Counted from the stretch's first letter, positions 1 through 64,000 are shown. The stretch: 64,000 nt of DNA from an uncultured Acidobacteriota bacterium (GCA_963779415.1 CAVZYA010000002.1:64001-128000), one strand, 5' to 3'. Notes: generated by a model not told the origin, from the sequence alone. A program made the numbers and translations.

Positions 1-2209
1 GACGGATCGTCCAGATGCCGCGCTTCTTGTCATTGAAGGAGACGTAGACGATGGTCGAACCGTCCGGCGTGAGAGACGGGTTCTCGGCATCCGCGCCGTC
101 GTCGGAGATCCGGCGCGGCGCGCTTCCGTCTCCTGCCGCTCCCCAGATCTCGAAGTGGCCTGTCCGGGCCGAGGACCAGAGAAGCACTTTCCCGTCCCGG
201 CTCAGGAAGACGTCGGCGTCGCTCGCCGGATGGCTCGTCAGCCGCCGGACGGCGCCCGTGCTGGAGGGAAAGCTCCCAGACGTCGCTGTTTCCATCCCGG
301 TTGGAGGTGAAGACGACGCGCTCGCCGTCACCCGAGACGAGCGGCTGGAAGTTCACCTGCGATCCCTGCGTGAGCCACTTCCGGGAGGCGGCCGCGTTCG
401 AGAGGGGGATCTCGAGCAGGTTCGTCGGAATCGACAAAGATTCCACGATCAGCCGCCCCGGGCCCGCGATGTCGAGCCCCTGCCCGACCGCGAGAGAGAA
501 CGCAATCGTCCGGATGGAGCCGGATCCTATGTCCTGCAGGTAATAGGCCCCGGGACTCGCCGGCACGATGGCCTGGTCCCGCCGGCCGTAGACGAGGGCT
601 CGGCCACCGCGCGCCCAGGCCAGGTCGGAAAGCTCTCCGGGGCCGCCCGGACCGGTTAGGACACGCTTCTCGGCCGTGGCCGGATTGACGAGGACGACCG
701 CCCAGGGTGATCCGACGTTGATCTCACCCCGTGCCGTCGCGACCCACGTCCCGTCGGGCGACCACCGTGGGGAGCGCATCTGGTAGGCCTCTGCCTTGTC
801 CACGAGGCGCTCCCCGCTCCGTCGGCTCCCGCGATCCAGAGTTCCGGGCTCCGTCCCAACTCCGTGGTGCGGATTCGGACGAACGCGAGGCGGGCGCCGT
901 CGGGGGAGACATCGGCCTCGGTCGCGTCGGCCAGCACTCGCTGGGGCAGTCCGCCGAGAGCGGAGACTCGATACAGGGCCGATCCCGAAGCCTCCGTGCG
1001 GATGAAGAACAGGTTCGTCGAGTCGGGGGTGAAGCGAGGCGCGGCGTCCGGGCCTTCGGTCAGAGCGATCTCGGATCCGTCTGCAAGCTGCTTGAGCCAG
1101 ATGCGAGAAACGCCGTCGCGGCTGGAGGCGAAGGCGCAGAGCCGCCCGTCCCGCGAAACCGCCGGGGCACCGTCCCGCCCGGACGAGGTGATGTACTTCA
1201 GGCGCGGCGGCGGGAGAGGGTGCGGTGCCGTCCACCGGCCGAGGATCGCGGCAACGGCGAGGAAGAGCGCACCTGCGGCGACGAGAGCGGCTCGGCGGCC
1301 GAGGCGCTGGCGCGCCGGCGCTTCGGCCGTGTACGGAACCGTCCAGGTGGAGAGATGGTCGCGCACGTTCCGAAGGTCGCGCGCCAGGTCGCGCGTCGAC
1401 TCGTAGCGCTCGGACGGGTCCTTGGCAAGCAGGCGCTCGACGAGCCAGCGGACGGGTGCCGGGACGTTCGGGGCCCTCTTCTCCAGCGGCTCCGGCTCGT
1501 TCTGGATGATGGCCGCCAGCGTCTCGGGTACGGAGGCGGCCTCGAACGGCTTCGCGCCGGCCAGCATTTCGTAGAGCATCGAGCCGAGCGAGAACTGGTC
1601 GCTCCGGAAGTCGACGGCCGCGCCCCGCGCCTGCTCCGGCGACATGTAGCCGACCGTCCCGAGGACGACGCCCTTCTCGCTCATCACCCCGAGCGTGGGA
1701 GAACGTGTGTCGGACGGGTCGCGGCGGGAGACGTCGTGCCGGGCGAGGCCGAAGTCGAGGACCTTGGCGTGGCCGTCTTTCGTCAGAAAGACGTTTTCCG
1801 GCTTGACATCGCGGTGGACGATCCCTTTCTCGTGCGCGGCGGCGAGCGCCTCGGCGACCTCGCGGGCGATGTCGAGAGCCCGGCGAGGCGGCATCGGGCC
1901 GGGGGCCATTGCCATGCGAAGCGTTTCGCCCTCCAGAAGCTCCTGGACGAGGAGATACCGACCCGAGACCTCTTCGAAGGAATAGATGACGGCGATGTTC
2001 GGATGGCTGACCGCCGCCAGCGACTTCGCCTCCCGCTCGAAACGCGCAATGCTCTCCCTGTTTTCGAAGAATTCCTCGGGCAGCACCTTCAGCGCCACGG
2101 ACCGGTCGAGCCGCGTGTCCCGCGCCCGCCAGACCTCCCCCATTCCACCCGCGCCGAGGGGGGCGAGGATTTCGTATGGGCCGAGCTTCGTGCCGGCGGA
2201 TATAGTCAT
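1..2209 (-). CDS. Ser/Thr protein kinase with TM segment and TolB/PD40 beta-propeller; frameshifted (~810, ~260); runs off the window start
   Basis: [37 protein letters not shown] in ORF 656..2347; PD40-like repeats ([20 protein letters not shown]) continue in the 30..1235 frame and a third frame. Confidence 0.9.
2109..2200. repeat. 92-bp near-identical repeat, copy 1 (kinase 5' end); copy 2 at 4497-4588
   Basis: Manual alignment gives 6 mismatches in 92 bp. Confidence 0.8.
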
Positions 2210-2217
2210 GCGCTCCG

Positions 2218-4597
2218 TCAGCTTGTCGGCAGGTTCATCCGCCGAAGCAGCGAGATGAAGCGCGGCTCCGAGCGCAGTCCGTCGTAGATCGGTAATCCAA
2301 GGTAAGGCATGCTCTGGTCGCGCACTTCGTAGCCCTTCTCGAGCCACTCGACGGCCCCGGACGGTTCCCCGGCCTCGACGAACAGTATCGCGATGTCCGT
2401 GGGGTTGGCATAGCTCTTGTGAAAGTGGACGATCAACGCCTCGGCGGCACGTTTCATTGCTCCCCGATAGCCCGCCTCCTTGTAACCGCGTTCGAGAGCG
2501 TCGTCCAATTCACGGTCACCGTAGAGTTTCAGATACACCTTCGACGAGAGGAAAGCCTCTTTGTGCATTCTCTTCGCGCTGAAGGCCCACCAGAGCAGCC
2601 CGTGGGCGATCGGGTCGTCCGGGCCCGTCTGCAGAGCCGTGCGGGCCTGGGCGATGGCATCGTCGTTCCTTCGAAGGTAATAGAGGTCCACGCCGAAGAG
2701 ATCGCGAAAGAGAGCGTTGAACGGGTCCAGCTCCAGGGCGCGCCTGATCTGGGCCAGAGCCTCTTCCGACCGCCCCATATGCATGAGGAAATGCGAGTAG
2801 TAAGCCGGCGCGTCGGGAAAGCTGGGGTTGAGCTCGATCGCGCGCCTGAACTCCGGCTCCGCGCCGGCCCAGTCCCATTCACTCCATGTTCGAAAACACG
2901 CCAACACGTAATGGGTCTCCGCGATCGTGTCATCCAGCTCCAGCGCCTTCATGATCGCTGGCTTCCCTTTGGCTGCGGCCTCGCCGGGTGAGATCAACCC
3001 TACTTGCGAGCGCCCAAGCCAGAGCAAGGCGATTCCGACGTGCGCCAGCGCATAGTTCGGATCCTTCGCCAGCGCCACTTCGAAGTAGCGCTGGGCGGCA
3101 TCCATATCGCCCGGTGTCAGCTTGTACCAGTGCTGGAGGCCCTTGAGATAGGCCTCATACGCCTCCGGGTTTACGGTGCGGGCACCGGCGATCCGGCTCT
3201 GCTCGGCCGGGAGAAGCTTCAGCGCCAGCGCAGCGGCCACCTTCTGTGCCACATCGCTCTGGAGGGCGAGGATGCCCGACAGGTCCCGCTCCAAACTGTC
3301 GGCCCAGATCTGCATCTGATCCCTCACCCGGATCAGCTCGGCCGAGATCCGGATCCGTCCGGCCTCGCCGCGCGCGCTCCCCTCCAGGACGTAGTCCACC
3401 CCCAGCTCCCGCCCGATCTGATCGACCGACTTGTTCGTTTTCTTGTACTGCATGACGGAAGTCCGGGCGATGACGCTGAGGCTCGCGGGATGCAGCCGCC
3501 CGAGCTGCGTGATCATCTCCTGCGTCAGCCCGTCGCTCAGGTACTCCTGCCCCGGGTCGCCCGAGAGGTTCTCGAAGGGGAGGACGGCGAGACGTTTCAG
3601 CCCGGCGGCGGACCGCTCCTGGTCTTCCACCACCAGCCGGCCGCGAGGGCGAGCACGAGAAGCAGCGCCACGACCGCGACGGCCGCGCTGTGCCGGTGCA
3701 GGAAGACGCCCGCCGCCGACATCGGTGCCACGGGCTTCTCGCCGGAGATCGCCGCGCAGCGCCTCGAAGTCGAACAGGACCTCTTGGGCCGACTGGAAGC
3801 GCCGGCCCGGCTGCTTCTCGAGGCAGTGCCGGACGATCCGGTCCAGCTCCGGCGGGATGTTCCTGTTCGTCTCCGAGAGATCCGGCGGCTCTTCCCGGAG
3901 GATCGCCGTCAGCGTCTCGGGAGCCGTCGCGCGGTGGAAGGGCTTCTTCCCCGAGAGCATCTCGTAGAGGACGACGCCGAGTGAGAAGAGGTCCGACCGG
4001 GCGTCGAGCGGCCTTCCCTGTACCTGCTCGGGCGACATGTAGCCCACGGTCCCGAGGACGACCCCCGGCTCGGTCGCGGCCGCCGTCGTCGCCCGCGTGT
4101 CGAGCGCTTCCGAGGAGGGCTGCGTCAGCTTGGCCACGCCGAAATCGAGAATCTTGATCCGCCCGTCCTTCGTGACGAAGACGTTCTCGGGCTTCAGGTC
4201 CCGGTGGATGATCCCCTTCCCGTGCGCGGCGGAGAGGCCCCGCGCGATCTCCAGCGCAGTCTCGACGGCTTTTCTCGGCGGGAGCGGAGACCCGAGCAGG
4301 TCTCGAAGCGACTGGCCTTCCAGAAGCTCCGAGACGATGTAGGGGCTCCCCTCGTGCGTCCCGACGTCGTGGACGACGAGGATGTTCGGGTGGTCGAGCC
4401 GGGCGGCCGCCTTCGCCTCCTGCTCGAAGCGCGCAGAGGCGGTCGGCGTCGGCCGCGAGCTGCGGGTGGATCACCTTCAGGGCGACCTCCCGGTCCAGCC
4501 GCGTGTCCCGTGCCCGCCAGACCTCGCCCATCCCGCCCGCCCCGAGGGGGGCGAGGATTTCGTATGGGCCGAGCTTCGCGCCGGCGGAGAGAACCAT
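2218..4597 (-). CDS. Ser/Thr protein kinase with TolB-N-like ([10 protein letters not shown]) domain and TPR repeats; frameshifted
   Basis: [14 protein letters not shown] in ORF 3155..4597 shifts near 4440 into the 2218..4137 frame ([10 protein letters not shown], TPRs); the TM helix [18 protein letters not shown] lies in a third frame at ~3625-3680. Confidence 0.9.
4497..4588. repeat. 92-bp near-identical repeat, copy 2 (kinase 5' end)
   Basis: Matches 2109-2200. Confidence 0.8.
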
Positions 4598-4630
4598 GCG
4601 GACGCATGCTACCCTCCGCCGCTTATGCAG

Positions 4631-4891
4631 ATGAAGGCAGAACTGCCCAGCTCCGTCATCCTAGGCCACGAGGTCCTCTCGCTTCTCGCGGCGCGAGGCG
4701 GGCGGGCGACCGTGGAGGAGCTACGGGCCGAGACGGCGCGCGCCTTCGGGCCGGACGCCCTCTTCGGCAACTGCCACGGCGACTCGTTCGGCTTCGACGG
4801 CCTCCTCGACTTCTTCGAGTCGGCCGGGAAGCTCGCGCGGGAAGGGGACGTCGTCTCCCTGGGTCGCGTCCCCTCCTGCTCCGGGCACTGA
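4631..4891 (+). CDS. YecH/DUF2492-like small metal-binding protein
   Basis: (I)LGHEVL...[12 protein letters not shown]...[10 protein letters not shown]...CSGH resembles the YecH pattern IHGHEVL...FG..ARFHTCS...KGKF...CxH. Confidence 0.75.
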
Positions 4892-4940
4892 CGTCGCTCG
4901 CCCGTTCGCGGGCCGCGTCCGAGTCCTCGGCGGCCGTTTC

Positions 4941-7900
4941 TCAGGGATGGACACGAAGATAGTAGATGCTCCCTCCGACGACCACGCTGCCCGCACGGGA
5001 GAGCGCCGCAAACCGCCACGTACTCCCCTTCGGCACGTTCCCGAGCGTCCAGTAGAAACCGACGTTCGCCTTCTTTCCCGGGCCGGAGACGAGTCCCGCA
5101 AGCGAGACCTGCTTGGCGCCCGCCGGAAGGAACCACGCCACGTTCGTCGCGAGGCCAAGCCCTTTCGCCTCGGCGAGCTGCTCCTCGTTCAGCTTGACCG
5201 GCTCGGCCTTGATCCCCTTGGCCCTCGCCTTCGTTCCCGGCGGGAGGAGAAGACCGAGGCGTCCCCCCTTCGGCATCCCCGCGTCCGAAACCGACAATGT
5301 CAGCGGGCCCTTCATCTCGCGCGGCCAGGGGAAGCCCATCCCGCTCATCCCCGAGCCGCCCGCCGGCGCGGGCGGCACGTTTTCGACGTGGAGGTTCCGG
5401 TTCGCGATCTGGCGGTTGTTCGGGACGAGCACCCAGAGCTGTCGCTCGTTCGTCGCCCGGATCGAGGCGTCGAGCGGATCGTCCGCCGACTCGGCGATCG
5501 TCAGAAGGCAGGTGTGATCCGCCTGCGTGGCCGGGACGTTCCAGTCGAAGCGGGCCGTCTCCGGCACGGCGGGATTCACGACCGGGATGAGCTTGCAGGG
5601 TTGTGCCGGATCGACGAGCGACCAACCCGAGCCGCCGGTCAGCGCCCCGCAGGAGGTGCTTCCCGCCGGGAAGGTCGTCGTCCAGAAATCGGCGGGCAGG
5701 AGCGGCAGCCCCGCGGAGGCGTCGGCGTAGAGAGCGATGACGCGTACGTTTCGCACGGGGTCGATGCCGGAATTCGAAACCTGCACGTAGGCCCTCGCGG
5801 GGCGTGCGCGGACCGGGTGGTTGTCCCAGACGGTGCCCGCCGGGCACGAGGACATCTCGATCGGGCAGGTCTCCACCTCGACGTGGTCGGCGCTGGCGAT
5901 CGCGTTGCCAGCCGGATCGAGGCTCGGCACGTCGATCCGGATGTCCGTCGCGCTCCACCAGTAGACCTTCCCGGCGTCGCTGTCGTCCGGCTTGAGGAAA
6001 CCGGGGCGCGCCGGATCCGGGATCGGATGCTCGGGATCGGGCATCCCGCTCGGAGAAACGCCGATCCCGCGGTCATAGACGTTGTCCCGGACCAGCAGCA
6101 TCTGCGTCCGGCACGCGACGTCCGGCCGGATGTCGCGCTGGAAGGCCCCGTGCCCCATCGAGGAGATCGTCAGGAGTCCGCTGGCCCGTCCGACCCATAT
6201 GTCCGTCACGTTCAGGCCGTCGGGAAGCCCCTCGTCCATCGGCGACCAGGCCGCGTTCGCGGGCGATCCCGAGACCGTTCCGCGGAGGACCCCGACGCTC
6301 GTGGCAACGTAGAGCGTGTGGGCGTCGTTCGGGTCGATGACGATCGCCTGGGCGGAAGCGTCGGGCGGGAACGCCGTTCCGCCCGCTCCGCCGATCGCGT
6401 GCCAGTCGATGCCGTTCGTCGTCATGTAGACGCCGTCCCATCCGAGCGCCGCGAAGGCGCGCATCGGGTTCGTGTTGTCGACGACGATCCGATTGGGGGC
6501 CCCGCCGGGAAGCCCCGTCGACGCGGTGTTCCAGACCGTTCCCCCGTTGGTCGTGAGCCAGATGGCCGTTCCGCCGCCGGTCACGCCGAGGTACCAGGTC
6601 TGGAACGACGAGGAGGGCGCGATCCCGATCGCCGCGACGTTCTGGGTGATCGTGAGCGGCTGGCTCGTGTTCGCCTGCGTCCAGGTCAGTCCGTTCGTGG
6701 TCTTCACGAGCATCGGCGGGCCCGTCCGGGCTCCCATGCCGTCGACCGGCGCCGCGCCCTGCGCCAGGACCGCGCCGGCGACCCCCGGGTCGCTCACGAG
6801 CGGATCGACCGGTGTCGCGGGCGACGTCCAGGAGACGGTCGACGGCCCCGCGGCCCACCCCGGGACCGGATTCACGAACTCGGCGAGACCGCCGTTGCAG
6901 TTCCCGAAGAGCGTGTCGGGGTTGACGCCGTCGACCGCCACGGTCGCTCCGTCGCAGCCGCCCGGCTGGTACCACGTCCGGTTTCCGAAGGTGATCTCCG
7001 TCCCGTTGTCCTGGGAGCCGCCGGCGCGGAGAGAGGCCATCGCCTGTTGCGACGTCAGCCGGTAGAACTCCGTGACGACGAGGCCGTGCGCCCTGTCGAG
7101 CCAGCGCCAGGTCGGGAGCGAGGAATCGGTCGTCTTGTCGAGGCCGCCGTCGTTCCCCGACCAGACGATCTTCGGATTGACCGGGTCGAATGCGATCGCG
7201 TGCTGGTCCGCATGGACGCCGTAGGTCCAGGACGAATCGTTCCCGCCGCTCACCCCGGTGAAGCTCGAGCCGTCGACGCTCCGGAAAATGTTCATTCCCC
7301 CCGCCCAGACATGGTTCGGGTCGGTGGGGTCGACCTCGATGACGCTGTTGTACCAGGAGTAGCCGTTGCCGCTCGGCCCTGAGAAGATCGAGTCGTCCAT
7401 CCCGGCCGCGCCGGCAAGCAGCGTCCACGCGTCGCCGCCGCCCATCGGCGGCTCGCCTCCGGTGGTCGTCTTGAAGACGCCGAGGAGCCGGCCGTTGGCG
7501 GCGCGGGCGATCTTCGCGTAGAGCGTTCCCGGGCTGCTCGCGGCGAGGGCCAGGGCGATCCGACCGATGTCACCGGTCGTGATCCCCGTGTTCCGCTGCT
7601 GCCACGTCCCCGGGCTCGTCCGCTTCCAGACCCCCTTTCCGAAGCTCGCGCTCGCCCCGCGGACCCCGGCGTAGACGACGCGGGGGCTCGCGCTGAAATC
7701 GACGGCGAGGTCGTTCGTGTTCGCGTCGAAGCCGTCGAGTCGGGCGAAGGAGAGGCCTCCGCCGCCGTGCGTGCCGAGCCAGACGCCATTCGATGCGGCG
7801 GCGTAGATGTCCCCGTTCGTCGTGTCGACGCGGAGACGGTTGATCGTCTGGCCGTCGAAGGTGGTCACCGGGAGCTTTGTCCAGCTCCCCGGATCGCCGC

Positions 7901-8504
7901 TCGAGGTGGAGCGCCAGATCCCGTCGCCGCCGGACCCGTAGTTCGGGTCTCCGCCCCCCGCCACGACCTCGGTCCCGTTCACGACGATCGCGGAGAAGAC
8001 CGTGGCGAGGAAGTCGTCCGAGACCCGCTCCCACCGGCGTCCTCCGTCCGTGGACCTCCAGATCCCGCCCACCGTCGTGAGGAACATCCGCTGGTTGTTC
8101 GCCGGATCGATCGCGATGGAGGTGACCCGGCCGTTGATGTTCGTCGGGCCCACCGACGTCCATGCGCATCCGTTGACGTTCTGCCCCGGAGCGCCGGGGC
8201 CGCCTGGAAGCCTTCCGTCCGGAAACCGGGGCCGGCACCCCTCCCGCGACTTCTGGACCGTGCAGTACGCCGTGCCGATGTGCCGGAGCCCCTGCGCCTT
8301 TCGCATGGCCTGCAGCTCCCGGTATGCCTTCAGCCTCCGTTCAAGAGGTTCGATCTTCTTTTGCCCCTCGAAGTTCTCCGGACCGCGGTCGATCTTCGTG
8401 AGCGGATACTTCGTGAGATTCGGCTCGTCCGCGCCGAATGCCGGCGAGCCGGCCGAGAGGAGAAACACCATGAAACCGAGCGTCGCGAGCGGGGGCCGGT
8501 TCAT
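4941..8504 (-). CDS. Large secreted BNR/VPS10-type beta-propeller protein with Cys-rich C-terminal domain (1187 aa)
   Basis: Signal peptide; WTSVGP..GRVTSIAIDP; Asp-box repeats (RSTDGGRRW, TTNGGTVW); VHADQHAIAFDP; GGSQDNG. Confidence 0.85.
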   Translation of the reverse strand: MNRPPLATLGFMVFLLSAGSPAFGADEPNLTKYPLTKIDRGPENFEGQKKIEPLERRLKAYRELQAMRKAQGLRHIGTAYCTVQKSREGCRPRFPDGRLPGGPGAPGQNVNGCAWTSVGPTNINGRVTSIAIDPANNQRMFLTTVGGIWRSTDGGRRWERVSDDFLATVFSAIVVNGTEVVAGGGDPNYGSGGDGIWRSTSSGDPGSWTKLPVTTFDGQTINRLRVDTTNGDIYAAASNGVWLGTHGGGGLSFARLDGFDANTNDLAVDFSASPRVVYAGVRGASASFGKGVWKRTSPGTWQQRNTGITTGDIGRIALALAASSPGTLYAKIARAANGRLLGVFKTTTGGEPPMGGGDAWTLLAGAAGMDDSIFSGPSGNGYSWYNSVIEVDPTDPNHVWAGGMNIFRSVDGSSFTGVSGGNDSSWTYGVHADQHAIAFDPVNPKIVWSGNDGGLDKTTDSSLPTWRWLDRAHGLVVTEFYRLTSQQAMASLRAGGSQDNGTEITFGNRTWYQPGGCDGATVAVDGVNPDTLFGNCNGGLAEFVNPVPGWAAGPSTVSWTSPATPVDPLVSDPGVAGAVLAQGAAPVDGMGARTGPPMLVKTTNGLTWTQANTSQPLTITQNVAAIGIAPSSSFQTWYLGVTGGGTAIWLTTNGGTVWNTASTGLPGGAPNRIVVDNTNPMRAFAALGWDGVYMTTNGIDWHAIGGAGGTAFPPDASAQAIVIDPNDAHTLYVATSVGVLRGTVSGSPANAAWSPMDEGLPDGLNVTDIWVGRASGLLTISSMGHGAFQRDIRPDVACRTQMLLVRDNVYDRGIGVSPSGMPDPEHPIPDPARPGFLKPDDSDAGKVYWWSATDIRIDVPSLDPAGNAIASADHVEVETCPIEMSSCPAGTVWDNHPVRARPARAYVQVSNSGIDPVRNVRVIALYADASAGLPLLPADFWTTTFPAGSTSCGALTGGSGWSLVDPAQPCKLIPVVNPAVPETARFDWNVPATQADHTCLLTIAESADDPLDASIRATNERQLWVLVPNNRQIANRNLHVENVPPAPAGGSGMSGMGFPWPREMKGPLTLSVSDAGMPKGGRLGLLLPPGTKARAKGIKAEPVKLNEEQLAEAKGLGLATNVAWFLPAGAKQVSLAGLVSGPGKKANVGFYWTLGNVPKGSTWRFAALSRAGSVVVGGSIYYLRVHP

Positions 8505-8554
8505 GAGACACCGCCTTTCCGGAAGGGGGCCGATCGCTGAATTCCCGCAAGAGC

Positions 8555-8573
8555 CTTGAGATGCAATCTCAAG
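8555..8573. promoter_or_regulatory. Perfect inverted repeat CTTGAGAT-GCA-ATCTCAAG, putative operator
   Basis: 8-bp arms, AT-rich, about 50 bp upstream of the 1187-aa gene start. Confidence 0.55.
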
Positions 8574-8699
8574 CTAGGATCGCGACGCGCCGCTTGTCAA
8601 TGGCCGCACGAGACAGAAAAACGTTGCCTTCGCGGACAAATTGTGCGGTTCGTCACCCAAAGGACAACGCCGACGATGCCGCCCCGCTCCGCGAGTGGT

Positions 8700-10394
8700 C
8701 TACGGGCTCATCTCGTAGGCATCGGCGAGCGGGAGGATCTCCCTTGCGAAGATCGCGGCCGCCCGGCCGGCGTCCGGCGCGGGGCGGCGGACGAGCGAGA
8801 GGCACGCCGCCGCCTGCTCGGCCGTCGCTCCCGCCCGGCCGTGCAGCTCGACGGCGAAGCGGGAGAAGTCGCGGACGAAGACGTCGAAGATCTGGTCGAC
8901 GACGTCGGGGGCGACGCCGAGCAGGGGGGCGTTCTCGAGGATGAGCTGGCCGTAGACGACGAGGGTGAAGAGCTCGCCCAGCGTCAGGACGAGATCGAGG
9001 TCCTTCTGCTGCGCCTCGGTCAGCCGCTGCCTCGCGAGAAGAGCCTGCAGCCCGGCGATCTGCTCCCGGAAAAGGGCGACGTTCGGGAGGTCGAACGCCC
9101 CGTACGCCTTCCCAAGGTCGTGGAACCGGATCTTCGAAAGGCCGCGCGCCGGCCCCTGGTCGAAGAGGAAGAGGTCGTCCGCCGGGTCGGTCCGCCGCGG
9201 CACCTCGGGACACGCGGAGGGGGTGAAAAGGACGTTCGGGAGGAACTTCAGGATCAGGGCGATGTTGACGTGGACCGTCCCTTCGAGCTTCGGCAGCGCC
9301 CGGATGTCGCGCGTCGCCATCTCGAAGATCGTCTCCTTCTCGAAGCCCTTCGCGGCGATTACGTCCCAGAGGAGGTCGATGACCCGCTCCCCTTCCGTCG
9401 TCACCTTCATCTTCACGACCGGGTTGTAAAGAAGGTACCGCCGGTCCTCGCGCGTCGCGGAGCGGAAGTAGTCCGCCGCGCGGAGGGCGAAGAGCCGCAT
9501 CGCGACGAGGCGTGTCCAGGCGTCCGTGAACATCCGCGTAACGTGCGGGAAGTCCGTCACGCTCATGCCGTAGAGGCGCCGCCGCGACGCGTGCCGGATC
9601 GCCTCGTAGAAGGCGTGCGTCGCGATGCCGATCGAGGCCCAGCCGAGGTTGTACTTCCCGACGTTGACCGTGTTGAGCGAAGCGTCCCACGCCTCCGGGC
9701 CGCAAAGGAGGATCTCGTCGTCCGCCACCGGGTAGTCGTTCAGGGCGAACTCCGCCACGTACGACTGCGACGTGCAGACGTTCTGGACCAGCTCGTAGTT
9801 CGGGTGGCGCGGATCGGCGGCGAAGAAGACCCACTCGTTCCCCTCGGCCCTCTTCCCGAAGACCGAGAGGAGCGCCGCCTCGTTGCCGTTCCCGATGTAG
9901 TACTTCCGGCCGTTCGCCGCGTATCCGCCTCCCGGGCTCTTCGCGAGTCGCATCTCCGTCGAGTAGATGTCCGCCCCGTGCGCCTTCTCCGAGAGGCCGA
10001 ATCCGAAGACCCCTCCCTCCGCAAGAAGCGCCGCCGCTCGCCTCTTCATCGCCTCGCTCCGGCTCATCCAGAACGGGCCCAGTCCCAGAATCGTCACCTG
10101 CCACGCGTACCAGTACGGCAGGCCGTAAAAGCCGAGAACCTCGTTGAAGGCGCAATTCCGGAAGGTGTCCCAGCGCGCTCCCTCGCCGCCGTACGCCGAC
10201 GGCGTGAGCAGGGTCGCGAAAACCCTCTTTTCCTTCTGGAAATCGAGAAAGTCGCGGTACCAGACGTGGTCCCGGTCGTCCTCCTTCAGCTTCTTCTTTC
10301 CCTTGGCCTCGAAGAAGGCGACCGTGTCGCGGATGACTCCGGCCGAGAGCGGATCCAGCGGAAGGTCGGGGCGGCGGGGGTCGAGAAGGAGCAT
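8700..10394 (-). CDS. Acyl-CoA dehydrogenase family protein
   Basis: FGLSEKAHGADI, NGRKYYIGNG, AAKGF, KLEGT motifs. Confidence 0.92.
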   Translation of the reverse strand: MLLLDPRRPDLPLDPLSAGVIRDTVAFFEAKGKKKLKEDDRDHVWYRDFLDFQKEKRVFATLLTPSAYGGEGARWDTFRNCAFNEVLGFYGLPYWYAWQVTILGLGPFWMSRSEAMKRRAAALLAEGGVFGFGLSEKAHGADIYSTEMRLAKSPGGGYAANGRKYYIGNGNEAALLSVFGKRAEGNEWVFFAADPRHPNYELVQNVCTSQSYVAEFALNDYPVADDEILLCGPEAWDASLNTVNVGKYNLGWASIGIATHAFYEAIRHASRRRLYGMSVTDFPHVTRMFTDAWTRLVAMRLFALRAADYFRSATREDRRYLLYNPVVKMKVTTEGERVIDLLWDVIAAKGFEKETIFEMATRDIRALPKLEGTVHVNIALILKFLPNVLFTPSACPEVPRRTDPADDLFLFDQGPARGLSKIRFHDLGKAYGAFDLPNVALFREQIAGLQALLARQRLTEAQQKDLDLVLTLGELFTLVVYGQLILENAPLLGVAPDVVDQIFDVFVRDFSRFAVELHGRAGATAEQAAACLSLVRRPAPDAGRAAAIFAREILPLADAYEMSP

Positions 10395-10433
10395 CGCCTT
10401 ACCTCACAATTGACCCGATAATGTCACCACTCG

Positions 10434-11562
10434 ATGGGAAATGACCTCGTCGCCGCCTGCATCTACTGTGCGAGCCTTTTCCTCGGCCGTGACGCGCCCC
10501 CGCTCTACGGGTTCACCGGGGAGGTCATGGGGGCCTACGGGACGCTCCGGCGACAGACGGAGGCCCCCCCGGGCCGTTCCTATTCCGACACGACCGGAAA
10601 GTTCCCGTTCGTGGCGATCGGCTGGACTCGCCCGGCCGCGCCCGGGATGGGAGCGGGGACACCGGCCTGGGAGGTGAGCGGCCGGCTCGGGTGGGCCGCC
10701 TCGCATTCCGAAAGCTTCGAGCCCGAGGGAACTCCCGATCCGATCCTCTCTTCCGGCGCAGGACGCTTCGAAAACGTCGCGCTCGCCTTCCGCGGCGCCC
10801 TCGCGGGAAACGGCTCGGCCGAATTCCTCTTCGTCCAGCACCGGTTCGTGGGCGACGACGTCTACGACGTGGGCGGTCTCTTCCAGTACGCGGGGGAACG
10901 GCTCCTCATTGCCATGAGGCGCGACCTCTCGATCGGATGGCGCCAGCGATTCGCCGGCGCGGAGGTCGCCGTCGCGTCTCCAGCGCGCCCTCCTTCAGGG
11001 GAAGCTCAACACGGCCGACGGCCTCCTTCAGGGAGACGGGGCCGTCTGGGGGGGCGGCGCCGAGGCGCTCCTCGTCCGCGGTCCGTGGCGCTTCTTTCTC
11101 GGAGGCGAGTGGCTCTCCGGCTCGATCCCCCGGGAGGAGCAGTTCGGTCCTTCCTTCCAGCCCGGCTCGGGGCGGGACCCGGCCGTTCTGGGGGCCGCAG
11201 GCTTCTGGGCCGAGCGCTCTGTCGGGCGCGCCTCGTTCCGTCTCGCCGGCTTCTGGCAGAAAGCCGACATCGGCTGGGTCTCGTATTCGATGCTTGGCGA
11301 GACGCTCGCCCGCTTCAACGACGGCTTCCGCCCCGCCTCGGCATCCCGGACCCTTGGGATCGAGGTGACCGCTCGCGTTCTCGTCGGAACCGGCGTCTAG
11401 GTGAAGGCCTTCGGCCGCGCCGCCCGGACCGAGGAGACCGTCACCTTCACGGACGCCCTCTACGGCCGCCCCTCCGCGACGCTCGACGTCCTTTCCCCCG
11501 CGACGAACCAGTTCGCCTTCGGTCTCGGCCTCGAGTTCACCCTCGGCGGGAAGTCCTTCTAG
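10434..11562 (+). CDS. Putative outer-membrane beta-barrel protein; frameshift ~10978 and in-frame TAG at 11398-11400
   Basis: Alternating amphipathic beta-strands; the reconstructed C-terminus ...NQFAFGLGLEFTLGGKSF ends in Phe at TAG 11560-11562. Confidence 0.55.
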
Positions 11563-12071
11563 GGCATCCGCCGGAAGCGGAACTCCTCGCTCTTCCCGGC
11601 TCTCGTCCTCGTGACTTCGAGCGTCTCGCCGACGCGGCGGTACGCGAGCGAAACCGCCGGAGTGCCCCCGCCGGCCGGTCCCTCGAACCGTGCCGACTGA
11701 TTCTCGACCGCGACGAGCGGGAGGATCAGCGGCGCCCCCTTCTCTTCCCGTGCCGCGAGATCGGGGTCGAAGTGACGGAGCCGGAGGACGGGCCCCCCGG
11801 CTTCCTGCCTGATCACATACAGCTCGAGGTTCCTCACCCTTCCCTCCTCGACATATCGCCCCACGCCCGCCATCGAGTCCCCGGCAGGGAGAGTCCAGAT
11901 CTCCTCCGAGAGGTTCCGACCGGTGATCTCCACCCAGTGCCCGGAGAGGAACGCGATGTCGGCGACGGTCCGCCTGGCGAGTGCCGGCTTCGGCGCCGGC
12001 TGGGCCGGGACGGAGGACGCCGAGAGGAGGGCGACGGCAACGGGGAGCAGCAGAAACATCCGGCTGTTCAT
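11559..12071 (-). CDS. Secreted DUF6265-like protein
   Basis: Signal peptide; FLSGHW...EEIW..PAGDSMAG...LRLRHF. Confidence 0.75.
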   Translation of the reverse strand: MNSRMFLLLPVAVALLSASSVPAQPAPKPALARRTVADIAFLSGHWVEITGRNLSEEIWTLPAGDSMAGVGRYVEEGRVRNLELYVIRQEAGGPVLRLRHFDPDLAAREEKGAPLILPLVAVENQSARFEGPAGGGTPAVSLAYRRVGETLEVTRTRAGKSEEFRFRRMP

Positions 12072-12125
12072 CCCGCCAATCTGCCCGATTGCCGCGCCAA
12101 GTCAAACGGCGGCCTCCGGAGAGGA

Positions 12126-12141
12126 TGATTCATGTGAATCA
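12126..12141. promoter_or_regulatory. Palindromic operator TGATTCATGTGAATCA (motif A)
   Basis: 7-bp perfect arms; related sites at 41648, 41735, 50256, 55025, 55044, 56587, 56627. Confidence 0.65.
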
Positions 12142-12146
12142 GAGCG

Positions 12147-12162
12147 CGGCAAGAGTCTTGAT
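12147..12162 (+). promoter_or_regulatory. sigma54-like -24/-12 promoter CGGCAAGAGTCTTGAT (GA variant at -12)
   Basis: GG-N10-GA; the same element occurs at the same distance upstream of the paralogous cytochrome (16400). Confidence 0.5.
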
Positions 12163-12214
12163 CGAGAATGGCCGGATCCGAAACTCTCGGATCACGAAAT
12201 ACGGAGGAATCAAG

Positions 12215-12484
12215 ATGAAGAAGACCACCGCCGCCGTCGTCGCCACGTTCGCCGCACTGGCGCTCGGCACCACCGCCCTCGCCACCATGGACATCCAGAA
12301 GGAGTACAAGGCGAAGGACGCCAAGGCCAACTGCGCCACCTGCCACAAGGAAAAGATGCCGAAGAAGGGCGCTGCCGACCTGAACGACTTCGGCAAGACC
12401 GTCGCGGCCGCCAAGGGGAAGGACGGGAAGATCGACTGGACGAAGGTCAAGGCTCCCGCCGCCCCCGCGGCTCCGGCCAAGTAA
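12215..12484 (+). CDS. Small secreted monoheme c-type cytochrome (paralog 1)
   Basis: GGAGG RBS, signal peptide MKKTTAAVV..., CATCH, Lys-rich, LNDFG. Confidence 0.85.
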   Translation: MKKTTAAVVATFAALALGTTALATMDIQKEYKAKDAKANCATCHKEKMPKKGAADLNDFGKTVAAAKGKDGKIDWTKVKAPAAPAAPAK

Positions 12485-12502
12485 GGTTCGTTCTCCGAAT
12501 TC

Positions 12503-12545
12503 AGCGCCCCCGGGCGTCCTTTACCCGGGGGCGCTTTCGTTCTTC
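12503..12545 (+). terminator. Intrinsic terminator
   Basis: AGCGCCCCCGGG / CCCGGGGGCGCT 12-bp stem followed by TTCGTTCTT. Confidence 0.8.
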
Positions 12546-12551
12546 TCCCGG

Positions 12552-13202
12552 CTACTTCTTCGGGAAGCCGATCGTCTGGGCGAGGACGATCCGCTGGTCA
12601 CTCCGGAGCTCCAGCGCCTTGCCGAGCACCGCCCGGTCGACGCTCCCTCGGACGACGGTCGAGAGGCCCGTCGCCGCGCACCAGAGGTAGACGTTCTGGC
12701 TGATGAAGGCCGCGTCCGAGGCCGCGTAGCGCTCGCGATCCTCCGGGGAGGCTCCCGTCATGCGCGAAAGGTCCGCCACGTAAACGAGGTTCAGCGGCGC
12801 GCCGCCGACGAAGTCCTGGACCCCGGTGAGGCTCCGGAGGTCTCCCTTGAGGACCCCGCGCAGCGCGTGGGCCTTCGCGTCGAAGAGGTAGACCCCCTCG
12901 CGAAGGACGACGTAGAGGTCGATCTCCTGCCAGTTCTTCGCCGACGGCGCCGTCCGACGCCCGTCTTCGCGATTGACGCCCCAGGCGGCCCAGAGAAGGT
13001 CCGCCACCGCCTGTGCGGGGAGCGGCGTCGGGGCGAACTCACGCGTCGACCTCCGCGCTCTCAGCGCGTCGACGAGCGTCGTGGAGACGTCCAGTTTCGG
13101 CTTCGGGAGGTCCACCGGCGGGGGAAGCTCGGCGGCCACGGCTCCGAGGGTGGCAACGAGGGCCGCCGCCACGGCGAAGAGATTCGCTCGGCAGAAGGTC
13201 AT
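12552..13202 (-). CDS. SagB/ThcOx-type nitroreductase family protein with signal peptide
   Basis: RRSTREF, LLWAAWG, RTAPSAKN, ISQNVYL, QTIG. Confidence 0.88.
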   Translation of the reverse strand: MTFCRANLFAVAAALVATLGAVAAELPPPVDLPKPKLDVSTTLVDALRARRSTREFAPTPLPAQAVADLLWAAWGVNREDGRRTAPSAKNWQEIDLYVVLREGVYLFDAKAHALRGVLKGDLRSLTGVQDFVGGAPLNLVYVADLSRMTGASPEDRERYAASDAAFISQNVYLWCAATGLSTVVRGSVDRAVLGKALELRSDQRIVLAQTIGFPKK

Positions 13203-13332
13203 GACATCCTCCCTTCCGGCCACGCCCCCCGGTCGCAGCATCTTTTCGGAGCGTCAGTCTACGACTCCGGCCCGGCGCTGGCGCGCCCCTCGGTGAACAC
13301 CAAGACCCTGAAGCAGGCTATCGTGTAGCCAC

Positions 13333-15899
13333 TTGAACTCCGGCACCCGTCTCGGTCCATACGAGATTCTCGCGTCGCTCGGCGCGGGCGGGATGGGCGA
13401 GGTCTACCGGGCGCACGACACGAAACTCGATCGCGACGTGGCGATCAAGGTCCTCCCCGCCGGTCTTGCCGACGACCCCGAGGCGCTCGCCCGTCTCGAG
13501 CGCGAGGCGCGCGCGGTCGCGCAGCTCTCCCACCCGAACATCCTCGCCATCCACGACTTCGGGCGGCAGGGTGAAACGGCGTACGCGGTCATGGAGCTCC
13601 TCGAAGGCGAGACGCTTCGTGCGCGCCTCGAGGAGGGTGCGCTTCCTTCGCGCAAGGCCGTCGACATCGCCGTGCAGATGGCCGAGGGGCTGGCCGCGGC
13701 CCACGAGAAGGGGATCGTTCACCGCGACCTGAAGCCGGAAAACGTCTTCGTGACGGGAGACGGACGGGTGAAGTTGCTCGACTTCGGCCTCGCGAAGAAG
13801 ACGGGCCCGGCGATGGGTTCGGGCTCGCGCCTGCAGACGGTCGAGAAGCAGACCGAGCCCGGCACAGTGATGGGAACCGTGAGGTACATGTCGCCGGAGC
13901 AGGTGCGGGGCGAGGCAGCGGATCACCGCTCGGACATCTTCTCTTTCGGCGCGGTGCTCTTCGAGATGCTTTCGGGGCGGCAGGCGTTCAAGCGCGAGAC
14001 CGCGGCAGAAAGCATGACGGCGATCCTGAAGGAGGACCCGCCGGAGATCGCAGCGAGCGGCTCCGGGCCGTCGCCCGCGCTGCAGCGCATCGTGCAGCAC
14101 TGCCTGGAGAAGAAACCGGGAGAGCGCTTTCAGTCGGCGCGGGACATCGCCTTCAACCTGCAGGCGCTCTCTGGGTCCGCCGTCACGAGCGGGCCATCGG
14201 TCGCCGTCGCGCGCAGTGGATCGCGCCGTGGCTCACCGTCATTGCCGTCGCTGCCGTGCTGGGTGTTGCCAGGTCTGGCGTTGTACCGAAAAGGCGAGAA
14301 GGCGGGTCTGCGCTCGGCCGCGGAGATCAGCTTCCGCCAGATGAGCTTTCGTCCGCAGGCGATCTTCCAGGCCGCCTTCGCGCCGGACGGCGAGACGATC
14401 GTCTACAGCGCGGCGCTCGAGGGCAACGTCCCGGAGCTGTTCACGATCCGCCCCGAGTATCCCGAGCCACGCCCCCTCGGCCTCCCGCGTACGCATCTCC
14501 TGTCGATCTCCTCCAAGGGGGAGCTGGCCGTCCTGACGAACGCCCGCTTCATCGCGCACCGGCTGTTCACCGGCACTCTCGCGCGGGTCTCGCTCGGGGG
14601 CACCGCCCCGCGAGAGATCCTCGAGGATGTCCGTCAGGCCGACTGGTCGCCGGACGGATCCGAGCTGGCCATCATTCGTGTGGCGGAAGGAAAGGACCGG
14701 CTGGAGTTCCCGATCGGCAAGGTGCTCTACGAGACCGCGGGCTACCTGAGCGACCTTCGTGTCTCGCCCCGAGGCGACCGGATCGCCCTCTTCGAGCACC
14801 CCAGGCAGTGGGACGACCGCGGGTCGGTCATCGTCGTGGATCGGGCGGGAAAGCGTACCTTCCTTTCCGGCGACTATTGGGGGGAGGAGGGCCTTTCCTG
14901 GTCTCGGACAGGCGACGAGGTCCTCTTCACCGCCAGCACGGCAGGGAAAGCGTCAGACCCTCTATGGCGTCGATCTCTCCGGACACCGGCGGGTCGCCCT
15001 CCCGAGCGCCGGGGGGCTGACGATGCACGACGTCTCCCGCACCGGGCGCTGGCTCGTGACTCGCGACGACTATCGTTAGGAGATCTCCGTCCTGGCCCCG
15101 GGCGCAAGCGCCGAGCGCGATCTCTCCTGGCTCGATAACTCCTTGTCCCCGTTTCTTTCGCGGGATGGGAGCATGCTGCTTTTCGATGACGAGTCCGCTG
15201 CCGCTGGCGCCGAACTACGGGGTCTGCCTTCGGAAAACCGATGGCGGTCCCGTCGTACGCCTGGGAGAAGGTCAGGCCTACGGCCTCTCGCCGGACGGGA
15301 AGTGGGCGCTGGCCGTCATCGACACGCCGCCGCAGCTCGTGATCTACCCGACCGGTCCTGGAGAGACTCGGCGCCTCCCGCGAGGCGACCTGGAGACCTA
15401 CCAATCGGCCGGCTGGTTCCCGGACGGAAAGAGCGTCCTGGTTTGCGGCAACGAGGCCGGCAAGGCTTCGCGGTGTTATGTGCAGGACGTCTCGGGTGGC
15501 CTGCCACGGCCGGTCACACCAGAAGCAACGACGAACTGCACGGTTTCTCCGGATGGCCTGCAGATCCTCTACTCGAAACCGGGTGGAACCTGGTTCGTCC
15601 AGCGCGCCGGGGGTGGAACAGCTCAGCCCGTGCCCGGGCTGACCACGGACGACCAGGTCATCCGATGGAGCGCGGATGGCCGCTCTGTCTACGTTTTCCG
15701 CTCTGCGAATGTGCCGTTCCGGCTCGAGCGGCTGGACCTCGCCTCCGGCCGCCGCGTGCTGATTCGCGAGGTCGCTCCCGCCGACAGGACTGGTGTCTTC
15801 CGGATCTCGGGGGCCGCGCTGACGGACGACGCCAGGTCCTACGCGTACAGCTATCAGCGGATGACGTCGCAGCTCTTCGTCGTGGAGGGGGCGCGGTGA
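13333..15899 (+). CDS. Ser/Thr protein kinase with PD40/WD40 beta-propeller; several frameshifts and an in-frame TAG at 15077-15079
   Basis: [19 protein letters not shown]; the propeller continues through ORFs 14759..15079, 15143.. and 15165..15899 (ends [10 protein letters not shown]). Confidence 0.88.
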
Positions 15900-15931
15900 G
15901 CCTCCAGCCCGGCACGCGCCTCGGCCCATGG
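15896..15931 (+). pseudogene. 12-codon stub of a further kinase gene ([12 protein letters not shown])
   Basis: GTGA overlap with the upstream kinase stop; matches the GTRLGPYEI kinase start, then similarity ends. Confidence 0.55.
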
Positions 15932-15945
15932 CAAGCGGACTCCGC

Positions 15946-16105
15946 TCACTCCGAGAGCGGCACCATCCGCTGGCGAAACCAGATCGCCAGCGCCTCGGCC
16001 GTCATCTCGCCCCGCGCCGCCGAGAAGGTGACCTCCCCGATCTGCACGTCCGACGCGCGAAGGCGATGGCCGTTCATCTCGACGACGAACTCCGCCGCCG
16101 CGGGC
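15946..16105 (-). pseudogene. C-terminal fragment of a Fic/Doc (death-on-curing) toxin
   Basis: AAEFVVEMNGHRLRASD..IGEVTFSAARGEMTAEALAIWFRQRM resembles the Doc C-terminus; the catalytic HxFxDGNKR motif is absent. Confidence 0.5.
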
Positions 16106-16289
16106 GGCCGATGGTCTTCGCCGACGACCCCGGCGCGAAGGAAAACCGGGCGACGGTGCCTTTCTACTTCCACTTCGACGGCGTCTAGGCGTTCGTCGGT
16201 CTCCCCACCCAGCCATTCTGACGTGGAAGCCGTCCCTCTTCCGCGGCCGACGCCTCCCGGAACGAAGGAGCAGACCGTCCCTTTTTCGC

Positions 16290-16305
16290 TGCACCATTTC
16301 GTGTA
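16290..16305. promoter_or_regulatory. NtrC-box-like upstream activating sequence TGCACCATTTCGTGTA
   Basis: Resembles TGCACCA-N3-TGGTGCA but is one base short; about 100 bp upstream of a sigma54-like promoter. Confidence 0.35.
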
Positions 16306-16399
16306 CCGTCATGACCGGATGCGAACGAACGGGAAGCCGAAGAGCCTATTCCACTCCCTCGCAGGGCGTTCAATGGGATCATTCGGCACACTTCACCTC

Positions 16400-16415
16400 T
16401 GGCACCGGACTTGAT
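16400..16415 (+). promoter_or_regulatory. sigma54 -24/-12 promoter TGGCACCGGACTTGAT
   Basis: Consensus TGGCAC-N5-TTG, with A instead of C at -12. Confidence 0.6.
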
Positions 16416-16468
16416 TGAACTTCCAGCGACCCGTACCGGGGATCACGGAACAAACTGAAGGAGAAGAG

Positions 16469-16729
16469 ATGAAAAAGACCACCGCCGCCGTCGTCGCCAC
16501 CCTCGCCAGCATTGCTCTGGGCAGCTCGTCCCTCGCCAACATGACCTACCTCAAGGAGTACAAGGAGGCCAAGAAGGAGACGAGCGCCACCTGCACCACC
16601 TGCCACATGGACAAGATGCCGAAGAAGGAGTCCCACGAGCTGAACGACTTCGGGAAGACCGTCAAGGCCGCCAAGGGGAAGGACGGGAAGATCGACTGGT
16701 CGAAGGTCAAGGTTCCCGCCAAGAGCTGA
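16469..16729 (+). CDS. Small secreted monoheme c-type cytochrome (paralog 2)
   Basis: AAGGAG RBS, signal peptide, CTTCH, LNDFGKTVKAAKGKDGKIDW nearly identical to paralog 1. Confidence 0.85.
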   Translation: MKKTTAAVVATLASIALGSSSLANMTYLKEYKEAKKETSATCTTCHMDKMPKKESHELNDFGKTVKAAKGKDGKIDWSKVKVPAKS

Positions 16730-16755
16730 CGTCTCGCGGGATCCGGGCGGAACGC

Positions 16756-16791
16756 GCCTCCGGGCCTCGGGTCCGGGGGCGTTTCCATTTT
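16756..16791 (+). terminator. Probable intrinsic terminator
   Basis: GCCTCCGGGCC-TCG-GGTCCGGGGGC stem followed by GTTTCCATTTT. Confidence 0.6.
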
Positions 16792-16808
16792 GAGGGAAAC
16801 TCGACGAC

Positions 16809-19800
16809 ATGAAGAGACGCTCATTCCCGGCGGCCGGCCTCCTTTCTCTCCTCGGCCTTTTCGGCCTTGCGCGGGGACTCGCTGCCCAGCCACTCCCCGA
16901 GAGCCTCTTCTCGGGAATGCGATGGCGTCTCGTCGGTCCGTTCCGGGGGGGACGCACCGTCACCGCGGCGGGCGTCCCCGGCCATCCCCACCGCTTCTAC
17001 TTCGGCGCCGTGGGGGGCGGCGTCTGGCGCAGCGACAACGCGGGACGGACCTGGGAGCCGATCTTCGACTCTCAGCCCGTCGCCTCGATCGGCGCCCTCG
17101 CCGTCGCCCCCTCGAATCCGGACGTTCTCTACGTCGGCTCGGGCGAGGCCGACATGCGCTCGGACATCTCCTATGGAAACGGCGTCTACCGGTCGGCGGA
17201 CGGCGGAAAGAGCTGGACCCACCTCGGCCTCTCCGACTCCCGGCAGATCGGCCAGATCCTCGTCGACCCCAACGACCCGAACCTCGTCTTCGTCGCGGCT
17301 CTCGGGCACGCCTACGGGCCGAACAGAGAGCGCGGCGTCTTCCGGTCGAAGGACGGCGGAAAGAGCTGGGCGAACGTTCTTTTCAGGGACGAGAACACCG
17401 GCGCGGCCGACCTCGCCTTCCAGCCCGGAAACAGCAGAACGATTCTCGCCTCCCTCTGGCAGACGCGGCGCCCCCCATGGAACGTCTATGCCCCGTCGAA
17501 CGGCCCCGGAAGCGGACTCTGGCGGTCGGAGGATGGTGGCGACACGTGGAAGCAGATGACGGCCGGCCTCCCCTCCGAAGGGCTCGGGAGGATCCGGGTC
17601 GCCTTCGCCCCTTCCGACCCCCGGCGCGCGTACGCCATCGTCGACGCGAAGGAGGGGGGTCTCTTCGTCTCCGAAGACACCGGGGTGACGTGGAAGAAGG
17701 TGAATGGCGACCGACGCCTCTGGGGTCGCGGCTGGTATTTCGCCGGCGTCACCGTCGACCCGAAGGACCCGAACGTCGTCTACGCGCTCAACACGGGGAT
17801 CTTCCGGTCGGCCGACGGCGGCAGGACGTTTCTTCCCTTCAAGGGCGCTCCCGGCGGGGATGATTACCACCGGCTCTGGATCGACCCTGCCGACCCGCAC
17901 CGGATGATCGTGGCGAGCGATCAAGGGGCGGTCGTCACCGTAGACGGCGGCCGGACGTGGAGCAGCTGGTACAACCAGCCGACCGCGCAGTTCTACCATG
18001 TGATCACCGACGACCGGTTCCCGTACTGGATCTACGGCGCGCAGCAGGACAGCGGGGCCGCCGCGACCTCTTCGCGCACCGACTACCGCGCCATCACGCG
18101 GCGCGACTGGAAAGAGATCGCCGCCGGGGGCGAGAACGGCACCATCGTGCCCGATCCGATGAACCCCGACATCCTCTGGGGCGGAACGGTCGGTCGGTTC
18201 GACATGCGGAACCTCCAGGACCTCGACGTCGACCCGACGCTCGCCTGGCCGGGCGACTACCGGAGAACGTGGACGCTTCCGCTCGCGATTTCGCCGCGCA
18301 ATCCGAAGGCCATCACCTTCGGAAACCAGTTCCTCTTCCGGACGACGGACGGCGGAAGGCACTGGGAGAGGGTCAGCGCCGACCTGACCCGCGAGAACCC
18401 GGGCGTCCCGACGACGCTCGACCCCGCCACGGCCGGGGACTCGGGGGTGAAAGGGCCGCGCCGCGGCGTCATCTATGCGATCGCGATCTCTCCGGTCGTC
18501 GACGGGCGGATCTGGTGCGGGACGGACGACGGCCTCGTCTGGCTCTCGCGCGACGACGGGGAAAGCTGGACCGACGTCACGCCGAAGGCCCTCACCCCGT
18601 GGTCGAAAATCGGCATCCTCGAAGCCTCGCATTTCGACGCGGAGACCGCCTACGCCGCCGTCGACCGGCACCGTCTCGACGACGTCGCGCCCTACGTCTA
18701 TCGGACCCGGGACGGCGGGAAGAGCTGGGCGCTCGTCAGGAAGGGGATCCCCGAGGGGAGCTATGTCCACGTCGTCCGCGAGGACCCGGTCCGCCGCGGG
18801 CTACTCTATGCCGGCACGGAGACCGGCGTCTTCGTCTCGTTCGACGACGGCGACGACTGGCAGCCTCTCCAGCGGAACCTCCCGAATTGCTCCATCCGTG
18901 ACATCGACGCACGGCACGGAGATCTCGTCGTCGCGACGCACGGCCGGTCGTTCTGGGTGCTGGACGATCTTTCGCCTCTCCGGCAGATCGACGCGAAGGT
19001 CGCGGCCGAGAGCGCCTTTCTCTTCGCCCCACGGGCGGCCGTCCGTCTCCATCCCGCGCCGTTCCTCGGCACTCCCGAGCCGAAGGACGAGCCGATGGGA
19101 GAGAACCCGCCGCGCGGCGCCTTCCTCGACTACGTCCTCGGGGCCGACGCGCCCGGCCCGGTGACGCTCGAGATCCTCGACGCGAACGGAGGGCTCGTCC
19201 GACGCTTCTCGAGCGACGAGAAGCCGCGCGGGCCCGATCTCTCACGCATCGTCGTCACGCCGGACTGGGTGGCCACCCCGGAGCCCCCCTCCGCCGCAGC
19301 CGGAATGCACCGGTTCGTCTGGGACCTCCGGTATCCCCTTCCGAAGGAGCTTGCCGGCGTGGCCGGATCCTTCCGCGGAAGCTCCGGCCCGTGGGCCCCG
19401 CCCGGGCGGTACACCGTCCGTCTGACCGCGGCCGGAAAGACCCTCACGCAGCCTCTCGAAGTCGTCAAGGACCCGCGGCTCGGCCCGGCCGTTGCCGACG
19501 CCGATCTCGTCCGTCAGTTCCGGCTCGCAAGCGACATTCAGGCTGAGCGCGTCGGTGTGGCCGTGGCCCTGCGCCAGGCCAGCGCCCTTCGAATGCAGGT
19601 TGCCGCGCTGAAGACGGAGAAGCGCCCTGCCCCGCCCGTCATGACCGCTCTCGCCACTTTCACGAAGACACTCGACCGGGCCGCCGGCCCTCCGGCCCCG
19701 GGCTCCGGCGAGGACTTCTGGGACACCGAGGAGATCGACCCGACCAGCCTGCGACGCCTCTCGACCTCTCTCTCCGCCCTTCAGAACGCCGTCGAGAGCG

Positions 19801-19961
19801 CCGACGCGGCTCCGACTCCCGACGCCCTCACCGGCTTCGCCGCGAGGAAGAAGATGGTGGACGAGGGCCTCGCCCGGTGGAAGAACCTCGTCGCGATCGA
19901 GCTTCCCGCCGCAAACAGGGCCCTTCAGGATGCCGGCCTCGCCGCGCTGAAGACCGACTGA
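16809..19961 (+). CDS. Secreted BNR/VPS10 (sortilin-like) beta-propeller glycosyl-hydrolase-like protein
   Basis: WRLVGPFRGGR, many S/T-x-D-G-G-x-x-W Asp boxes, GAQQDSG, ATHGRSFWVLDD. Confidence 0.9.
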   Translation: MKRRSFPAAGLLSLLGLFGLARGLAAQPLPESLFSGMRWRLVGPFRGGRTVTAAGVPGHPHRFYFGAVGGGVWRSDNAGRTWEPIFDSQPVASIGALAVAPSNPDVLYVGSGEADMRSDISYGNGVYRSADGGKSWTHLGLSDSRQIGQILVDPNDPNLVFVAALGHAYGPNRERGVFRSKDGGKSWANVLFRDENTGAADLAFQPGNSRTILASLWQTRRPPWNVYAPSNGPGSGLWRSEDGGDTWKQMTAGLPSEGLGRIRVAFAPSDPRRAYAIVDAKEGGLFVSEDTGVTWKKVNGDRRLWGRGWYFAGVTVDPKDPNVVYALNTGIFRSADGGRTFLPFKGAPGGDDYHRLWIDPADPHRMIVASDQGAVVTVDGGRTWSSWYNQPTAQFYHVITDDRFPYWIYGAQQDSGAAATSSRTDYRAITRRDWKEIAAGGENGTIVPDPMNPDILWGGTVGRFDMRNLQDLDVDPTLAWPGDYRRTWTLPLAISPRNPKAITFGNQFLFRTTDGGRHWERVSADLTRENPGVPTTLDPATAGDSGVKGPRRGVIYAIAISPVVDGRIWCGTDDGLVWLSRDDGESWTDVTPKALTPWSKIGILEASHFDAETAYAAVDRHRLDDVAPYVYRTRDGGKSWALVRKGIPEGSYVHVVREDPVRRGLLYAGTETGVFVSFDDGDDWQPLQRNLPNCSIRDIDARHGDLVVATHGRSFWVLDDLSPLRQIDAKVAAESAFLFAPRAAVRLHPAPFLGTPEPKDEPMGENPPRGAFLDYVLGADAPGPVTLEILDANGGLVRRFSSDEKPRGPDLSRIVVTPDWVATPEPPSAAAGMHRFVWDLRYPLPKELAGVAGSFRGSSGPWAPPGRYTVRLTAAGKTLTQPLEVVKDPRLGPAVADADLVRQFRLASDIQAERVGVAVALRQASALRMQVAALKTEKRPAPPVMTALATFTKTLDRAAGPPAPGSGEDFWDTEEIDPTSLRRLSTSLSALQNAVESADAAPTPDALTGFAARKKMVDEGLARWKNLVAIELPAANRALQDAGLAALKTD

Positions 19962-19976
19962 GAAGAGGCGGGGCGC

Positions 19977-21947
19977 CTACTCGGCCTTCACGAGCGGCAG
20001 CTCGACGAAGCTGGCCCGGCCCGGCGCGTGGTAGACGCGTTGCGTGGCCTTCGTGTAGTCGCCCGGCTTCGCCCAGAAGATGCTCGGCACGAAGGTCTGG
20101 GGGTTGCGGTCGTAGAGCGGGAACCAGCTCGACTGCACCTGCACCATGATCCGGTGCCCCGGCTTGAAGACGTGGTTCGCCGTCGGGAGGGCGAAGCGGT
20201 ACGAGAGCGGCTTTCCCGGTTCGAGGGCCTTCGGCGTCTCGAAGCTCTCGCGGTAGCGCCCCCGGAAGATGTCCATCGAAACCGCCAGCTGGTAGCCCCC
20301 CATCTCCGGCTGCCCCGCCACCTCGTCGGGCCAGACGTCGATCAGCTTCACCACCCAGTCGGAGTCCGTTCCGCTCGTCGAGGCGACCAGGTTCGCGACC
20401 GGCTCTCCGCTGATCTTCACCGGCTCCTCGAGGACGTCCGTCACGAAGACGGCGACGTCCGGCCGTCCCGACGCCTCGCGCTGGTCGTCCACCAGCCATA
20501 GCGGCCACGTCATTCCGTTGTCGTATCCCACCGGCTGGATCGGCCGCGCGCGGAACGGCACCGGTTTGGCCGGGTCCGAAATCCACTCCGTGTACGCCGC
20601 CCCGCCGCTCTTCGGCGCGGCGAAGCCGAGCGTCGATCCCGCCCCGAGGTAGAGAGGCGTCGCCTTCACCGTGCAGCCGCTCGCGCATCCGGCCGGCCAC
20701 GCCGGGAGCCGGCGCCAGACGTTCGTCCCCGTCTCGAACGCCATCACGGCCGGCAGGTTCGCCTTCGGAGCTCCCTCCTTCAGGTACTGGTCGAGGAACG
20801 GCAGGAGGATCTCCCGGCGGAAGGTCAGCGCCGTGTCGCTGTCGAACCGGATCGCCCCGAGCGAGCTTCCGTCCTTGATCTCCTGTGCGTGATGCCACGG
20901 CCCCATCACGAGGAAGACCTTGTCGTTTCCCGCGTCCTTCGGCTTGATCGCTCTCCAGACGGCCAGGGCGCCGTAGATGTCTTCCTGGTCCCAGAGGCTG
21001 TGGACCAGCATCACCGGCACTTTCAGCGGCTGCGCGGCCAGCACCTTGTCCACCGTCTGGTCGCGCCAGAACGCGTCGTACGCGGGGTGCTCGAGGATCT
21101 TCCGCCAGAAGCCCACCTGCTCGAGCCCGCGGCGCTTCGCCAGCTCGCCGGCCGACCCCGCCTCCATGAACATGTCGTAGTCGTCGCGGTGGCTCGTCCA
21201 CCACTTCGCGTCGTTCTTCCGCGTCGCCACCTGCTCGTAGATGTACGGGAGGTTCTGCTGGCGGAACGCGCCGTAGTGGAACCAGTCGTCCCCCATCCAG
21301 CCGTCCACCATCGGGTTCATCGGCACCGACACCTTCAGCGCCGGATGCGGGTTGACGAGAGCCATCAGCGGCAGGAAGCCGTCGTACGAGATGCCGAGGA
21401 TCCCGACCCGCCCGTTCGACTCCGGGACGTTCTTCACGAGCCAGTCGATCGTGTCGTACGTGTCCGTCGCGTGGTCCACCGGCGTCGGGTTCTGCGGGCC
21501 GGAGAGGGGGCGGTTCATCACGTAGTCCCCTTCCGAGCCGTACTTGCCGCGGACGTCCTGGACGACGCGGATGTAGCCCCCCTCGATGATCGTCTCGACC
21601 GCGTTGTCGTATCCGTCGAGGCTCGGGGCGAGGTGGGCGCTCTCCCGCCGCGTCGTCAGCTCCGTTGCGTCGTAGGGCGTCCGCGTCAGGAGCATCGGCG
21701 CTCCCTTCGCCCCCTTCGGCAGGAGGATCACCGTGTGCAGCTTCACCCCGTCGCGCATCGGGATCATCACGTCGCGCCGCTCGTAGTCGAAGCCGTGGTT
21801 CGTCGGCTTGAACTCGGCGGGGGTCTCGCTCGGCAGCGCCGGGTACATCGGCGGCGCCGACTGTCCGAGGGTCATGGTGGAGAGCCAGAGCGCCCCGACG
21901 ACCGGCGCCATGACGAACAATGTCCGAACGCGACGGGAACGAGTCAT
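19977..21947 (-). CDS. CocE/NonD family hydrolase (alpha-amino acid ester hydrolase-like)
   Basis: IPMRDGVKL, RTPY, QDVRGKYGSEG, GISYDG nucleophile, DQED, GPWHH; signal peptide. Confidence 0.93.
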   Translation of the reverse strand: MTRSRRVRTLFVMAPVVGALWLSTMTLGQSAPPMYPALPSETPAEFKPTNHGFDYERRDVMIPMRDGVKLHTVILLPKGAKGAPMLLTRTPYDATELTTRRESAHLAPSLDGYDNAVETIIEGGYIRVVQDVRGKYGSEGDYVMNRPLSGPQNPTPVDHATDTYDTIDWLVKNVPESNGRVGILGISYDGFLPLMALVNPHPALKVSVPMNPMVDGWMGDDWFHYGAFRQQNLPYIYEQVATRKNDAKWWTSHRDDYDMFMEAGSAGELAKRRGLEQVGFWRKILEHPAYDAFWRDQTVDKVLAAQPLKVPVMLVHSLWDQEDIYGALAVWRAIKPKDAGNDKVFLVMGPWHHAQEIKDGSSLGAIRFDSDTALTFRREILLPFLDQYLKEGAPKANLPAVMAFETGTNVWRRLPAWPAGCASGCTVKATPLYLGAGSTLGFAAPKSGGAAYTEWISDPAKPVPFRARPIQPVGYDNGMTWPLWLVDDQREASGRPDVAVFVTDVLEEPVKISGEPVANLVASTSGTDSDWVVKLIDVWPDEVAGQPEMGGYQLAVSMDIFRGRYRESFETPKALEPGKPLSYRFALPTANHVFKPGHRIMVQVQSSWFPLYDRNPQTFVPSIFWAKPGDYTKATQRVYHAPGRASFVELPLVKAE

Positions 21948-22055
21948 CCGTGAGCCCCCCCGGCGGTCATCCAATCCGATTCCTGAAAAAAGGAATGATG
22001 ACACGTGAGCGGAGCCGGGCCGTTGGCGCTAAAATGGTTCCGTTCCGGAGGCACC

Positions 22056-22286
22056 ATGCCCCTCAGCCTCTCCATCAAGAACGTCCCCGACGAGCTGGCG
22101 AAGCATCTGCGGGATCGCGCCGAACGAAACCGTCGTTCCCTGCAGCGGGAGCTGCTCGTCATTCTCGAAGAGGCGGCGACGCCACGGGTCGCTCCCCGCG
22201 AGGCCCTCGAGCGGATTCGGGCGATGGGCTTGAAGACGCCTGCGGAGTCCGTGCGGATGATCCGGAAGCTGCGCGATGCCCGTTAA
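22056..22286 (+). CDS. FitA/Arc-like ribbon-helix-helix antitoxin
   Basis: LSIKNVPDEL...RAERNRRSLQRELLVILEEA; overlaps a PIN gene. Confidence 0.85.
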   Translation: MPLSLSIKNVPDELAKHLRDRAERNRRSLQRELLVILEEAATPRVAPREALERIRAMGLKTPAESVRMIRKLRDAR

Positions 22287-22653
22287 GGTCGCCGACGCCT
22301 CCGTTGTCGCTGCCCTCGTTTTCGGCGAGCCCGAGGCAGGCGAGGCGGCGACCCTTCTTTCGGACGCGGAGCTGGTCGCCCCATCCCTCCTGAAGTTCGA
22401 GCTGGCCAACACCGCGTGGAAGAAAGCCACCCGCCAACCGGAGAAGGCGTCTCTCATCGCTGCCGGCCTGCGCCTGGCGCTCGAGCTCGACATCCGCTAC
22501 GTCGATGTCGACCATGAGGCGGTTCTCGACCTCGCGCTGGAGAAAAACCTCTCGGCCTACGATGCTTGCTACCTGTGGCTTGCCCGGACCCTCAAGGCCC
22601 CCCTCGCGACATTCGACACGAGACTGAAGCGCGTCCGGCCTCGCGCTCACTGA
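22276..22653 (+). CDS. vapC: VapC-type PIN domain toxin
   Basis: VADAS, FELAN, LSAYDACY, LATFD acidic PIN motifs. Confidence 0.9.
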   Translation: MPVKVADASVVAALVFGEPEAGEAATLLSDAELVAPSLLKFELANTAWKKATRQPEKASLIAAGLRLALELDIRYVDVDHEAVLDLALEKNLSAYDACYLWLARTLKAPLATFDTRLKRVRPRAH

Positions 22654-22672
22654 CCTGCCGCCGCCCGCTCCC

Positions 22673-24442
22673 TCACGCGATCTCGAGCCAGCCGAACCAG
22701 ACGGGGTGGTTCGCGCGGTACCACGTCAGCACCTGCCGGATGATCTCCTGCTTCTCGCGAGGAACGACCTTCTCGTCGAGGCGGTCGAAGTGGACGCGCA
22801 CCGTCTCCCCGTCGTGCTCGAGCGCCTGCGACAGCATCGTCTGGAGCTCGTTGCGAATCCGCCCCGAGTCGGAGACCTTCACCGGGCGGGTCGTGTAGTC
22901 GACCCCCGACATGAACCGGACGAGGAGCGGGCTGAAGACGTGCCGCGCCGTGTCGAGCGGCTCCATCAGCCGGAAGGTGAACGTGATGCGGCTCGCGGCC
23001 TGGTGCGTGGCCAGCCGCGTCGTCACCCGGTAGACGCCGTCGGCCAGGCGCGTCACGCCGCGCGTCCCCGTGTAGGGGTCGTCGCAGACGTAGCCGGTCG
23101 AGGCCAGCACGTGCCAGTGCTTCCCGGGGAGAAAGTCGTCGGGCCTGAGCGCCGGCCGGCCGAGCGGGACGTTCGACGCGGCCGCCTCGCGGATCGCCTC
23201 CGCGTACGACCGCACTCTCCCCGCCTCCACCTCCCCGCCCCCGACCATCTCCGCCACCCTCCGCGCGAAGTCGGGAGCGGCCGGGTCGAGCTGCATCAAC
23301 TCTCCTTCCGTCCGACACGGCAGCTCGAAGCTGGGGGAGAACAGCGCCATCGACGCGTCGACGTCGAGCACCTCGGAAAGGCTGGCGGCCTGCATGGCCT
23401 CGGCCGTCGCCGCGTAGCCGTCACAGAGAAAGAGGTGCGTCGCCCCGGCGGCGTCCCTCCAGCTTCCGACGAGGAACGTCGGGGCATACGTCCCCGAGTC
23501 GGTAAAGACCTCGAGGCCCGAGGGCGCCTTCCAGCCGTCCTCCACGAGGTGCACTCCCAGCGCCGTCCACTCCTCCCACAGCCTTCCGAGCCGTCCCTCG
23601 CGGCTTTTCCCCTGGAGCGTCCAGACGTGGACGTTCTCGCGGCGGATGCCGGGGTAGGCCCTCTCGATCGCATGGACGACCTCGGCGCGCGGCGTCCGGT
23701 AATCGAGCAGCAGCGACGCGCGGTCGGCCGCCTCGGCCACGCGCCGTGGAACCGTGAGGCATCCCATGTACGACTCGTAAGGGCGCGCGAGGACGAGCGG
23801 CGAGTCGAAGAGGTGGAAGACCGCCATCGGGCCCGTCGCCTTCCCTTCGGCGAAGCGGGAGGTGTTCTCCAGCGTGTCGACGGCCGCGCCCCAGAGCGTG
23901 ATCCCGCGCTTCTGCAGCCAGCCGTGAAAATGCTCGAACGTGTGTCCCGGCTCGTTCAGGAGGCGCCGCACCCTTCGTTCCACCATCCGCGCGACCTCGG
24001 GACGCGCGTAGACGCGGCCGAAGCCGAGGAGCGGGTTCGCGCCCATCTCGGGCGACTCCCCCGCCTTCGGCATCAACCCCTCCCCGAGGGAGACCATGAT
24101 CGCGTGGTTTTCGGGGAGCGTCCGCGTCAGATGCCACAGCCCCTCGCTCATCACGTAGGCGCTGATGGCATCCGCTCCCTTCTTCACCTGGTTGTAGGTG
24201 GCCTTGTCCTTCCCCGCCCCCTCGCCATATCCGCCGAAGAGCCGGGTCCCGAGCGCCGTGGCGGCCGAGGTCATCGCGACGCAGCGCGTGATCCCGCGCG
24301 GCGCGAACGCGAAAGTCGAGACCGGCTCGGGCTGCGAGCGCTCCACTTCCACGTCCTCCAGCCAGAGGTGAAAACGGAGCAGCACCGGACGCGTGTCGAA
24401 AGCCCACTGGGCGATCAGGTTTCGCTTCTCGATGTCCGTCAT
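22673..24442 (-). CDS. Highly divergent GlpX (class II fructose-1,6-bisphosphatase)-like protein with long C-terminal extension
   Basis: Colinear GlpX-like motifs: KKGAD, VSLGEG, NPLLGFG, AVDTLENT, ESYM..L.V, DSG, GYAATAE. Confidence 0.6.
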   Translation of the reverse strand: MTDIEKRNLIAQWAFDTRPVLLRFHLWLEDVEVERSQPEPVSTFAFAPRGITRCVAMTSAATALGTRLFGGYGEGAGKDKATYNQVKKGADAISAYVMSEGLWHLTRTLPENHAIMVSLGEGLMPKAGESPEMGANPLLGFGRVYARPEVARMVERRVRRLLNEPGHTFEHFHGWLQKRGITLWGAAVDTLENTSRFAEGKATGPMAVFHLFDSPLVLARPYESYMGCLTVPRRVAEAADRASLLLDYRTPRAEVVHAIERAYPGIRRENVHVWTLQGKSREGRLGRLWEEWTALGVHLVEDGWKAPSGLEVFTDSGTYAPTFLVGSWRDAAGATHLFLCDGYAATAEAMQAASLSEVLDVDASMALFSPSFELPCRTEGELMQLDPAAPDFARRVAEMVGGGEVEAGRVRSYAEAIREAAASNVPLGRPALRPDDFLPGKHWHVLASTGYVCDDPYTGTRGVTRLADGVYRVTTRLATHQAASRITFTFRLMEPLDTARHVFSPLLVRFMSGVDYTTRPVKVSDSGRIRNELQTMLSQALEHDGETVRVHFDRLDEKVVPREKQEIIRQVLTWYRANHPVWFGWLEIA

Positions 24443-24571
24443 GGCAGCCTCTCGAAGTGGGGACGAGGACTTGTTCTCGGAAGTATCTCAGGGGAAGGGT
24501 CGCCGGGGCACCGGTCTGCGTGGTCTCGGGGCGATTGCCGCGGCATAGACTTCCTTCCGAAGGAGATTCCC

Positions 24572-26602
24572 ATGGCTCTACGTACGGCCGTCACGCTGAC
24601 TCTCACGTTCCTCGTCGCCTTTTCCGTGCGGGCGCAGCAGCCGGTGCCCGTCCCCCCCGCGAAGGCCGGCGCCGCCCCCGTTCTCGCCTCGGAGCGCGTG
24701 GAGAAGGACTCGCCGCGCGCCACCCCCGCCGGGACGACCTTCATGGCGCCCGCCGGCTGGAGGATGACGACGAAGGGGGCGATGGTCCTCCTCGATCCGC
24801 CCGAGGCCGACTCGCACGTCGCGATCGTGGACGCGACGGCGAAGGACGCCGACGCCGCCGTCGCCGCGGCGTGGGCCGCGTACAAGCCGGACTTCTCCCG
24901 CCCGCTGAAGATCTCCATGCCGCAGACCGCTCGCGAGGGCTGGGACGAGCGGAAGGTCTACGAGTACGAGACGTCGCCGAACGAGCGGGTCGTCGTCAGC
25001 GCCATGGCATGGCGTGCCGGAGACGCCTGGACGGTGATCCTCCTCGACGGATCCGAGCCGACGTTCGAGAAGCGAGGTGCGCCGACCAACCTCGTGATCC
25101 AGAGCATCCGGCCGAAGGGGTATACCCGCGAGTCGTTCGCCGGGAAGAAGGCCCATCCGCTGGACGAGAAGAGGCTGGCGATCCTGAAGGAGTTCGTCGC
25201 GAGCGGGATGAAGACGTTCGACGTGCCGGGAGTGGGGCTGGCCTTCCTCGACGGCGGGAAGACCGTCTGGGCGGGCGGCCTCGGCGTGAAGGAGCTGGGG
25301 AAGCCCGACCCGGTCGACGCCGACACGCTCTTCATCGCCGCGTCGAACACGAAGGCGCTGACGACGCTCCTCCTCGCCGAGCTGGTGGACGAGGGGAAGA
25401 TGCGCTGGGACCAGCCGGTGACGGAGCTGTTCCCGGCGTTCAAGCTGGGGGACGAGGCGACGACGAAGCAGGTCCTCGTGAAGCACCTCATCTGCGCCTG
25501 CACGGGGATGCCGCGGCAGGACATGGAGTGGCTCTTCGAGTATGCGAACGAAACCCCTGCCTCGGCCGTGAAGCTCCTCGGGACGATGCAGCCGACCAGC
25601 CGCTTCGGCGAGGTCTTCCAGTACAGCAACCTGATGGCGGCCGCCGCCGGGTTCATCGGCGGGTCGAAGGCCGTCCCCGGGAAAGAGTGGGGAGCCGCCT
25701 ATGACGAGGCGATGCGGACGAAAGTCTTCGAGCCGCTCGGGATGACGACGACCACGTTCGACTTCGCGAAGGCCCTGAAGGGAGACGTTGCCCAGCCGCA
25801 CGGCGACGACGTGGACGGAAAGGTGACGCGCGGACGAATGGACCTGAACTACTCCGTCGTCCCGGTTCGCCCGGCGGGAGGGGTCTGGACGAGCCCGCGC
25901 GAGTTGGCGAAATACGTGGAGATGGAGCTCGCCAAGGGCCTGCTCCCGAATGGCAAGCGTCTGGTTTCCGAGGAGAACCTCCTCGCGAGGCGAAAGCCGC
26001 AGATCCTCCTCGCCGAGGACGCCTCGTACGGGATGGCCCTGATGGTCGACACGAAGTACCGGATTCCCGTGGTCCACCACGGCGGCGACCTCGCCGGGTT
26101 CCACAGCGACATGATCTGGCTGCCGGAGCATGGCGTGGGGGCCGTGATCCTGACGAACGCCGATTCGGGCGTCTACCTCCGCGGGCCGCTTCTGCGCCGA
26201 CTGCTCGAGGTTCTGTTCGACGGGAAGCCCGAGGCCGAGCAGGTGCTGAAGGTGTCCGCAGCACAGCGGAAGGCCGCCATCGCGAAGGAGCGCGAGCGGC
26301 TCGTCGTGCCGGCCGACCCGGCCGCCGCCGCGAAGCTGGCTCCGCGTTACACGAACCCGTCACTCGGCGAGCTGAAGTTCCTTCGCGAGGGGACGGCTAC
26401 CCTCGTCGACGTCGGCGAGTGGAAGAGCACCGTCGCTTCGAGGAAGAACGACGACGGGACGATCTCCTTCATCACGATCGACCCGACGCTTGCGGGATTC
26501 GAGTTCGTCGTGGCGGACAAGGACGGGAAGCGCCGGCTGATCACGCGCGACGCGCAGCACGAGTACGTCTTCGAGGAGGCGGCGAAGGCTGCGAAGCCCT
26601 GA
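24572..26602 (+). CDS. Secreted serine hydrolase, beta-lactamase class C/PBP-like family
   Basis: Signal peptide; SNTK (SxxK), YSN, HHGG. Confidence 0.9.
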   Translation: MALRTAVTLTLTFLVAFSVRAQQPVPVPPAKAGAAPVLASERVEKDSPRATPAGTTFMAPAGWRMTTKGAMVLLDPPEADSHVAIVDATAKDADAAVAAAWAAYKPDFSRPLKISMPQTAREGWDERKVYEYETSPNERVVVSAMAWRAGDAWTVILLDGSEPTFEKRGAPTNLVIQSIRPKGYTRESFAGKKAHPLDEKRLAILKEFVASGMKTFDVPGVGLAFLDGGKTVWAGGLGVKELGKPDPVDADTLFIAASNTKALTTLLLAELVDEGKMRWDQPVTELFPAFKLGDEATTKQVLVKHLICACTGMPRQDMEWLFEYANETPASAVKLLGTMQPTSRFGEVFQYSNLMAAAAGFIGGSKAVPGKEWGAAYDEAMRTKVFEPLGMTTTTFDFAKALKGDVAQPHGDDVDGKVTRGRMDLNYSVVPVRPAGGVWTSPRELAKYVEMELAKGLLPNGKRLVSEENLLARRKPQILLAEDASYGMALMVDTKYRIPVVHHGGDLAGFHSDMIWLPEHGVGAVILTNADSGVYLRGPLLRRLLEVLFDGKPEAEQVLKVSAAQRKAAIAKERERLVVPADPAAAAKLAPRYTNPSLGELKFLREGTATLVDVGEWKSTVASRKNDDGTISFITIDPTLAGFEFVVADKDGKRRLITRDAQHEYVFEEAAKAAKP

Positions 26603-26610
26603 CGGCGCGG

Positions 26611-27552
26611 TCAGTTGACCGGCAGGTCGTCGTCGGGAGGCGGGCCGCCCTCGGCCGAGGGAGATGAGCCCGCCTCCGCGGCGGCCAGCCGCCCGGCCTC
26701 CGCCTCCCGGTCGCGGCGCCTCTTGAGGGCCGCGACGATGGCGAGAAGGGCGATGCCGAGCCAGAGGACGGCGGTGGACGTGAGGATGGGGATCCACCGC
26801 TTGAGGACTCCCTGCCTGGCCCAGAACGCTTCGCCGACGTCGACGAGCGACGCTCCGGTCGTCCGTCGGAGCGCCTCGTCGAAGGAGAGACCCTGCGCGA
26901 CGCGGGAGAAGAGGGCGGCGGGGAGCCCCGTGCCGTACCGGTCGAGGAGGTCCTGCACGAGAGCGCCGGAGAGCGCGTACGCCCGTTCGACCTGCCAACG
27001 GTCTCCTTCGAAGAGGTCGTCCAGCATGAAGAGCGGGACCTTGTCGCCCGAGAGGAGGCCCAAAGCCAGCTCCGTCTGGTCCCGAAGCCGCCACGAGCGG
27101 CCCGCCAGCATCGCGACCCCTTCGTTGAACCAGCGAGGAATCCGGCGGCCGGCGGTCGCCCGGTAGATGAGGACGTGGGCGACCTCGTGCGCGAGGACTT
27201 CCTCGAGGCCTCCGTCGGGATAGGAGGGAGTCCGTTCCGGCAGGAGAACGACGACGTTCGAGACGCCGTCGGTGTAGCCGGAGACCCACGAGGGGGCGCT
27301 TTTCGCCAGAGGCGACGATTCCGGGGCGAGGACGACGCGGATGGGCGGGCCCGGCTCCGTGATACCGACCAGTTCCATCACACCCGCGACCCAGGGAGGC
27401 GAGGAGTCGGAGAGCCGGCTCGCGGAAGGCGGCAGGCCGGGCTCGCGCTCCAAGATCAGCGGAACCGGCCTCGCCGCGGCCATGTTCAGCGGGAGAAACG
27501 AGAGGAGAAGCAGCGCTCGCCTGGTCACGGAAAGGGATTCTGGACGAAACAT
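26611..27552 (-). CDS. Peptidase MA-like zinc metalloprotease with C-terminal TM helix
   Basis: LAHEVAH and PRWFNEG; start approximate. Confidence 0.8.
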   Translation of the reverse strand: MFRPESLSVTRRALLLLSFLPLNMAAARPVPLILEREPGLPPSASRLSDSSPPWVAGVMELVGITEPGPPIRVVLAPESSPLAKSAPSWVSGYTDGVSNVVVLLPERTPSYPDGGLEEVLAHEVAHVLIYRATAGRRIPRWFNEGVAMLAGRSWRLRDQTELALGLLSGDKVPLFMLDDLFEGDRWQVERAYALSGALVQDLLDRYGTGLPAALFSRVAQGLSFDEALRRTTGASLVDVGEAFWARQGVLKRWIPILTSTAVLWLGIALLAIVAALKRRRDREAEAGRLAAAEAGSSPSAEGGPPPDDDLPVN

Positions 27553-27664
27553 GGCCGAGGCCGAACGAAGCGTCCGTTCACCCCGATAATCCTTTCCGGA
27601 CCGGAGCGGCGAAGCCGGGAGGAACCGGAAATCTTTCAGGGCCGCACCGGGTGGGGTCATCACG

Positions 27665-29005
27665 ATGAACAGATGGATTCCTCTCCTCACCCTGACCGTC
27701 TGCTTCGGAGGAGCTCTGGCCGAGGAACCTCCTCCGGAGACGGGCAACGTGCTCACGATTTCCGACGCGATCCGGGCGACCGCCGCGGAGTCGCAGGCGT
27801 CCGTCGCCGCCGGCCTCGATCTCCGCGCGGCGCAGGAAGGGACGAATCGGGTGAAGGCGGCCTACTGGCCCGTTCTTTCGGCCTCGGGGAACTGGCAGGC
27901 CCGGGACAACCCGATCGTGGCGATCTTCGGAACATTCGAGGTCCCGACCACCAATAAGAACTTCTTCACGGCCGAGGCCGACCTGACCGAGCTTCTCTGG
28001 GACGGGGGGCGCCGCTCGGCGGCGCTCGAGATCTCCCGCGGCTCCGAGGCCGCGACGTCCCTGAAGGGGAAGGCGGACGTGCAGGCGACCGAGATGGAAG
28101 GCCTCGGCGCGTATCTGAAGGTGCTCGTCCTCAAGGCGCAGCGGCGGGTCGTGAACCAGCGGATCACCAGCCTCGAGGAGCACCTCCGCATCGCGCAGGA
28201 CCTCTACGATCAGGGGGTCGTGGCCCGAAACGACCTCCTCGGCACCGAAGTCCGTCTCCGCGTGGTGAAGGACCAGATCGGTCAGATTCAGAACGGGATC
28301 GCCGTGGCGATGCAGACCCTCGGCCGACTGATGGGCCGTCCTGCGGGCGAGAAGCTGAGTCTTCCCGAAGCCCTGGCGTCGCCCCCTCCGCTCCCCGACG
28401 GCGTGGACGGGCTGAAGCGCCGCGCGGCTGCAGGAAACCCGCGGCTGGAGGCCCTCCGTGCGAGCCTCAAGGTGGACCGGAGCACCGTTTCGGCCCGGAA
28501 GGGTGAGAGCTGGCCGAGCGTCTTCGCCCAGCTCTCCCACACGTACCAGGAGAACGCGTTCCTCGCCTATCCGAACGCGAACATCTTCTTCGTCGGAGTC
28601 TCCTGGCAAATATGGGAGAACGGGTCCCGGAAGGCCGCCGTGCGACAGGCGGAGATCTCCGCCGAGAAGACGGAGAGCGAGATCGGGGAGCTGGCGCGAG
28701 CCCTCGACATCGAGGTGGACCAGGCTTTTCGCGACTTCACTCAGGCGCTCCGGGAAGCCGACACGGCCCGCAAGAACGTGGAGGCCGCCGAGGAGAACCT
28801 CCGGATCGAGGAGGACCAGTACAAGGCCGGCCTCGCCCGGACGATCGACGTCCTCGACGCCGAGTCGACCCTCGCGGAGAGCCGCTTCTCCCTCGTGAAC
28901 CAGCACTACACGGCATACCTGAAGGAGGGGCTCCTCGGCGCCGCCGCGGGTCTCGATCTTCCCACCGTCTTCGCCGGCGCCCTCCCGGCGTCAGAGGAGC
29001 ACTGA
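27665..29005 (+). CDS. TolC family outer membrane efflux protein
   Basis: Signal peptide, two OEP repeats (YDQGVV..NDLL; YKAGL..TIDVLDAE). Confidence 0.9.
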   Translation: MNRWIPLLTLTVCFGGALAEEPPPETGNVLTISDAIRATAAESQASVAAGLDLRAAQEGTNRVKAAYWPVLSASGNWQARDNPIVAIFGTFEVPTTNKNFFTAEADLTELLWDGGRRSAALEISRGSEAATSLKGKADVQATEMEGLGAYLKVLVLKAQRRVVNQRITSLEEHLRIAQDLYDQGVVARNDLLGTEVRLRVVKDQIGQIQNGIAVAMQTLGRLMGRPAGEKLSLPEALASPPPLPDGVDGLKRRAAAGNPRLEALRASLKVDRSTVSARKGESWPSVFAQLSHTYQENAFLAYPNANIFFVGVSWQIWENGSRKAAVRQAEISAEKTESEIGELARALDIEVDQAFRDFTQALREADTARKNVEAAEENLRIEEDQYKAGLARTIDVLDAESTLAESRFSLVNQHYTAYLKEGLLGAAAGLDLPTVFAGALPASEEH

Positions 29006-29006
29006 C

Positions 29007-30050
29007 ATGGCCCGGAAGTGGATCAGCCTCGCCGTCATCCTCGCGGTCGTCCTCGCCATCGCCGTGGCCGGCTGGCGGAGATGGAAGCACTCGCAGGTCC
29101 ATCCGAACACCGAGGATGCCTACGTGAGCGGCGACGTCTACGCCGTCTCCTCCCGTATTCCCGGGACGCTGCTGTCGGTTGACGTGGTCGACAACCAGGA
29201 GGTCCGGGAGGGGCAGCTCGTCGCGACGCTCGACCCCCGCGACGCCGACGCGCAGGTCGAGCAGGCCGAGACGGCCCTCGGCGAGGCCCACGCGGCCCTC
29301 GCCACCCGCCGGGCCGAGATCGAGGAGAAGCGGGCGAAGTCCGCCGCCGACGCGAGCCGTCTCGCTCTGGCCCAAACGAACCTCACCCGCTACGGGGAAT
29401 TGAACCGGAAGAACTCGGTCCCGAAGGCCCGGTATGACGATGCCGTGGCCGCCGAGTCGGTCGCCGCCGCCGACCTCGATGCTTCGCAGAAGGCGCTGGC
29501 GGCGAAGGAGGCGGATCTCGGCGTGGCGGAGCAGAGGGTTCGGGTCCAGGAGTCGCGGCTCCGGAATGCCCGGTTAAACCACTCCTACTGCGCGATCACG
29601 ACGATCGTGGACGGGGTCGTCAGCAAGTTGACGGCCACGGCCGGCCAGGTCGTCGCGCCCGGACAGCCCCTCTGCGCCATCGTCCCGCTGACGGGCGACC
29701 ACGTCTGGGTCGAGGCCAACTTCAAGGAGACCGATCTGAGGCACATCCAGGTCGGCCAGCCGGCCACACTCCGGACCGACGTGAATCCGAACCGTACCTA
29801 CAGCGGCCGGGTCGAGAGCATCAGCGCGGGAACAGGGGCCGCCTTTGCGCTTCTTCCGCCGGAGAACGCGACGGGAAACTGGGTCAAGATCGTCCAGCGC
29901 CTCCCCGTCCGGATCGCCATCGACTCGGCGAGCAACAAAGACAAATCGCTCCGGCTCGGTCTCTCCGTTCACGTGGAGATCGACACCCTGACGGGCCCGG
30001 CCGAGAAGCCGGCGTCCGCGCCCGTCCGGACGACCTCCGTCCCGGACTGA
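29007..30050 (+). CDS. emrA: EmrA/HlyD family membrane fusion protein
   Basis: TEDAYV, WVEANFKET, LLPPENATGNWVKIVQRLPVRI. Confidence 0.92.
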   Translation: MARKWISLAVILAVVLAIAVAGWRRWKHSQVHPNTEDAYVSGDVYAVSSRIPGTLLSVDVVDNQEVREGQLVATLDPRDADAQVEQAETALGEAHAALATRRAEIEEKRAKSAADASRLALAQTNLTRYGELNRKNSVPKARYDDAVAAESVAAADLDASQKALAAKEADLGVAEQRVRVQESRLRNARLNHSYCAITTIVDGVVSKLTATAGQVVAPGQPLCAIVPLTGDHVWVEANFKETDLRHIQVGQPATLRTDVNPNRTYSGRVESISAGTGAAFALLPPENATGNWVKIVQRLPVRIAIDSASNKDKSLRLGLSVHVEIDTLTGPAEKPASAPVRTTSVPD

Positions 30051-30067
30051 GAGAACGGCTCGACGCA

Positions 30068-31621
30068 ATGGCCGAAGACGCGAAGAGGGCGAGCCCATAC
30101 CTCATCGCCTTCACCTCCATGCTCGGCACCCTGATGGAGGTCGTGGACACCTCCGTGGCCAACGTGTCCCTCCCGCACATGCAGGGGACCTTCTCGGCCG
30201 GCGTGGACGAGATCACATGGGTCATCACGTCGTACCTCGTCGCCAACGCCGTCATCCTGCCGATCACCGGCTGGCTCGCGAACTATTTCGGCCGCCGGCG
30301 CTTCTACCTGACGTGCCTCGGCGTCTTCACCTTCGCCTCGCTCGGCTCCGGCGCCGCCCCGTCGCTCCCCTTCCTCGTCGTCATGCGGGTCATCCAGGGG
30401 TTCGCCGGCGGGGCGATGGTGCCGATGTCGCAGGCGATCCTCCTCGAAGCCTTCCCCCCGGAGGAGCGCGGCAAGGCGATGGCGATGTTCGGGGTGGGGG
30501 TCGTCTTCGGCCCGATCATCGGCCCGACGCTGGGGGGATGGATCACGGACAACTGGGGCTGGCCCTGGGTCTTCTACATCAACATCCCGGTCGGCATCCT
30601 CGGGATCGTCCTCGGCCTGATGCACATCACCGAGCCGTCGCACCTGAAGCGCCCGGAGGGGCGCGTGGACTTCATGAGCTTCGTCTTCATCTGCATCGGC
30701 CTCGGGAGCCTCGAGGTCGTCCTGAACCGGGGCCAGCGCTACGACTGGTTCGAGAGCCGTTTCATCAGCCTCTTCGCCCTCGCCTCAGTGACCGGGATCG
30801 CGCTCTTCGTCTGGCGATCCTTCACGGCCGAGCGCCCGCTCGTCGACCTGCACGTCTTCAACGACCGGGCCTTCGCCTCCGGGACGATCCTGATGTTCCT
30901 CCTGGGCTTCGGGCTTTTCGGCGCGTTCACGATGCTCCCGCTCTTCACCCAGACGATGCTCGGCTACACCGCGACGTGGGCAGGGCTCGTCCTTTCGCCC
31001 GGGGGGATCGCCTCTCTCTGCGCGATGGTCATCGTGGCGAACCTGATCGGCAGGATCGACACGCGGCTTCTCGTCCTCGTCGGGGCGCTCCTGAACCTCT
31101 ACGCCCTCTGGCTCCTCCGCGGGATCGATCTGAACGTCGGCTTTGAGTACGTCATGTTTTCCCGTCTCGTGCAGGGATTCGGCCTCGGCTTCCTCTTCGT
31201 CCCGATCTCGACGGCGGCGTTTTCGCACCTCTCCCCCCAGAAGATGGGTCAGGCCACCGGCCTCTTCAACCTCCTCCGGAACGAAGGGGGCTCGGTCGGC
31301 ATCGCCGTTTCAGCCACCGTCCTCGCCCGGCACTCGCAGATCCACCACGCGCGCCTCGGCGAGCACGTCTCCGCCTTCAGCCCCGTCCTCCAGGAGCGCC
31401 TCTCGGCGACGGCGCATGGGCTCTTCGCCATCTCGGGCCTCGACCCCGAATCCGCCCGCTCGCTCGGGCTGGGGCTCCTCGAAGGGAACCTCACGCGGCA
31501 GGCCGTCGCGAAGGCCTACGTCGACGTCTTCTGGATGCTGATGTTCGCCTTCGTCGTCTTCCTGCCTTTCATCCTGATGCTCTCCCCCGGAATCCGGAAG
31601 GGAGCCGCTCCCGCGCACTGA
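30068..31621 (+). CDS. emrB: EmrB/QacA DHA2 MFS efflux transporter
   Basis: DTSVANVSLP, WVITSYL, FYINIPVG; multiple TM helices. Confidence 0.93.
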   Translation: MAEDAKRASPYLIAFTSMLGTLMEVVDTSVANVSLPHMQGTFSAGVDEITWVITSYLVANAVILPITGWLANYFGRRRFYLTCLGVFTFASLGSGAAPSLPFLVVMRVIQGFAGGAMVPMSQAILLEAFPPEERGKAMAMFGVGVVFGPIIGPTLGGWITDNWGWPWVFYINIPVGILGIVLGLMHITEPSHLKRPEGRVDFMSFVFICIGLGSLEVVLNRGQRYDWFESRFISLFALASVTGIALFVWRSFTAERPLVDLHVFNDRAFASGTILMFLLGFGLFGAFTMLPLFTQTMLGYTATWAGLVLSPGGIASLCAMVIVANLIGRIDTRLLVLVGALLNLYALWLLRGIDLNVGFEYVMFSRLVQGFGLGFLFVPISTAAFSHLSPQKMGQATGLFNLLRNEGGSVGIAVSATVLARHSQIHHARLGEHVSAFSPVLQERLSATAHGLFAISGLDPESARSLGLGLLEGNLTRQAVAKAYVDVFWMLMFAFVVFLPFILMLSPGIRKGAAPAH

Positions 31622-31640
31622 GCCCGCCGGGCCGCCCGCG

Positions 31641-32690
31641 TCACCAGGGGTTGGTGACGTGGCAGAAGGCGCCGTTCTTATCGATGTAGTCCTGGTGGTA
31701 CTCCTCGGCCGGGTAAAAGGTCTTCGCCGGCTCGACGAGCGTGACGATCTTTCCCGGATAGCGCTTCAGCTCCGTCTGCTCGCGGATGAAGGCCCTGGCC
31801 TCGTGCTCCTGCGCCTCGTTGGCCGTCCAGATTCCGGAACGGTACTGCGAGCCGATGTCGGGTCCCTGTCCCCCGACCTGCGTCGGGTCGTGCATCCTGA
31901 AGAAGGCCTCGAGGAGGCGGCGGTAGGTGATCCGGCTCGGGTCGAAGACGACCTTGACGGTCTCGGCGTGTCCCGTCCTGTCGGTGCAGACCTGCTTGTA
32001 CGTGGGATTCGGCGTGGTCCCCTGCATGTAGCCCGAGACGGCGTCGAGGACGCCGGGGCCCCTCTTGAAGTAGTGCTGGATCCCCCAGAAGCAGCCGCCG
32101 GCGAAGTAGGCGACCTCGGTCTTCACGGGCGCGCTCTCGGGCGGGACGGGCGCCCCCTTCTCGAGGAACTTCAGGGAGGCCGAATTGAGGCAGAAGCGCT
32201 CCCCCGTGGGACGCGGGCCGTCGTCGAAGACGTGGCCGAGGTGGGCGCCGCAGCGGGCGCACTCGATCTCCACCCTCTTCATCCCGAAGCTCCGGTCCTC
32301 CTTCCGGACGACGTGGGCCGGGTCGAACGGCCGAGTGAAGCTGGGCCAGCCGGTGCCGGAATTGAACTTGTGGGCGCTGGCGAAGAGCGGCAGGCCGCAG
32401 ACGACGCAGACGTAGACGCCGTCCTTGTGGTTGTCGAGGAGGTTGCCGCAGAACGCGGGCTCGGTGTCGGCCTTCTGCGTGATCCGGTACTCCTCGGGAG
32501 TCAGCTTCGCGGCGAGCTTCGCCACGTCTCCCGGGGGGAGCGGGGTGATGTCGTAGCCGGAAGCCGAGTAGACGGGGGCCATGCTCTTCCCTTTCTCGGT
32601 GGACTTCGCGGTTTCCTTCGACTCCGCACGCGAGCAGGCGGCGACGACGAGGGCGAGGAGGAGGGCGGTGGATAATGAAAAGCGTCTCAC
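31641..32690 (-). CDS. msrAB: Exported bifunctional methionine sulfoxide reductase (MsrB then MsrA)
   Basis: Lipoprotein-like signal (VVAAC); SGTGWPSF, HLGHVF.DGP, RFCLNS; GGCFWG, FYPAEEYHQDY. Confidence 0.93.
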   Translation of the reverse strand: MRRFSLSTALLLALVVAACSRAESKETAKSTEKGKSMAPVYSASGYDITPLPPGDVAKLAAKLTPEEYRITQKADTEPAFCGNLLDNHKDGVYVCVVCGLPLFASAHKFNSGTGWPSFTRPFDPAHVVRKEDRSFGMKRVEIECARCGAHLGHVFDDGPRPTGERFCLNSASLKFLEKGAPVPPESAPVKTEVAYFAGGCFWGIQHYFKRGPGVLDAVSGYMQGTTPNPTYKQVCTDRTGHAETVKVVFDPSRITYRRLLEAFFRMHDPTQVGGQGPDIGSQYRSGIWTANEAQEHEARAFIREQTELKRYPGKIVTLVEPAKTFYPAEEYHQDYIDKNGAFCHVTNPW

Positions 32691-32695
32691 GGACT

Positions 32696-32725
32696 CTTCT
32701 ATGCCGGTCGCGGCGTGGGGGTCTC
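32696..32725 (-). promoter_or_regulatory. ECF promoter of the msr gene: GAGACC-N16-CATAGAAG
   Basis: Same -10 element and spacing as the promoter of the sigma gene. Confidence 0.55.
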
Positions 32726-32729
32726 GCTC

Positions 32730-33419
32730 CTACCGGCCGAGCCGGGCGGACATGAAGGCGCGTTCCCGCCGCTCCCACGTGAGACCGGCCGCCAGACCGG
32801 CCAGCAAGAGAACTACGACGGCGCCGACGTGCCAGATGAGGACGTGTCTCAGGTCGGTGATGTCGCAGTGGAGGCGGTAGACCCCCTCGGCCATGACGCC
32901 GCAGCCAACCCCGGAGAGAAGGCCCGCGACCGCCGCGCGGAGCGGCTCAGCGCGCGCGACGAGGGCCGCGACGAGGATGAGGGCCGACATTCCGAAAAGC
33001 AGGGTCGCCAGGAAGCAGGCGGGACCGTGGCGGGTCCACGGGTCGGGGAGCTCGATGCCGGCGCTCCCCCGGCGCGAGAGGATCGCCTGCGCGGCGAGGG
33101 CCGCGAGCGCCGCGCCGATCGCGAGGAGGGAGAGCCCCGTTCCCACGCCGCGCCCCGGGACGGCCGCGGCGAGGGCGAGGGCGACGAGGACGACCCCGGC
33201 CGCGCTCTGGACGAAGACCGGGCCCCAGGTCAGGACGGGGCCAAGTTGTTCCGCATCGCCTCGAATGCCGAGGAATGCGAGAAGGACCAGGAGAGCTCCT
33301 GCCGCCCAGACGGCGGCCGCGAGCGCGCGGGTGAGAGGAGGACCGAGACGCCGAACGGGCGTCGTATCGGCCGCGACGGCGCGGCGCAGAGCCTCGGAGA
33401 GAGGCGGCGGACCGGCCAT
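32730..33419 (-). CDS. NrsF/DUF1109-type membrane anti-sigma factor
   Basis: About 6 TM helices, AVPGR, conserved Cys (GPAC, LHC..TD..HV..WH); directly downstream of the ECF gene. Confidence 0.85.
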   Translation of the reverse strand: MAGPPPLSEALRRAVAADTTPVRRLGPPLTRALAAAVWAAGALLVLLAFLGIRGDAEQLGPVLTWGPVFVQSAAGVVLVALALAAAVPGRGVGTGLSLLAIGAALAALAAQAILSRRGSAGIELPDPWTRHGPACFLATLLFGMSALILVAALVARAEPLRAAVAGLLSGVGCGVMAEGVYRLHCDITDLRHVLIWHVGAVVVLLLAGLAAGLTWERRERAFMSARLGR

Positions 33420-33422
33420 CGG

Positions 33423-33980
33423 TCAGCCCTTCTCCCGGGCGAAGAGCGTCCGCAGCTCCACGATGCCGCGGTGGGCGCGGAGCTTCGCCGCGAGCGCCGT
33501 CGTCCCCTGCACCTCTCCCACCTCGCGGAAGGAGAGCCCTTCGACGTGGTGGAGGAGGAGCGCCTCGCGCTGCGTCTCCGGAAGGCGGGCGAGGGCGCGA
33601 CGGACGAAGTCCCGCGTGCCGAGACCCTCGGCTTCGGCCGGGATCGGAATGTCGGGCAATTCGTCGCCCGCAGGTCCTTCGTGCCGCTCCAGCCGCCCGG
33701 CGCCACGCCGCCACATCAGGAAGACGTTGTGCGCGATGGCGTAGATCCACGCCTTCGCGGAGCGGGAGGGGTCGTAGGTGCGTCGTGCCCGGTGGACGCG
33801 AAAGAAGGTCTCCTGCAGAAGATCGTCGGCTCGCGCGCCGTCGCGCGTCAAGGAGTGGAGGTAGCCGTGGAGCGGCCCCGAAAGCTTCGTGTAGAGGGAT
33901 TCGAATGCCATGGAGTCACCGGCCTGGTAGGCGGCCATCAGCTCGCTGAGAGTCGAATTCAGTTCGCTTCTGTCGTCCAC
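33423..33980 (-). CDS. ECF RNA polymerase sigma factor (SigF/EcfF-like)
   Basis: AYQAGD..AF..LY, DDLLQETF, WIYAIAHN, EGLSFREV. Confidence 0.92.
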   Translation of the reverse strand: MDDRSELNSTLSELMAAYQAGDSMAFESLYTKLSGPLHGYLHSLTRDGARADDLLQETFFRVHRARRTYDPSRSAKAWIYAIAHNVFLMWRRGAGRLERHEGPAGDELPDIPIPAEAEGLGTRDFVRRALARLPETQREALLLHHVEGLSFREVGEVQGTTALAAKLRAHRGIVELRTLFAREKG

Positions 33981-33990
33981 CCGCTCGGTC

Positions 33991-34020
33991 CTTCTATGCC
34001 CCGGAGGGCCTGCGGGTTAC
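33991..34020 (-). promoter_or_regulatory. Autoregulated ECF promoter GTAACC-N16-CATAGAAG
   Basis: GTAACC is the -35 described for SigF/NrsF-type ECF factors. Confidence 0.65.
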
Positions 34021-34204
34021 GCGCCGCCGCGTGGCCGGCCGCCCCCCGACGGTTGACGGGATCCTATCCGGTCGGGGTCCTCTCCGGTACGAACGTCTCA
34101 TGGACTTTTCCCCCGGGGAGGCGTGGGATGCGATCGGGCCATTGCCCGGCGGGCGGGAGTTCCGGAGGGCGCGGCCGAGTGACGAGCGAAAGGACGGAGC
34201 CATC

Positions 34205-35350
34205 ATGGCCTTGACCCCGATGCAGGACAAGAAAGCCGACCTCGCGGGACCGGGGATCGGAACGTACGAGGATCTCGAGAAGGTCCTCCCGAACGACTAC
34301 AGGCCGCTCCTCTCGAAGAAGGAGACGCAGAAGGCCATCACCGCGATCAAGCGCAACATCGAGGACGGGCTCTGCCGCGAGCTGAACCTGATCCGGGTGG
34401 AGGTGCCCCTCATCGTCGACGCCGAGAGCGGCGTGAACGACTGGTTGGACCGCGACGGATCGCGCGGTCCGGTCTGCTTCCGGATCACGAACGACCACGG
34501 AAAGAACCCGATCGACGCGCAGGTCGTCCAGGCCGCCACGAAGTGGAAGAGGGTGGCCCTCGCGCAGTTCGGCATGGAGACGGGCGAGGGGCTCGTGACC
34601 GACATGCGGGCCGTCCGGAAGGACTATTTCCTCGACCACGACCACAGCGCCTACGTCGACCAGTGGGACTGGGAGAAGGTCATCACCGCGAAGGAGCGGA
34701 ACCTCGACACCCTGACGAAGACCGTGGAAGGGATCTGGAAGGTCCTCAAGGGAGCCGAGGAGTTCGCGCGGGACCTCTTTCCCGGACTCAGGAAGTCAAA
34801 GCATCCGCGAATCCCCGACAAGTTGACCTTCATTCACGCCGAGGAGATCCTGGAGAAGTACCCCGACCTCCCGCGCAAGAAGCGCGAGACGGCGATCCTG
34901 CAGGAATACCCGGCCGTCTTCATCTACGGCATCGGCTGGACGCTGAAGGACGGATATCCCCACGAGATGCGCGCGGCCGACTACGACGACTGGGTCACCG
35001 AGACCCGGTCGAAGGACGGCAAGCCGATGCACGGCCTCAACGGGGACATCCTCGTCTGGAACCCCGTGACGAAGCGGCGTCACGAGCTGTCGTCGATGGG
35101 GGTCCGCGTCAACGCGGAGACGCTGAAGAAGCAGCTGGAGATGACGAACCAGATGCACTTCCTGAAGTTCCCCTACCACCAGGGGATCGTGAACGGAACG
35201 CTCCCCCTGTCGATCGGGGGCGGCATCGGCCAGTCCCGGACGCTGATGTACCTCCTCCAGACTGCGCATCTCGGCGAGGTCTCGGTCACGGTCTGGCCGA
35301 AGGTCCTCAAGGAGATGTGCGCCAGGCGCAACATCCACGTCATCGAGTAG
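34205..35350 (+). CDS. asnA: Aspartate--ammonia ligase
   Basis: KWKR, HSAYVDQWDWEK, RAADYDDW, LNGDI, ELSSMG.RV, SIGGGIGQSR. Confidence 0.95.
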   Translation: MALTPMQDKKADLAGPGIGTYEDLEKVLPNDYRPLLSKKETQKAITAIKRNIEDGLCRELNLIRVEVPLIVDAESGVNDWLDRDGSRGPVCFRITNDHGKNPIDAQVVQAATKWKRVALAQFGMETGEGLVTDMRAVRKDYFLDHDHSAYVDQWDWEKVITAKERNLDTLTKTVEGIWKVLKGAEEFARDLFPGLRKSKHPRIPDKLTFIHAEEILEKYPDLPRKKRETAILQEYPAVFIYGIGWTLKDGYPHEMRAADYDDWVTETRSKDGKPMHGLNGDILVWNPVTKRRHELSSMGVRVNAETLKKQLEMTNQMHFLKFPYHQGIVNGTLPLSIGGGIGQSRTLMYLLQTAHLGEVSVTVWPKVLKEMCARRNIHVIE

Positions 35351-35360
35351 ACGGGAGAGT

Positions 35361-36467
35361 TCACCCGGCGCGGAGGGTGACGAGGAGGATCTCGCTCGGA
35401 CGGAAGAGGCGCATCCGCGGGCCCCACGTCCCGGTGCCGCGGCAGACGAGAACGGTCATTCCGCCGACCTCGAAGCGCCCTTCGAGAAGCGGGTACTGGA
35501 TCGCCGCGAGATGGCCGAAAGGCCAGATCTGTCCGGCGTGTGTGTGGCCCGAGAGCATGAGGCCGGCGCCGAGACGTGCCGCCTCCTCCGCCTTCCACGG
35601 CGTGTGTGACAGAAAGACCGTCGCCCCCGCCGGCCGCCCTTCGAGCGCCCGCTTCACGGGCGTACTGTCCAACCCGTACTGCCGGCGTGCCGTCAGGTCG
35701 TCCACCCCCGCGAAGACGAGCCCCGGCCGCACCTCGACCGCCCGGTCGCGAAGGACGGTGAATCCGGCCCCTTCGAGGATCCGCACGCTCTCCTCGAGGC
35801 CGGCGTAGTACTCGTGGTTCCCCGTCACGGCGAAGGAGCCGAGCGGCGCCGAAAAACGGGAAAGGAGCGGCCCGAAGTCGGCTTCCCGGCGGCTGTCCCC
35901 TTCCAGGATGTCGCCGCAAAGAACGACGAGGTCGGGCTTCAGGGCATTCACCTGCTCGATCCGCGCCTCAAGCCAGCTCTTCCCGAGAAGCGTTCCGACG
36001 TGAAGGTCGGAAAGAACGGCCAGCGTCGTCCCCTCCCGCTCCGGCGGAAGCCCTTTCAGCCGGACCTCGTAATCCCGGACGACCGGGGGCCGGAGCGCCT
36101 GCACGACGGCGACGAGCGACAGGGCGCCGGCGACGAGAAGGGCGGCGCCGCGGAGCGCGAGCACCTTCTCGCGGAAGAAGAAGCCGAAGCCGGTCGCGAC
36201 GTCGACCGCGAGAAGCGCCACGAAAGCGAGGAAGACGACCCCCATCCAGTTCGCGCCGAGAAGTTCCAGCGGCGAGACGAGAAACGCCGGCGCGACGCGG
36301 TAGAGAAGCCGGGCGAGGATGTAGCTCGATGCGAGGAAGACGGCCAGCACAACATAGGACCATCGCGGGAGGCTCCGCGAGATCGCCGGCACCGACGCCG
36401 CCCGCCAGAAGACGTAGGCGTTCACACCGACCCAGATCGTGATGAAGATCGCGAAGAACACCGTCAT
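35361..36467 (-). CDS. Membrane-anchored metallophosphoesterase (YkuE-like)
   Basis: N-terminal TMs; DLH, GD, GNHE, LSHTP, GHTHAGQ. Confidence 0.92.
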   Translation of the reverse strand: MTVFFAIFITIWVGVNAYVFWRAASVPAISRSLPRWSYVVLAVFLASSYILARLLYRVAPAFLVSPLELLGANWMGVVFLAFVALLAVDVATGFGFFFREKVLALRGAALLVAGALSLVAVVQALRPPVVRDYEVRLKGLPPEREGTTLAVLSDLHVGTLLGKSWLEARIEQVNALKPDLVVLCGDILEGDSRREADFGPLLSRFSAPLGSFAVTGNHEYYAGLEESVRILEGAGFTVLRDRAVEVRPGLVFAGVDDLTARRQYGLDSTPVKRALEGRPAGATVFLSHTPWKAEEAARLGAGLMLSGHTHAGQIWPFGHLAAIQYPLLEGRFEVGGMTVLVCRGTGTWGPRMRLFRPSEILLVTLRAG

Positions 36468-36537
36468 TCTCCCGACGCCCGTGCGCGCCATTCAGGGAGA
36501 ACGATAACCGCTGTCGGGCGCGAACGCGCCCCGGAAG

Positions 36538-37080
36538 TCACTTCGCCTTGGTCGACTTTCCTTCTGCCAGCGTCATCCAGTTTTCCTTGTCGTCCGCCAT
36601 CTCCCACTTGAAGGTGTACTCGGTCGGCGAGGTCTCGATGCTGATCCACCGGCTCTTGATGATCTTTTCCTTCATCTTGGTGGTGGTGGTGTACGTCCAG
36701 ACGTTGCCCTTCAGCGTGCCGTCCCCCCCGAAGCCCATGCCCCTGTTGTCCGCGCCGTAGTACGTGTAGATCTTGTTCTCGGCGTCGTAGCCCATCAGTC
36801 CGATCCCCTTCGTGCTCCCCACGGGGTCCTTCCCTTCGCCTGTGCATTTCAGGAAGAAGCCGTCCAGGACCCACTCGCAGCTGTCCTTCGACGAGAACTT
36901 GCCGGCCGGGCCGAAGGGGTTTTCCTTCTGCTGGCCCTCGGTGATCCATTTTCCTTCGAAGTAGGAGAGCCGCTTGAGTTCCGGGCCGGGCTTCGGAGGT
37001 CCGGCCGGTGACTGAGCCAGCGCCGTGGAGGCCGCCGCGAAAAGGGCCAGAAGGCCGAGGGTGCCGATTCGTAATCTCAT
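36538..37080 (-). CDS. Secreted DUF1579-like protein
   Basis: Signal peptide; PGPELKRL..FEGKW; W.LDGFFL; GYD. Confidence 0.75.
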   Translation of the reverse strand: MRLRIGTLGLLALFAAASTALAQSPAGPPKPGPELKRLSYFEGKWITEGQQKENPFGPAGKFSSKDSCEWVLDGFFLKCTGEGKDPVGSTKGIGLMGYDAENKIYTYYGADNRGMGFGGDGTLKGNVWTYTTTTKMKEKIIKSRWISIETSPTEYTFKWEMADDKENWMTLAEGKSTKAK

Positions 37081-37179
37081 GGGTTTCTCCTTACCTGACG
37101 AAGATTCTAGTCCGCGAGGGACGAAGGCGTCCCCGGGCTAGAGCGTGCTCACGCGGTTGTCAGGATCGGTCCGCCGTGA

Positions 37180-37345
37180 CCCGCCCTGACGAGGCAGAAG
37201 ATCGCCGACCTCGCCGCCACGACGGTCGAGACGGCCATCCGCGTCATGAGCCGCTGGAGAAAGGACGGGCTCGTCGAGACGCGTGAGGACGGTTTCTTCG
37301 TTCCCAACGTTGAAGGGCTGAAGAAACACGTGGCCGCCAATGGAG
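37180..37345 (+). pseudogene. Crp/Fnr family HTH C-terminal remnant
   Basis: LTRQKIADLAATTVETAIRVMSRWRKDGLV, preceded directly by an in-frame TGA (37177-37179); no sensor domain. Confidence 0.7.
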
Positions 37346-38436
37346 CGGTCGGGCGGCACGCTCCCCCGCCGTCTGGGATGACGGCCACCAGCCGAGCGAC
37401 ACGAGCTGGCGTGCCACCTCGTCGGCGACGACGGCATTTCCCGCGGCGTTGTAATGGCCGTCGGGACGGAACCAGGTGCCGGCGAGCGTCCGGGCGCCGC
37501 TTTCCTGCCGCGTGAGAAAGGCGTTCTCGAGGTCGGCGAAGGCCCAGCCTCCAGCGCGGGCGGCCTCGCGGAGACGCCCCGCCCAGCCGTCGGGGTCGCC
37601 CTGCCGGAGAGGTAGGAAGACGACCAGGAAGTGCCCGCCCTTTTCGCGCACGAGACGGGCGAGCGCCTCGACGACGTGGATCGGGACGGACGGATCGGCG
37701 GGAGAGGCCTCGCGGTGGACGAGGCGTGTGGCCAGGAATCGGACGAAGCCCCAGGACCCGGTGAGCGGCTTTCCAGGCGGGATGCGGGGCGGCACCGGCA
37801 CGTTCGTCAGAACGAGAGCGTTGCCCGTCCACCGGAAGAGCGGGCGACCGTGCCCGCTGACCCACCGGTCGAGCGTCGCCCGCCGCATATCCTCGCCGAT
37901 TACGGCGAGGACCACGACGTCGGCCGCCAGTTTCGCGCCGTCCTCGCGGTACCAGAGATACATCTGGTCGACGCCGTAGGCGGACGCCCCCATGTTCACG
38001 ACCTCGGACGCGGAGAGGCGCGCCTCGAGAAGCGCGGGCCAGGTCTCGTCGGTCTGGACGTTTCCGAACGTGAAGGAATCGCCGAGCGCGATGACGCGAC
38101 GCTTCCCGGGCGGGACGGTGGGGGTGATGTCGTGGTCGCCGCGGAACCCGTTGGCATTGATCGTCCAGACGACGTCCCCCCCGAGGATCGGCATCGGTAC
38201 GGAACGCCCGGCACATGCTTCTATCCGAGCAGCGGGTCGTCGGCGTTGATCGGATCCTCGAGGACGCGGATGGCGATCCCGGTCTGCGCCGAGTAGACCT
38301 TCCACGGCCGCCACGTGAGGGCCGTTTCGCGCACGAGCCACGCGGCCGCGAGGCCCAGCCCGATCCAGACTCCGCCGATCAGAATCCGCCCGATGCGCCG
38401 GGCGGTCGGCAAGACGTCGGAGGGCTCGGTCTTCAG
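37244..38436 (-). CDS. SGNH/GDSL hydrolase with N-terminal TM; in-frame TAG at 38221-38223 and frameshift ~38205; both ends uncertain
   Basis: DPLLG*KHVPG, INANGFRG, LGDSFTFG, NMGASAYGVDQ, DGHYNAAGN. Confidence 0.8.
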
Positions 38437-40326
38437 CGCCCCTCTCTCGCCTCGCACGAGCACCACGCATAGACGCTGTTCGGATCGTTGAAGGCGAGGA
38501 ACCTCGCCGTCTCGCCAAGCCGGTCGAGAACGGCCCGGACGGCAGGGGAAACCGGCGCCGCCTCCGGTTCCCCGGCCTCGAATCCGAAGGCCCGGGCGAA
38601 GCGCGCGCGGGCGTCCAGGAGCTGGGAGAGGAGCTTTTCGCGGAAGGTGAGTTCCTTCTCGACGTACCAGACGCGGTACTTCCCTTCCGTGAGCTTCGCC
38701 CTCTTCGCGGCGGAGGCGATCGCGTCCGGACAAGCCACCCGCCTTGTCGACCAGCTTCAACTCGATGGCGTCGGCGCCGCTCCAGACCCGCCCCCGGGCG
38801 ATCCGGTCGACGTCCTCTTTCGACATCTTTCGCGCCTCCGCCACCCTTTCGAGGAAGTCCTCGTAGCCGCGGTTGATGGAGAGCTGGATCATCCGCCCCA
38901 CCTCGGGGTCGAGCGCGCGGTCGGGGCGAAGGGCTCCCGAGAGCCACGTCGTCCCGACACCGTCGACGCGCATGCCGAGGTATTTCGCCATCGGCTTCTC
39001 CACGGTCGGGAACATCCCGAAGATGCCGATCGAGCCGGTGATCGTGTCGGGGCTGGCGAAGATCTCGTCGCTCGCCGTGGAGATCCAGTAGCCCCCCGAG
39101 GCCGCGACGCTTCCCATGGAGACGACGACAGGCTTCTTGTCGACCGTCCGCGCGAGGGAGAGTTCCCGCCGGATCACCTCCGATCCGAAGACGCTTCCGC
39201 CGGGGCTGTCGACGCGAAGAACGATCGCCTTCACCCTGTCGTCCTGACGCGCCTTCCGGACGAGGGCGGCCGTCGACTCGCCGCCGATCGTTCCGGGCGG
39301 CTGTTTCCCGTCGAGGATGTCGCCGACCGCCAGGATGACCGCGACGGCGTCGCCGCTCCCCCTCTCCCCGGTCCGGTCGCCCCCCCGGTTCTCGAGGTAG
39401 TCGGCCACGGAGACCTGCTTGAAGGTCTTTTCGTCCTTCTCCTCTCCGACCAGAGTGATCATCCGTTTCCGGACTTCGTCGCGGTAGCCGAGCCGGTCGA
39501 CGAGCTTCGCCTCGAGAGCCATCGTCGCGAGGCTCCCCTTCGCGGCCTCGAGCCGCGCGGGCATCTGGTCGATGGAGGCGCGAATCTCGTCCGGCGAGAG
39601 CTTTCGCGCGGAAGCGGCGTCCTTCACCCACGAGCCCCAGAGATCCGAGAGCCACTTGAGGTCGGCCTCGCGCGATTCCGGGGACGGCTCGTTCCGCGTG
39701 AAGGGCTCGACGTACGACTTGTACTCACCGACGCGGAAGACGTGCCAGTCGATGCCGAGCCGGTCGATGGCGTCCTTGTAGTAGGTCCGCCACCGCCCGA
39801 AGCCTTCGAGAAGGACCGCCCCTTCCGGATGGAGCCAGACTTCGTCCGCCGCGGCCGCGACGCCATAGGATCCCTGGAGGTACCCCTCGCCGTAGGCGAT
39901 CACCTTCTTTCCGCTCTTCTTGAAATCGAGGAGCGCCGCGCGCAGCTCCTCGATCTTCGTCAGCCCGCCCCCCGTCATCGAGCTGACGTCGAGGAAGATG
40001 GCGCCGATCCGCTTGTCCTCCTTCGCGAACCTGACCGCGTCGAGAAGGTCCCTGAGGAGCGTCTGCCGCCCCGAATCCCCGAGGAGCGCGGCCTCGACCA
40101 CGTTGTCCGGCGAGACACGCGAAAGCTGCTCGACGAGGGTTCCCTGAGGTCTCACGACGAGGGCCGCCCCTTTCGGCACTTTCGGACGCCCGGCGATCGC
40201 CACCCAGACGAGCCAGACGACGAGAGCCAGAAAAAGGATGTTGACGACGAAACGACGGGACTGGTCGACGGCGGTCCCGAGGCCGGAGAGGAACCCGGCC
40301 ACCCGGGAGCGCTTGCGGTCTTCCAT
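38433..40326 (-). CDS. sppA: Signal peptide peptidase SppA (67K type); frameshift ~38735
   Basis: VGEYKS, LRVDSPGGS, SMGSVAASGGY, TGSIGIFG, GRVWSG; C-terminus in ORF 38433..38738. Confidence 0.92.
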
Positions 40327-40354
40327 CAGAAGCTCCTTCGCCGGCCGCGCGGGT

Positions 40355-41587
40355 CTACGCCGCCCGCGGGCGGCGCTTCCACCAGATGTAGGGGCGGGCG
40401 AGCGCCCGGATGGCGGTGAGCTTGGCCTCGTAGATCTTCGAGGAGAAGGAGGGGGGCGCGAGGTCCGCCGTCTCCTCCGGCTGGACGACGAGCGACACCT
40501 GGATCTCCGGAAAGACGCCGATGGGGAGCCCCGCGCGCTTGACCGACTCCCAGAGGTGGGCGAAGACATCCTTCATTGCCTCGGGATCCGGGGGCGGCGT
40601 CCTCTCCATCTCGCTTCCGACCGTGGGCCGGAAGATGCAAACGGTCGGGAAGGCTCCGGCGCTCACGATCCGGTCGATGCCACGCTTGGTCGCCTCGATC
40701 GGCTCGGGCCCCGCGATGATCTCGCCCGAGGTCTTTCCCGCGCCGAGCTTCTTCGACGTGTACTCCATCGCGTCGAAGAACGCCTTCTGCCCGAGCGTCT
40801 GTGCCTTGCCGGGGCAGATGCGCGCGAAGACCTCCGGGTCCTCGAACTCGTAGCAGAAGGAGAAATGGTCGGTCCCGGCCTCGATGAGGTCGTCGTACTC
40901 GCGGTAGAGCTCCTTCGGCACCGGGACGGCCTGGACCCCGATGAAGCCGCCGACGCGCGCACGGACGGCGCGGACGAACGGCTCGCACTGTCTCAGGCCG
41001 TGGAGATTCTCGAGGTTTGGCTTGTCCTCGAAGTGATAGCCGGTATTCAGGTGCGTGAAGATCGATCCCGAGCGGTCGCGCGCGGCGAGCGCCGTCTCGA
41101 CGACGTCCTCGACCTTCTTGCGCGACTCCTCGGCCTCGCCGACGTTCCGCCCCGTCGTGCAGAACTTGCAGGCGGGCGCGGCCGGGATCGACCAGTAGAG
41201 GCAGGAGTTCGAGACGTAGATGCCGAGATAGGTCCCCTGCAGGACGCCGACGCGGCTCATCGGGGTTCCCGCGGACGTCGTCCACGAGTACCACTCCGGC
41301 TCGGGAGGGACCTCGACGGGGTAATGCGATCCATCCCGCGCGTCGGCCACGGCCCAGCCGCCGCCCGCGCGCGTCAGGAGAAACGGGGACGACTCCGCGA
41401 AGGACTCGATGACCGGGACGTTCACCCAGATCTTCTTCCTCGGCGACGGGAGGACCAGCTCGAGTCCCGAGCCGAGGCCGGCCCGGGTCCGGGCAATCCG
41501 GCGCGCCGCCTCCTCGACGTGCGCGACCGGGTCGACCCTCATGCCGCGACAGAACAGTTCGATTTCCAGCTCGACGGGTTTCAGCAC
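40355..41587 (-). CDS. Radical SAM protein, MSMEG_0568-like, with Cx10Cx2C motif
   Basis: RTRAGLGSG, SPF.L, P.WY..TTS.G.PM, CLYWSIPAAPACKFC, ICPGKA, FRPT.G. Confidence 0.8.
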   Translation of the reverse strand: MLKPVELEIELFCRGMRVDPVAHVEEAARRIARTRAGLGSGLELVLPSPRKKIWVNVPVIESFAESSPFLLTRAGGGWAVADARDGSHYPVEVPPEPEWYSWTTSAGTPMSRVGVLQGTYLGIYVSNSCLYWSIPAAPACKFCTTGRNVGEAEESRKKVEDVVETALAARDRSGSIFTHLNTGYHFEDKPNLENLHGLRQCEPFVRAVRARVGGFIGVQAVPVPKELYREYDDLIEAGTDHFSFCYEFEDPEVFARICPGKAQTLGQKAFFDAMEYTSKKLGAGKTSGEIIAGPEPIEATKRGIDRIVSAGAFPTVCIFRPTVGSEMERTPPPDPEAMKDVFAHLWESVKRAGLPIGVFPEIQVSLVVQPEETADLAPPSFSSKIYEAKLTAIRALARPYIWWKRRPRAA

Positions 41588-41647
41588 GTCTTTCCCCCCG
41601 GCGCACGTCCCGCGCGCCGGCACGGATGGTACTCCCGCTCCGGTCGG

Positions 41648-41703
41648 CGATGCCGATGTCTCAACCGCGGGAAAAGCCCCACTCGATCAGGGATTTTGCC
41701 CGC
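41648..41703. promoter_or_regulatory. Motif A site (41648-41663) plus inverted pair of GAAAAG boxes (41667-41703)
   Basis: CGATGCCGATGTCTCA; GCGGGAAAAGCCCC...GGGATTTTGCCCGC. Confidence 0.45.
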
Positions 41704-41734
41704 CATCCGGCCCCGAGACCCCTGAAACCGCCCC

Positions 41735-41757
41735 TGATGCGTTGGCATCGCCCTTGC
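41735..41757 (+). promoter_or_regulatory. sigma54 promoter TTGGCATCGCCCTTGC (41742-41757) overlapped by motif A (TGATGCGTTGGCATCG, 41735-41750)
   Basis: Near-perfect TGGCAY-N5-TTGC about 40 bp upstream of the ATG. Confidence 0.7.
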
Positions 41758-41795
41758 CCCCGTTTTCGATATTGGCGAAGGGAGGGTTGACGCTC

Positions 41796-42458
41796 ATGAC
41801 GCCGGCAACTTATGACGTGACCGACAGGCGGGAGGTTCTCCAGGCCCTTGCGGACGGAACACCCGCCGCTTTTGCGACCGATCAGGACGATCGGATCGTC
41901 TTCTGGAACTCGGGCGCCGTCCGGCTTCTCAACCGGGAACCGGACGAGGTTCTCGGACGGAGGGCGCACCGCGTCTTCAAGGAACGCGACCTCTTCGTCC
42001 ATGGGCTTCGCGGCATGAACGTCACCCTCTTGATGATTCCGGGACGGCGCAGCCATCTCTTCACCGTGGTCCACATCCTCCAGGCTCTCGACGACCAGGA
42101 CCTTCCGTCGACCGCCCGTCAGTCTCTCTCCAACTCCTCGTCCTCCTCTTTACGTTCCTTCGCCCCTCCCGTCCCCCTCCGGCTCGCCGTCCCGGATCGT
42201 CCTCCTCTCACCTGTCGCGAGCGGCAGATCCTCGAGCTGATCGCCACCGGCCTCCAGAACAAGGAGGTCGCGCGCGAGCTCTCGATCAGCTCCGTGACGG
42301 TGCGCAATCACGTCCAGAACATCCTCGCGAAGCTGGATGTCCACTCGAAGCTGGAGGCCGTCTCCCTGGCCTACCGCCGGGCGTGGGTTTCGAGCCCGAT
42401 GCGTGGCGCTGCGCCGCCACCTCCGGTCGGTCTCGCGTTCTCGGGCGCGATCGCCTAG
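41796..42458 (+). CDS. PAS + LuxR/NarL-type HTH transcriptional regulator
   Basis: RIVFWNSGAVRLL..EPDEVLGR; LTCRERQIL.LIATGLQNKEVAREL.IS..TVRNHVQNILAKL. Confidence 0.9.
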   Translation: MTPATYDVTDRREVLQALADGTPAAFATDQDDRIVFWNSGAVRLLNREPDEVLGRRAHRVFKERDLFVHGLRGMNVTLLMIPGRRSHLFTVVHILQALDDQDLPSTARQSLSNSSSSSLRSFAPPVPLRLAVPDRPPLTCRERQILELIATGLQNKEVARELSISSVTVRNHVQNILAKLDVHSKLEAVSLAYRRAWVSSPMRGAAPPPPVGLAFSGAIA

Positions 42459-44167
42459 GGCCGAGAAAGCGGCAGCTCCACGACGGCGTCCGTCCCTCCG
42501 CCGGAGGGCGTCGCCAGCGTGAGGGTGCCGCCGTGCGCCTCGACGAGGCGCCGCGCGATCGAGAGGCCGAGCCCCGTTCCGCGATGTTTCGTCGTGAAGA
42601 AGGGCTCGAAGACCTTCTCGCCGAGGTCGGGAGGGATGCCGGGGCCTCCGTCGCGGACGACGACGCGGCAACGCCCCGCATCCGGGACGATGGTCACGCC
42701 GAGCGGTCCTTTTCCTCCGGTCGCCTGCGCCCCGTTGAGGAGCAGGTTGTGGAAAACGTCCCGGAGTAAGTCCGTGTCGGCCGCGAGCGTCACTTCCGGC
42801 CCCTCCACGGGGATCTCGAGGCCGGCGCACGAGGGGTCCGACGCGAGGAGCGCCGCGGTCTCCCGGAGGAGAGAACGGAGGGGAAAGCGCGAGAAGCGCG
42901 GCTCGCGAGGACGGGCGAACTCGAGGAGGTCCTGCACGAGGGCGTTCAGCCCCTTCAGCCGCTCGAGGACTTCGGTGAGGATCTCGCGGTCGGACGCCCC
43001 GGCGGGAAGACGGTCACGAAGGACCTGAATCGCCCCGCCGATCCCGGCGAGCGGATTCTTCACCTCGTGCGCGACGACGGCGGCCATCGTCCCGAGGCGC
43101 GCGAGCGCCTCTTGCAGCACGAGCTTCTCCTCGGCTTCCTTCCGCTCGGTCACGTCCACGGAGACGGCCACGGCTCCGACGACCGCGCCCCCCTGCCCGC
43201 GGAGCGGGACGTAGTGGTTTTCCCACCGGCGGCCTCCCGCCTTTCCGCCCGCCGTGAACGCCTCGCCCTGAAGGACGCGCCGCGTCTGCTCGACGACCCA
43301 TTCCTCCGATCCGAAAAGGGAGACGACGGACCGGCCCGCAAGGTCGCCGGCACCGGCCCCGAGGGCGGTGAGCAGCTCGCCGTCCGCGAAGGTGATCCGG
43401 CCGTCGGCGTCGAGGCGGAGGAGGAGGACCGGCGCGTTCCGCAGGACGAAGGCGAGGCGCTCCTCGGCCGCCTTCCGCCTCGAGATGTTGTGCGCAATGG
43501 TCGAGGCGCCGGTGATCCGGCCGTCCGCGTCACGGATCGGCGAGATGCGGAGGGAGACCCATGCCTCGCTCCCATCCGGCCGAAGCCGCCGCATCTCGAT
43601 CTTCTCCAGCGTCTCGCCAGCCGCGATCCGCGCGAGAAGCCCTTCGACGTCGCGCTCGCCGGCCGGAACCAGCTCCCGGAGCCGTTGCCCCACGACGGAG
43701 GCCGCGGAGACGCCGAAGAGCCGCTCGGCGCCGGCGTTGAAGCTCGTGACCGTCCCGTCCAGCGTTGTCCCGAGAATGGCCTCGTCGGAAGACTTCACGA
43801 TCGCCGAGAGGTGCTCGATGACCAGATCGCGGCGCTTTCTCCACGTGATGGCTGCCGCGAGAGCCCAGAGGATCGCAACGGCGCTCGCGCGGTTCACCAG
43901 GACGACGGCGAGCGGGACGGCGAGGCGCCCCGACACGACGACGTCGATCAGGATGAGGAGCGTCGCCGCCGAGGCGGCCATGACGGAGTAACGGGCTCCC
44001 GGGACCCAGAGGCCGAGAAGGACCGGAATCGCGTAGAGGATCCCGTCCAGATAGCCGAGGGGGGTCAGGAGGTCTCCGACGAAGACGGCGACGAGCGTCA
44101 GGATCCCGACGACGCCGGTGGCGAAGCGTCTCGGGCTTGCAGGGGTACCCGTCGGAAGGTCGCTCAC
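42455..44167 (-). CDS. Membrane sensor histidine kinase with two PAS domains
   Basis: About 4 TMs; PAS (AIVKSSDEAI...FNAGAERLFG); AHEVKNPL H-box, N-box, DGGPG, FEPFFTTK, GTGLGL; start approximate. Confidence 0.92.
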   Translation of the reverse strand: MSDLPTGTPASPRRFATGVVGILTLVAVFVGDLLTPLGYLDGILYAIPVLLGLWVPGARYSVMAASAATLLILIDVVVSGRLAVPLAVVLVNRASAVAILWALAAAITWRKRRDLVIEHLSAIVKSSDEAILGTTLDGTVTSFNAGAERLFGVSAASVVGQRLRELVPAGERDVEGLLARIAAGETLEKIEMRRLRPDGSEAWVSLRISPIRDADGRITGASTIAHNISRRKAAEERLAFVLRNAPVLLLRLDADGRITFADGELLTALGAGAGDLAGRSVVSLFGSEEWVVEQTRRVLQGEAFTAGGKAGGRRWENHYVPLRGQGGAVVGAVAVSVDVTERKEAEEKLVLQEALARLGTMAAVVAHEVKNPLAGIGGAIQVLRDRLPAGASDREILTEVLERLKGLNALVQDLLEFARPREPRFSRFPLRSLLRETAALLASDPSCAGLEIPVEGPEVTLAADTDLLRDVFHNLLLNGAQATGGKGPLGVTIVPDAGRCRVVVRDGGPGIPPDLGEKVFEPFFTTKHRGTGLGLSIARRLVEAHGGTLTLATPSGGGTDAVVELPLSRP

Positions 44168-44194
44168 GGGAGACAGGAGGGATCGTACCGGTTC

Positions 44195-44210
44195 GGGTAT
44201 GGATCCTGCA
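44195..44210 (+). promoter_or_regulatory. Possible sigma54 promoter GGGTATGGATCCTGCA
   Basis: GG-N10-GC spacing upstream of the receiver/activator operon. Confidence 0.35.
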
Positions 44211-44239
44211 CGCACCCCGGTGGAGGAGTTTGTTCGATC

Positions 44240-44623
44240 GTGCCCGCGAAATCCGGCTCCCCGAAACCTCGACTCCTCGTCGCGGATGAAGACCGGCTGC
44301 TCCGCTGGTCGCTCCGGGAGAAGTTCGCCTCGGCGGGGTGGGAGGTCCTCGAGGCCGGGGAGGGCCTTGCGGCGCTCGACCTCCTCGCTCCGGGGCGGCT
44401 TGACCTCGCGCTCGTGGCGGTCTCGCTTCCGGACCTCGACGGCGCCGCGCTCGCGGCCCGGCTCTTCGCAGCGCATCCCGGTGCCCGGATCGTCCTGATG
44501 ACGTCGGCCGAGCGCTCCGGGGCCGTCGCGTCCTGGGCCGGCGGCTGGCCTCTCGTGGAGAAACCGTTCGACCTTGACGAGCTGGTCGCGTGGGCGTCGT
44601 CCTTCCACGCCGCTTCGAGATAA
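44240..44623 (+). CDS. Single-domain receiver lacking the phospho-acceptor Asp
   Basis: GGAGGAG RBS; LLVADED, DLALVAVSLPDLDG (Asp replaced by Ala), LMTS, EKPFDL. Confidence 0.8.
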   Translation: MPAKSGSPKPRLLVADEDRLLRWSLREKFASAGWEVLEAGEGLAALDLLAPGRLDLALVAVSLPDLDGAALAARLFAAHPGARIVLMTSAERSGAVASWAGGWPLVEKPFDLDELVAWASSFHAASR

Positions 44624-44630
44624 TGGCGGG

Positions 44631-46004
44631 ATGGCCCGTCCCAGGATCCTGGTCGTCGACGACGAGCGTCTGATCCGCTGGACTCTTCGCGAGCGGCTCG
44701 AGGAAGCGGGCTACGCCGTCGTGGAAGCCGGGACGGGGACGGAAGCGCTGGCCCTCGCGGACGAGGGGGCGGATCTCGTCCTGCTCGACTTCCGGCTCCC
44801 GGATCTCGACGGACTCGAGGTGCTGAGGCAGCTCCGCGACCGGCACGCGGAGATGATCGTCATCCTCATCACGGCCCTCGCGACCGTCGAGAACGCCGTC
44901 GAGGCGATGAAGCGGGGGGCGTGGCACTATCTCAACAAGCCGATCGACCTCGACGAGCTTCTTCTCCTCGTCGGGAAAGCCCTCGAGACGACCCGCCTGC
45001 GCCGGGAGGTGAAGAGCCTCAAGGCGAAGGAATCGGCGGGCTACTCCTTCGACCGGATCATCGGAGAGTCGGGGGCGATGCGCGCCGCCAAGGAGCTGCT
45101 CCGGAAGATCGCGCTCTCCCCGGCCTCCACCGTCCTTCTCGTCGGGGAAAGCGGCACCGGGAAGGACCTCGCCGCGAAGGTGATCCATTACGAGAGCGCG
45201 CGCGCCGACGGCGTCTTCCAGAACATCACCTGCTCGGCGCTTCCCGAATCGCTCCTCGAAAGCGAGCTCTTCGGGCACGAACGGGGCGCCTTCACCGACG
45301 CCAAGCAGCAGAAGCCGGGCCTTCTCGAGCAGGCGGACGGCGGGACGGTCTTCCTCGACGAGATCGGTGAGATGACCCCTGCCCTCCAGGCGAAGCTTCT
45401 CCGGTTCCTGGAAGAGAAGACCTTCCGGCGCGTCGGAGGGACGGCCGATCTTCAGGTCGACGTCCGTGTCGTCGCGGCGACGAACCGGAATCTCGAGGAG
45501 CACGTCCGCTCCGAGCGCTTCCGCGAGGACCTCTACTACAGGCTCCGCGTCCTGCCGGTGACGTTGCCGCCGCTCCGCGAGCGGACGGGCGACGTCGCCC
45601 TTCTCGCGTCGCACTTCGTCTCGCAGTACGCGCGCGAGTTCCGGAAAGGGGTCTGGGGGCTGACGGCCGACGCGATCCGGCGTCTCGAGGCGTACGGCTG
45701 GCCCGGGAACGTCCGCGAGCTCAAGAACGCGGTGGAGAGAGCCGTCCTTCTGGCCGAGGGGGAGAGGCTCCTCCCGGAGGACTTTCTCCTCGGTACCGCC
45801 GGCGGAGGTGCCGCCGACGCGTTCAGGCTTCCTCCCGCGGGCGTCGACCTCGAAGAGCTGGAGCGGGACCTCGTCGTCCAGGCGCTCCGGCGGACGGGCG
45901 GCAACCAGACGCAGGCGGCGAAGCTTCTCCGCCTGAACCGCGACCAGATCCGTTACCGGGTCGAGAAGTTCGGACTCGAGAAGCCGGAGCCGTCCGGCCG
46001 CTGA
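44631..46004 (+). CDS. sigma54-dependent response regulator (NtrC/AtoC family)
   Basis: Receiver DLVLLD; GESGTGKD; ESELFGHERGAFTDA; FLDEIGE; WPGNVREL; Fis-type HTH. Confidence 0.95.
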   Translation: MARPRILVVDDERLIRWTLRERLEEAGYAVVEAGTGTEALALADEGADLVLLDFRLPDLDGLEVLRQLRDRHAEMIVILITALATVENAVEAMKRGAWHYLNKPIDLDELLLLVGKALETTRLRREVKSLKAKESAGYSFDRIIGESGAMRAAKELLRKIALSPASTVLLVGESGTGKDLAAKVIHYESARADGVFQNITCSALPESLLESELFGHERGAFTDAKQQKPGLLEQADGGTVFLDEIGEMTPALQAKLLRFLEEKTFRRVGGTADLQVDVRVVAATNRNLEEHVRSERFREDLYYRLRVLPVTLPPLRERTGDVALLASHFVSQYAREFRKGVWGLTADAIRRLEAYGWPGNVRELKNAVERAVLLAEGERLLPEDFLLGTAGGGAADAFRLPPAGVDLEELERDLVVQALRRTGGNQTQAAKLLRLNRDQIRYRVEKFGLEKPEPSGR

Positions 46005-46058
46005 CGTGCCGGCTTTTCCGCTGCCGCGACGACGGCCGGGAAGAGCAGAATCGACGCC

Positions 46059-47840
46059 ATGAGCCGACTCGACCCGCACTCGTACACCGACGGCGCTCAG
46101 CCGCGCGTGACCCACCTCGGACTCGACCTCGCCGCCGATTTCGACCGCCGCGTCCTGTCCGGAACGGCCGTCCTCACGCTCGCGTCTCCCGCGGACGGGG
46201 CGCTCGACCTCGACACGAAGGGGCTCAGGGTCCACGAGGTACGGACCGAGAGCGGCGGCGCCGTGGCATTCGCCCTCGCCGACGAGGAGCCGATTCTCGG
46301 CCGGAAGCTCTCCCTCCAGCTCCCCTCGGGGACACGGCGCATCGCGATCCGGTACGAGACCTCGCCGGAAGCCGTCGCCCTCCAGTGGCTCGACCCTGCA
46401 CAGACCGCCGGGGGGAAGCATCCTTTTCTCTACAGCCAGTGCCAGGCGATCCACGCGCGGACGGTGATCCCGCTCCCGGACACGCCCGCCCGCCGCCTCA
46501 CCTACAGCGCGGCCCTGACCCTTCCCGAGCCTCTCTCGGCCGTCATGTCGGCGGGCCCGGCCGGGGAGCGCCCCGGGGCGCGCCGCGGGACGCGGACGTA
46601 CGGCTTCGAGATGCCGCAGCCGATCCCGACCTATCTTCTCGCCCTCGCCGCGGGGCGGCTCGCCGCCCGCGACCTCTCGCCGCGCTCACGCGTCCACGCC
46701 GAGCCCGAAATCGTGGAGCGCGCGGCGCGGGAGTTCGACGGCGTCGAGACGATGATCCGGACGGCCGAGGGGCTCTTCGGCCCCTACGTCTGGGACCGGT
46801 ACGACATGCTCGTCCTCCCTCCCTCCTTTCCCTACGGCGGGATGGAGAACCCGCGGATGACGTTCCTGACGCCGACGGTGATCGCGGGGGACCGCTCGCT
46901 CGTCGACGTCGTCGCGCACGAGCTTTCCCACTCCTGGACGGGGAACCTCGTCACGAACGCGACGATGGACCACTTCTGGCTGAACGAGGGGGCGACGACG
47001 TGGGCCGAGCGGCGGATCCTCGAGGCTCTGCACGGACCCGACGTCGCGCTCCTCTCCTGGGCGGCCGGCGAGACGGCGCTCTCGCTCGCCTTCGAGCGTT
47101 TCGGGGCCGGGTCGCCCCTGACGAAGCTCCGGACCGACCTTTCGGGCGTCGATCCGGACGAGGCTTTTTCCTCGATCCCGTACGAGAAGGGGGCGCGCTT
47201 CTTCGCCCTCCTCGAGCGGACGACGGGGCGCGAGCGGTTCGACCGCTTCATCGCCGACTACATCGCGCGATTCCGTTTCACGTCGATCACGTCGGAGACG
47301 TTCGTCGCCTTCCTCGACGAGAAGCTCCCGGGCCTCTCGAAGGAGATCCGGGCGGACGACTGGCTCTACGGGACCGGCCTTCCGGCGAACGCGCCCGCCT
47401 TCCATTCGGCGCGCCTTTCGGAGCTCAAGGAGCTCGGGGCCCGCTTCGCCGCCGGGCCGCGGACGGATCGGGCGACGCTCTCGCGCTTTTCGCCGGCCGA
47501 GATGCTCGTCTTCCTCCAGCACGTCCCGCGACCGCTCCCGCCGAGGGGTGCGGCCGATCTCGAAGCGCTCACGGGGTTCCTCGGACAGGGAAACCACGAG
47601 CTTCTCGTCGAGGGGCTGACGATCGCGGCCGCCTCGGACTGGGAGCCCGCCTTCCCGAGGATCCGCGAAGTCCTCGCCTCGGTCGGCCGGATGAAGTACC
47701 TCCGCCCGCTCTACAAGGCGCTCGGCGCCTCGTCCCGGACGCGGGCGCTCGCCCGTGAGATCTTCGGGGAGGCGCGGCCCCGCTATCACGCCCTTTCTCG
47801 CCGCGTCGTCGAGTCGGCTCTCGAGGCCTGGCCGTCATGA
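46059..47840 (+). CDS. M1 family aminopeptidase (leukotriene A4 hydrolase-like)
   Basis: YGGMEN, HELSHSW...WLNEG, YEKG, GRMKYLRPLY. Confidence 0.93.
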   Translation: MSRLDPHSYTDGAQPRVTHLGLDLAADFDRRVLSGTAVLTLASPADGALDLDTKGLRVHEVRTESGGAVAFALADEEPILGRKLSLQLPSGTRRIAIRYETSPEAVALQWLDPAQTAGGKHPFLYSQCQAIHARTVIPLPDTPARRLTYSAALTLPEPLSAVMSAGPAGERPGARRGTRTYGFEMPQPIPTYLLALAAGRLAARDLSPRSRVHAEPEIVERAAREFDGVETMIRTAEGLFGPYVWDRYDMLVLPPSFPYGGMENPRMTFLTPTVIAGDRSLVDVVAHELSHSWTGNLVTNATMDHFWLNEGATTWAERRILEALHGPDVALLSWAAGETALSLAFERFGAGSPLTKLRTDLSGVDPDEAFSSIPYEKGARFFALLERTTGRERFDRFIADYIARFRFTSITSETFVAFLDEKLPGLSKEIRADDWLYGTGLPANAPAFHSARLSELKELGARFAAGPRTDRATLSRFSPAEMLVFLQHVPRPLPPRGAADLEALTGFLGQGNHELLVEGLTIAAASDWEPAFPRIREVLASVGRMKYLRPLYKALGASSRTRALAREIFGEARPRYHALSRRVVESALEAWPS

Positions 47841-49474
47841 GCGCTGCGGCGGAGAATCTCACGCGGCTTCTCGCGGCGAGCCTCGCCGCGAATGCGGAGC
47901 GCCCCGCCTTCACGGACGACGGCGAGGGGACGCTCACGTACGGCGAAGTCGCCTCGCGCGTGGCCCGCCTCCACGCCCTCTTCCGCGCCCTCCACGTGAA
48001 GAGGGGGGACAGGATCGCCCTCCTCGGACGGAACTCGTCGGCATGGGCCACCGTCTACCTCTCGGCGCTCTCGTACGGGGCGGCCGTCGTTCCGATTCTT
48101 CCCGACTTCAAGCGCGAGGACGTCCAGCACATCGTCCGGCACTCGGACGCGGTCCTCCTCTTCGTCCAGGAGACCCTCGCCTCCGGCCTCGAGTACGACC
48201 GGATGCCGGAGCTCTCCGCGACGATCTCGCTCGAGTCGTTCCGGCTCCTTTTCGCCGCGCGCGACCGGACCGCACGCGCCGCCGAGGCCGCCCTCGCCGC
48301 CCCTGCCGGCGCTCCGGTCTTCGAGGAGATCCCGCTCTCCGAGACCGCAGCCATCGTCTACACCTCGGGGACGACCGGCTTCTCGAAGGGGGTCGTACTC
48401 CCCCACGAGAGCCTCCTCGTGAACATCCAGTTCGCGATGCGGCACATGCCGCTTGCGGCCGGCGACACGATCGTTTCGTTTCTCCCGCTCGCGCATGCCT
48501 TCGGCTGCGCTTTCGAGTTCCTCTTTCCCTTCGCCGCGGGGTGTCATGTCACCTTCGTGAACCAGCTTCCAGCGCCGGCCGTCCTGCTCCGCGTCTTCCA
48601 GAGGGTCCGCCCGCGACTCATCCTCTCGGTTCCGCTCGTCCTCGAGAAGATCTACCGCAAGCAGATCCGCCCCCTCCTCGACCGGCCGGTCCCGCGCCTT
48701 CTCCTCCGGGTCCCGCTCCTCCGGAGACGGCTCGGCGCGCGCGTGAAGGCGAAGCTCTCGGCAGCCTTCGGCGGGAACTTCCGCGAGATCGTCGTCGGCG
48801 GCGCCGCGCTCTCGCCGGAGGTCGAGTCCTTCCTGATGGAGATCGGGTTCCCCCTGACGGTGGGTTACGGGATGACGGAGTGCGGACCGCTCATCAGCTA
48901 CGCGGCGTGGTCGGAGCACCGGGCCGGGGCGGTCGGACGGATCATCGACACCCTCGAGGCCCGGATCGACTCGCCCGACCCAAGGAAGGTCCCGGGCGAG
49001 GTCCTCGTTCGCGGCCGGAGCCTCTTTGCCGGCTATCACAAGAACCCCGAGGCGACGCGCGAGGCAATCGACGCCTCCGGCTGGCTTCGGACCGGCGATC
49101 TCGGCCTTCTCGACGAGGGCGGGTTCCTGACGCTCAAGGGACGCGAAAAGACGATGCTCCTCGGCGCCTCGGGGCAAAACATCTACCCCGAGGAGATCGA
49201 GGCGAAGCTGAACGCGCTCCCCTTCGTCGGCGAGTCGCTCGTCCTCGAGAAAGGGGGGCGCCTCGTCGCCCTCGTCTATCCCGACCTCGAACGGGTCGAC
49301 GCGGAGCACGTCTCCGAGTCGGAACTCGCCCGGAAGATGGAGGAGAACCGCGCGGTACTGAACGCTCTTCTCCCTCCTTACGCCGCCGTCTCGAGACTCG
49401 ACCTCTGGCCCGAGGAGTTCATCAAGACGCCGACCCGGAAGATCAAGCGCTTTCTTTACACGCTCCCCTCCTGA
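47837..49474 (+). CDS. Long-chain acyl-CoA synthetase (AMP-binding)
   Basis: YTSGTTGFSKG, GYGMTE, TGDLG, GQNIYPEEIE. Confidence 0.92.
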   Translation: MSAAAENLTRLLAASLAANAERPAFTDDGEGTLTYGEVASRVARLHALFRALHVKRGDRIALLGRNSSAWATVYLSALSYGAAVVPILPDFKREDVQHIVRHSDAVLLFVQETLASGLEYDRMPELSATISLESFRLLFAARDRTARAAEAALAAPAGAPVFEEIPLSETAAIVYTSGTTGFSKGVVLPHESLLVNIQFAMRHMPLAAGDTIVSFLPLAHAFGCAFEFLFPFAAGCHVTFVNQLPAPAVLLRVFQRVRPRLILSVPLVLEKIYRKQIRPLLDRPVPRLLLRVPLLRRRLGARVKAKLSAAFGGNFREIVVGGAALSPEVESFLMEIGFPLTVGYGMTECGPLISYAAWSEHRAGAVGRIIDTLEARIDSPDPRKVPGEVLVRGRSLFAGYHKNPEATREAIDASGWLRTGDLGLLDEGGFLTLKGREKTMLLGASGQNIYPEEIEAKLNALPFVGESLVLEKGGRLVALVYPDLERVDAEHVSESELARKMEENRAVLNALLPPYAAVSRLDLWPEEFIKTPTRKIKRFLYTLPS

Positions 49475-49497
49475 GGCGGCGGCGCCCGGGCCCGGGC

Positions 49498-49554
49498 GCG
49501 AAAAGTTCCGGATCGAACGGGGAAAAGCCCCGCAGAGGCCGGCGAAAAGCCTGC
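49498..49554. promoter_or_regulatory. Three direct GSGAAAAGY boxes with exact 22-bp period (motif B)
   Basis: AAAA tracts start at 49501, 49523 and 49545. Confidence 0.6.
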
Positions 49555-49561
49555 AGACAGC

Positions 49562-49578
49562 CCGGCCCGCCCCTTGCA
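49562..49578 (+). promoter_or_regulatory. sigma54-like promoter CCGGCCCGCCCCTTGCA
   Basis: GG-N10-GC with TTGCA. Confidence 0.45.
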
Positions 49579-49592
49579 CGCGACATCGACAG

Positions 49593-50258
49593 ATGAGGGT
49601 TTCGCCCGTCACACCGAGCATCGCGGAGTCCATAGAAGAACGGCCTTCCGGCGTCCTCGCCCGGGCCGCGCGGCGCGTCGACTTCGATGCCGGTCCTCTT
49701 CCGGAGCGCGCTCTCGCGGCCCTTGGCGGTGTCGTCCCGGCTTCCGGAGCCTTCTTGCGGTTCGTCGTGGAGGAAACCGAGCGGGCGGCCGTCGCGACCC
49801 TCGTCGCCGAAGCCGAGCGCGCTCTCTTCGCCGATCCCGGCTACCGCCTCGCGCTCGGGTCGCGCTGGAGAACGCCCCCGACGGCGGCGACGGACCGGAA
49901 GGAAGAGACCGATCCCCTCCTCCCTGTTCCCGACCTCTTCCCGGGGTTCGGGTCGTTTTACGTCTCCGGATGCGATCTCGCGGACCTGCAGGCCCGCCGC
50001 GACTTTCGTCTTGCCGCCAGCGCGCCGCTCCTCCTCGTCGTGACCGCCCCGGAGAGCCCGGAGGGGCGTGCCGCGGCGGTCGAAACCGGCCGGCGGATCG
50101 TCGTCGCCGCCGAAGAATCCGGGCTCGCGGCCAGCTTCTTCAACCAGCCGGTCTTCGCCCCCGAAGCGGGTCGTCGGCTCTCCGCTCGGCTCGCCCTCCC
50201 CGCGCCGCCGCAGCTTCTCCTCGCCGTCGGCGTGTTGCGGGGCTCTTCTCGCGGTTGA
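49593..50258 (+). CDS. Acg-like (nitroreductase-fold) protein, C-terminal-domain type
   Basis: VATLVAEAERALFADPGYR.ALG..WR; SAPLLLVV; GLAASFFNQPV; PQLLL.VG resemble the Acg/Rv3131 C-terminal half. Confidence 0.65.
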   Translation: MRVSPVTPSIAESIEERPSGVLARAARRVDFDAGPLPERALAALGGVVPASGAFLRFVVEETERAAVATLVAEAERALFADPGYRLALGSRWRTPPTAATDRKEETDPLLPVPDLFPGFGSFYVSGCDLADLQARRDFRLAASAPLLLVVTAPESPEGRAAAVETGRRIVVAAEESGLAASFFNQPVFAPEAGRRLSARLALPAPPQLLLAVGVLRGSSRG

Positions 50259-50271
50259 TTCATCGGCATCA
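50256..50271. promoter_or_regulatory. Motif A site TGATTCATCGGCATCA
   Basis: Matches TGATKC-N4-GMATCA; about 110 bp upstream of the 50380 gene; overlaps the upstream stop codon. Confidence 0.55.
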
Positions 50272-50379
50272 CGACGAATCCTCTCCCGGGGACCCATCTT
50301 TCGTTAGGAAGGCTCTACGCATCCACGCGCGTGGGCTTGAGAGTCTTTCGCGGAGCGCCGGTGCGAAAGGAGGCTCTCC

Positions 50380-52005
50380 ATGGCTCTTGTCGATCTCCAC
50401 CTCCTCGACGGCGAGGCGCCGGTCGGCGTCGATCCCGACCGCGTCATCACATGGCCGGCGCGGGTCCTCCTGCTTCTCCTGCTCGCTCTGACCGCTCTCT
50501 ACGGCCTTCGTCTCTTCCTCCTTCCGCTTCCGGTCGGGGCCATCGCCCCTCCGGCGGAGTTCTCCGCATCCCGTGCGGCCCGCCAGGTGGAGGCCATCGC
50601 CGCCGCACCGGCCGGCATCGAGTCCACCCTCGCCTCCTCCCTCGCATCCCTCGGCCTCGAGGTCGAGCCCGTGCCGGCGCAAAGCCGCGGCGTCGCGGCC
50701 CGCCTCCGGGGGACGCGGCCGTACGGGACGATCCTCCTCGTCACCCCGTACGACCCTGCGGGATCGGCCCCGGGTCTTTCGGGCGCCGCCACGATGCTTG
50801 AGGCCTTTCGGGCGCTCGCGACCGGGCCGAAGCCGAAGAACGACATCCTCGTTCTCTTCTCCGCGACCCGCCCGCTCGACGAAGCGGTCCTCGCGGCATT
50901 CGACGCCGCTTTGGTCCTTCGCTTCGAGCGGATCTCCGACCGCGGCCCTGTCGCTCTTCTCGCCACGACGGCCGGAAGCGGCCGCCTCGTCCGCGAGGCG
51001 CTTCGCGGTCTTCCCCATCCGACCGTGACTCTCGCCGCGAACGATCTCGGGCTTCGTCCCGTCTCGCGGGCGGCGACCCTTTGCTTCGCCGCGATCGGCG
51101 GGCCGTCGACCGTTGCCGCCGGGCCGGATCTCCGGACGATCCAGGATGCCGGCGAGACGGCGCTGGATCTCCTCCGCCGCTTCGGCTCTCAATCGCTCCC
51201 CGTCCCCCCCGGGCCCGACGTCGTCGCCTTCACCGTCGGGCAGGATCAGGTCGTCACGTACCCCGCCAGATGGTCCCGGAGCCTCGGCCTCCTGACCGCC
51301 GCAGCCGCGGTCGTCCTCCTCGCGATCGGCTTCCTCCAAAAGAAGCTCGATCTCCGCCTCTTCGCGACGGGCCTTCTTTTCCATCCGCTCGTCGCCTTCG
51401 TGGCGTGGGCGGCGGCTTTCTTCTTCCTCTCCCTTCTCTTCCGGTTGAATCCCGGAGGCCGTCTTCTCCCGTGGGGAGCGCTGCACGCGGAGTGGTTCGC
51501 GGGTGCCGTTCTCGCCTTGTCGGTCGCGCTCGCGGCTCTCCTCGTGACCCTGCTTCGCGGGTGGCGAAAGAGACCGACGGCCGATCCGGAGCTTGCCGCG
51601 GCAGGCCTTGCCTGGTGGGCCCTCTTCGCCCTCGTGGCGGGGCTCCGTTATCCCGATCTCGCGCTGATCGTCGCCGTGACGCCCCTTCTCCTCATCCCGG
51701 CCTTCCTCGTTCTCTTCTTCACGGAGAATGTCTCACGGCATCCGTGGCTCGGGGGGACGGCCCTCGCCCTCGCCGGCGTCCCGACCGTACTTCTTCTGGC
51801 GCCCGCCTGCCGTCTCCTCGACGTCGTCGCCGGATGGATGGCCCCGGCGCCGCGCCTCTCCGTCGCCGCCGTCTCCGCGGGGCTTTCCGCCCTCGTCGTC
51901 GCGCTCTTTCTCCCGCATCTCTCGCTCCCGCGGAGACGATGGCTCTTCCCGGCGTTCTTCCTCGTCGTGGCGGCCGGGCTCCTCGTGGCGGGCGTCCGCT
52001 TCTAG
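50380..52005 (+). CDS. Multi-TM protein with degenerate M28 peptidase domain
   Basis: EFSA.RA, LLVTPYD, MLE..RAL.TGP..KND...LFS, TIQDAG; the Zn-ligand motifs are lost; about 8 C-terminal TMs. Confidence 0.65.
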   Translation: MALVDLHLLDGEAPVGVDPDRVITWPARVLLLLLLALTALYGLRLFLLPLPVGAIAPPAEFSASRAARQVEAIAAAPAGIESTLASSLASLGLEVEPVPAQSRGVAARLRGTRPYGTILLVTPYDPAGSAPGLSGAATMLEAFRALATGPKPKNDILVLFSATRPLDEAVLAAFDAALVLRFERISDRGPVALLATTAGSGRLVREALRGLPHPTVTLAANDLGLRPVSRAATLCFAAIGGPSTVAAGPDLRTIQDAGETALDLLRRFGSQSLPVPPGPDVVAFTVGQDQVVTYPARWSRSLGLLTAAAAVVLLAIGFLQKKLDLRLFATGLLFHPLVAFVAWAAAFFFLSLLFRLNPGGRLLPWGALHAEWFAGAVLALSVALAALLVTLLRGWRKRPTADPELAAAGLAWWALFALVAGLRYPDLALIVAVTPLLLIPAFLVLFFTENVSRHPWLGGTALALAGVPTVLLLAPACRLLDVVAGWMAPAPRLSVAAVSAGLSALVVALFLPHLSLPRRRWLFPAFFLVVAAGLLVAGVRF

Positions 52006-53427
52006 CCCTTGACGCAGGCAATCGGACGGAGACGGGCCACGCGTGTCGAAAGGCCCGCCTCCTCGGCCACGCGCGCCACTTCCTCGACATCCTTGTAGGC
52101 CCCCGGAGCCTCCTCCGCCGCTCCCGGGGCCGAGTGGGCCTTGATGAGGATGCCGCGCGAGCCGAGCTCCTCGATCAACGCGCCGCCTCGCCACGTCCGC
52201 CTGGCCTGCGTCCGGCTCATCTGCCGTCCCGCGCCGTGGCACGACGAGGCGAACGAGCGCTCCTCTCCCGACTCCGTCCCGGCGAGGATGAAGGAGTACG
52301 TCCCCATCGTCCCGCCGACGAGAACGGGCTGGCCCGCCGCCCGGTAACGATCCGGAAGCTCCGGATGCCCCGGACCGAACGCCCGCGTCGCCCCCTTCCG
52401 GTGAACGAAGAGGCGGCGCGGCTTTCCGTCCACGCGGTGCATCTCCTCCTTGCAGGTGTTGTGGGAGACGTCGTAGAGGAGCGATAGCCGCGCCTCCGGG
52501 AGGCGGCGCGCGAAAACCTCGCGGACGAGATGCCCGATGACCTGCCGGTTCGCGAGCGCGCAGTTGATCGCCGCGCGCATCGCACCGAGGTAGTCCTGCC
52601 CCTCGACTGAGCGGAGGGGTGCCGACGCCAGCTCGCGGTCCGGCAGGACGAGGCCGTACCGCGGGGCCGCCTCGCAGCAGGACCTTCAGATAGTCCGTTC
52701 CGATCTGGTGGCCGAGCCCCCGCGACCCGCAGTGGATCGTGACGAGAAGATCTCCTTGTGCGAGGCCGAATGCGCCGGCCGCGGCGAGATCGAAGACGCG
52801 GTCGACGACCTGAAGCTCGAGGTAGTGATTCCCGGAGCCGAGCGTCCCGATCTCCCCGAGCTGCCTCTCCTTGGCCCGGTCGCTCACTTTCGTCGGATCG
52901 GCGCCGCGCACCCGCCCGTGCTCTTCGACGAAAGCCAGCTCCTCCGTCTCGCCGAACCCTTCCCGGACGGCCCAGGCCGCGCCGTGGACGAGCACCTCGT
53001 CCAGCTCCTTCTTCGAGAGGCGGAGAGCTCCTTCCGAGCCGACGCCGGCCGGGACCGATCGGTAGAGGTCGTCGGCGAGCGGCTCCAGACGGTCGCCGAG
53101 GTCGGAGGCCCCCACTCCCGTCCGGTAGGTCCGGACCCCGCATGAGATGTCGAAGCCGACCCCCCCGGCCGAGACGATCCCGCCGTCGTCCGGGTCGAAC
53201 GCGGCGACGCCGCCGATCGGAAACCCGTAGCCCCAGTGGGCGTCGGGCATGGCATACGCCGCGCCGACGATCCCCGGGAGCGACGCGACGCCGGCGAGTT
53301 GCTCGCTCACCTTCGCGTCGAGCCCCTCGACGAGGCGCCGGCTCGCGTAGAGAACGCCCGGGACCCGCATCCCGCCCTTCTTCGGAAGCTCCCAGACTGT
53401 CGGCGAAACCTCGCGCAGCATCTCCAT
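52002..53427 (-). CDS. rtcB: RtcB RNA ligase (long, archaeal/eukaryotic-like); frameshift ~52674
   Basis: MPDAHWGYGFPIGG, GFDISCG, GSGNHY, HCGSRG, HN, HRKGATRA, HGAGR, EEAP.AYKD, VKG*. Confidence 0.95.
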
Positions 53428-53431
53428 CGCC

Positions 53432-53908
53432 TCAGACGTCGACGACGCACTGGGCCACCCAGCCGCCGTTCTCCCGCGCGACCCGAAGGGCCGTGAGCGT
53501 CGCCCCTTTCGGCTCGACCGTGCTCTCGTGCCGCTTCGCGTCGTAGCGCTCCCCCGCTCCCCGCGCCGCGAGGCGAACCGGGGCTCCGTCCGGCGCCTCG
53601 ATCCGGACGTCGAGACGGGCGAAGAGAAACCGTCGCGTCGCGAAGAGGTAGATCAGCTCGTCGAGGAAGGCGACGAGGAGCCGCTCGAGATCGGGTGCTT
53701 CGCACGCCATCTCGGCTTCCGTTTCGGGCCGGACCGAGGCGGGGTCCCACGCCCAGAGCCGGGAGAGAGCGGCGGCCGCCCCGGCGAACGCCTCCTCCGG
53801 AGTTCCCCCCCGTCCCCGGATGCCGACGTCGGCGCCATGCTCGAACTGCTCGGCGAGGGGCTTTTCCGCGTTCCTCTCCACGACGGTCGAATAGTACGCA
53901 TGCACCAT
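53432..53908 (-). CDS. Archease (start may be GTG at 53880)
   Basis: FEHGADVG, LLVAFLDELIYL, EPKGAT, C-terminal VVDV. Confidence 0.93.
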   Translation of the reverse strand: MVHAYYSTVVERNAEKPLAEQFEHGADVGIRGRGGTPEEAFAGAAAALSRLWAWDPASVRPETEAEMACEAPDLERLLVAFLDELIYLFATRRFLFARLDVRIEAPDGAPVRLAARGAGERYDAKRHESTVEPKGATLTALRVARENGGWVAQCVVDV

Positions 53909-53917
53909 AGCAATGCC

Positions 53918-54030
53918 GGGGGCTCTCCCTCAGATTGAACGTGGCGCCGGACCCTCTCCCCCCAAATTCCGGTGTCGCCGGGCAACCTCAAGGGGCGCCT
54001 CGGAATGGAGGGTCCGGGCCTTTTTCTTTT
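53918..54030 (+). ncRNA. Candidate small RNA: rod with C-rich bulge, GCAA tetraloop and U-tract
   Basis: CCGGACCCTC/GAGGGTCCGG and ATTCCG/CGGAAT stems, G-U pairs only on +, TTTTTCTTTT tail; both flanking genes are on the minus strand. Confidence 0.55.
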
Positions 54031-54932
54031 CATCCCGTCCGGACCGTCAGGACGGGACAGGGTGCCGTCCGGACGAGGTGGTGCGCCGTGGAGCCGAAGA
54101 GAAGAAGGTCCGTGGCGCTCCTCCCCTGCACGCCGAGGACGACGAGGTCGGCCGCCATCTCGTGTACCAGGTGAAGAATCCGCCGCCACGGCTTGCCGAC
54201 GAGAATCCGGATCTCCACGGGTCGTCCCCGGCCTCGCGCCGCGACGAGCGCCTTGAGCCGGACCCGGGCCTCCTTCTCGAGGAGTCGCCGGTACTCCGGT
54301 ACGTTGAAGTGAATCATCTCGGGCGCCTCGGCCTCGGGCACTTCGCCGACGACGTGAAGAGCGGTCACGGCCCCTCCGGACGCCTCCGCGAAGTCGAGCG
54401 CCGTGTCGAACCCCGCCTCGGAAGAGCGCGAGAAGTCGATCGCCGCGACGATCCGGCCGAAGGGGATCGCGGCGGCCGGGCTCTCCTCCGGCTCGCGGGG
54501 AACGGTCAGGACGGGACAAGGTGCCTTGCGGAGCACCTTCTCGGCGACGGAACCGAGAACGAGATTTTCGAATCCGCTGTGGCCGTGAGTTCCGATGACG
54601 ACGAGGGAGTCGGGAATCCGGCGCGCCTCTTCGAGAATCGCCGCGACGGGTTCTCCTTCGGAGACGAGCGACCGGACCGGGATCCCGGCCGAGGTTGCCG
54701 GCTCCGTGAAGCGGAGGAGCCGCTCCCGGATCTTCTCCATCGCCGCCGGGTCGCTCCCAACGGGGACCCAGGCGGGCGGCGTCTCCCGAAGGGGGGCGAG
54801 AGGGCCCGCAAGGACGAAGAGACAGGTCAGATCGGCACCCGACCACCTCGCGAGGAGAGTGGCGAAACGGAGGGAGCGCTCCGAAAAGGTGGAGAAATCG
54901 GTCGGGCAGAGAATGTGTCGGATCCGCAGCAT
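54030..54932 (-). CDS. Universal stress protein with two USP domains
   Basis: ILCPTDFS, VIGTHG..G...LGSVAEKVLRKAPCPVL; AIDFS, FGSTAHHLVRTAPCPVL; GGAGGT RBS. Confidence 0.95.
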   Translation of the reverse strand: MLRIRHILCPTDFSTFSERSLRFATLLARWSGADLTCLFVLAGPLAPLRETPPAWVPVGSDPAAMEKIRERLLRFTEPATSAGIPVRSLVSEGEPVAAILEEARRIPDSLVVIGTHGHSGFENLVLGSVAEKVLRKAPCPVLTVPREPEESPAAAIPFGRIVAAIDFSRSSEAGFDTALDFAEASGGAVTALHVVGEVPEAEAPEMIHFNVPEYRRLLEKEARVRLKALVAARGRGRPVEIRILVGKPWRRILHLVHEMAADLVVLGVQGRSATDLLLFGSTAHHLVRTAPCPVLTVRTG

Positions 54933-55024
54933 GGCCACCTCCGGTCGGGCGGCACGCCACTCCCGAGGCGGCTCCTCGCCGCTCGTCCCACGCCAAGATC
55001 GGACCCGACACGCCCCGCGCGCCA

Positions 55025-55059
55025 TGATGCAAACGGCTCCCGATGACGCGCGCGCATCA
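55025..55059. promoter_or_regulatory. Tandem motif A sites TGATGCAAACGGCTCC (55025-55040) and TGACGCGCGCGCATCA (55044-55059)
   Basis: In the divergent USP/CBS intergenic region. Confidence 0.5.
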
Positions 55060-55121
55060 TGAAATCGCACCGCTTCGGCCCTACTCTTTGCCCGACGGAG
55101 TCCGGCTCCGGGGAGGCGAGG

Positions 55122-55556
55122 ATGAAAGTCCGGGACATCATGCGTACGAACGTCGAGACGGTCGACCAGGAGGAATGTGCCGAGGTCGCCTACAACCGGA
55201 TGCGGGTCCGGCGGATCCGGCACCTCATCGTGGTCTCCGAAGCCGGAATCGTGGGGGTCCTTTCCGAGCGTGATCTCGGAGGAAAGGACCGTGAGGCGAT
55301 GCGCCTGTCGCACAAGGTCCTGAACTTCATGACGCCCTACGCGGTGAAGGCGAGGCCCGGAATGCTCCTGCGGCGGGCGGCCCGACTGATGCGTGGATGG
55401 AACATCGGTTGCCTCCCGGTCGTCGACCGCGGGCGGCTCGTCGGCATCGTGACGGTCTCGGACCTTCTCGATCTCCTGGCCAAGGGGGGGGACCGGACGC
55501 CGGCCCGAACGGTCCGCCGGCCGGCGTCCCGGACGAAACGGGCAGCGACCCGCTGA
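55122..55556 (+). CDS. CBS-pair-only protein
   Basis: MKVRDIM, IRHL.V...IVGVLSERDL, IGCLPVVD.GRLVGIVT.SDLL; GGAGG RBS. Confidence 0.92.
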   Translation: MKVRDIMRTNVETVDQEECAEVAYNRMRVRRIRHLIVVSEAGIVGVLSERDLGGKDREAMRLSHKVLNFMTPYAVKARPGMLLRRAARLMRGWNIGCLPVVDRGRLVGIVTVSDLLDLLAKGGDRTPARTVRRPASRTKRAATR

Positions 55557-55595
55557 AGAGAGAGGTCGCCGCGGAGGCCGGAACCAAGTCCGTGC

Positions 55596-56549
55596 CTAGA
55601 TGACCGTGGTGTCCTGCCAGCCCTGGAGGAGGTGCATCGAGGAGGCGAAGCTGAAGGCGTTCGCGTCCGGCAGCCGCTCCAGGCTCATGCAGCCGCGCAC
55701 CTCGTCGAGCGAGGCGTGGCCGTGGCTCTCGAGCCACCTCTCCATCTCGTCGCGGACCGACTTCAGGTGATCCGGCCCGTTTTGCAGGAGGGCCGAGACC
55801 ATCTGCACCGTGTCGGCGCCCGCGAAGAGAGCCTTCAGGACGTCATGGGCGGTGTGAACGCCGCCGGTCGCCGAGAGCGACAGCTGGAGGCGCCCGGCCA
55901 GCATCGCGATCCAGTGGAGGCGTGGCAGCAGCTCCGCGCTGCTCGAAAGCCTCATCTCCGGTCGGACGGTCCGGGACTCGAGGTCGATCTCCGGCTGATA
56001 GGTCCGGTTGAAGAGGACGAGGCCGGAGACTCCCATCTCGTCGAGCTGCCGGGCGAAGCAGACGATCGACGAGAAGAACGGGTAGATCTTCACGGCGACG
56101 GGGATCGAGACCGAGAGCTTGACGGCCCGGATCATGTCGAGCGTCTGAGCCTCGATCGCAGAGCCGAGGGTCCAGAGGTTCGACGAGACGTGGTAGATGT
56201 TCAGCTCCAGGGCGTCGGCGCCTGCGTCCTGGATGAGACGGGCGAAGCCGGTCCAGCCGATGTCGGTCGTCCCGTTGAGCGACGCGATGACGGGGATCCC
56301 GACGGCTTCCCGGATTCGCCTGATCCGCTCGAGATAGGCGGCCGGCGACTGCTCCGGATGGACGGGGCCGCCCCGCCGCGCCGCCTCGTCGCGCCGCACC
56401 TGCTCCTCGAAGAGCGAGCGGAGGATGACCGCCGGGGCGCCGGCGTCCTCCAGCGCCCGAACCGTGTCGAGGTCCCACGTGAGGGGGGACGCTCCCGGCA
56501 CGATCGGACTGGCGAGCTTCAGACCGAGATAGCTCGTGGAGAGATCCAC
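55596..56549 (-). CDS. Dihydroorotate dehydrogenase-like flavoprotein
   Basis: DLSTSYLGLKL.SP, SLFEEQ, IASLNG, ALELNIY, GLVLFNR.YQP.ID, ATGGVHT. Confidence 0.85.
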   Translation of the reverse strand: MDLSTSYLGLKLASPIVPGASPLTWDLDTVRALEDAGAPAVILRSLFEEQVRRDEAARRGGPVHPEQSPAAYLERIRRIREAVGIPVIASLNGTTDIGWTGFARLIQDAGADALELNIYHVSSNLWTLGSAIEAQTLDMIRAVKLSVSIPVAVKIYPFFSSIVCFARQLDEMGVSGLVLFNRTYQPEIDLESRTVRPEMRLSSSAELLPRLHWIAMLAGRLQLSLSATGGVHTAHDVLKALFAGADTVQMVSALLQNGPDHLKSVRDEMERWLESHGHASLDEVRGCMSLERLPDANAFSFASSMHLLQGWQDTTVI

Positions 56550-56586
56550 GTCGTGCAACCTGCCGGAGGGGCGCCGGGGCCGTCCA

Positions 56587-56665
56587 TGATTCATCTGTTT
56601 CACCACGGGAGGACCGGGCGCACTGCTGATTCATCGGGCTCAGGCCCCGGGGGGCGAAAAGTCCT
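56587..56665. promoter_or_regulatory. Two motif A sites (56587-56602, 56627-56642) and a motif B box GCGAAAAGTCCT (56654-56665)
   Basis: TGATTCATCTGTTTCA and TGATTCATCGGGCTCA, 40 bp apart. Confidence 0.55.
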
Positions 56666-56914
56666 AGGTTGAAGGAGAGACCGGCTCCCTTTCGACCCGG
56701 GCCTCCGAAGACGCCTCTCGCCGCCTCACCCTCCCGCCCAACGCGAAAGGCGCCCTCGGGGAGTCCCTCCGTGGCGCACGGCGGCTCGCCGCCGTGCGCC
56801 ACACCTTTCCGGCGCGCCGGACCCGGCTGGACGATTGGCCGGATCCGTGAGACTCTGCATCGTTCCGGCGCGGCGCGCCCGACGCGCCCCGGAGCAGAAA
56901 GTGACCCCTGCTCA

Positions 56915-58200
56915 ATGGCCTTCTCCTCGTTCGGACTCCACCCCGACCTTCTTCGCGGCGTGAAGGAGCTCGGTTTCACCCGCCCCACGCCGATCCAGAC
57001 CGACTCCATTCCCCCGGCGATGGAGGGACGTGACGTCCTCGCCTGCGCGATGACGGGGAGCGGAAAGACGGCCGCGTTCGTCCTTCCGATCCTCCACCGC
57101 CTCATGTCGAAGCCGCGGCGGACGACGCGCGCCCTCATCCTGACGCCGACACGCGAGCTGGCCGCCCAGATCGAGGAGCACCTCGGGCAGCTCGCCGTCC
57201 ACACGCCCCTCACCGGCGCGGCCGTCTTCGGCGGCGTCGGGATGGGGCCGCAGGAGCACGCCTTCCGGAGCGGCGTCGACGTCATCGTGGCGACCCCCGG
57301 CCGTCTCCTCGACCACTTCCGCTTCCCCTACGCGAAGCTCGCCGGGCTCGAGATCCTCGTCCTCGACGAGGCGGACCGGATGCTCGACATGGGGTTTCTC
57401 CCCGACATCCGCCGCGTCCTGAAGCACCTTCCCGAGAGGCGCCAGACCCTCTTCTTTTCGGCCACGATTCCGCCGCCGATCGCCCTGCTCTCCCGGGAGA
57501 TGCTGAAGAACCCGGTTTCGGTCAACATCGAGCGGAAGGCCGTGCCGGCCACCGGAATCACGCAGGCCGTCTATCCCGCCCCGCACGACCGAAAGCCCGA
57601 CCTCCTGATGGCGCTCCTGAGAAAGAGCGGCCTGAAGAGCGTCCTCGTCTTCACCCGGACGAAGCACCGCGCCAATCGCCTCGCCGACAAGCTGACGCGG
57701 TCCGGCTTTCCCTGCGAACGGATTCACGGCAACCGGAGCCAGTCCCAGCGGACTGCCGCCCTCGCCGGCTTCAAGGAGGGGAAAGTCCGGGTTCTCGTCG
57801 CCACCGACATCGCGGCGCGAGGCATCGACGTCGAGGCCCTCTCGCACGTCATCAATTTCGACGTGCCGCACGTCCCCGAGGACTACATTCACCGCGTCGG
57901 CCGGACGGCCCGGGCCGAGCTGACGGGCGACGCGTTCACCTTCGTGGCGCCCGACGAGGAGGCCGACCTTCGGGCCATCGAGAGAGCGATCGGGTTGCGC
58001 CTTCCACGGGTCACGCTCCCGGACTTCGACTACACGGCGCGCTCGACCGAGCGCCTGGAGATTCCGATCCACGAGCGGATCGCCGAGATCCGCGCGCGAA
58101 AGGCAGGCGAAAGGCAGAGGGCGAAGGAGAAAGCCGACCGGAGAGCGCGGGGGGGGACCGGGGGGGGCCGAGGCGCCCCCCCGGCATCCGTCCTCACATC
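56915..58200 (+). CDS. DEAD-box RNA helicase (RhlE-like); true stop uncertain (G-run region)
   Basis: PTPIQ, TGSGKT, PTRELA, TPGRL, DEAD, SAT, ARGID, HRVGRTAR; the ORF reads through to 58528 over the next gene. Confidence 0.9.
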
Positions 58201-58215
58201 CGCGACAATTCGGGA

Positions 58216-58875
58216 ATGCCGAGCCTGCTGGACCTGTCGCACACGGTCCTCGCCGGGATGGTCACGTACAAGGGCCTGCCGGGCCCGGTCATCGGAGACC
58301 ACCTCACGCGTGAGGCGTCGCGCCCGCTCTACGCGGGCGGGGCGACGTTCCAGATCGGGAAGATCGAAATGGTGGCGAACACGGGGACGTACGTGGACGC
58401 GCCGTTCCACCGGTGGGAGGACGGCGCGGATCTCTCAGGGCTTCCGCTCGACGTGCTCGCAGGCCGCGAGGGCGTCTGCATCGCGGCGCCGCATGCGCGG
58501 GGGCTCGCGGTGGATGAAGAGTTCTTAGAAGGTAAAGAGATCGAGGGCCGGGCCGTCCTTTTCTTCACAGGCTGGTCCGCTTTCTGGGGAACTCCCTCTT
58601 ACTTTCAGCGCTCTTCACATCTGACTTCTTCCGCGGCGTCCTTCCTCGTCGCGCGCGGCGCCGCGATCGTCGGCATCGACTCCCACAACATCGACGACAC
58701 GGAAGACGGGACGCGCCCCGTCCACTCGATCCTCCTCCACGCCGGGATCCCCGTCGTCGAGCACCTCTGTAACCTCGAGGCGCTCCCCGCCTCCGGCTTC
58801 CGGTTCTTCGCCGTTCCCGTGAAGGTCGCGGGGATGGGGACCTTTCCGGTCCGCGCCTTCGCGGAGATTTCCTAG
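58216..58875 (+). CDS. Cyclase/kynurenine formamidase family protein
   Basis: DLSH, NTGTYVDAPFH, VGID, HSILL..GIPVVEHL, G.GTFPVRAFA. Confidence 0.88.
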   Translation: MPSLLDLSHTVLAGMVTYKGLPGPVIGDHLTREASRPLYAGGATFQIGKIEMVANTGTYVDAPFHRWEDGADLSGLPLDVLAGREGVCIAAPHARGLAVDEEFLEGKEIEGRAVLFFTGWSAFWGTPSYFQRSSHLTSSAASFLVARGAAIVGIDSHNIDDTEDGTRPVHSILLHAGIPVVEHLCNLEALPASGFRFFAVPVKVAGMGTFPVRAFAEIS

Positions 58876-58990
58876 ACGACTCCGCCCGGCCGTCCAACTC
58901 CTTGGGGCTCAAGCGTCAAACCCCGCGAAGGACAGGTACGTATCATGTAGCCGGACCGTTTCCCCACCCCGCGACTCGAAGGAGGCGTCC

Positions 58991-60154
58991 ATGGGCCTGC
59001 TCGACAACATCAAACAGCAGATCGGCTCGCAGTTCATCGAGATCATCTCGTGGCTCGACGACACGAACGACTCGATGGTCTACCGGTTCCCCGTCTACAA
59101 CCAGGAGATCAAGATGAACGCGCAGCTGACGGTTCGCGAGAACCAGGCGGCGCTCTTCATCAACGAGGGGAAGGCGGCGGACCTCTTCGCGCCGGGCCGC
59201 TACGAGCTGACGACCCAGAACCTCCCGATCCTGACGGATCTTCGCGGCTGGAAGTACGGCTTCCAGTCCCCCTTCAAGGCGGACGTCTACTTCTTCAACA
59301 CGCGCCTCTTCACCGACTTGAAGTGGGGGACGACGAACCCCGTCATGATGCGCGACGCGGAGTTCGGGATGATCCGGCTGCGTGCCTTCGGGATCTACGC
59401 GATGAAGATCGCCGACCCGAAGACCTTCTTCGCCACCGTCGTCGGCACCCGTGGCCTGACGACGCAGGACGAGATCACCGGACAGCTCCGCTCCACGATC
59501 CTCTCGAAGCTCTCCGACGCCATCGCCGAGTCGAAGATCGCCGCGCTCGACCTCGCCTCGAAGTACGACGAGCTGTCGGGACACGGCAAGCAGATCCTCG
59601 GCCCCGAGTTCGCGGCGTTCGGCCTGGAGCTGTCGAAGTTCTTCATCGAGAACGTCTCGCTCCCCGAGGAGGTCGAGGCCGCGATCGACCAGCGGACGAA
59701 GCTGGGAGTCCTCGGCGACCGCCTCGGGCAGTTCACGCAGCTCCAGTCGGCCGAAGCGATCAAGACCGCCGCGGCCAACCCCGGCGGCATCGCGGGCGCC
59801 GGCGCCGGCCTCGGCGCCGGCCTGGCGATCGGCGGAGCGATGGGGGGCGCGTTCCAGCAGGTGGCCGGCGCGGGTGCGCCGCCGCCGGCGCCCGGCACGA
59901 CGGCGCCACCCCCGCCGCCCGGCGTCGCGGCGGCAGCGCCCCGCTGGTCGCTCACCGTGGACGGCAAGACGTACGGCCCGTACACCGAAGACGCGCTCCG
60001 GGCGATGATCGCCGCCGGACAGGTCGCGCCGGCGACGCTCGCGTGGCACCCGGGCGCTTCCGGATGGGCGCCGCTCGCGAGCTACGCCGGATTCGAGGGG
60101 GCCGCCGGAGCGGCACCGCCGCCGCCTCCCCCGCCACTCGCGCCCGGACGTTGA
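58991..60154 (+). CDS. SPFH/YdjI-like protein with C-terminal GYF_2 (DUF4339)-like domain
   Basis: LTVRENQ.A.F..EG, SPFKADVYF, KWGT.NP, ENVSLP; YGPY...L...TL.W.PG..GW. Confidence 0.88.
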   Translation: MGLLDNIKQQIGSQFIEIISWLDDTNDSMVYRFPVYNQEIKMNAQLTVRENQAALFINEGKAADLFAPGRYELTTQNLPILTDLRGWKYGFQSPFKADVYFFNTRLFTDLKWGTTNPVMMRDAEFGMIRLRAFGIYAMKIADPKTFFATVVGTRGLTTQDEITGQLRSTILSKLSDAIAESKIAALDLASKYDELSGHGKQILGPEFAAFGLELSKFFIENVSLPEEVEAAIDQRTKLGVLGDRLGQFTQLQSAEAIKTAAANPGGIAGAGAGLGAGLAIGGAMGGAFQQVAGAGAPPPAPGTTAPPPPPGVAAAAPRWSLTVDGKTYGPYTEDALRAMIAAGQVAPATLAWHPGASGWAPLASYAGFEGAAGAAPPPPPPPLAPGR

Positions 60155-61203
60155 CGACCGAAGCCGGCCTTCGGAAGTTTCCCTGCGCGGCCTGCGGGGC
60201 CGACGTCGTCTGGAATCCCGGCGCCGAAGCGCTGAAGTGCCCGTACTGCGGGACCGTCCGCGCGGTCCCGCAGAAGCACGGCGAGGTAGTCGAGAGGCCG
60301 ATCGAGGAGGGGCTTCGTGCCCCGCGGGATCTCGGCTGGGGAACGGAGCGGAAGACGGTCCGCTGCCAGCGTTGCGGCGCCTCGCAATCATTCGGGCCGG
60401 GAATCGCCGCGTCGCGCTGCGCCTTCTGCGGGACCCCGGCCGTCGTGGAGGCTCCCGCTTCCGGCACGATGGTCCGTCCGGAGGGGCTTCTCCCCTTCAA
60501 GGTCGGCCTCGATCAGGCGGCGGGAATGTTCCGCGGCTGGCTCTCGCGTCTCTGGTTCCGGCCGAAGGACCTCGGCGAGAACGCCTCCCTCTCCTCCCTG
60601 CAGGGGGTCTACGTTCCCTTCTGGACCTTCGACGCCGCGACGCACTCCGAGTGGGAGGCGGAGGCGGGGACGCCGTATCAGGTGAGCGTCGGGGGACGGA
60701 CCGAGACCCGGGTCCGATGGGAGCCGGTTTCCGGCTTCCTCGAGAAGTTCTTCGACGATCTCCCCGTCGCCGCCTCGCGGGGGATTCCCCGCGATCTACT
60801 TCCTGACCTCGAGCCGTTTCCGACGAAGGACTTCGTCCCGTACGACCCGTCGTTCCTCTCGGGATTCCTCGCCGAGGAGATCGCCGTCGATCTCCCCGAC
60901 GCTCTTCGCGAGGCGCGGGCCCGGATGGAGCGCGAAATCCGGAGCGCCTGCGCGGGCCAGATTCCAGCGCCGATGCACCGCGGCCTCGAAGTCCGGACGG
61001 CCTGGTCGGGTCTCGCCTACAAGAGCGGGCTCTTCCCGATCTGGATCGCGGCGTACGACTACCGCGGCACTCCGTACCGCTTCCTCGTCAACGGCGTCAC
61101 CGGAAGGATCTCGGGGAAGGCCCCGTGGTCGCTCGTGAAGATCGCTTTCGCCCTTCTCGCCGCCATCCTCGTCCTCCTCCTCTTCTCGATGCTCTCGAAA
61201 TGA
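60151..61203 (+). CDS. YdjG-like zinc-ribbon membrane protein
   Basis: TTG start overlapping the upstream stop; four CxxC pairs; GVYVPFW.FD; VNGVTG.I.G..P; C-terminal TM. Confidence 0.85.
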   Translation: MTTEAGLRKFPCAACGADVVWNPGAEALKCPYCGTVRAVPQKHGEVVERPIEEGLRAPRDLGWGTERKTVRCQRCGASQSFGPGIAASRCAFCGTPAVVEAPASGTMVRPEGLLPFKVGLDQAAGMFRGWLSRLWFRPKDLGENASLSSLQGVYVPFWTFDAATHSEWEAEAGTPYQVSVGGRTETRVRWEPVSGFLEKFFDDLPVAASRGIPRDLLPDLEPFPTKDFVPYDPSFLSGFLAEEIAVDLPDALREARARMEREIRSACAGQIPAPMHRGLEVRTAWSGLAYKSGLFPIWIAAYDYRGTPYRFLVNGVTGRISGKAPWSLVKIAFALLAAILVLLLFSMLSK

Positions 61204-61216
61204 CGGGATCGCAAAG

Positions 61217-62194
61217 ATGACCCAAGGAGCCCAGATGCCCCGACGCCCTCTTGTTCTCGCCGGACTCGTCGTCATCTTCCTCTCCGCGCGCGCGCATTCC
61301 GGGACACCTTCCGCGGGCCCCGCCGGCCTCGCGGGAAGATGGGCGCTGGCCGAGGAGGCGAGCGACAACCCGGTCACCTCCGCCGAAAGGCCGGCCCCGA
61401 GCGCGGGTCAGGGGGGTCGCGGAGGGCGCGGCGGCTCCCGCGGCACGTCCGTCACGGCGATGGACCTCCCGCTGGAGGCGGTCACCGACGCCCAGCACCT
61501 CGTGATCAGGGATGACGGTTTCGAGATCCGGATCACCTACCCGGACGGTCGGACGCGGACCTTCTTCACGGACGGGGAGGAGCGCGAGCTGGACGACGGA
61601 GACGGGCCGGCGAAGGTCACGGCAAAGGTGAAGGGGAGCGGGCGCGAGAAGATCGTCGTCTCCTCGACCTGGTCCGAAGGGAACCATCTCAAGGAGACGT
61701 GGGAGCTCCAGACGAATCCTCGCCGTCTCGTCGTCGAAGGGAGCGCCAAGGGACGCCAATCCTTCAGCTACAGGCGGGTGTATCTGCCGGCACCCGATCT
61801 GCCGCCGCCGGCGAAGCCCACTCCCGTGATCGCGGCCGTCCCGACGGCGGCCCCGGCCGCCGACGGCCCGTCGGCTCCGACTCCGGCTCCGGCCGCGTCC
61901 GTCCCGGCGGGCACGAAGCCCGAGTGCTCGATCCGCCCGCCGCGGGGGACGAGCCCCGAAGAGCTGGCCCGGATGGCGAAGATCACGGCCGAGGAGGCCG
62001 AGCGCCGGGCCGTCGCGTCGGTGGCGCCGCAAAAGGTCGGGTCCGTCATCTCCTCGAGCCCGGAGGTCCAGGACGGCTGCCTCGTCTGGCCGTTCGACCT
62101 GCGTCTCCCCGACAAAGGGGGCGTTCAGGAGGTCTTCATCGACGCGGGGGACGGCAAAGTCCTCTACTCGAACTTCGAGAGCTCCGGAAAGTAG
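61217..62194 (+). CDS. Secreted protein with C-terminal PepSY domain
   Basis: Signal peptide; Pro/Ala linker; AKITAEEA...A...EVFIDAGDGKVL. Confidence 0.75.
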   Translation: MTQGAQMPRRPLVLAGLVVIFLSARAHSGTPSAGPAGLAGRWALAEEASDNPVTSAERPAPSAGQGGRGGRGGSRGTSVTAMDLPLEAVTDAQHLVIRDDGFEIRITYPDGRTRTFFTDGEERELDDGDGPAKVTAKVKGSGREKIVVSSTWSEGNHLKETWELQTNPRRLVVEGSAKGRQSFSYRRVYLPAPDLPPPAKPTPVIAAVPTAAPAADGPSAPTPAPAASVPAGTKPECSIRPPRGTSPEELARMAKITAEEAERRAVASVAPQKVGSVISSSPEVQDGCLVWPFDLRLPDKGGVQEVFIDAGDGKVLYSNFESSGK

Positions 62195-62218
62195 AGACGG
62201 AGCCGTCGCAGGAGGCGA

Positions 62219-64000
62219 TTACTTCGCCGGGAACCCCATCTCCTGAAGGAGGTTCGTCGCCCCGTCGACCTCGGTCATGACCCAGAGCATGTTCCGGGTG
62301 TCGACGTGGATGGAGCGGGTCTTCTCCTTGTCGAAGAGGTAGTCCGAGGCGACCGTGTCGAAGGTGCCGTCGAAGAGGAGGCCGACGAGCTCTCCCTTGC
62401 CGTTGAGGGTGGCCGAGCCGGAGTTGCCGCCGGTCGTGTCGACGTCCGAGAGGAAGTCGACCGGGACGTCCTTCAGCTTCGGGTCGAGGTACGGGGTCGG
62501 CTTGCCGCCGAGGACGGCCTTGATGGCGTCGAGCTCCGCCTTCGGGGCGTTGAACTCGCCGCTCCCGGTCGCCTTCTCGAGAATCCCCTTCAGCGTCGTC
62601 TGGGGGAGATAGAAGATCCCGTCGCGCGGCTCGACCCCCTTCACGGTCCCGTACGTCACGCGGAGAGTGGAGTTCGCGTCGGGAGCGACGAGGCCGCCGC
62701 TCTTCGCGAGAAGCGCCTCGGCGTACGAGCGGTCCGAGGCGGTACATCGCGCCGGCAGCGCTCCTTCGTCTTCTCGCGGTTCGCCTCCTGCATCGGGTAG
62801 AGCGCGGCGGCGAGCGTCAGCATCGAGTCCTTCGTCGCGACGATCTCGGCCGTCGACCTGTCGAAGAGCGACATCCGGAACTCCTTGTCGTACATCTTCG
62901 TCCCGGCGTAGAGCTTGTCGAGCCAGGCGTCGCAGGCTCTGGCGGCGTCCGCCTCGCTCATCCCGGGCGCAAGGCCGATCTCCCGGTCGAGGGGCTCGAT
63001 CCGCTGGCCGGCGGGGAGCTTCGCGATGTCGGCAAGGGAGTAGCGCATCAGCGCGCGGTCGGCCTTCGGGGAGAGCGTCCGCTGGGCCCGCTCCTGGCTT
63101 TCGCGCAGACGGGACCAGTTTCGCTCCTGGAAGGCCGGGTCGCGGTCGGCGTCCTTCTTCGGCTTCTCGACGGAGAAGCGGTAGAGCGTCTGTGCCGAGC
63201 CGAGCGCCGAGCCCATGATCCCCGCCATCTCGGCGAGGAGGGCGTCGCGCTCACGGCTCTTCGTCCGGTCGGCGACGAGCGCGTTGATGGCCGGAAGGGC
63301 GCTTCCGTACTTCGCCTTGCGGGCCGCGTCGGCGTCGATCCACTTCACGAAGTCCTTCTCCTGGGCCTCCTTCTCCGCGAGAAGGCCCCCCTTGACCATC
63401 CCCTGAAGGACCCCCTTGTTCTTCGTCAGGCCGTTGTTGAGGCCGCGGATCGACTGCGCGACGCGGAGCGCCGTCTCCTTGTCGTCCTTTCCGAGGGCTT
63501 CGAGGATCGCGATCCGGTCCGTGTATCGCTTGATCGCCCGGGGGAGCGTCCACTCCACGGTCTCCTTCACCTCGGAGTACGGGATCAGCCGGTAGGTGCG
63601 CCCCGGATAGCCCGCGACGAAGACGAGCTCACCCGGGGAAGCGCCTTTCGGAGAGACCTTGAGGAAGTGCTTCGGCCTGTACGGGACGTTTTCCTTCGCG
63701 TACGGGACGGCCTTCCCCTCCTTCGAGACGTAGGCGCGGTAGAACGAGAAGTCGCCCGTGTGGCGCGGCCATTGCCAGTTGTCGGTCTCGCCGCCGAAGT
63801 TCCCGATCCCTTGGGCCGGGGCGTAGACGAGGCGGACGTCCTGGATCTCCATCTGCCCGATCTCGTACCACTTCGCCCCCTCGAAGAACGGGGCGACCGT
63901 GCAGCGGAGGCCGTCCTTCTCGCAGGAGGCGGTCTGCGCCTTGACGCGCTGCTCGACGATGTCGTACCGCTTCCGGTCGGCCGTCTTCGGGTCGATCTTC
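62219..64000 (-). CDS. S46 family dipeptidyl peptidase (DPP7/DPP11-like); frameshift ~62740; 5' end outside the window
   Basis: DNWQWPRHTGDFS, GYPGRT, PDANSTLR.TYG, TTGGNSGS, GLLFDG. Confidence 0.93.

Follow-up and report, generated by a model that had tools for sequence, protein, structure and literature searches.

An island at 41.6–56.7 kb of the window, by which we mean the whole stretch of 64,000 nucleotides that was analysed, is best read as an accessory stress-survival neighbourhood of a Thermoanaerobaculia bacterium that holds several control units and not one regulon, a reading to which we give roughly an even chance. The initial annotation had described a single co-regulated regulon here; the cis-elements split into at least three different sets, so that a single regulon is not indicated, and the listed genes are mixed with unrelated ones, in a set that differs between members of the genus. 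Every gene type listed in that annotation was recovered with Pfam and NCBIfam, albeit with RtcB frameshifted and the Acg-like protein short and below threshold, and three genes missing from its list, encoding an LTA4H-like M1 peptidase, an acyl-CoA ligase and an M28-like membrane protein, sit in between.

Gene content, host and regulators

The genes of the island and the noncoding element among them are as follows.

41796–42458, + strand: PAS-LuxR one-component regulator, 220 aa (Pfam GerE E 8e-21, PAS E 2e-5)
42455–~44188, − strand: membrane-anchored PAS histidine kinase, HisKA + HATPase_c (Pfam; start approximate)
44234–44623, + strand: stand-alone pseudo-receiver (PF00072 E 1.1e-13)
44631–46004, + strand: NtrC/AtoC-type response regulator, sigma-54 activator, REC-AAA+-HTH_8 (Pfam Sigma54_activat E 2.7e-66)
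46059–47840, + strand: LTA4H-like M1 aminopeptidase (profile match)
47837–49474, + strand: acyl-CoA ligase (profile match; missing at the same position in genus genome G001)
49593–50258, + strand: Acg-related protein, nitroreductase/flavin-reductase fold predicted, 221 aa (NF047509 E 2.8e-16)
50380–52005, + strand: polytopic membrane protein, M28-family membrane peptidase-like (Pfam M28 E 0.13 only)
52002–53427, − strand: RtcB RNA ligase (split over two frames near 52674 in this assembly)
53432–53908, − strand: archease (Pfam E 5.3e-36)
53930–54029, nominally − strand: noncoding element of invariant sequence, ~85 nt at its core, lying between the stop codon of USP and the start codon of archease
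54030–54932, − strand: tandem universal stress protein (USP), 300 aa, two Usp domains (Pfam E 1.1e-58, two stretches)
55122–55556, + strand: stand-alone CBS-pair protein, 144 aa (Pfam CBS E 1.1e-23, two stretches)
55596–56594, − strand: DHOD-like flavoprotein, PRK07565 subfamily (NF005741 360.6 bits, cut-off 303)

The host, judged from its relatives, is an Acidobacteriota bacterium of the class Thermoanaerobaculia, and the habitat of this acidobacterium is soil or sediment. Its relatives, a TolC-like OEP gene at 27665–29005 and the presence of rpoN bear out the earlier proposal of a diderm non-actinobacterial host. The genome (4.36 Mb, 92% complete) carries, besides rpoN, about 24 sigma-54 activator genes, 11 GerE-type genes and only 3 USP genes; archease, RtcB and the Acg-like gene are single-copy, and its HPF gene adjoins rpoN, outside the island.

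It had also been claimed that regulators unlike DosRST adjoin the stress genes, and this held: they are the PAS kinase, the pseudo-receiver, the sigma-54 activator and the solo PAS-LuxR. The last has no receiver domain and a partial PAS domain, and it shares 30% identity with a second PAS-LuxR (C1:587007–587669), against which it shows a ~31-aa gap in the PAS domain, its PAS core being shorter than that of the paralogue. The paralogue itself has as neighbours a CBS gene and a cytochrome operon that carries the palindrome discussed below. The kinase contains PAS and no GAF domain, its partner regulator is of NtrC type, and the upstream portion of its long ORF lies antisense to the pseudo-receiver gene. 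The pseudo-receiver, with orthologues in G002, G003 and G004, is 45% identical to the receiver of the adjoining regulator, but its phospho-acceptor Asp is replaced by Ala and its acidic pair reads A-D. The NtrC-type activator scored 458 bits against the NCBIfam AtoC model and 306.6 bits against RtcR, both under the cut-off.

The M1 peptidase and the ligase are interleaved genes without an evident tie to stress or RNA repair, and for the M28-like membrane protein the first ESM Atlas match (0.96) led to clusters carrying PF04389. The Acg-related protein is a member of a narrow family of ~215–223-aa proteins, its orthologues in G002 and G004 being longer, and it has neither a Pfam match nor a PDB sequence match. 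A full-length Acg family FMN-binding oxidoreductase (~320–330 aa, two-lobed, >199 bits) was rejected as its identity, the protein reaching 59.9 bits against NF047509 (cut-off 199) over model positions 106–301 of 319. Its AF2 model (pLDDT 79.4) gave Foldseek matches to BluB, IYD, FbiB-C and NfnB at E ~5e-6, and a nitroreductase fold is supported by this predicted structure.

Conserved upstream elements and candidate promoters

Conserved elements were located in the upstream regions by motif scans and genus alignments.

41649–41701, no strand: upstream element, comprising the 32-nt repeat GATGCCGATGTCTCAACCGCGGGAAAAGCCCC and two GGGAAAAGCCC-type motifs in inverted orientation ~21 nt apart, 45–95 nt 5' of P1
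41743–41758, + strand: P1, candidate sigma-54 promoter TGGCATcgcccTTGCC, 38 nt 5' of the PAS-LuxR start codon
44195–44210, + strand: P2, candidate sigma-54 promoter GGGTATggatcCTGCA, 5' of the pseudo-receiver/activator operon
49498–49578, + strand: three GAAAAG-type motifs at 49498, 49520 and 49542 (22-nt spacing), then P3 (motif scan, genus alignment)
49563–49578, + strand: P3, candidate sigma-54 promoter CGGCCCgccccTTGCA, 5' of the nitroreductase-like gene
50256–50271, no strand: TGAWTCA-NN-TGAWTCA-type site TGATTCAtcGGCATCA, overlapping the nitroreductase-like stop codon, 109 nt 5' of the membrane-protein gene
54933–55121, no strand: control region of the divergent USP and CBS genes, in which AAGATCGGACCCG, CCATGATGCAAACG, GATGACGCGCGCGCATCATGAAAT and a TAnnnT −10-like box are conserved (7 genus genomes aligned)
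56587–56664, no strand: two TGAWTCA-type sites (56587–56602, 56627–56642) and a GAAAAG-type motif (56654) at the DHOD-like gene start/promoter

The GG-N10-GC motifs at 41743, 44195 and 49563 keep their key bases while their spacers vary (P1, P2 and P3 in 4, 4 and 5 genus genomes, respectively). At P1, TGGCAT and TTGC are invariant around a variable 5-nt spacer (4/4 aligned genomes); at P2, GGTA(Y) and TGCA stand at GG-N10-GC spacing (4/4 aligned genomes); and at P3 the pattern CGGC(C/G)C-N5-TTGC(A/T) is kept in G003, G005, G002 and G004 with differing spacers. With rpoN in the genome and an activator gene adjacent, these three sites are putative sigma-54 promoters as far as sequence can tell. 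Scanning the single sequence of the window was less discriminating: TGGCACN5TTGCW gave 10 matches versus 8.5 expected, which is chance level, and consensus scoring found no site of at least 7/8, P1–P3 being moderate matches. The proposed sigma-54 wiring may thus hold for the PAS-LuxR gene, the pseudo-receiver/activator operon and the nitroreductase-like gene and finds no support at the USP, CBS, archease-RtcB and DHOD-like genes, before which manual reading of the aligned genus upstream regions found no −24/−12 motif, the USP/CBS control region having been aligned in 7 genus genomes.

The claim of shared upstream motifs was likewise sustained in part. The 32-nt element has two copies, one at 41649 and one in inverted orientation at 50239–50270, which agree at 28/32 positions, and the 41649–41701 element is kept in G003, G002 and G004. 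The motif CCGATGNNTCA occurs 19 times genome-wide, 3 of them inside the 16-kb island, and G[CG]GAAAAG[CT][CT]C 41 times, 4 of them inside it; allowing up to 2 mismatches, 6 GAAAAG-type motifs fall in ~1.3 kb of island intergenic DNA versus 0.46 per kb genome-wide. These motifs are therefore real and locally enriched in the PAS-LuxR, nitroreductase-like and DHOD-like regions. On the other hand, no GAAAAG-type motif was found 5' of P2, and neither GAAAAG nor TGAWTCA motifs were found 5' of the USP, CBS and archease-RtcB genes, indicating that the latter genes are linked to the regulators by position only. The Dev box is a palindrome with a GGGAC...GTCCC core; scanning for GGGACN4GTCCC (at most 1 mismatch) gave 8 matches in the window versus 8.95 expected and 0 in the island intergenic regions.

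TGAWTCA repeats stand at the start of the DHOD-like gene in 7/7 genus genomes, and the TGATTCAtcGGCATCA site is conserved in G003 and G005. Genome-wide, the TGATTCANNTGAATCA palindrome gave 5 sites with up to 1 mismatch, when none of 6 control palindromes matched for composition gave any, and 15 sites with up to 2 mismatches, versus 0–2 in the 6 controls. The other genomic sites precede genes for pyruvate:ferredoxin oxidoreductase (POR), multihaem cytochrome, ETF, GGDEF proteins and transporters, and the G039 orthologue of the DHOD-like gene adjoins pyruvate:ferredoxin oxidoreductase. Which regulator binds the GAAAAG and TGAWTCA motifs is a guess, because the genome holds 11 GerE-type and about 24 sigma-54 activator genes.

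From this layout we infer how regulators may pair with sites, what may carry the signal and which genes may be co-induced. Unit 1 would be a sensing cascade of the membrane PAS histidine kinase, the pseudo-receiver and the NtrC-type sigma-54 activator, in which the phosphorylated activator would drive its own operon (P2), the PAS-LuxR gene (P1) and the genes for the nitroreductase-fold and M28-like membrane proteins (P3); the GGGAAAAGCCC-type repeats 5' of P1 and P3 are likely binding sites of the activator or of PAS-LuxR, to judge from their placement. Unit 2 would comprise the archease-RtcB operon, which follows the ~85-nt element, together with the tandem USP gene and the divergent CBS-pair gene, and here archease-RtcB probably repairs tRNA or rRNA cleaved in growth arrest. 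Unit 3 would be the DHOD-like gene with its TGAWTCA-NN-TGAWTCA operators; since such operators precede the pyruvate:ferredoxin oxidoreductase, multihaem cytochrome and ETF genes, it may belong to a redox/anaerobic regulon that spans the genome and is perhaps controlled by PAS-LuxR-type proteins.

The archease-RtcB operon and its association with stress genes

The archease and RtcB genes are adjacent and co-oriented, with 4 nt between the archease stop and the RtcB start codon, and RtcB is full-length and in frame in 7/7 genus relatives. All contigs over position 52674 in runs X1, X3 and X4 lack one base there, and from the sequence comparison the frameshift is probably an assembly error. Upstream of the operon, the ~85-nt element shows no change across 8 genus genomes and 16 metagenome contigs, although the sequence on either side of it differs among them. 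It occurs once per genome and in the genus only, and it is retained in G005, from which the tandem USP gene is absent. Its + strand resembles a long hairpin with a T-run after it. Rfam searches of both strands matched nothing at E<=1, and neither a tRNA nor covariation was found. A bacterial Y RNA (YrlA-type) was considered for it and rejected, given the absence of such an Rfam match and of a TROVE (Ro) gene in the genome.

The full 15-kb arrangement and its regulators were found only in the genus, and even there the content varies: the ligase, Acg-like and membrane-protein genes are missing from G001 and the USP gene from G005, and there are insertions in G003 and G005. Because the flanking RhlE and SPFH genes, like the cyclase and radical SAM genes, are also syntenic, conservation of gene order alone defines no island. 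In other Thermoanaerobaculia, archease-RtcB lies among USP, CBS, HPF, PfkB, nitroreductase and P-type ATPase genes. Near archease in 18 Acidobacteriota loci outside the genus, which are related to one another and not independent, we counted USP in 10, CBS in 11, HPF in 8 (each time adjoining RtcB), PfkB in 6, phosphoribosyltransferase in 8, P-type ATPase in 5, nitroreductase in 4 and BON in 4, the families being Pfam-confirmed in 6 loci. USP domains concentrate at these places (7/14 within 41 kb of archease in G029 and 8/12 within 31 kb in G039). The co-occurrence expected by the initial annotation is therefore seen for archease-RtcB with USP/CBS (10–11/18 loci), whereas the archease clusters of other genera are without the window's regulators. 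Cross-phylum tblastn counts were made with Thermoanaerobaculia queries, and are thus biased against distant phyla.

These data bear on several other readings. That the genes have no functional link, being neighbours through recent common ancestry in one genus and DosR-like through the picking of common stress families, is unlikely, if deserving serious weight: the full arrangement is confined to the genus with equally syntenic flanks, the peptidase and ligase are interleaved, USP and CBS are widespread families, and about 24 sigma-54 activators in 4.36 Mb give roughly a 1 in 9 chance of one within 10 kb of any gene. However, as USP genes number only 3 in the genome and archease, RtcB and the Acg-like gene occur once, their lying within 6 kb of one another is not chance; in addition, the families recur around archease-RtcB in the other genera as counted above, and the cis-motifs common to three island intergenic regions are rare elsewhere. 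Archease-RtcB might instead mend RNAs cut by toxin or phage ribonucleases, the neighbours being accessory, which we consider most improbable. RtcB operons are described as sporadic RNA-repair systems answering effector RNases in the accessible part of PMC6514570, and archease is indeed patchy (7/7 genus genomes, 0/17 other genera of the family, 5/16 other families of the order), but PADLOC gave only generic domains and no defence system, no RtcA, RtcR CARF domain, Ro/TROVE or prfH-type partner was seen, and in relatives archease-RtcB lies among hibernation, USP, CBS and metabolic genes and not among conflict genes.

One hypoxia/dormancy regulon equivalent to DosR, with all effectors induced together via the sigma-54 activator and PAS-LuxR, is very doubtful. 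The families match the DevR regulon tables as far as these could be consulted in PMC3177182 and PMC5309233, the −24/−12 motifs at the regulators and the nitroreductase-like gene are conserved, further motifs are common to the PAS-LuxR, nitroreductase-like and DHOD-like upstream regions, and the same families cluster more densely in sister genera; against this stand the USP, CBS and archease genes with none of these motifs, Dev-box-like palindromes at chance level, the lack of a receiver-LuxR regulator and of a GAF kinase here, the interleaved genes and variable content, and the missing regulators in other genera. A bolder version, quite unlikely in our estimate, is that Thermoanaerobaculia hold a dormancy/hibernation toolkit in islands that match the actinobacterial DosR regulon family for family but are rewired to other regulators, in this genus to a sigma-54 cascade (PAS kinase to NtrC-type activator to PAS-LuxR), with the ~85-nt element as a new cis-acting RNA, or the ligase's RNA partner, gating RNA repair in growth arrest. 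If true, USP, CBS, nitroreductase, PfkB, HPF, P-type ATPase, phosphoribosyltransferase and archease-RtcB would be the matched toolkit. Separate control units within one stress-survival neighbourhood remain our preferred reading.

Comparison with known systems

The families of the M. tuberculosis DevR/DosR regulon are tabulated in PMC3177182 and PMC5309233 (see also PMC3390679), and the tandem Dev-box architecture is given in PMC3177182; in the portions of these papers at hand, the overlap with the window that had been claimed is confirmed. The DosR block Rv2623–Rv2631 and the window share tandem or single USPs, a CBS-pair protein (Hrp1), an Acg-type nitroreductase (a match under the cut-off here, with the fold supported) and RtcB with its neighbour Rv2630, and sister Thermoanaerobaculia clusters add PfkB, the S30AE hibernation factor, a P-type cation ATPase and a phosphoribosyltransferase. 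We take Rv2630 to be an archease and Rv2029c the PfkB kinase. At the level of sequence families the parallel holds, and it is stronger in other Thermoanaerobaculia than in the window. Unlike DosR, the window lacks a receiver-LuxR regulator, a GAF/haem kinase and Dev boxes, the motifs upstream of its effector genes fall into at least three distinct sets, and its host belongs to another phylum.

RtcB beside RaiA/HPF, OsmY/BON and hypoxia-response genes is a recurring bacterial neighbourhood according to the sections available of Helena-Bueno et al. 2024 (PMC10901736) and Burroughs and Aravind 2019 (PMC6514570). As for the undescribed system first suggested, RtcB with hibernation and osmotic-stress genes in 'stress-response operons' is already published (PMC10901736), although the description in those sections lacks the USP/CBS density and the sigma-54/PAS-LuxR module seen here. 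No Balon/aeRF1-like gene was found by Pfam in the window or in the annotated loci of relatives.

E. coli rtcBA is sigma-54/RtcR-dependent. As in the RtcR-rtcBA system of Proteobacteria, RtcB here lies near a sigma-54 activator, whose AAA+/HTH part matches PADLOC RtcR_PspF2 (347.8 bits) as well as the NCBIfam RtcR model; unlike RtcR, this activator has a receiver in place of CARF, and its matches start at model position 108–123 and stay under the 650-bit cut-off. The archease-rtcB pair has no −24/−12 motif at its 5' side, archease replaces RtcA as the partner gene, and RtcA (PF01137) was not found in the 92% complete genome; an RtcR-rtcBA RNA-repair operon was rejected on the receiver domain and the missing RtcA. 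The adjacent, co-oriented archease and RtcB genes 4 nt apart resemble the archease-RtcB 'tRNA splicing operon' as described in the parts consulted of Desai et al. 2014 (PMC3973293) and 2015 (PMC4604427), from which the operon of the window differs in the invariant ~85-nt element at its 5' side and in its USP, CBS and flavoprotein gene neighbours.

Gene content and genomic setting of the island

Because the window has about 69% G+C, genes were called by third-position G+C, and they were named by Pfam and NCBIfam. The genes between 40 and 58 kb are the following.

40355-41623, minus strand, variant radical SAM
41796-42458, plus strand, PAS-LuxR
42455-~44188, minus strand, PAS histidine kinase
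44234-44623, plus strand, stand-alone receiver (pseudo-receiver; PF00072, E 1.1e-13)
44631-46004, plus strand, NtrC/AtoC-type sigma-54 activator
46059-47840, plus strand, LTA4H-like M1 peptidase
47837-49474, plus strand, acyl-CoA ligase
49593-50258, plus strand, Acg-related protein, 221 aa
50380-52005, plus strand, membrane protein
52002-53427, minus strand, RtcB
53432-53908, minus strand, archease
54030-54932, minus strand, tandem USP
55122-55556, plus strand, CBS pair
55596-56594, minus strand, DHOD-like PRK07565 protein
56915-58528, plus strand, RhlE helicase

Every gene type that the initial annotation had claimed for a DosR-dormancy-regulon-like island wired to sigma54 (41640-56670) was found there by Pfam and NCBIfam, but the peptidase, ligase and membrane protein lying between them had gone unmentioned. 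The membrane protein looks M28-like by its ESM features (score 0.96), with a Pfam E-value of only 0.13. The stand-alone receiver is 45% identical to the receiver of the activator and carries LALVAVSLPDLDG in place of the activator's DLVLLDFRLPDLDG, so that the phospho-acceptor Asp is replaced by Ala, indicating a true pseudo-receiver.

The gene called Acg-like is a sub-threshold relative: the match reached 59.9 bits against a cut-off of 199 bits and covered model positions 106-301 only. The AlphaFold model (pLDDT 79.4) adopts a nitroreductase/flavin-reductase fold, for which Foldseek retrieved BluB, iodotyrosine deiodinase, the FbiB C-domain and NfnB (E about 5e-6). The protein had no Pfam match, and a sequence search of solved structures gave no relative; its family is narrow, with members of 215-223 aa, and its orthologues in two genus relatives (G002 and G004) are longer. 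The RtcB gene is present as claimed, but its reading frame is broken near 52674 and spreads over two frames in the present assembly. The two halves lie in one frame in 7/7 genus relatives, all contigs covering position 52674 from three public runs have one base fewer, and the peptidase S46 gene at 62219-63852 is likewise split into two overlapping ORFs, all of which points to an assembly indel as the likeliest cause. At 656-4137 of the window, a protein kinase ORF (2218-4137) apparently lacks its N-lobe, and single-base indel errors are suggested there.

That the host is a diderm non-actinobacterium was borne out by a TolC-like OEP/HlyD/MFS set at 27665-31621, by rpoN in the genome and by the closest-relative archease loci, which carry Thermoanaerobaculia or Acidobacteriota MAG titles. 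The genome (4.36 Mb in 3 contigs, 92% complete, in which RtcA was not found) has 3 USP genes (4 domains) and about 14 CBS-pair genes, including 5 short stand-alone ones; archease, RtcB and the Acg-related gene are single-copy. Since there are so few genomic copies, the occurrence of USP, archease, RtcB and the Acg-related gene within 6 kb is no chance outcome; with about 24 sigma-54 activators in the genome, by contrast, a given gene has an activator within 10 kb with a probability of roughly 1/9. The only S30AE hibernation-factor gene (C1:443362-444224) adjoins rpoN here and RtcB in sister genera.

Gene order by itself cannot delimit the island, because the genus retains everything from the radical SAM gene to SPFH. 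Among the genus relatives, G001 is without the ligase, Acg-related and membrane genes, G005 is without USP, G003 and G005 have an additional hydrolase gene (in G003 together with a CBS gene) that separates the Acg-related gene from the membrane gene, and G003 has a 6-kb insertion 3' of the activator.

Candidate promoters and operators

A raw scan of the window with the sigma-54 consensus was at chance level (10 matches versus 8.5 expected, no site scoring 7/8 or more), and promoters were therefore called by conservation only, from aligned orthologous intergenic regions of the genus genomes. Three candidates were obtained.

P1, 41743-41758, candidate sigma-54 promoter of PAS-LuxR: TGGCATcgcccTTGCC; TGGCAT and TTGC kept in 4/4 genomes, spacer varies
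P2, 44195-44210, candidate sigma-54 promoter of the pseudo-receiver/activator operon: GGTA(Y)-N-TGCA with GG-N10-GC spacing, 4/4 genomes
P3, 49563-49578, candidate sigma-54 promoter of the Acg-related gene: CGGC(C/G)C-N5-TTGC(A/T), 5/5 genomes

These alignments indicate that a conserved sigma-54 circuit exists in the genus, at the regulators and the nitroreductase-like gene, but the wiring proposed for the island visibly reaches no further. Of the shared operators, GGGAAAAGCCC-type motifs occur as an inverted pair 5' of P1, as three copies at 22-nt spacing 5' of P3 and as a single copy 5' of the DHOD-like gene, but none lies 5' of P2, USP/CBS or archease. A minus-strand ORF at 49443-50297 with a PAS-LuxR-like start was rejected; its translation is junk-like and matched no family, so the 32-nt repeat at 41649 and 50239 was taken as noncoding similarity. 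The divergent region between USP and CBS has conserved blocks of its own and a -10-like box, and a -24/-12 motif was not found in its alignment; USP, CBS and archease-RtcB have their own upstream elements. Dev-box-like palindromes in the window were at chance level only.

The DHOD-like gene, judged by its upstream repeats, falls in a different and genome-wide operator set, defined by TGAWTCA-NN-TGAWTCA. Genome-wide, this palindrome gave 5 sites at up to one mismatch versus 0 for each of six control palindromes, and 15 sites at up to two mismatches versus 0-2 for the controls. Of the 15, the window contains three (12126-12141, 50256-50271 and 56587-56602), that at 12126 having no mismatch and being the best in the genome; another site of this type, with 3 mismatches, is at 56627, and the repeats at the DHOD-like start are kept in 7/7 genus genomes. 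Other sites include C1:582489, C1:599178, C2:292824, C2:1255880 and C2:1636461, and the sites elsewhere lie 5' of POR, two multihaem cytochrome operons, ETF, GGDEF, a branched-chain amino-acid transporter, ArsR and efflux genes. This gene list suggests that the TGATTCA-NN-TGAATCA (7-2-7) sites define a global redox regulon. On the minus strand at 11559-13241, a PF00881 nitroreductase (12552-13241), a small ORF and a DUF6265 protein are encoded, with the 12126 palindrome between two of them.

The PAS-LuxR proteins are candidate binders of this palindrome, because a paralogue (220 aa, 30% identity) adjoins a CBS gene and a palindrome-bearing cytochrome operon, and because the 7-2-7 geometry is typical of NarL/LuxR sites; with 11 GerE-type genes in the genome, the pairing is a guess. 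The surroundings of the paralogue (C1:574000-610000) contain three stand-alone CBS-pair genes, multihaem cytochromes, two palindrome sites and a HisKA_3 kinase near a LuxR-type gene. A TGAT-N8-ATCA sequence between archease and a divergent ZnuA-type/signal-peptide gene in two sister-genus loci (L034 of G029, 8227-10420; L045 of G039, ~9100-9200) was left out of the operator count, because its position beside a ZnuA-type gene means that it may be a metal-regulator box.

An invariant element 5' of archease

The gap between the USP stop and the archease start is 121 nt and contains a core of about 85 nt (window 53930-54029; also loci L019-L025 and L104-L119) that is nearly invariant in 8 genus genomes and in 16 metagenome contigs collected by a 30-nt sub-pattern search, while the flanks vary freely. 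Archease itself begins with 20 invariant nt, third codon positions included. The core occurs once per genome and is kept in G005 despite the missing USP. It appears to be confined to the genus: nothing comparable was found 5' of archease in the sister-genus genomes G029, G039 and G040, and 114 other genomes of the order gave no convincing match. Among the loci with the genus-typical USP-element-archease-RtcB order is a 3.9-kb contig titled Acidithiobacillales (L021; 70-87% protein identity), which probably belongs to Thermoanaerobaculia and was mis-binned or mislabelled.

Several identities were considered for the core. It does not code for protein, since single-base indels are tolerated; a tRNA/tmRNA search was negative; no Rfam family matched; and a Y-RNA was dropped because the genome lacks a Ro/TROVE gene. 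Folding predicts a nested hairpin, but no compensatory change was seen at any pair, a few changes disrupt pairs, and the folding energies are ordinary on both strands (z -0.67 and -1.64). The plus strand looks like a long hairpin with a T-run after it, so that the core could equally be an antisense-encoded small RNA or an archease-rtcB leader. Further along, 5' of the RhlE gene, the window has a long, perfectly paired GC-rich hairpin at 56771-56803 (GTGGCGCACGGCGG..CCGCCGTGCGCCAC), which is conserved in G001, G003, G005 and G007.

Archease loci beyond the genus and the DosR regulon

Archease is present in 7/7 other genus genomes, in 0/17 genomes of other genera of the family and in 5/16 of other families of the order. 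Scanning one genome per species with the archease profile gave 71 loci, namely 7 of the genus, 18 other Acidobacteriota/Thermoanaerobaculia-titled ones and 46 of other phyla (mostly Pseudomonadota), and RtcB adjoins archease wherever the contig is long enough. When six Thermoanaerobaculia loci from outside the genus (107 ORFs) were annotated with Pfam, archease-RtcB stood amid single and tandem USPs, several CBS pairs, BON proteins, PF00881 nitroreductases, PfkB kinases, S30AE hibernation factors, radical SAM proteins, phosphoribosyltransferases, P-type cation ATPases, DUF302, Pat-like acyl-CoA synthetase/GNAT proteins and FeoAB, with a PAS sigma-54 activator in one.

Table. Families near archease by tblastn, as non-genus Acidobacteriota loci; other-phyla loci. 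Queries were proteins of the annotated Thermoanaerobaculia loci, so counts are skewed to the lineage that supplied them; several loci are short, and genomes are related.
USP: 10/18; 3/46
CBS: 11/18; 8/46
HPF: 8/18; 8/46
PfkB: 6/18; 0/46
Phosphoribosyltransferase: 8/18; 7/46
P-type ATPase: 5/18; 4/46
Nitroreductase: 4/18; 0/46
BON: 4/18; 2/46

USP clustering was rechecked by HMM, which is free of the query bias: 7/14 USP-domain matches in G029 lie within 41 kb of archease and 8/12 in G039 within 31 kb, G040 has one 4 kb away and five more in a separate second cluster, and the archease contigs of the fragmented G026 and G032 had no USP match. USP, CBS and nitroreductase genes recur around archease-RtcB in Thermoanaerobaculia. 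Matches to the activator, PAS-LuxR, DHOD-like and Acg-related genes were confined to genus loci apart from weak ones and L035, an outside locus with one differently built activator. Within the 40 kb of G039 there are, in addition, a KaiC-like ATPase, a hybrid kinase and a DHOD-like gene that directly adjoins pyruvate:ferredoxin oxidoreductase and hydrogenase-like subunits.

The evidence is comparative-genomic, and a good part of it agrees with RtcB/HPF stress operons as already described. Published systems are RtcB operons that serve RNA repair and stress neighbourhoods linked to HPF (PMC6514570), archease-RtcB operons (PMC3973293, PMC4604427), and "stress-response operons" in which RaiA, OsmY, RtcB and the hypoxia factor Hrp1 surround Balon (PMC10901736). 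PADLOC gave generic domain matches only and no defence system, and no account of a DosR-like cluster in Acidobacteria came up in the literature searched. To our knowledge, very little regulation has been mapped so far in Acidobacteriota. The concrete testable items are the conserved -24/-12 motifs, the TGAWTCA palindrome together with the redox genes it precedes, and the invariant element, the latter two being the most testable among the new ones.

As for the DosR regulon itself, the initial interpretation is partly supported: it stands in its family set and its sigma-54 circuit but has to give up the DHOD-like gene to another operator set and leave USP/CBS and archease-RtcB with their own elements. 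For the comparison we take Rv2630 to be an archease and Rv2029c a PfkB kinase. The DevR regulon as given in PMC3177182 includes Rv2623 (USP), the operons Rv2626c-Rv2625c-Rv2624c and Rv2628-Rv2629-Rv2630-Rv2631, the nitroreductases acg/Rv2032, Rv3131 and Rv3127, and also ctpF/Rv1997, Rv0079, Rv0571c and the hspX operon with Rv2029c; Rv2631 is described as RtcB and Rv0571c as a phosphoribosyltransferase (PMC5309233), and an S30AE protein is under DosR control (PMC3390679). Conservation of DosR genes in environmental bacteria is mentioned in PMC5309233, citing Selvaraj et al. 2012 (Gene 506:233). Set against these gene tables, the effector families of the window and the sister loci match, so the family-level parallel is real; by annotation, the DosR-like family set recurs across Thermoanaerobaculia and is more complete in the sister genera than it is in the window. 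If the association is true, it would offer an environmental, non-pathogenic setting for studying what USP, CBS-pair, Acg-type and archease-RtcB proteins do jointly in growth arrest, and the mycobacterial-dormancy family set would be no actinobacterial peculiarity but a recurring, transferable survival kit able to sit under quite different sensors.
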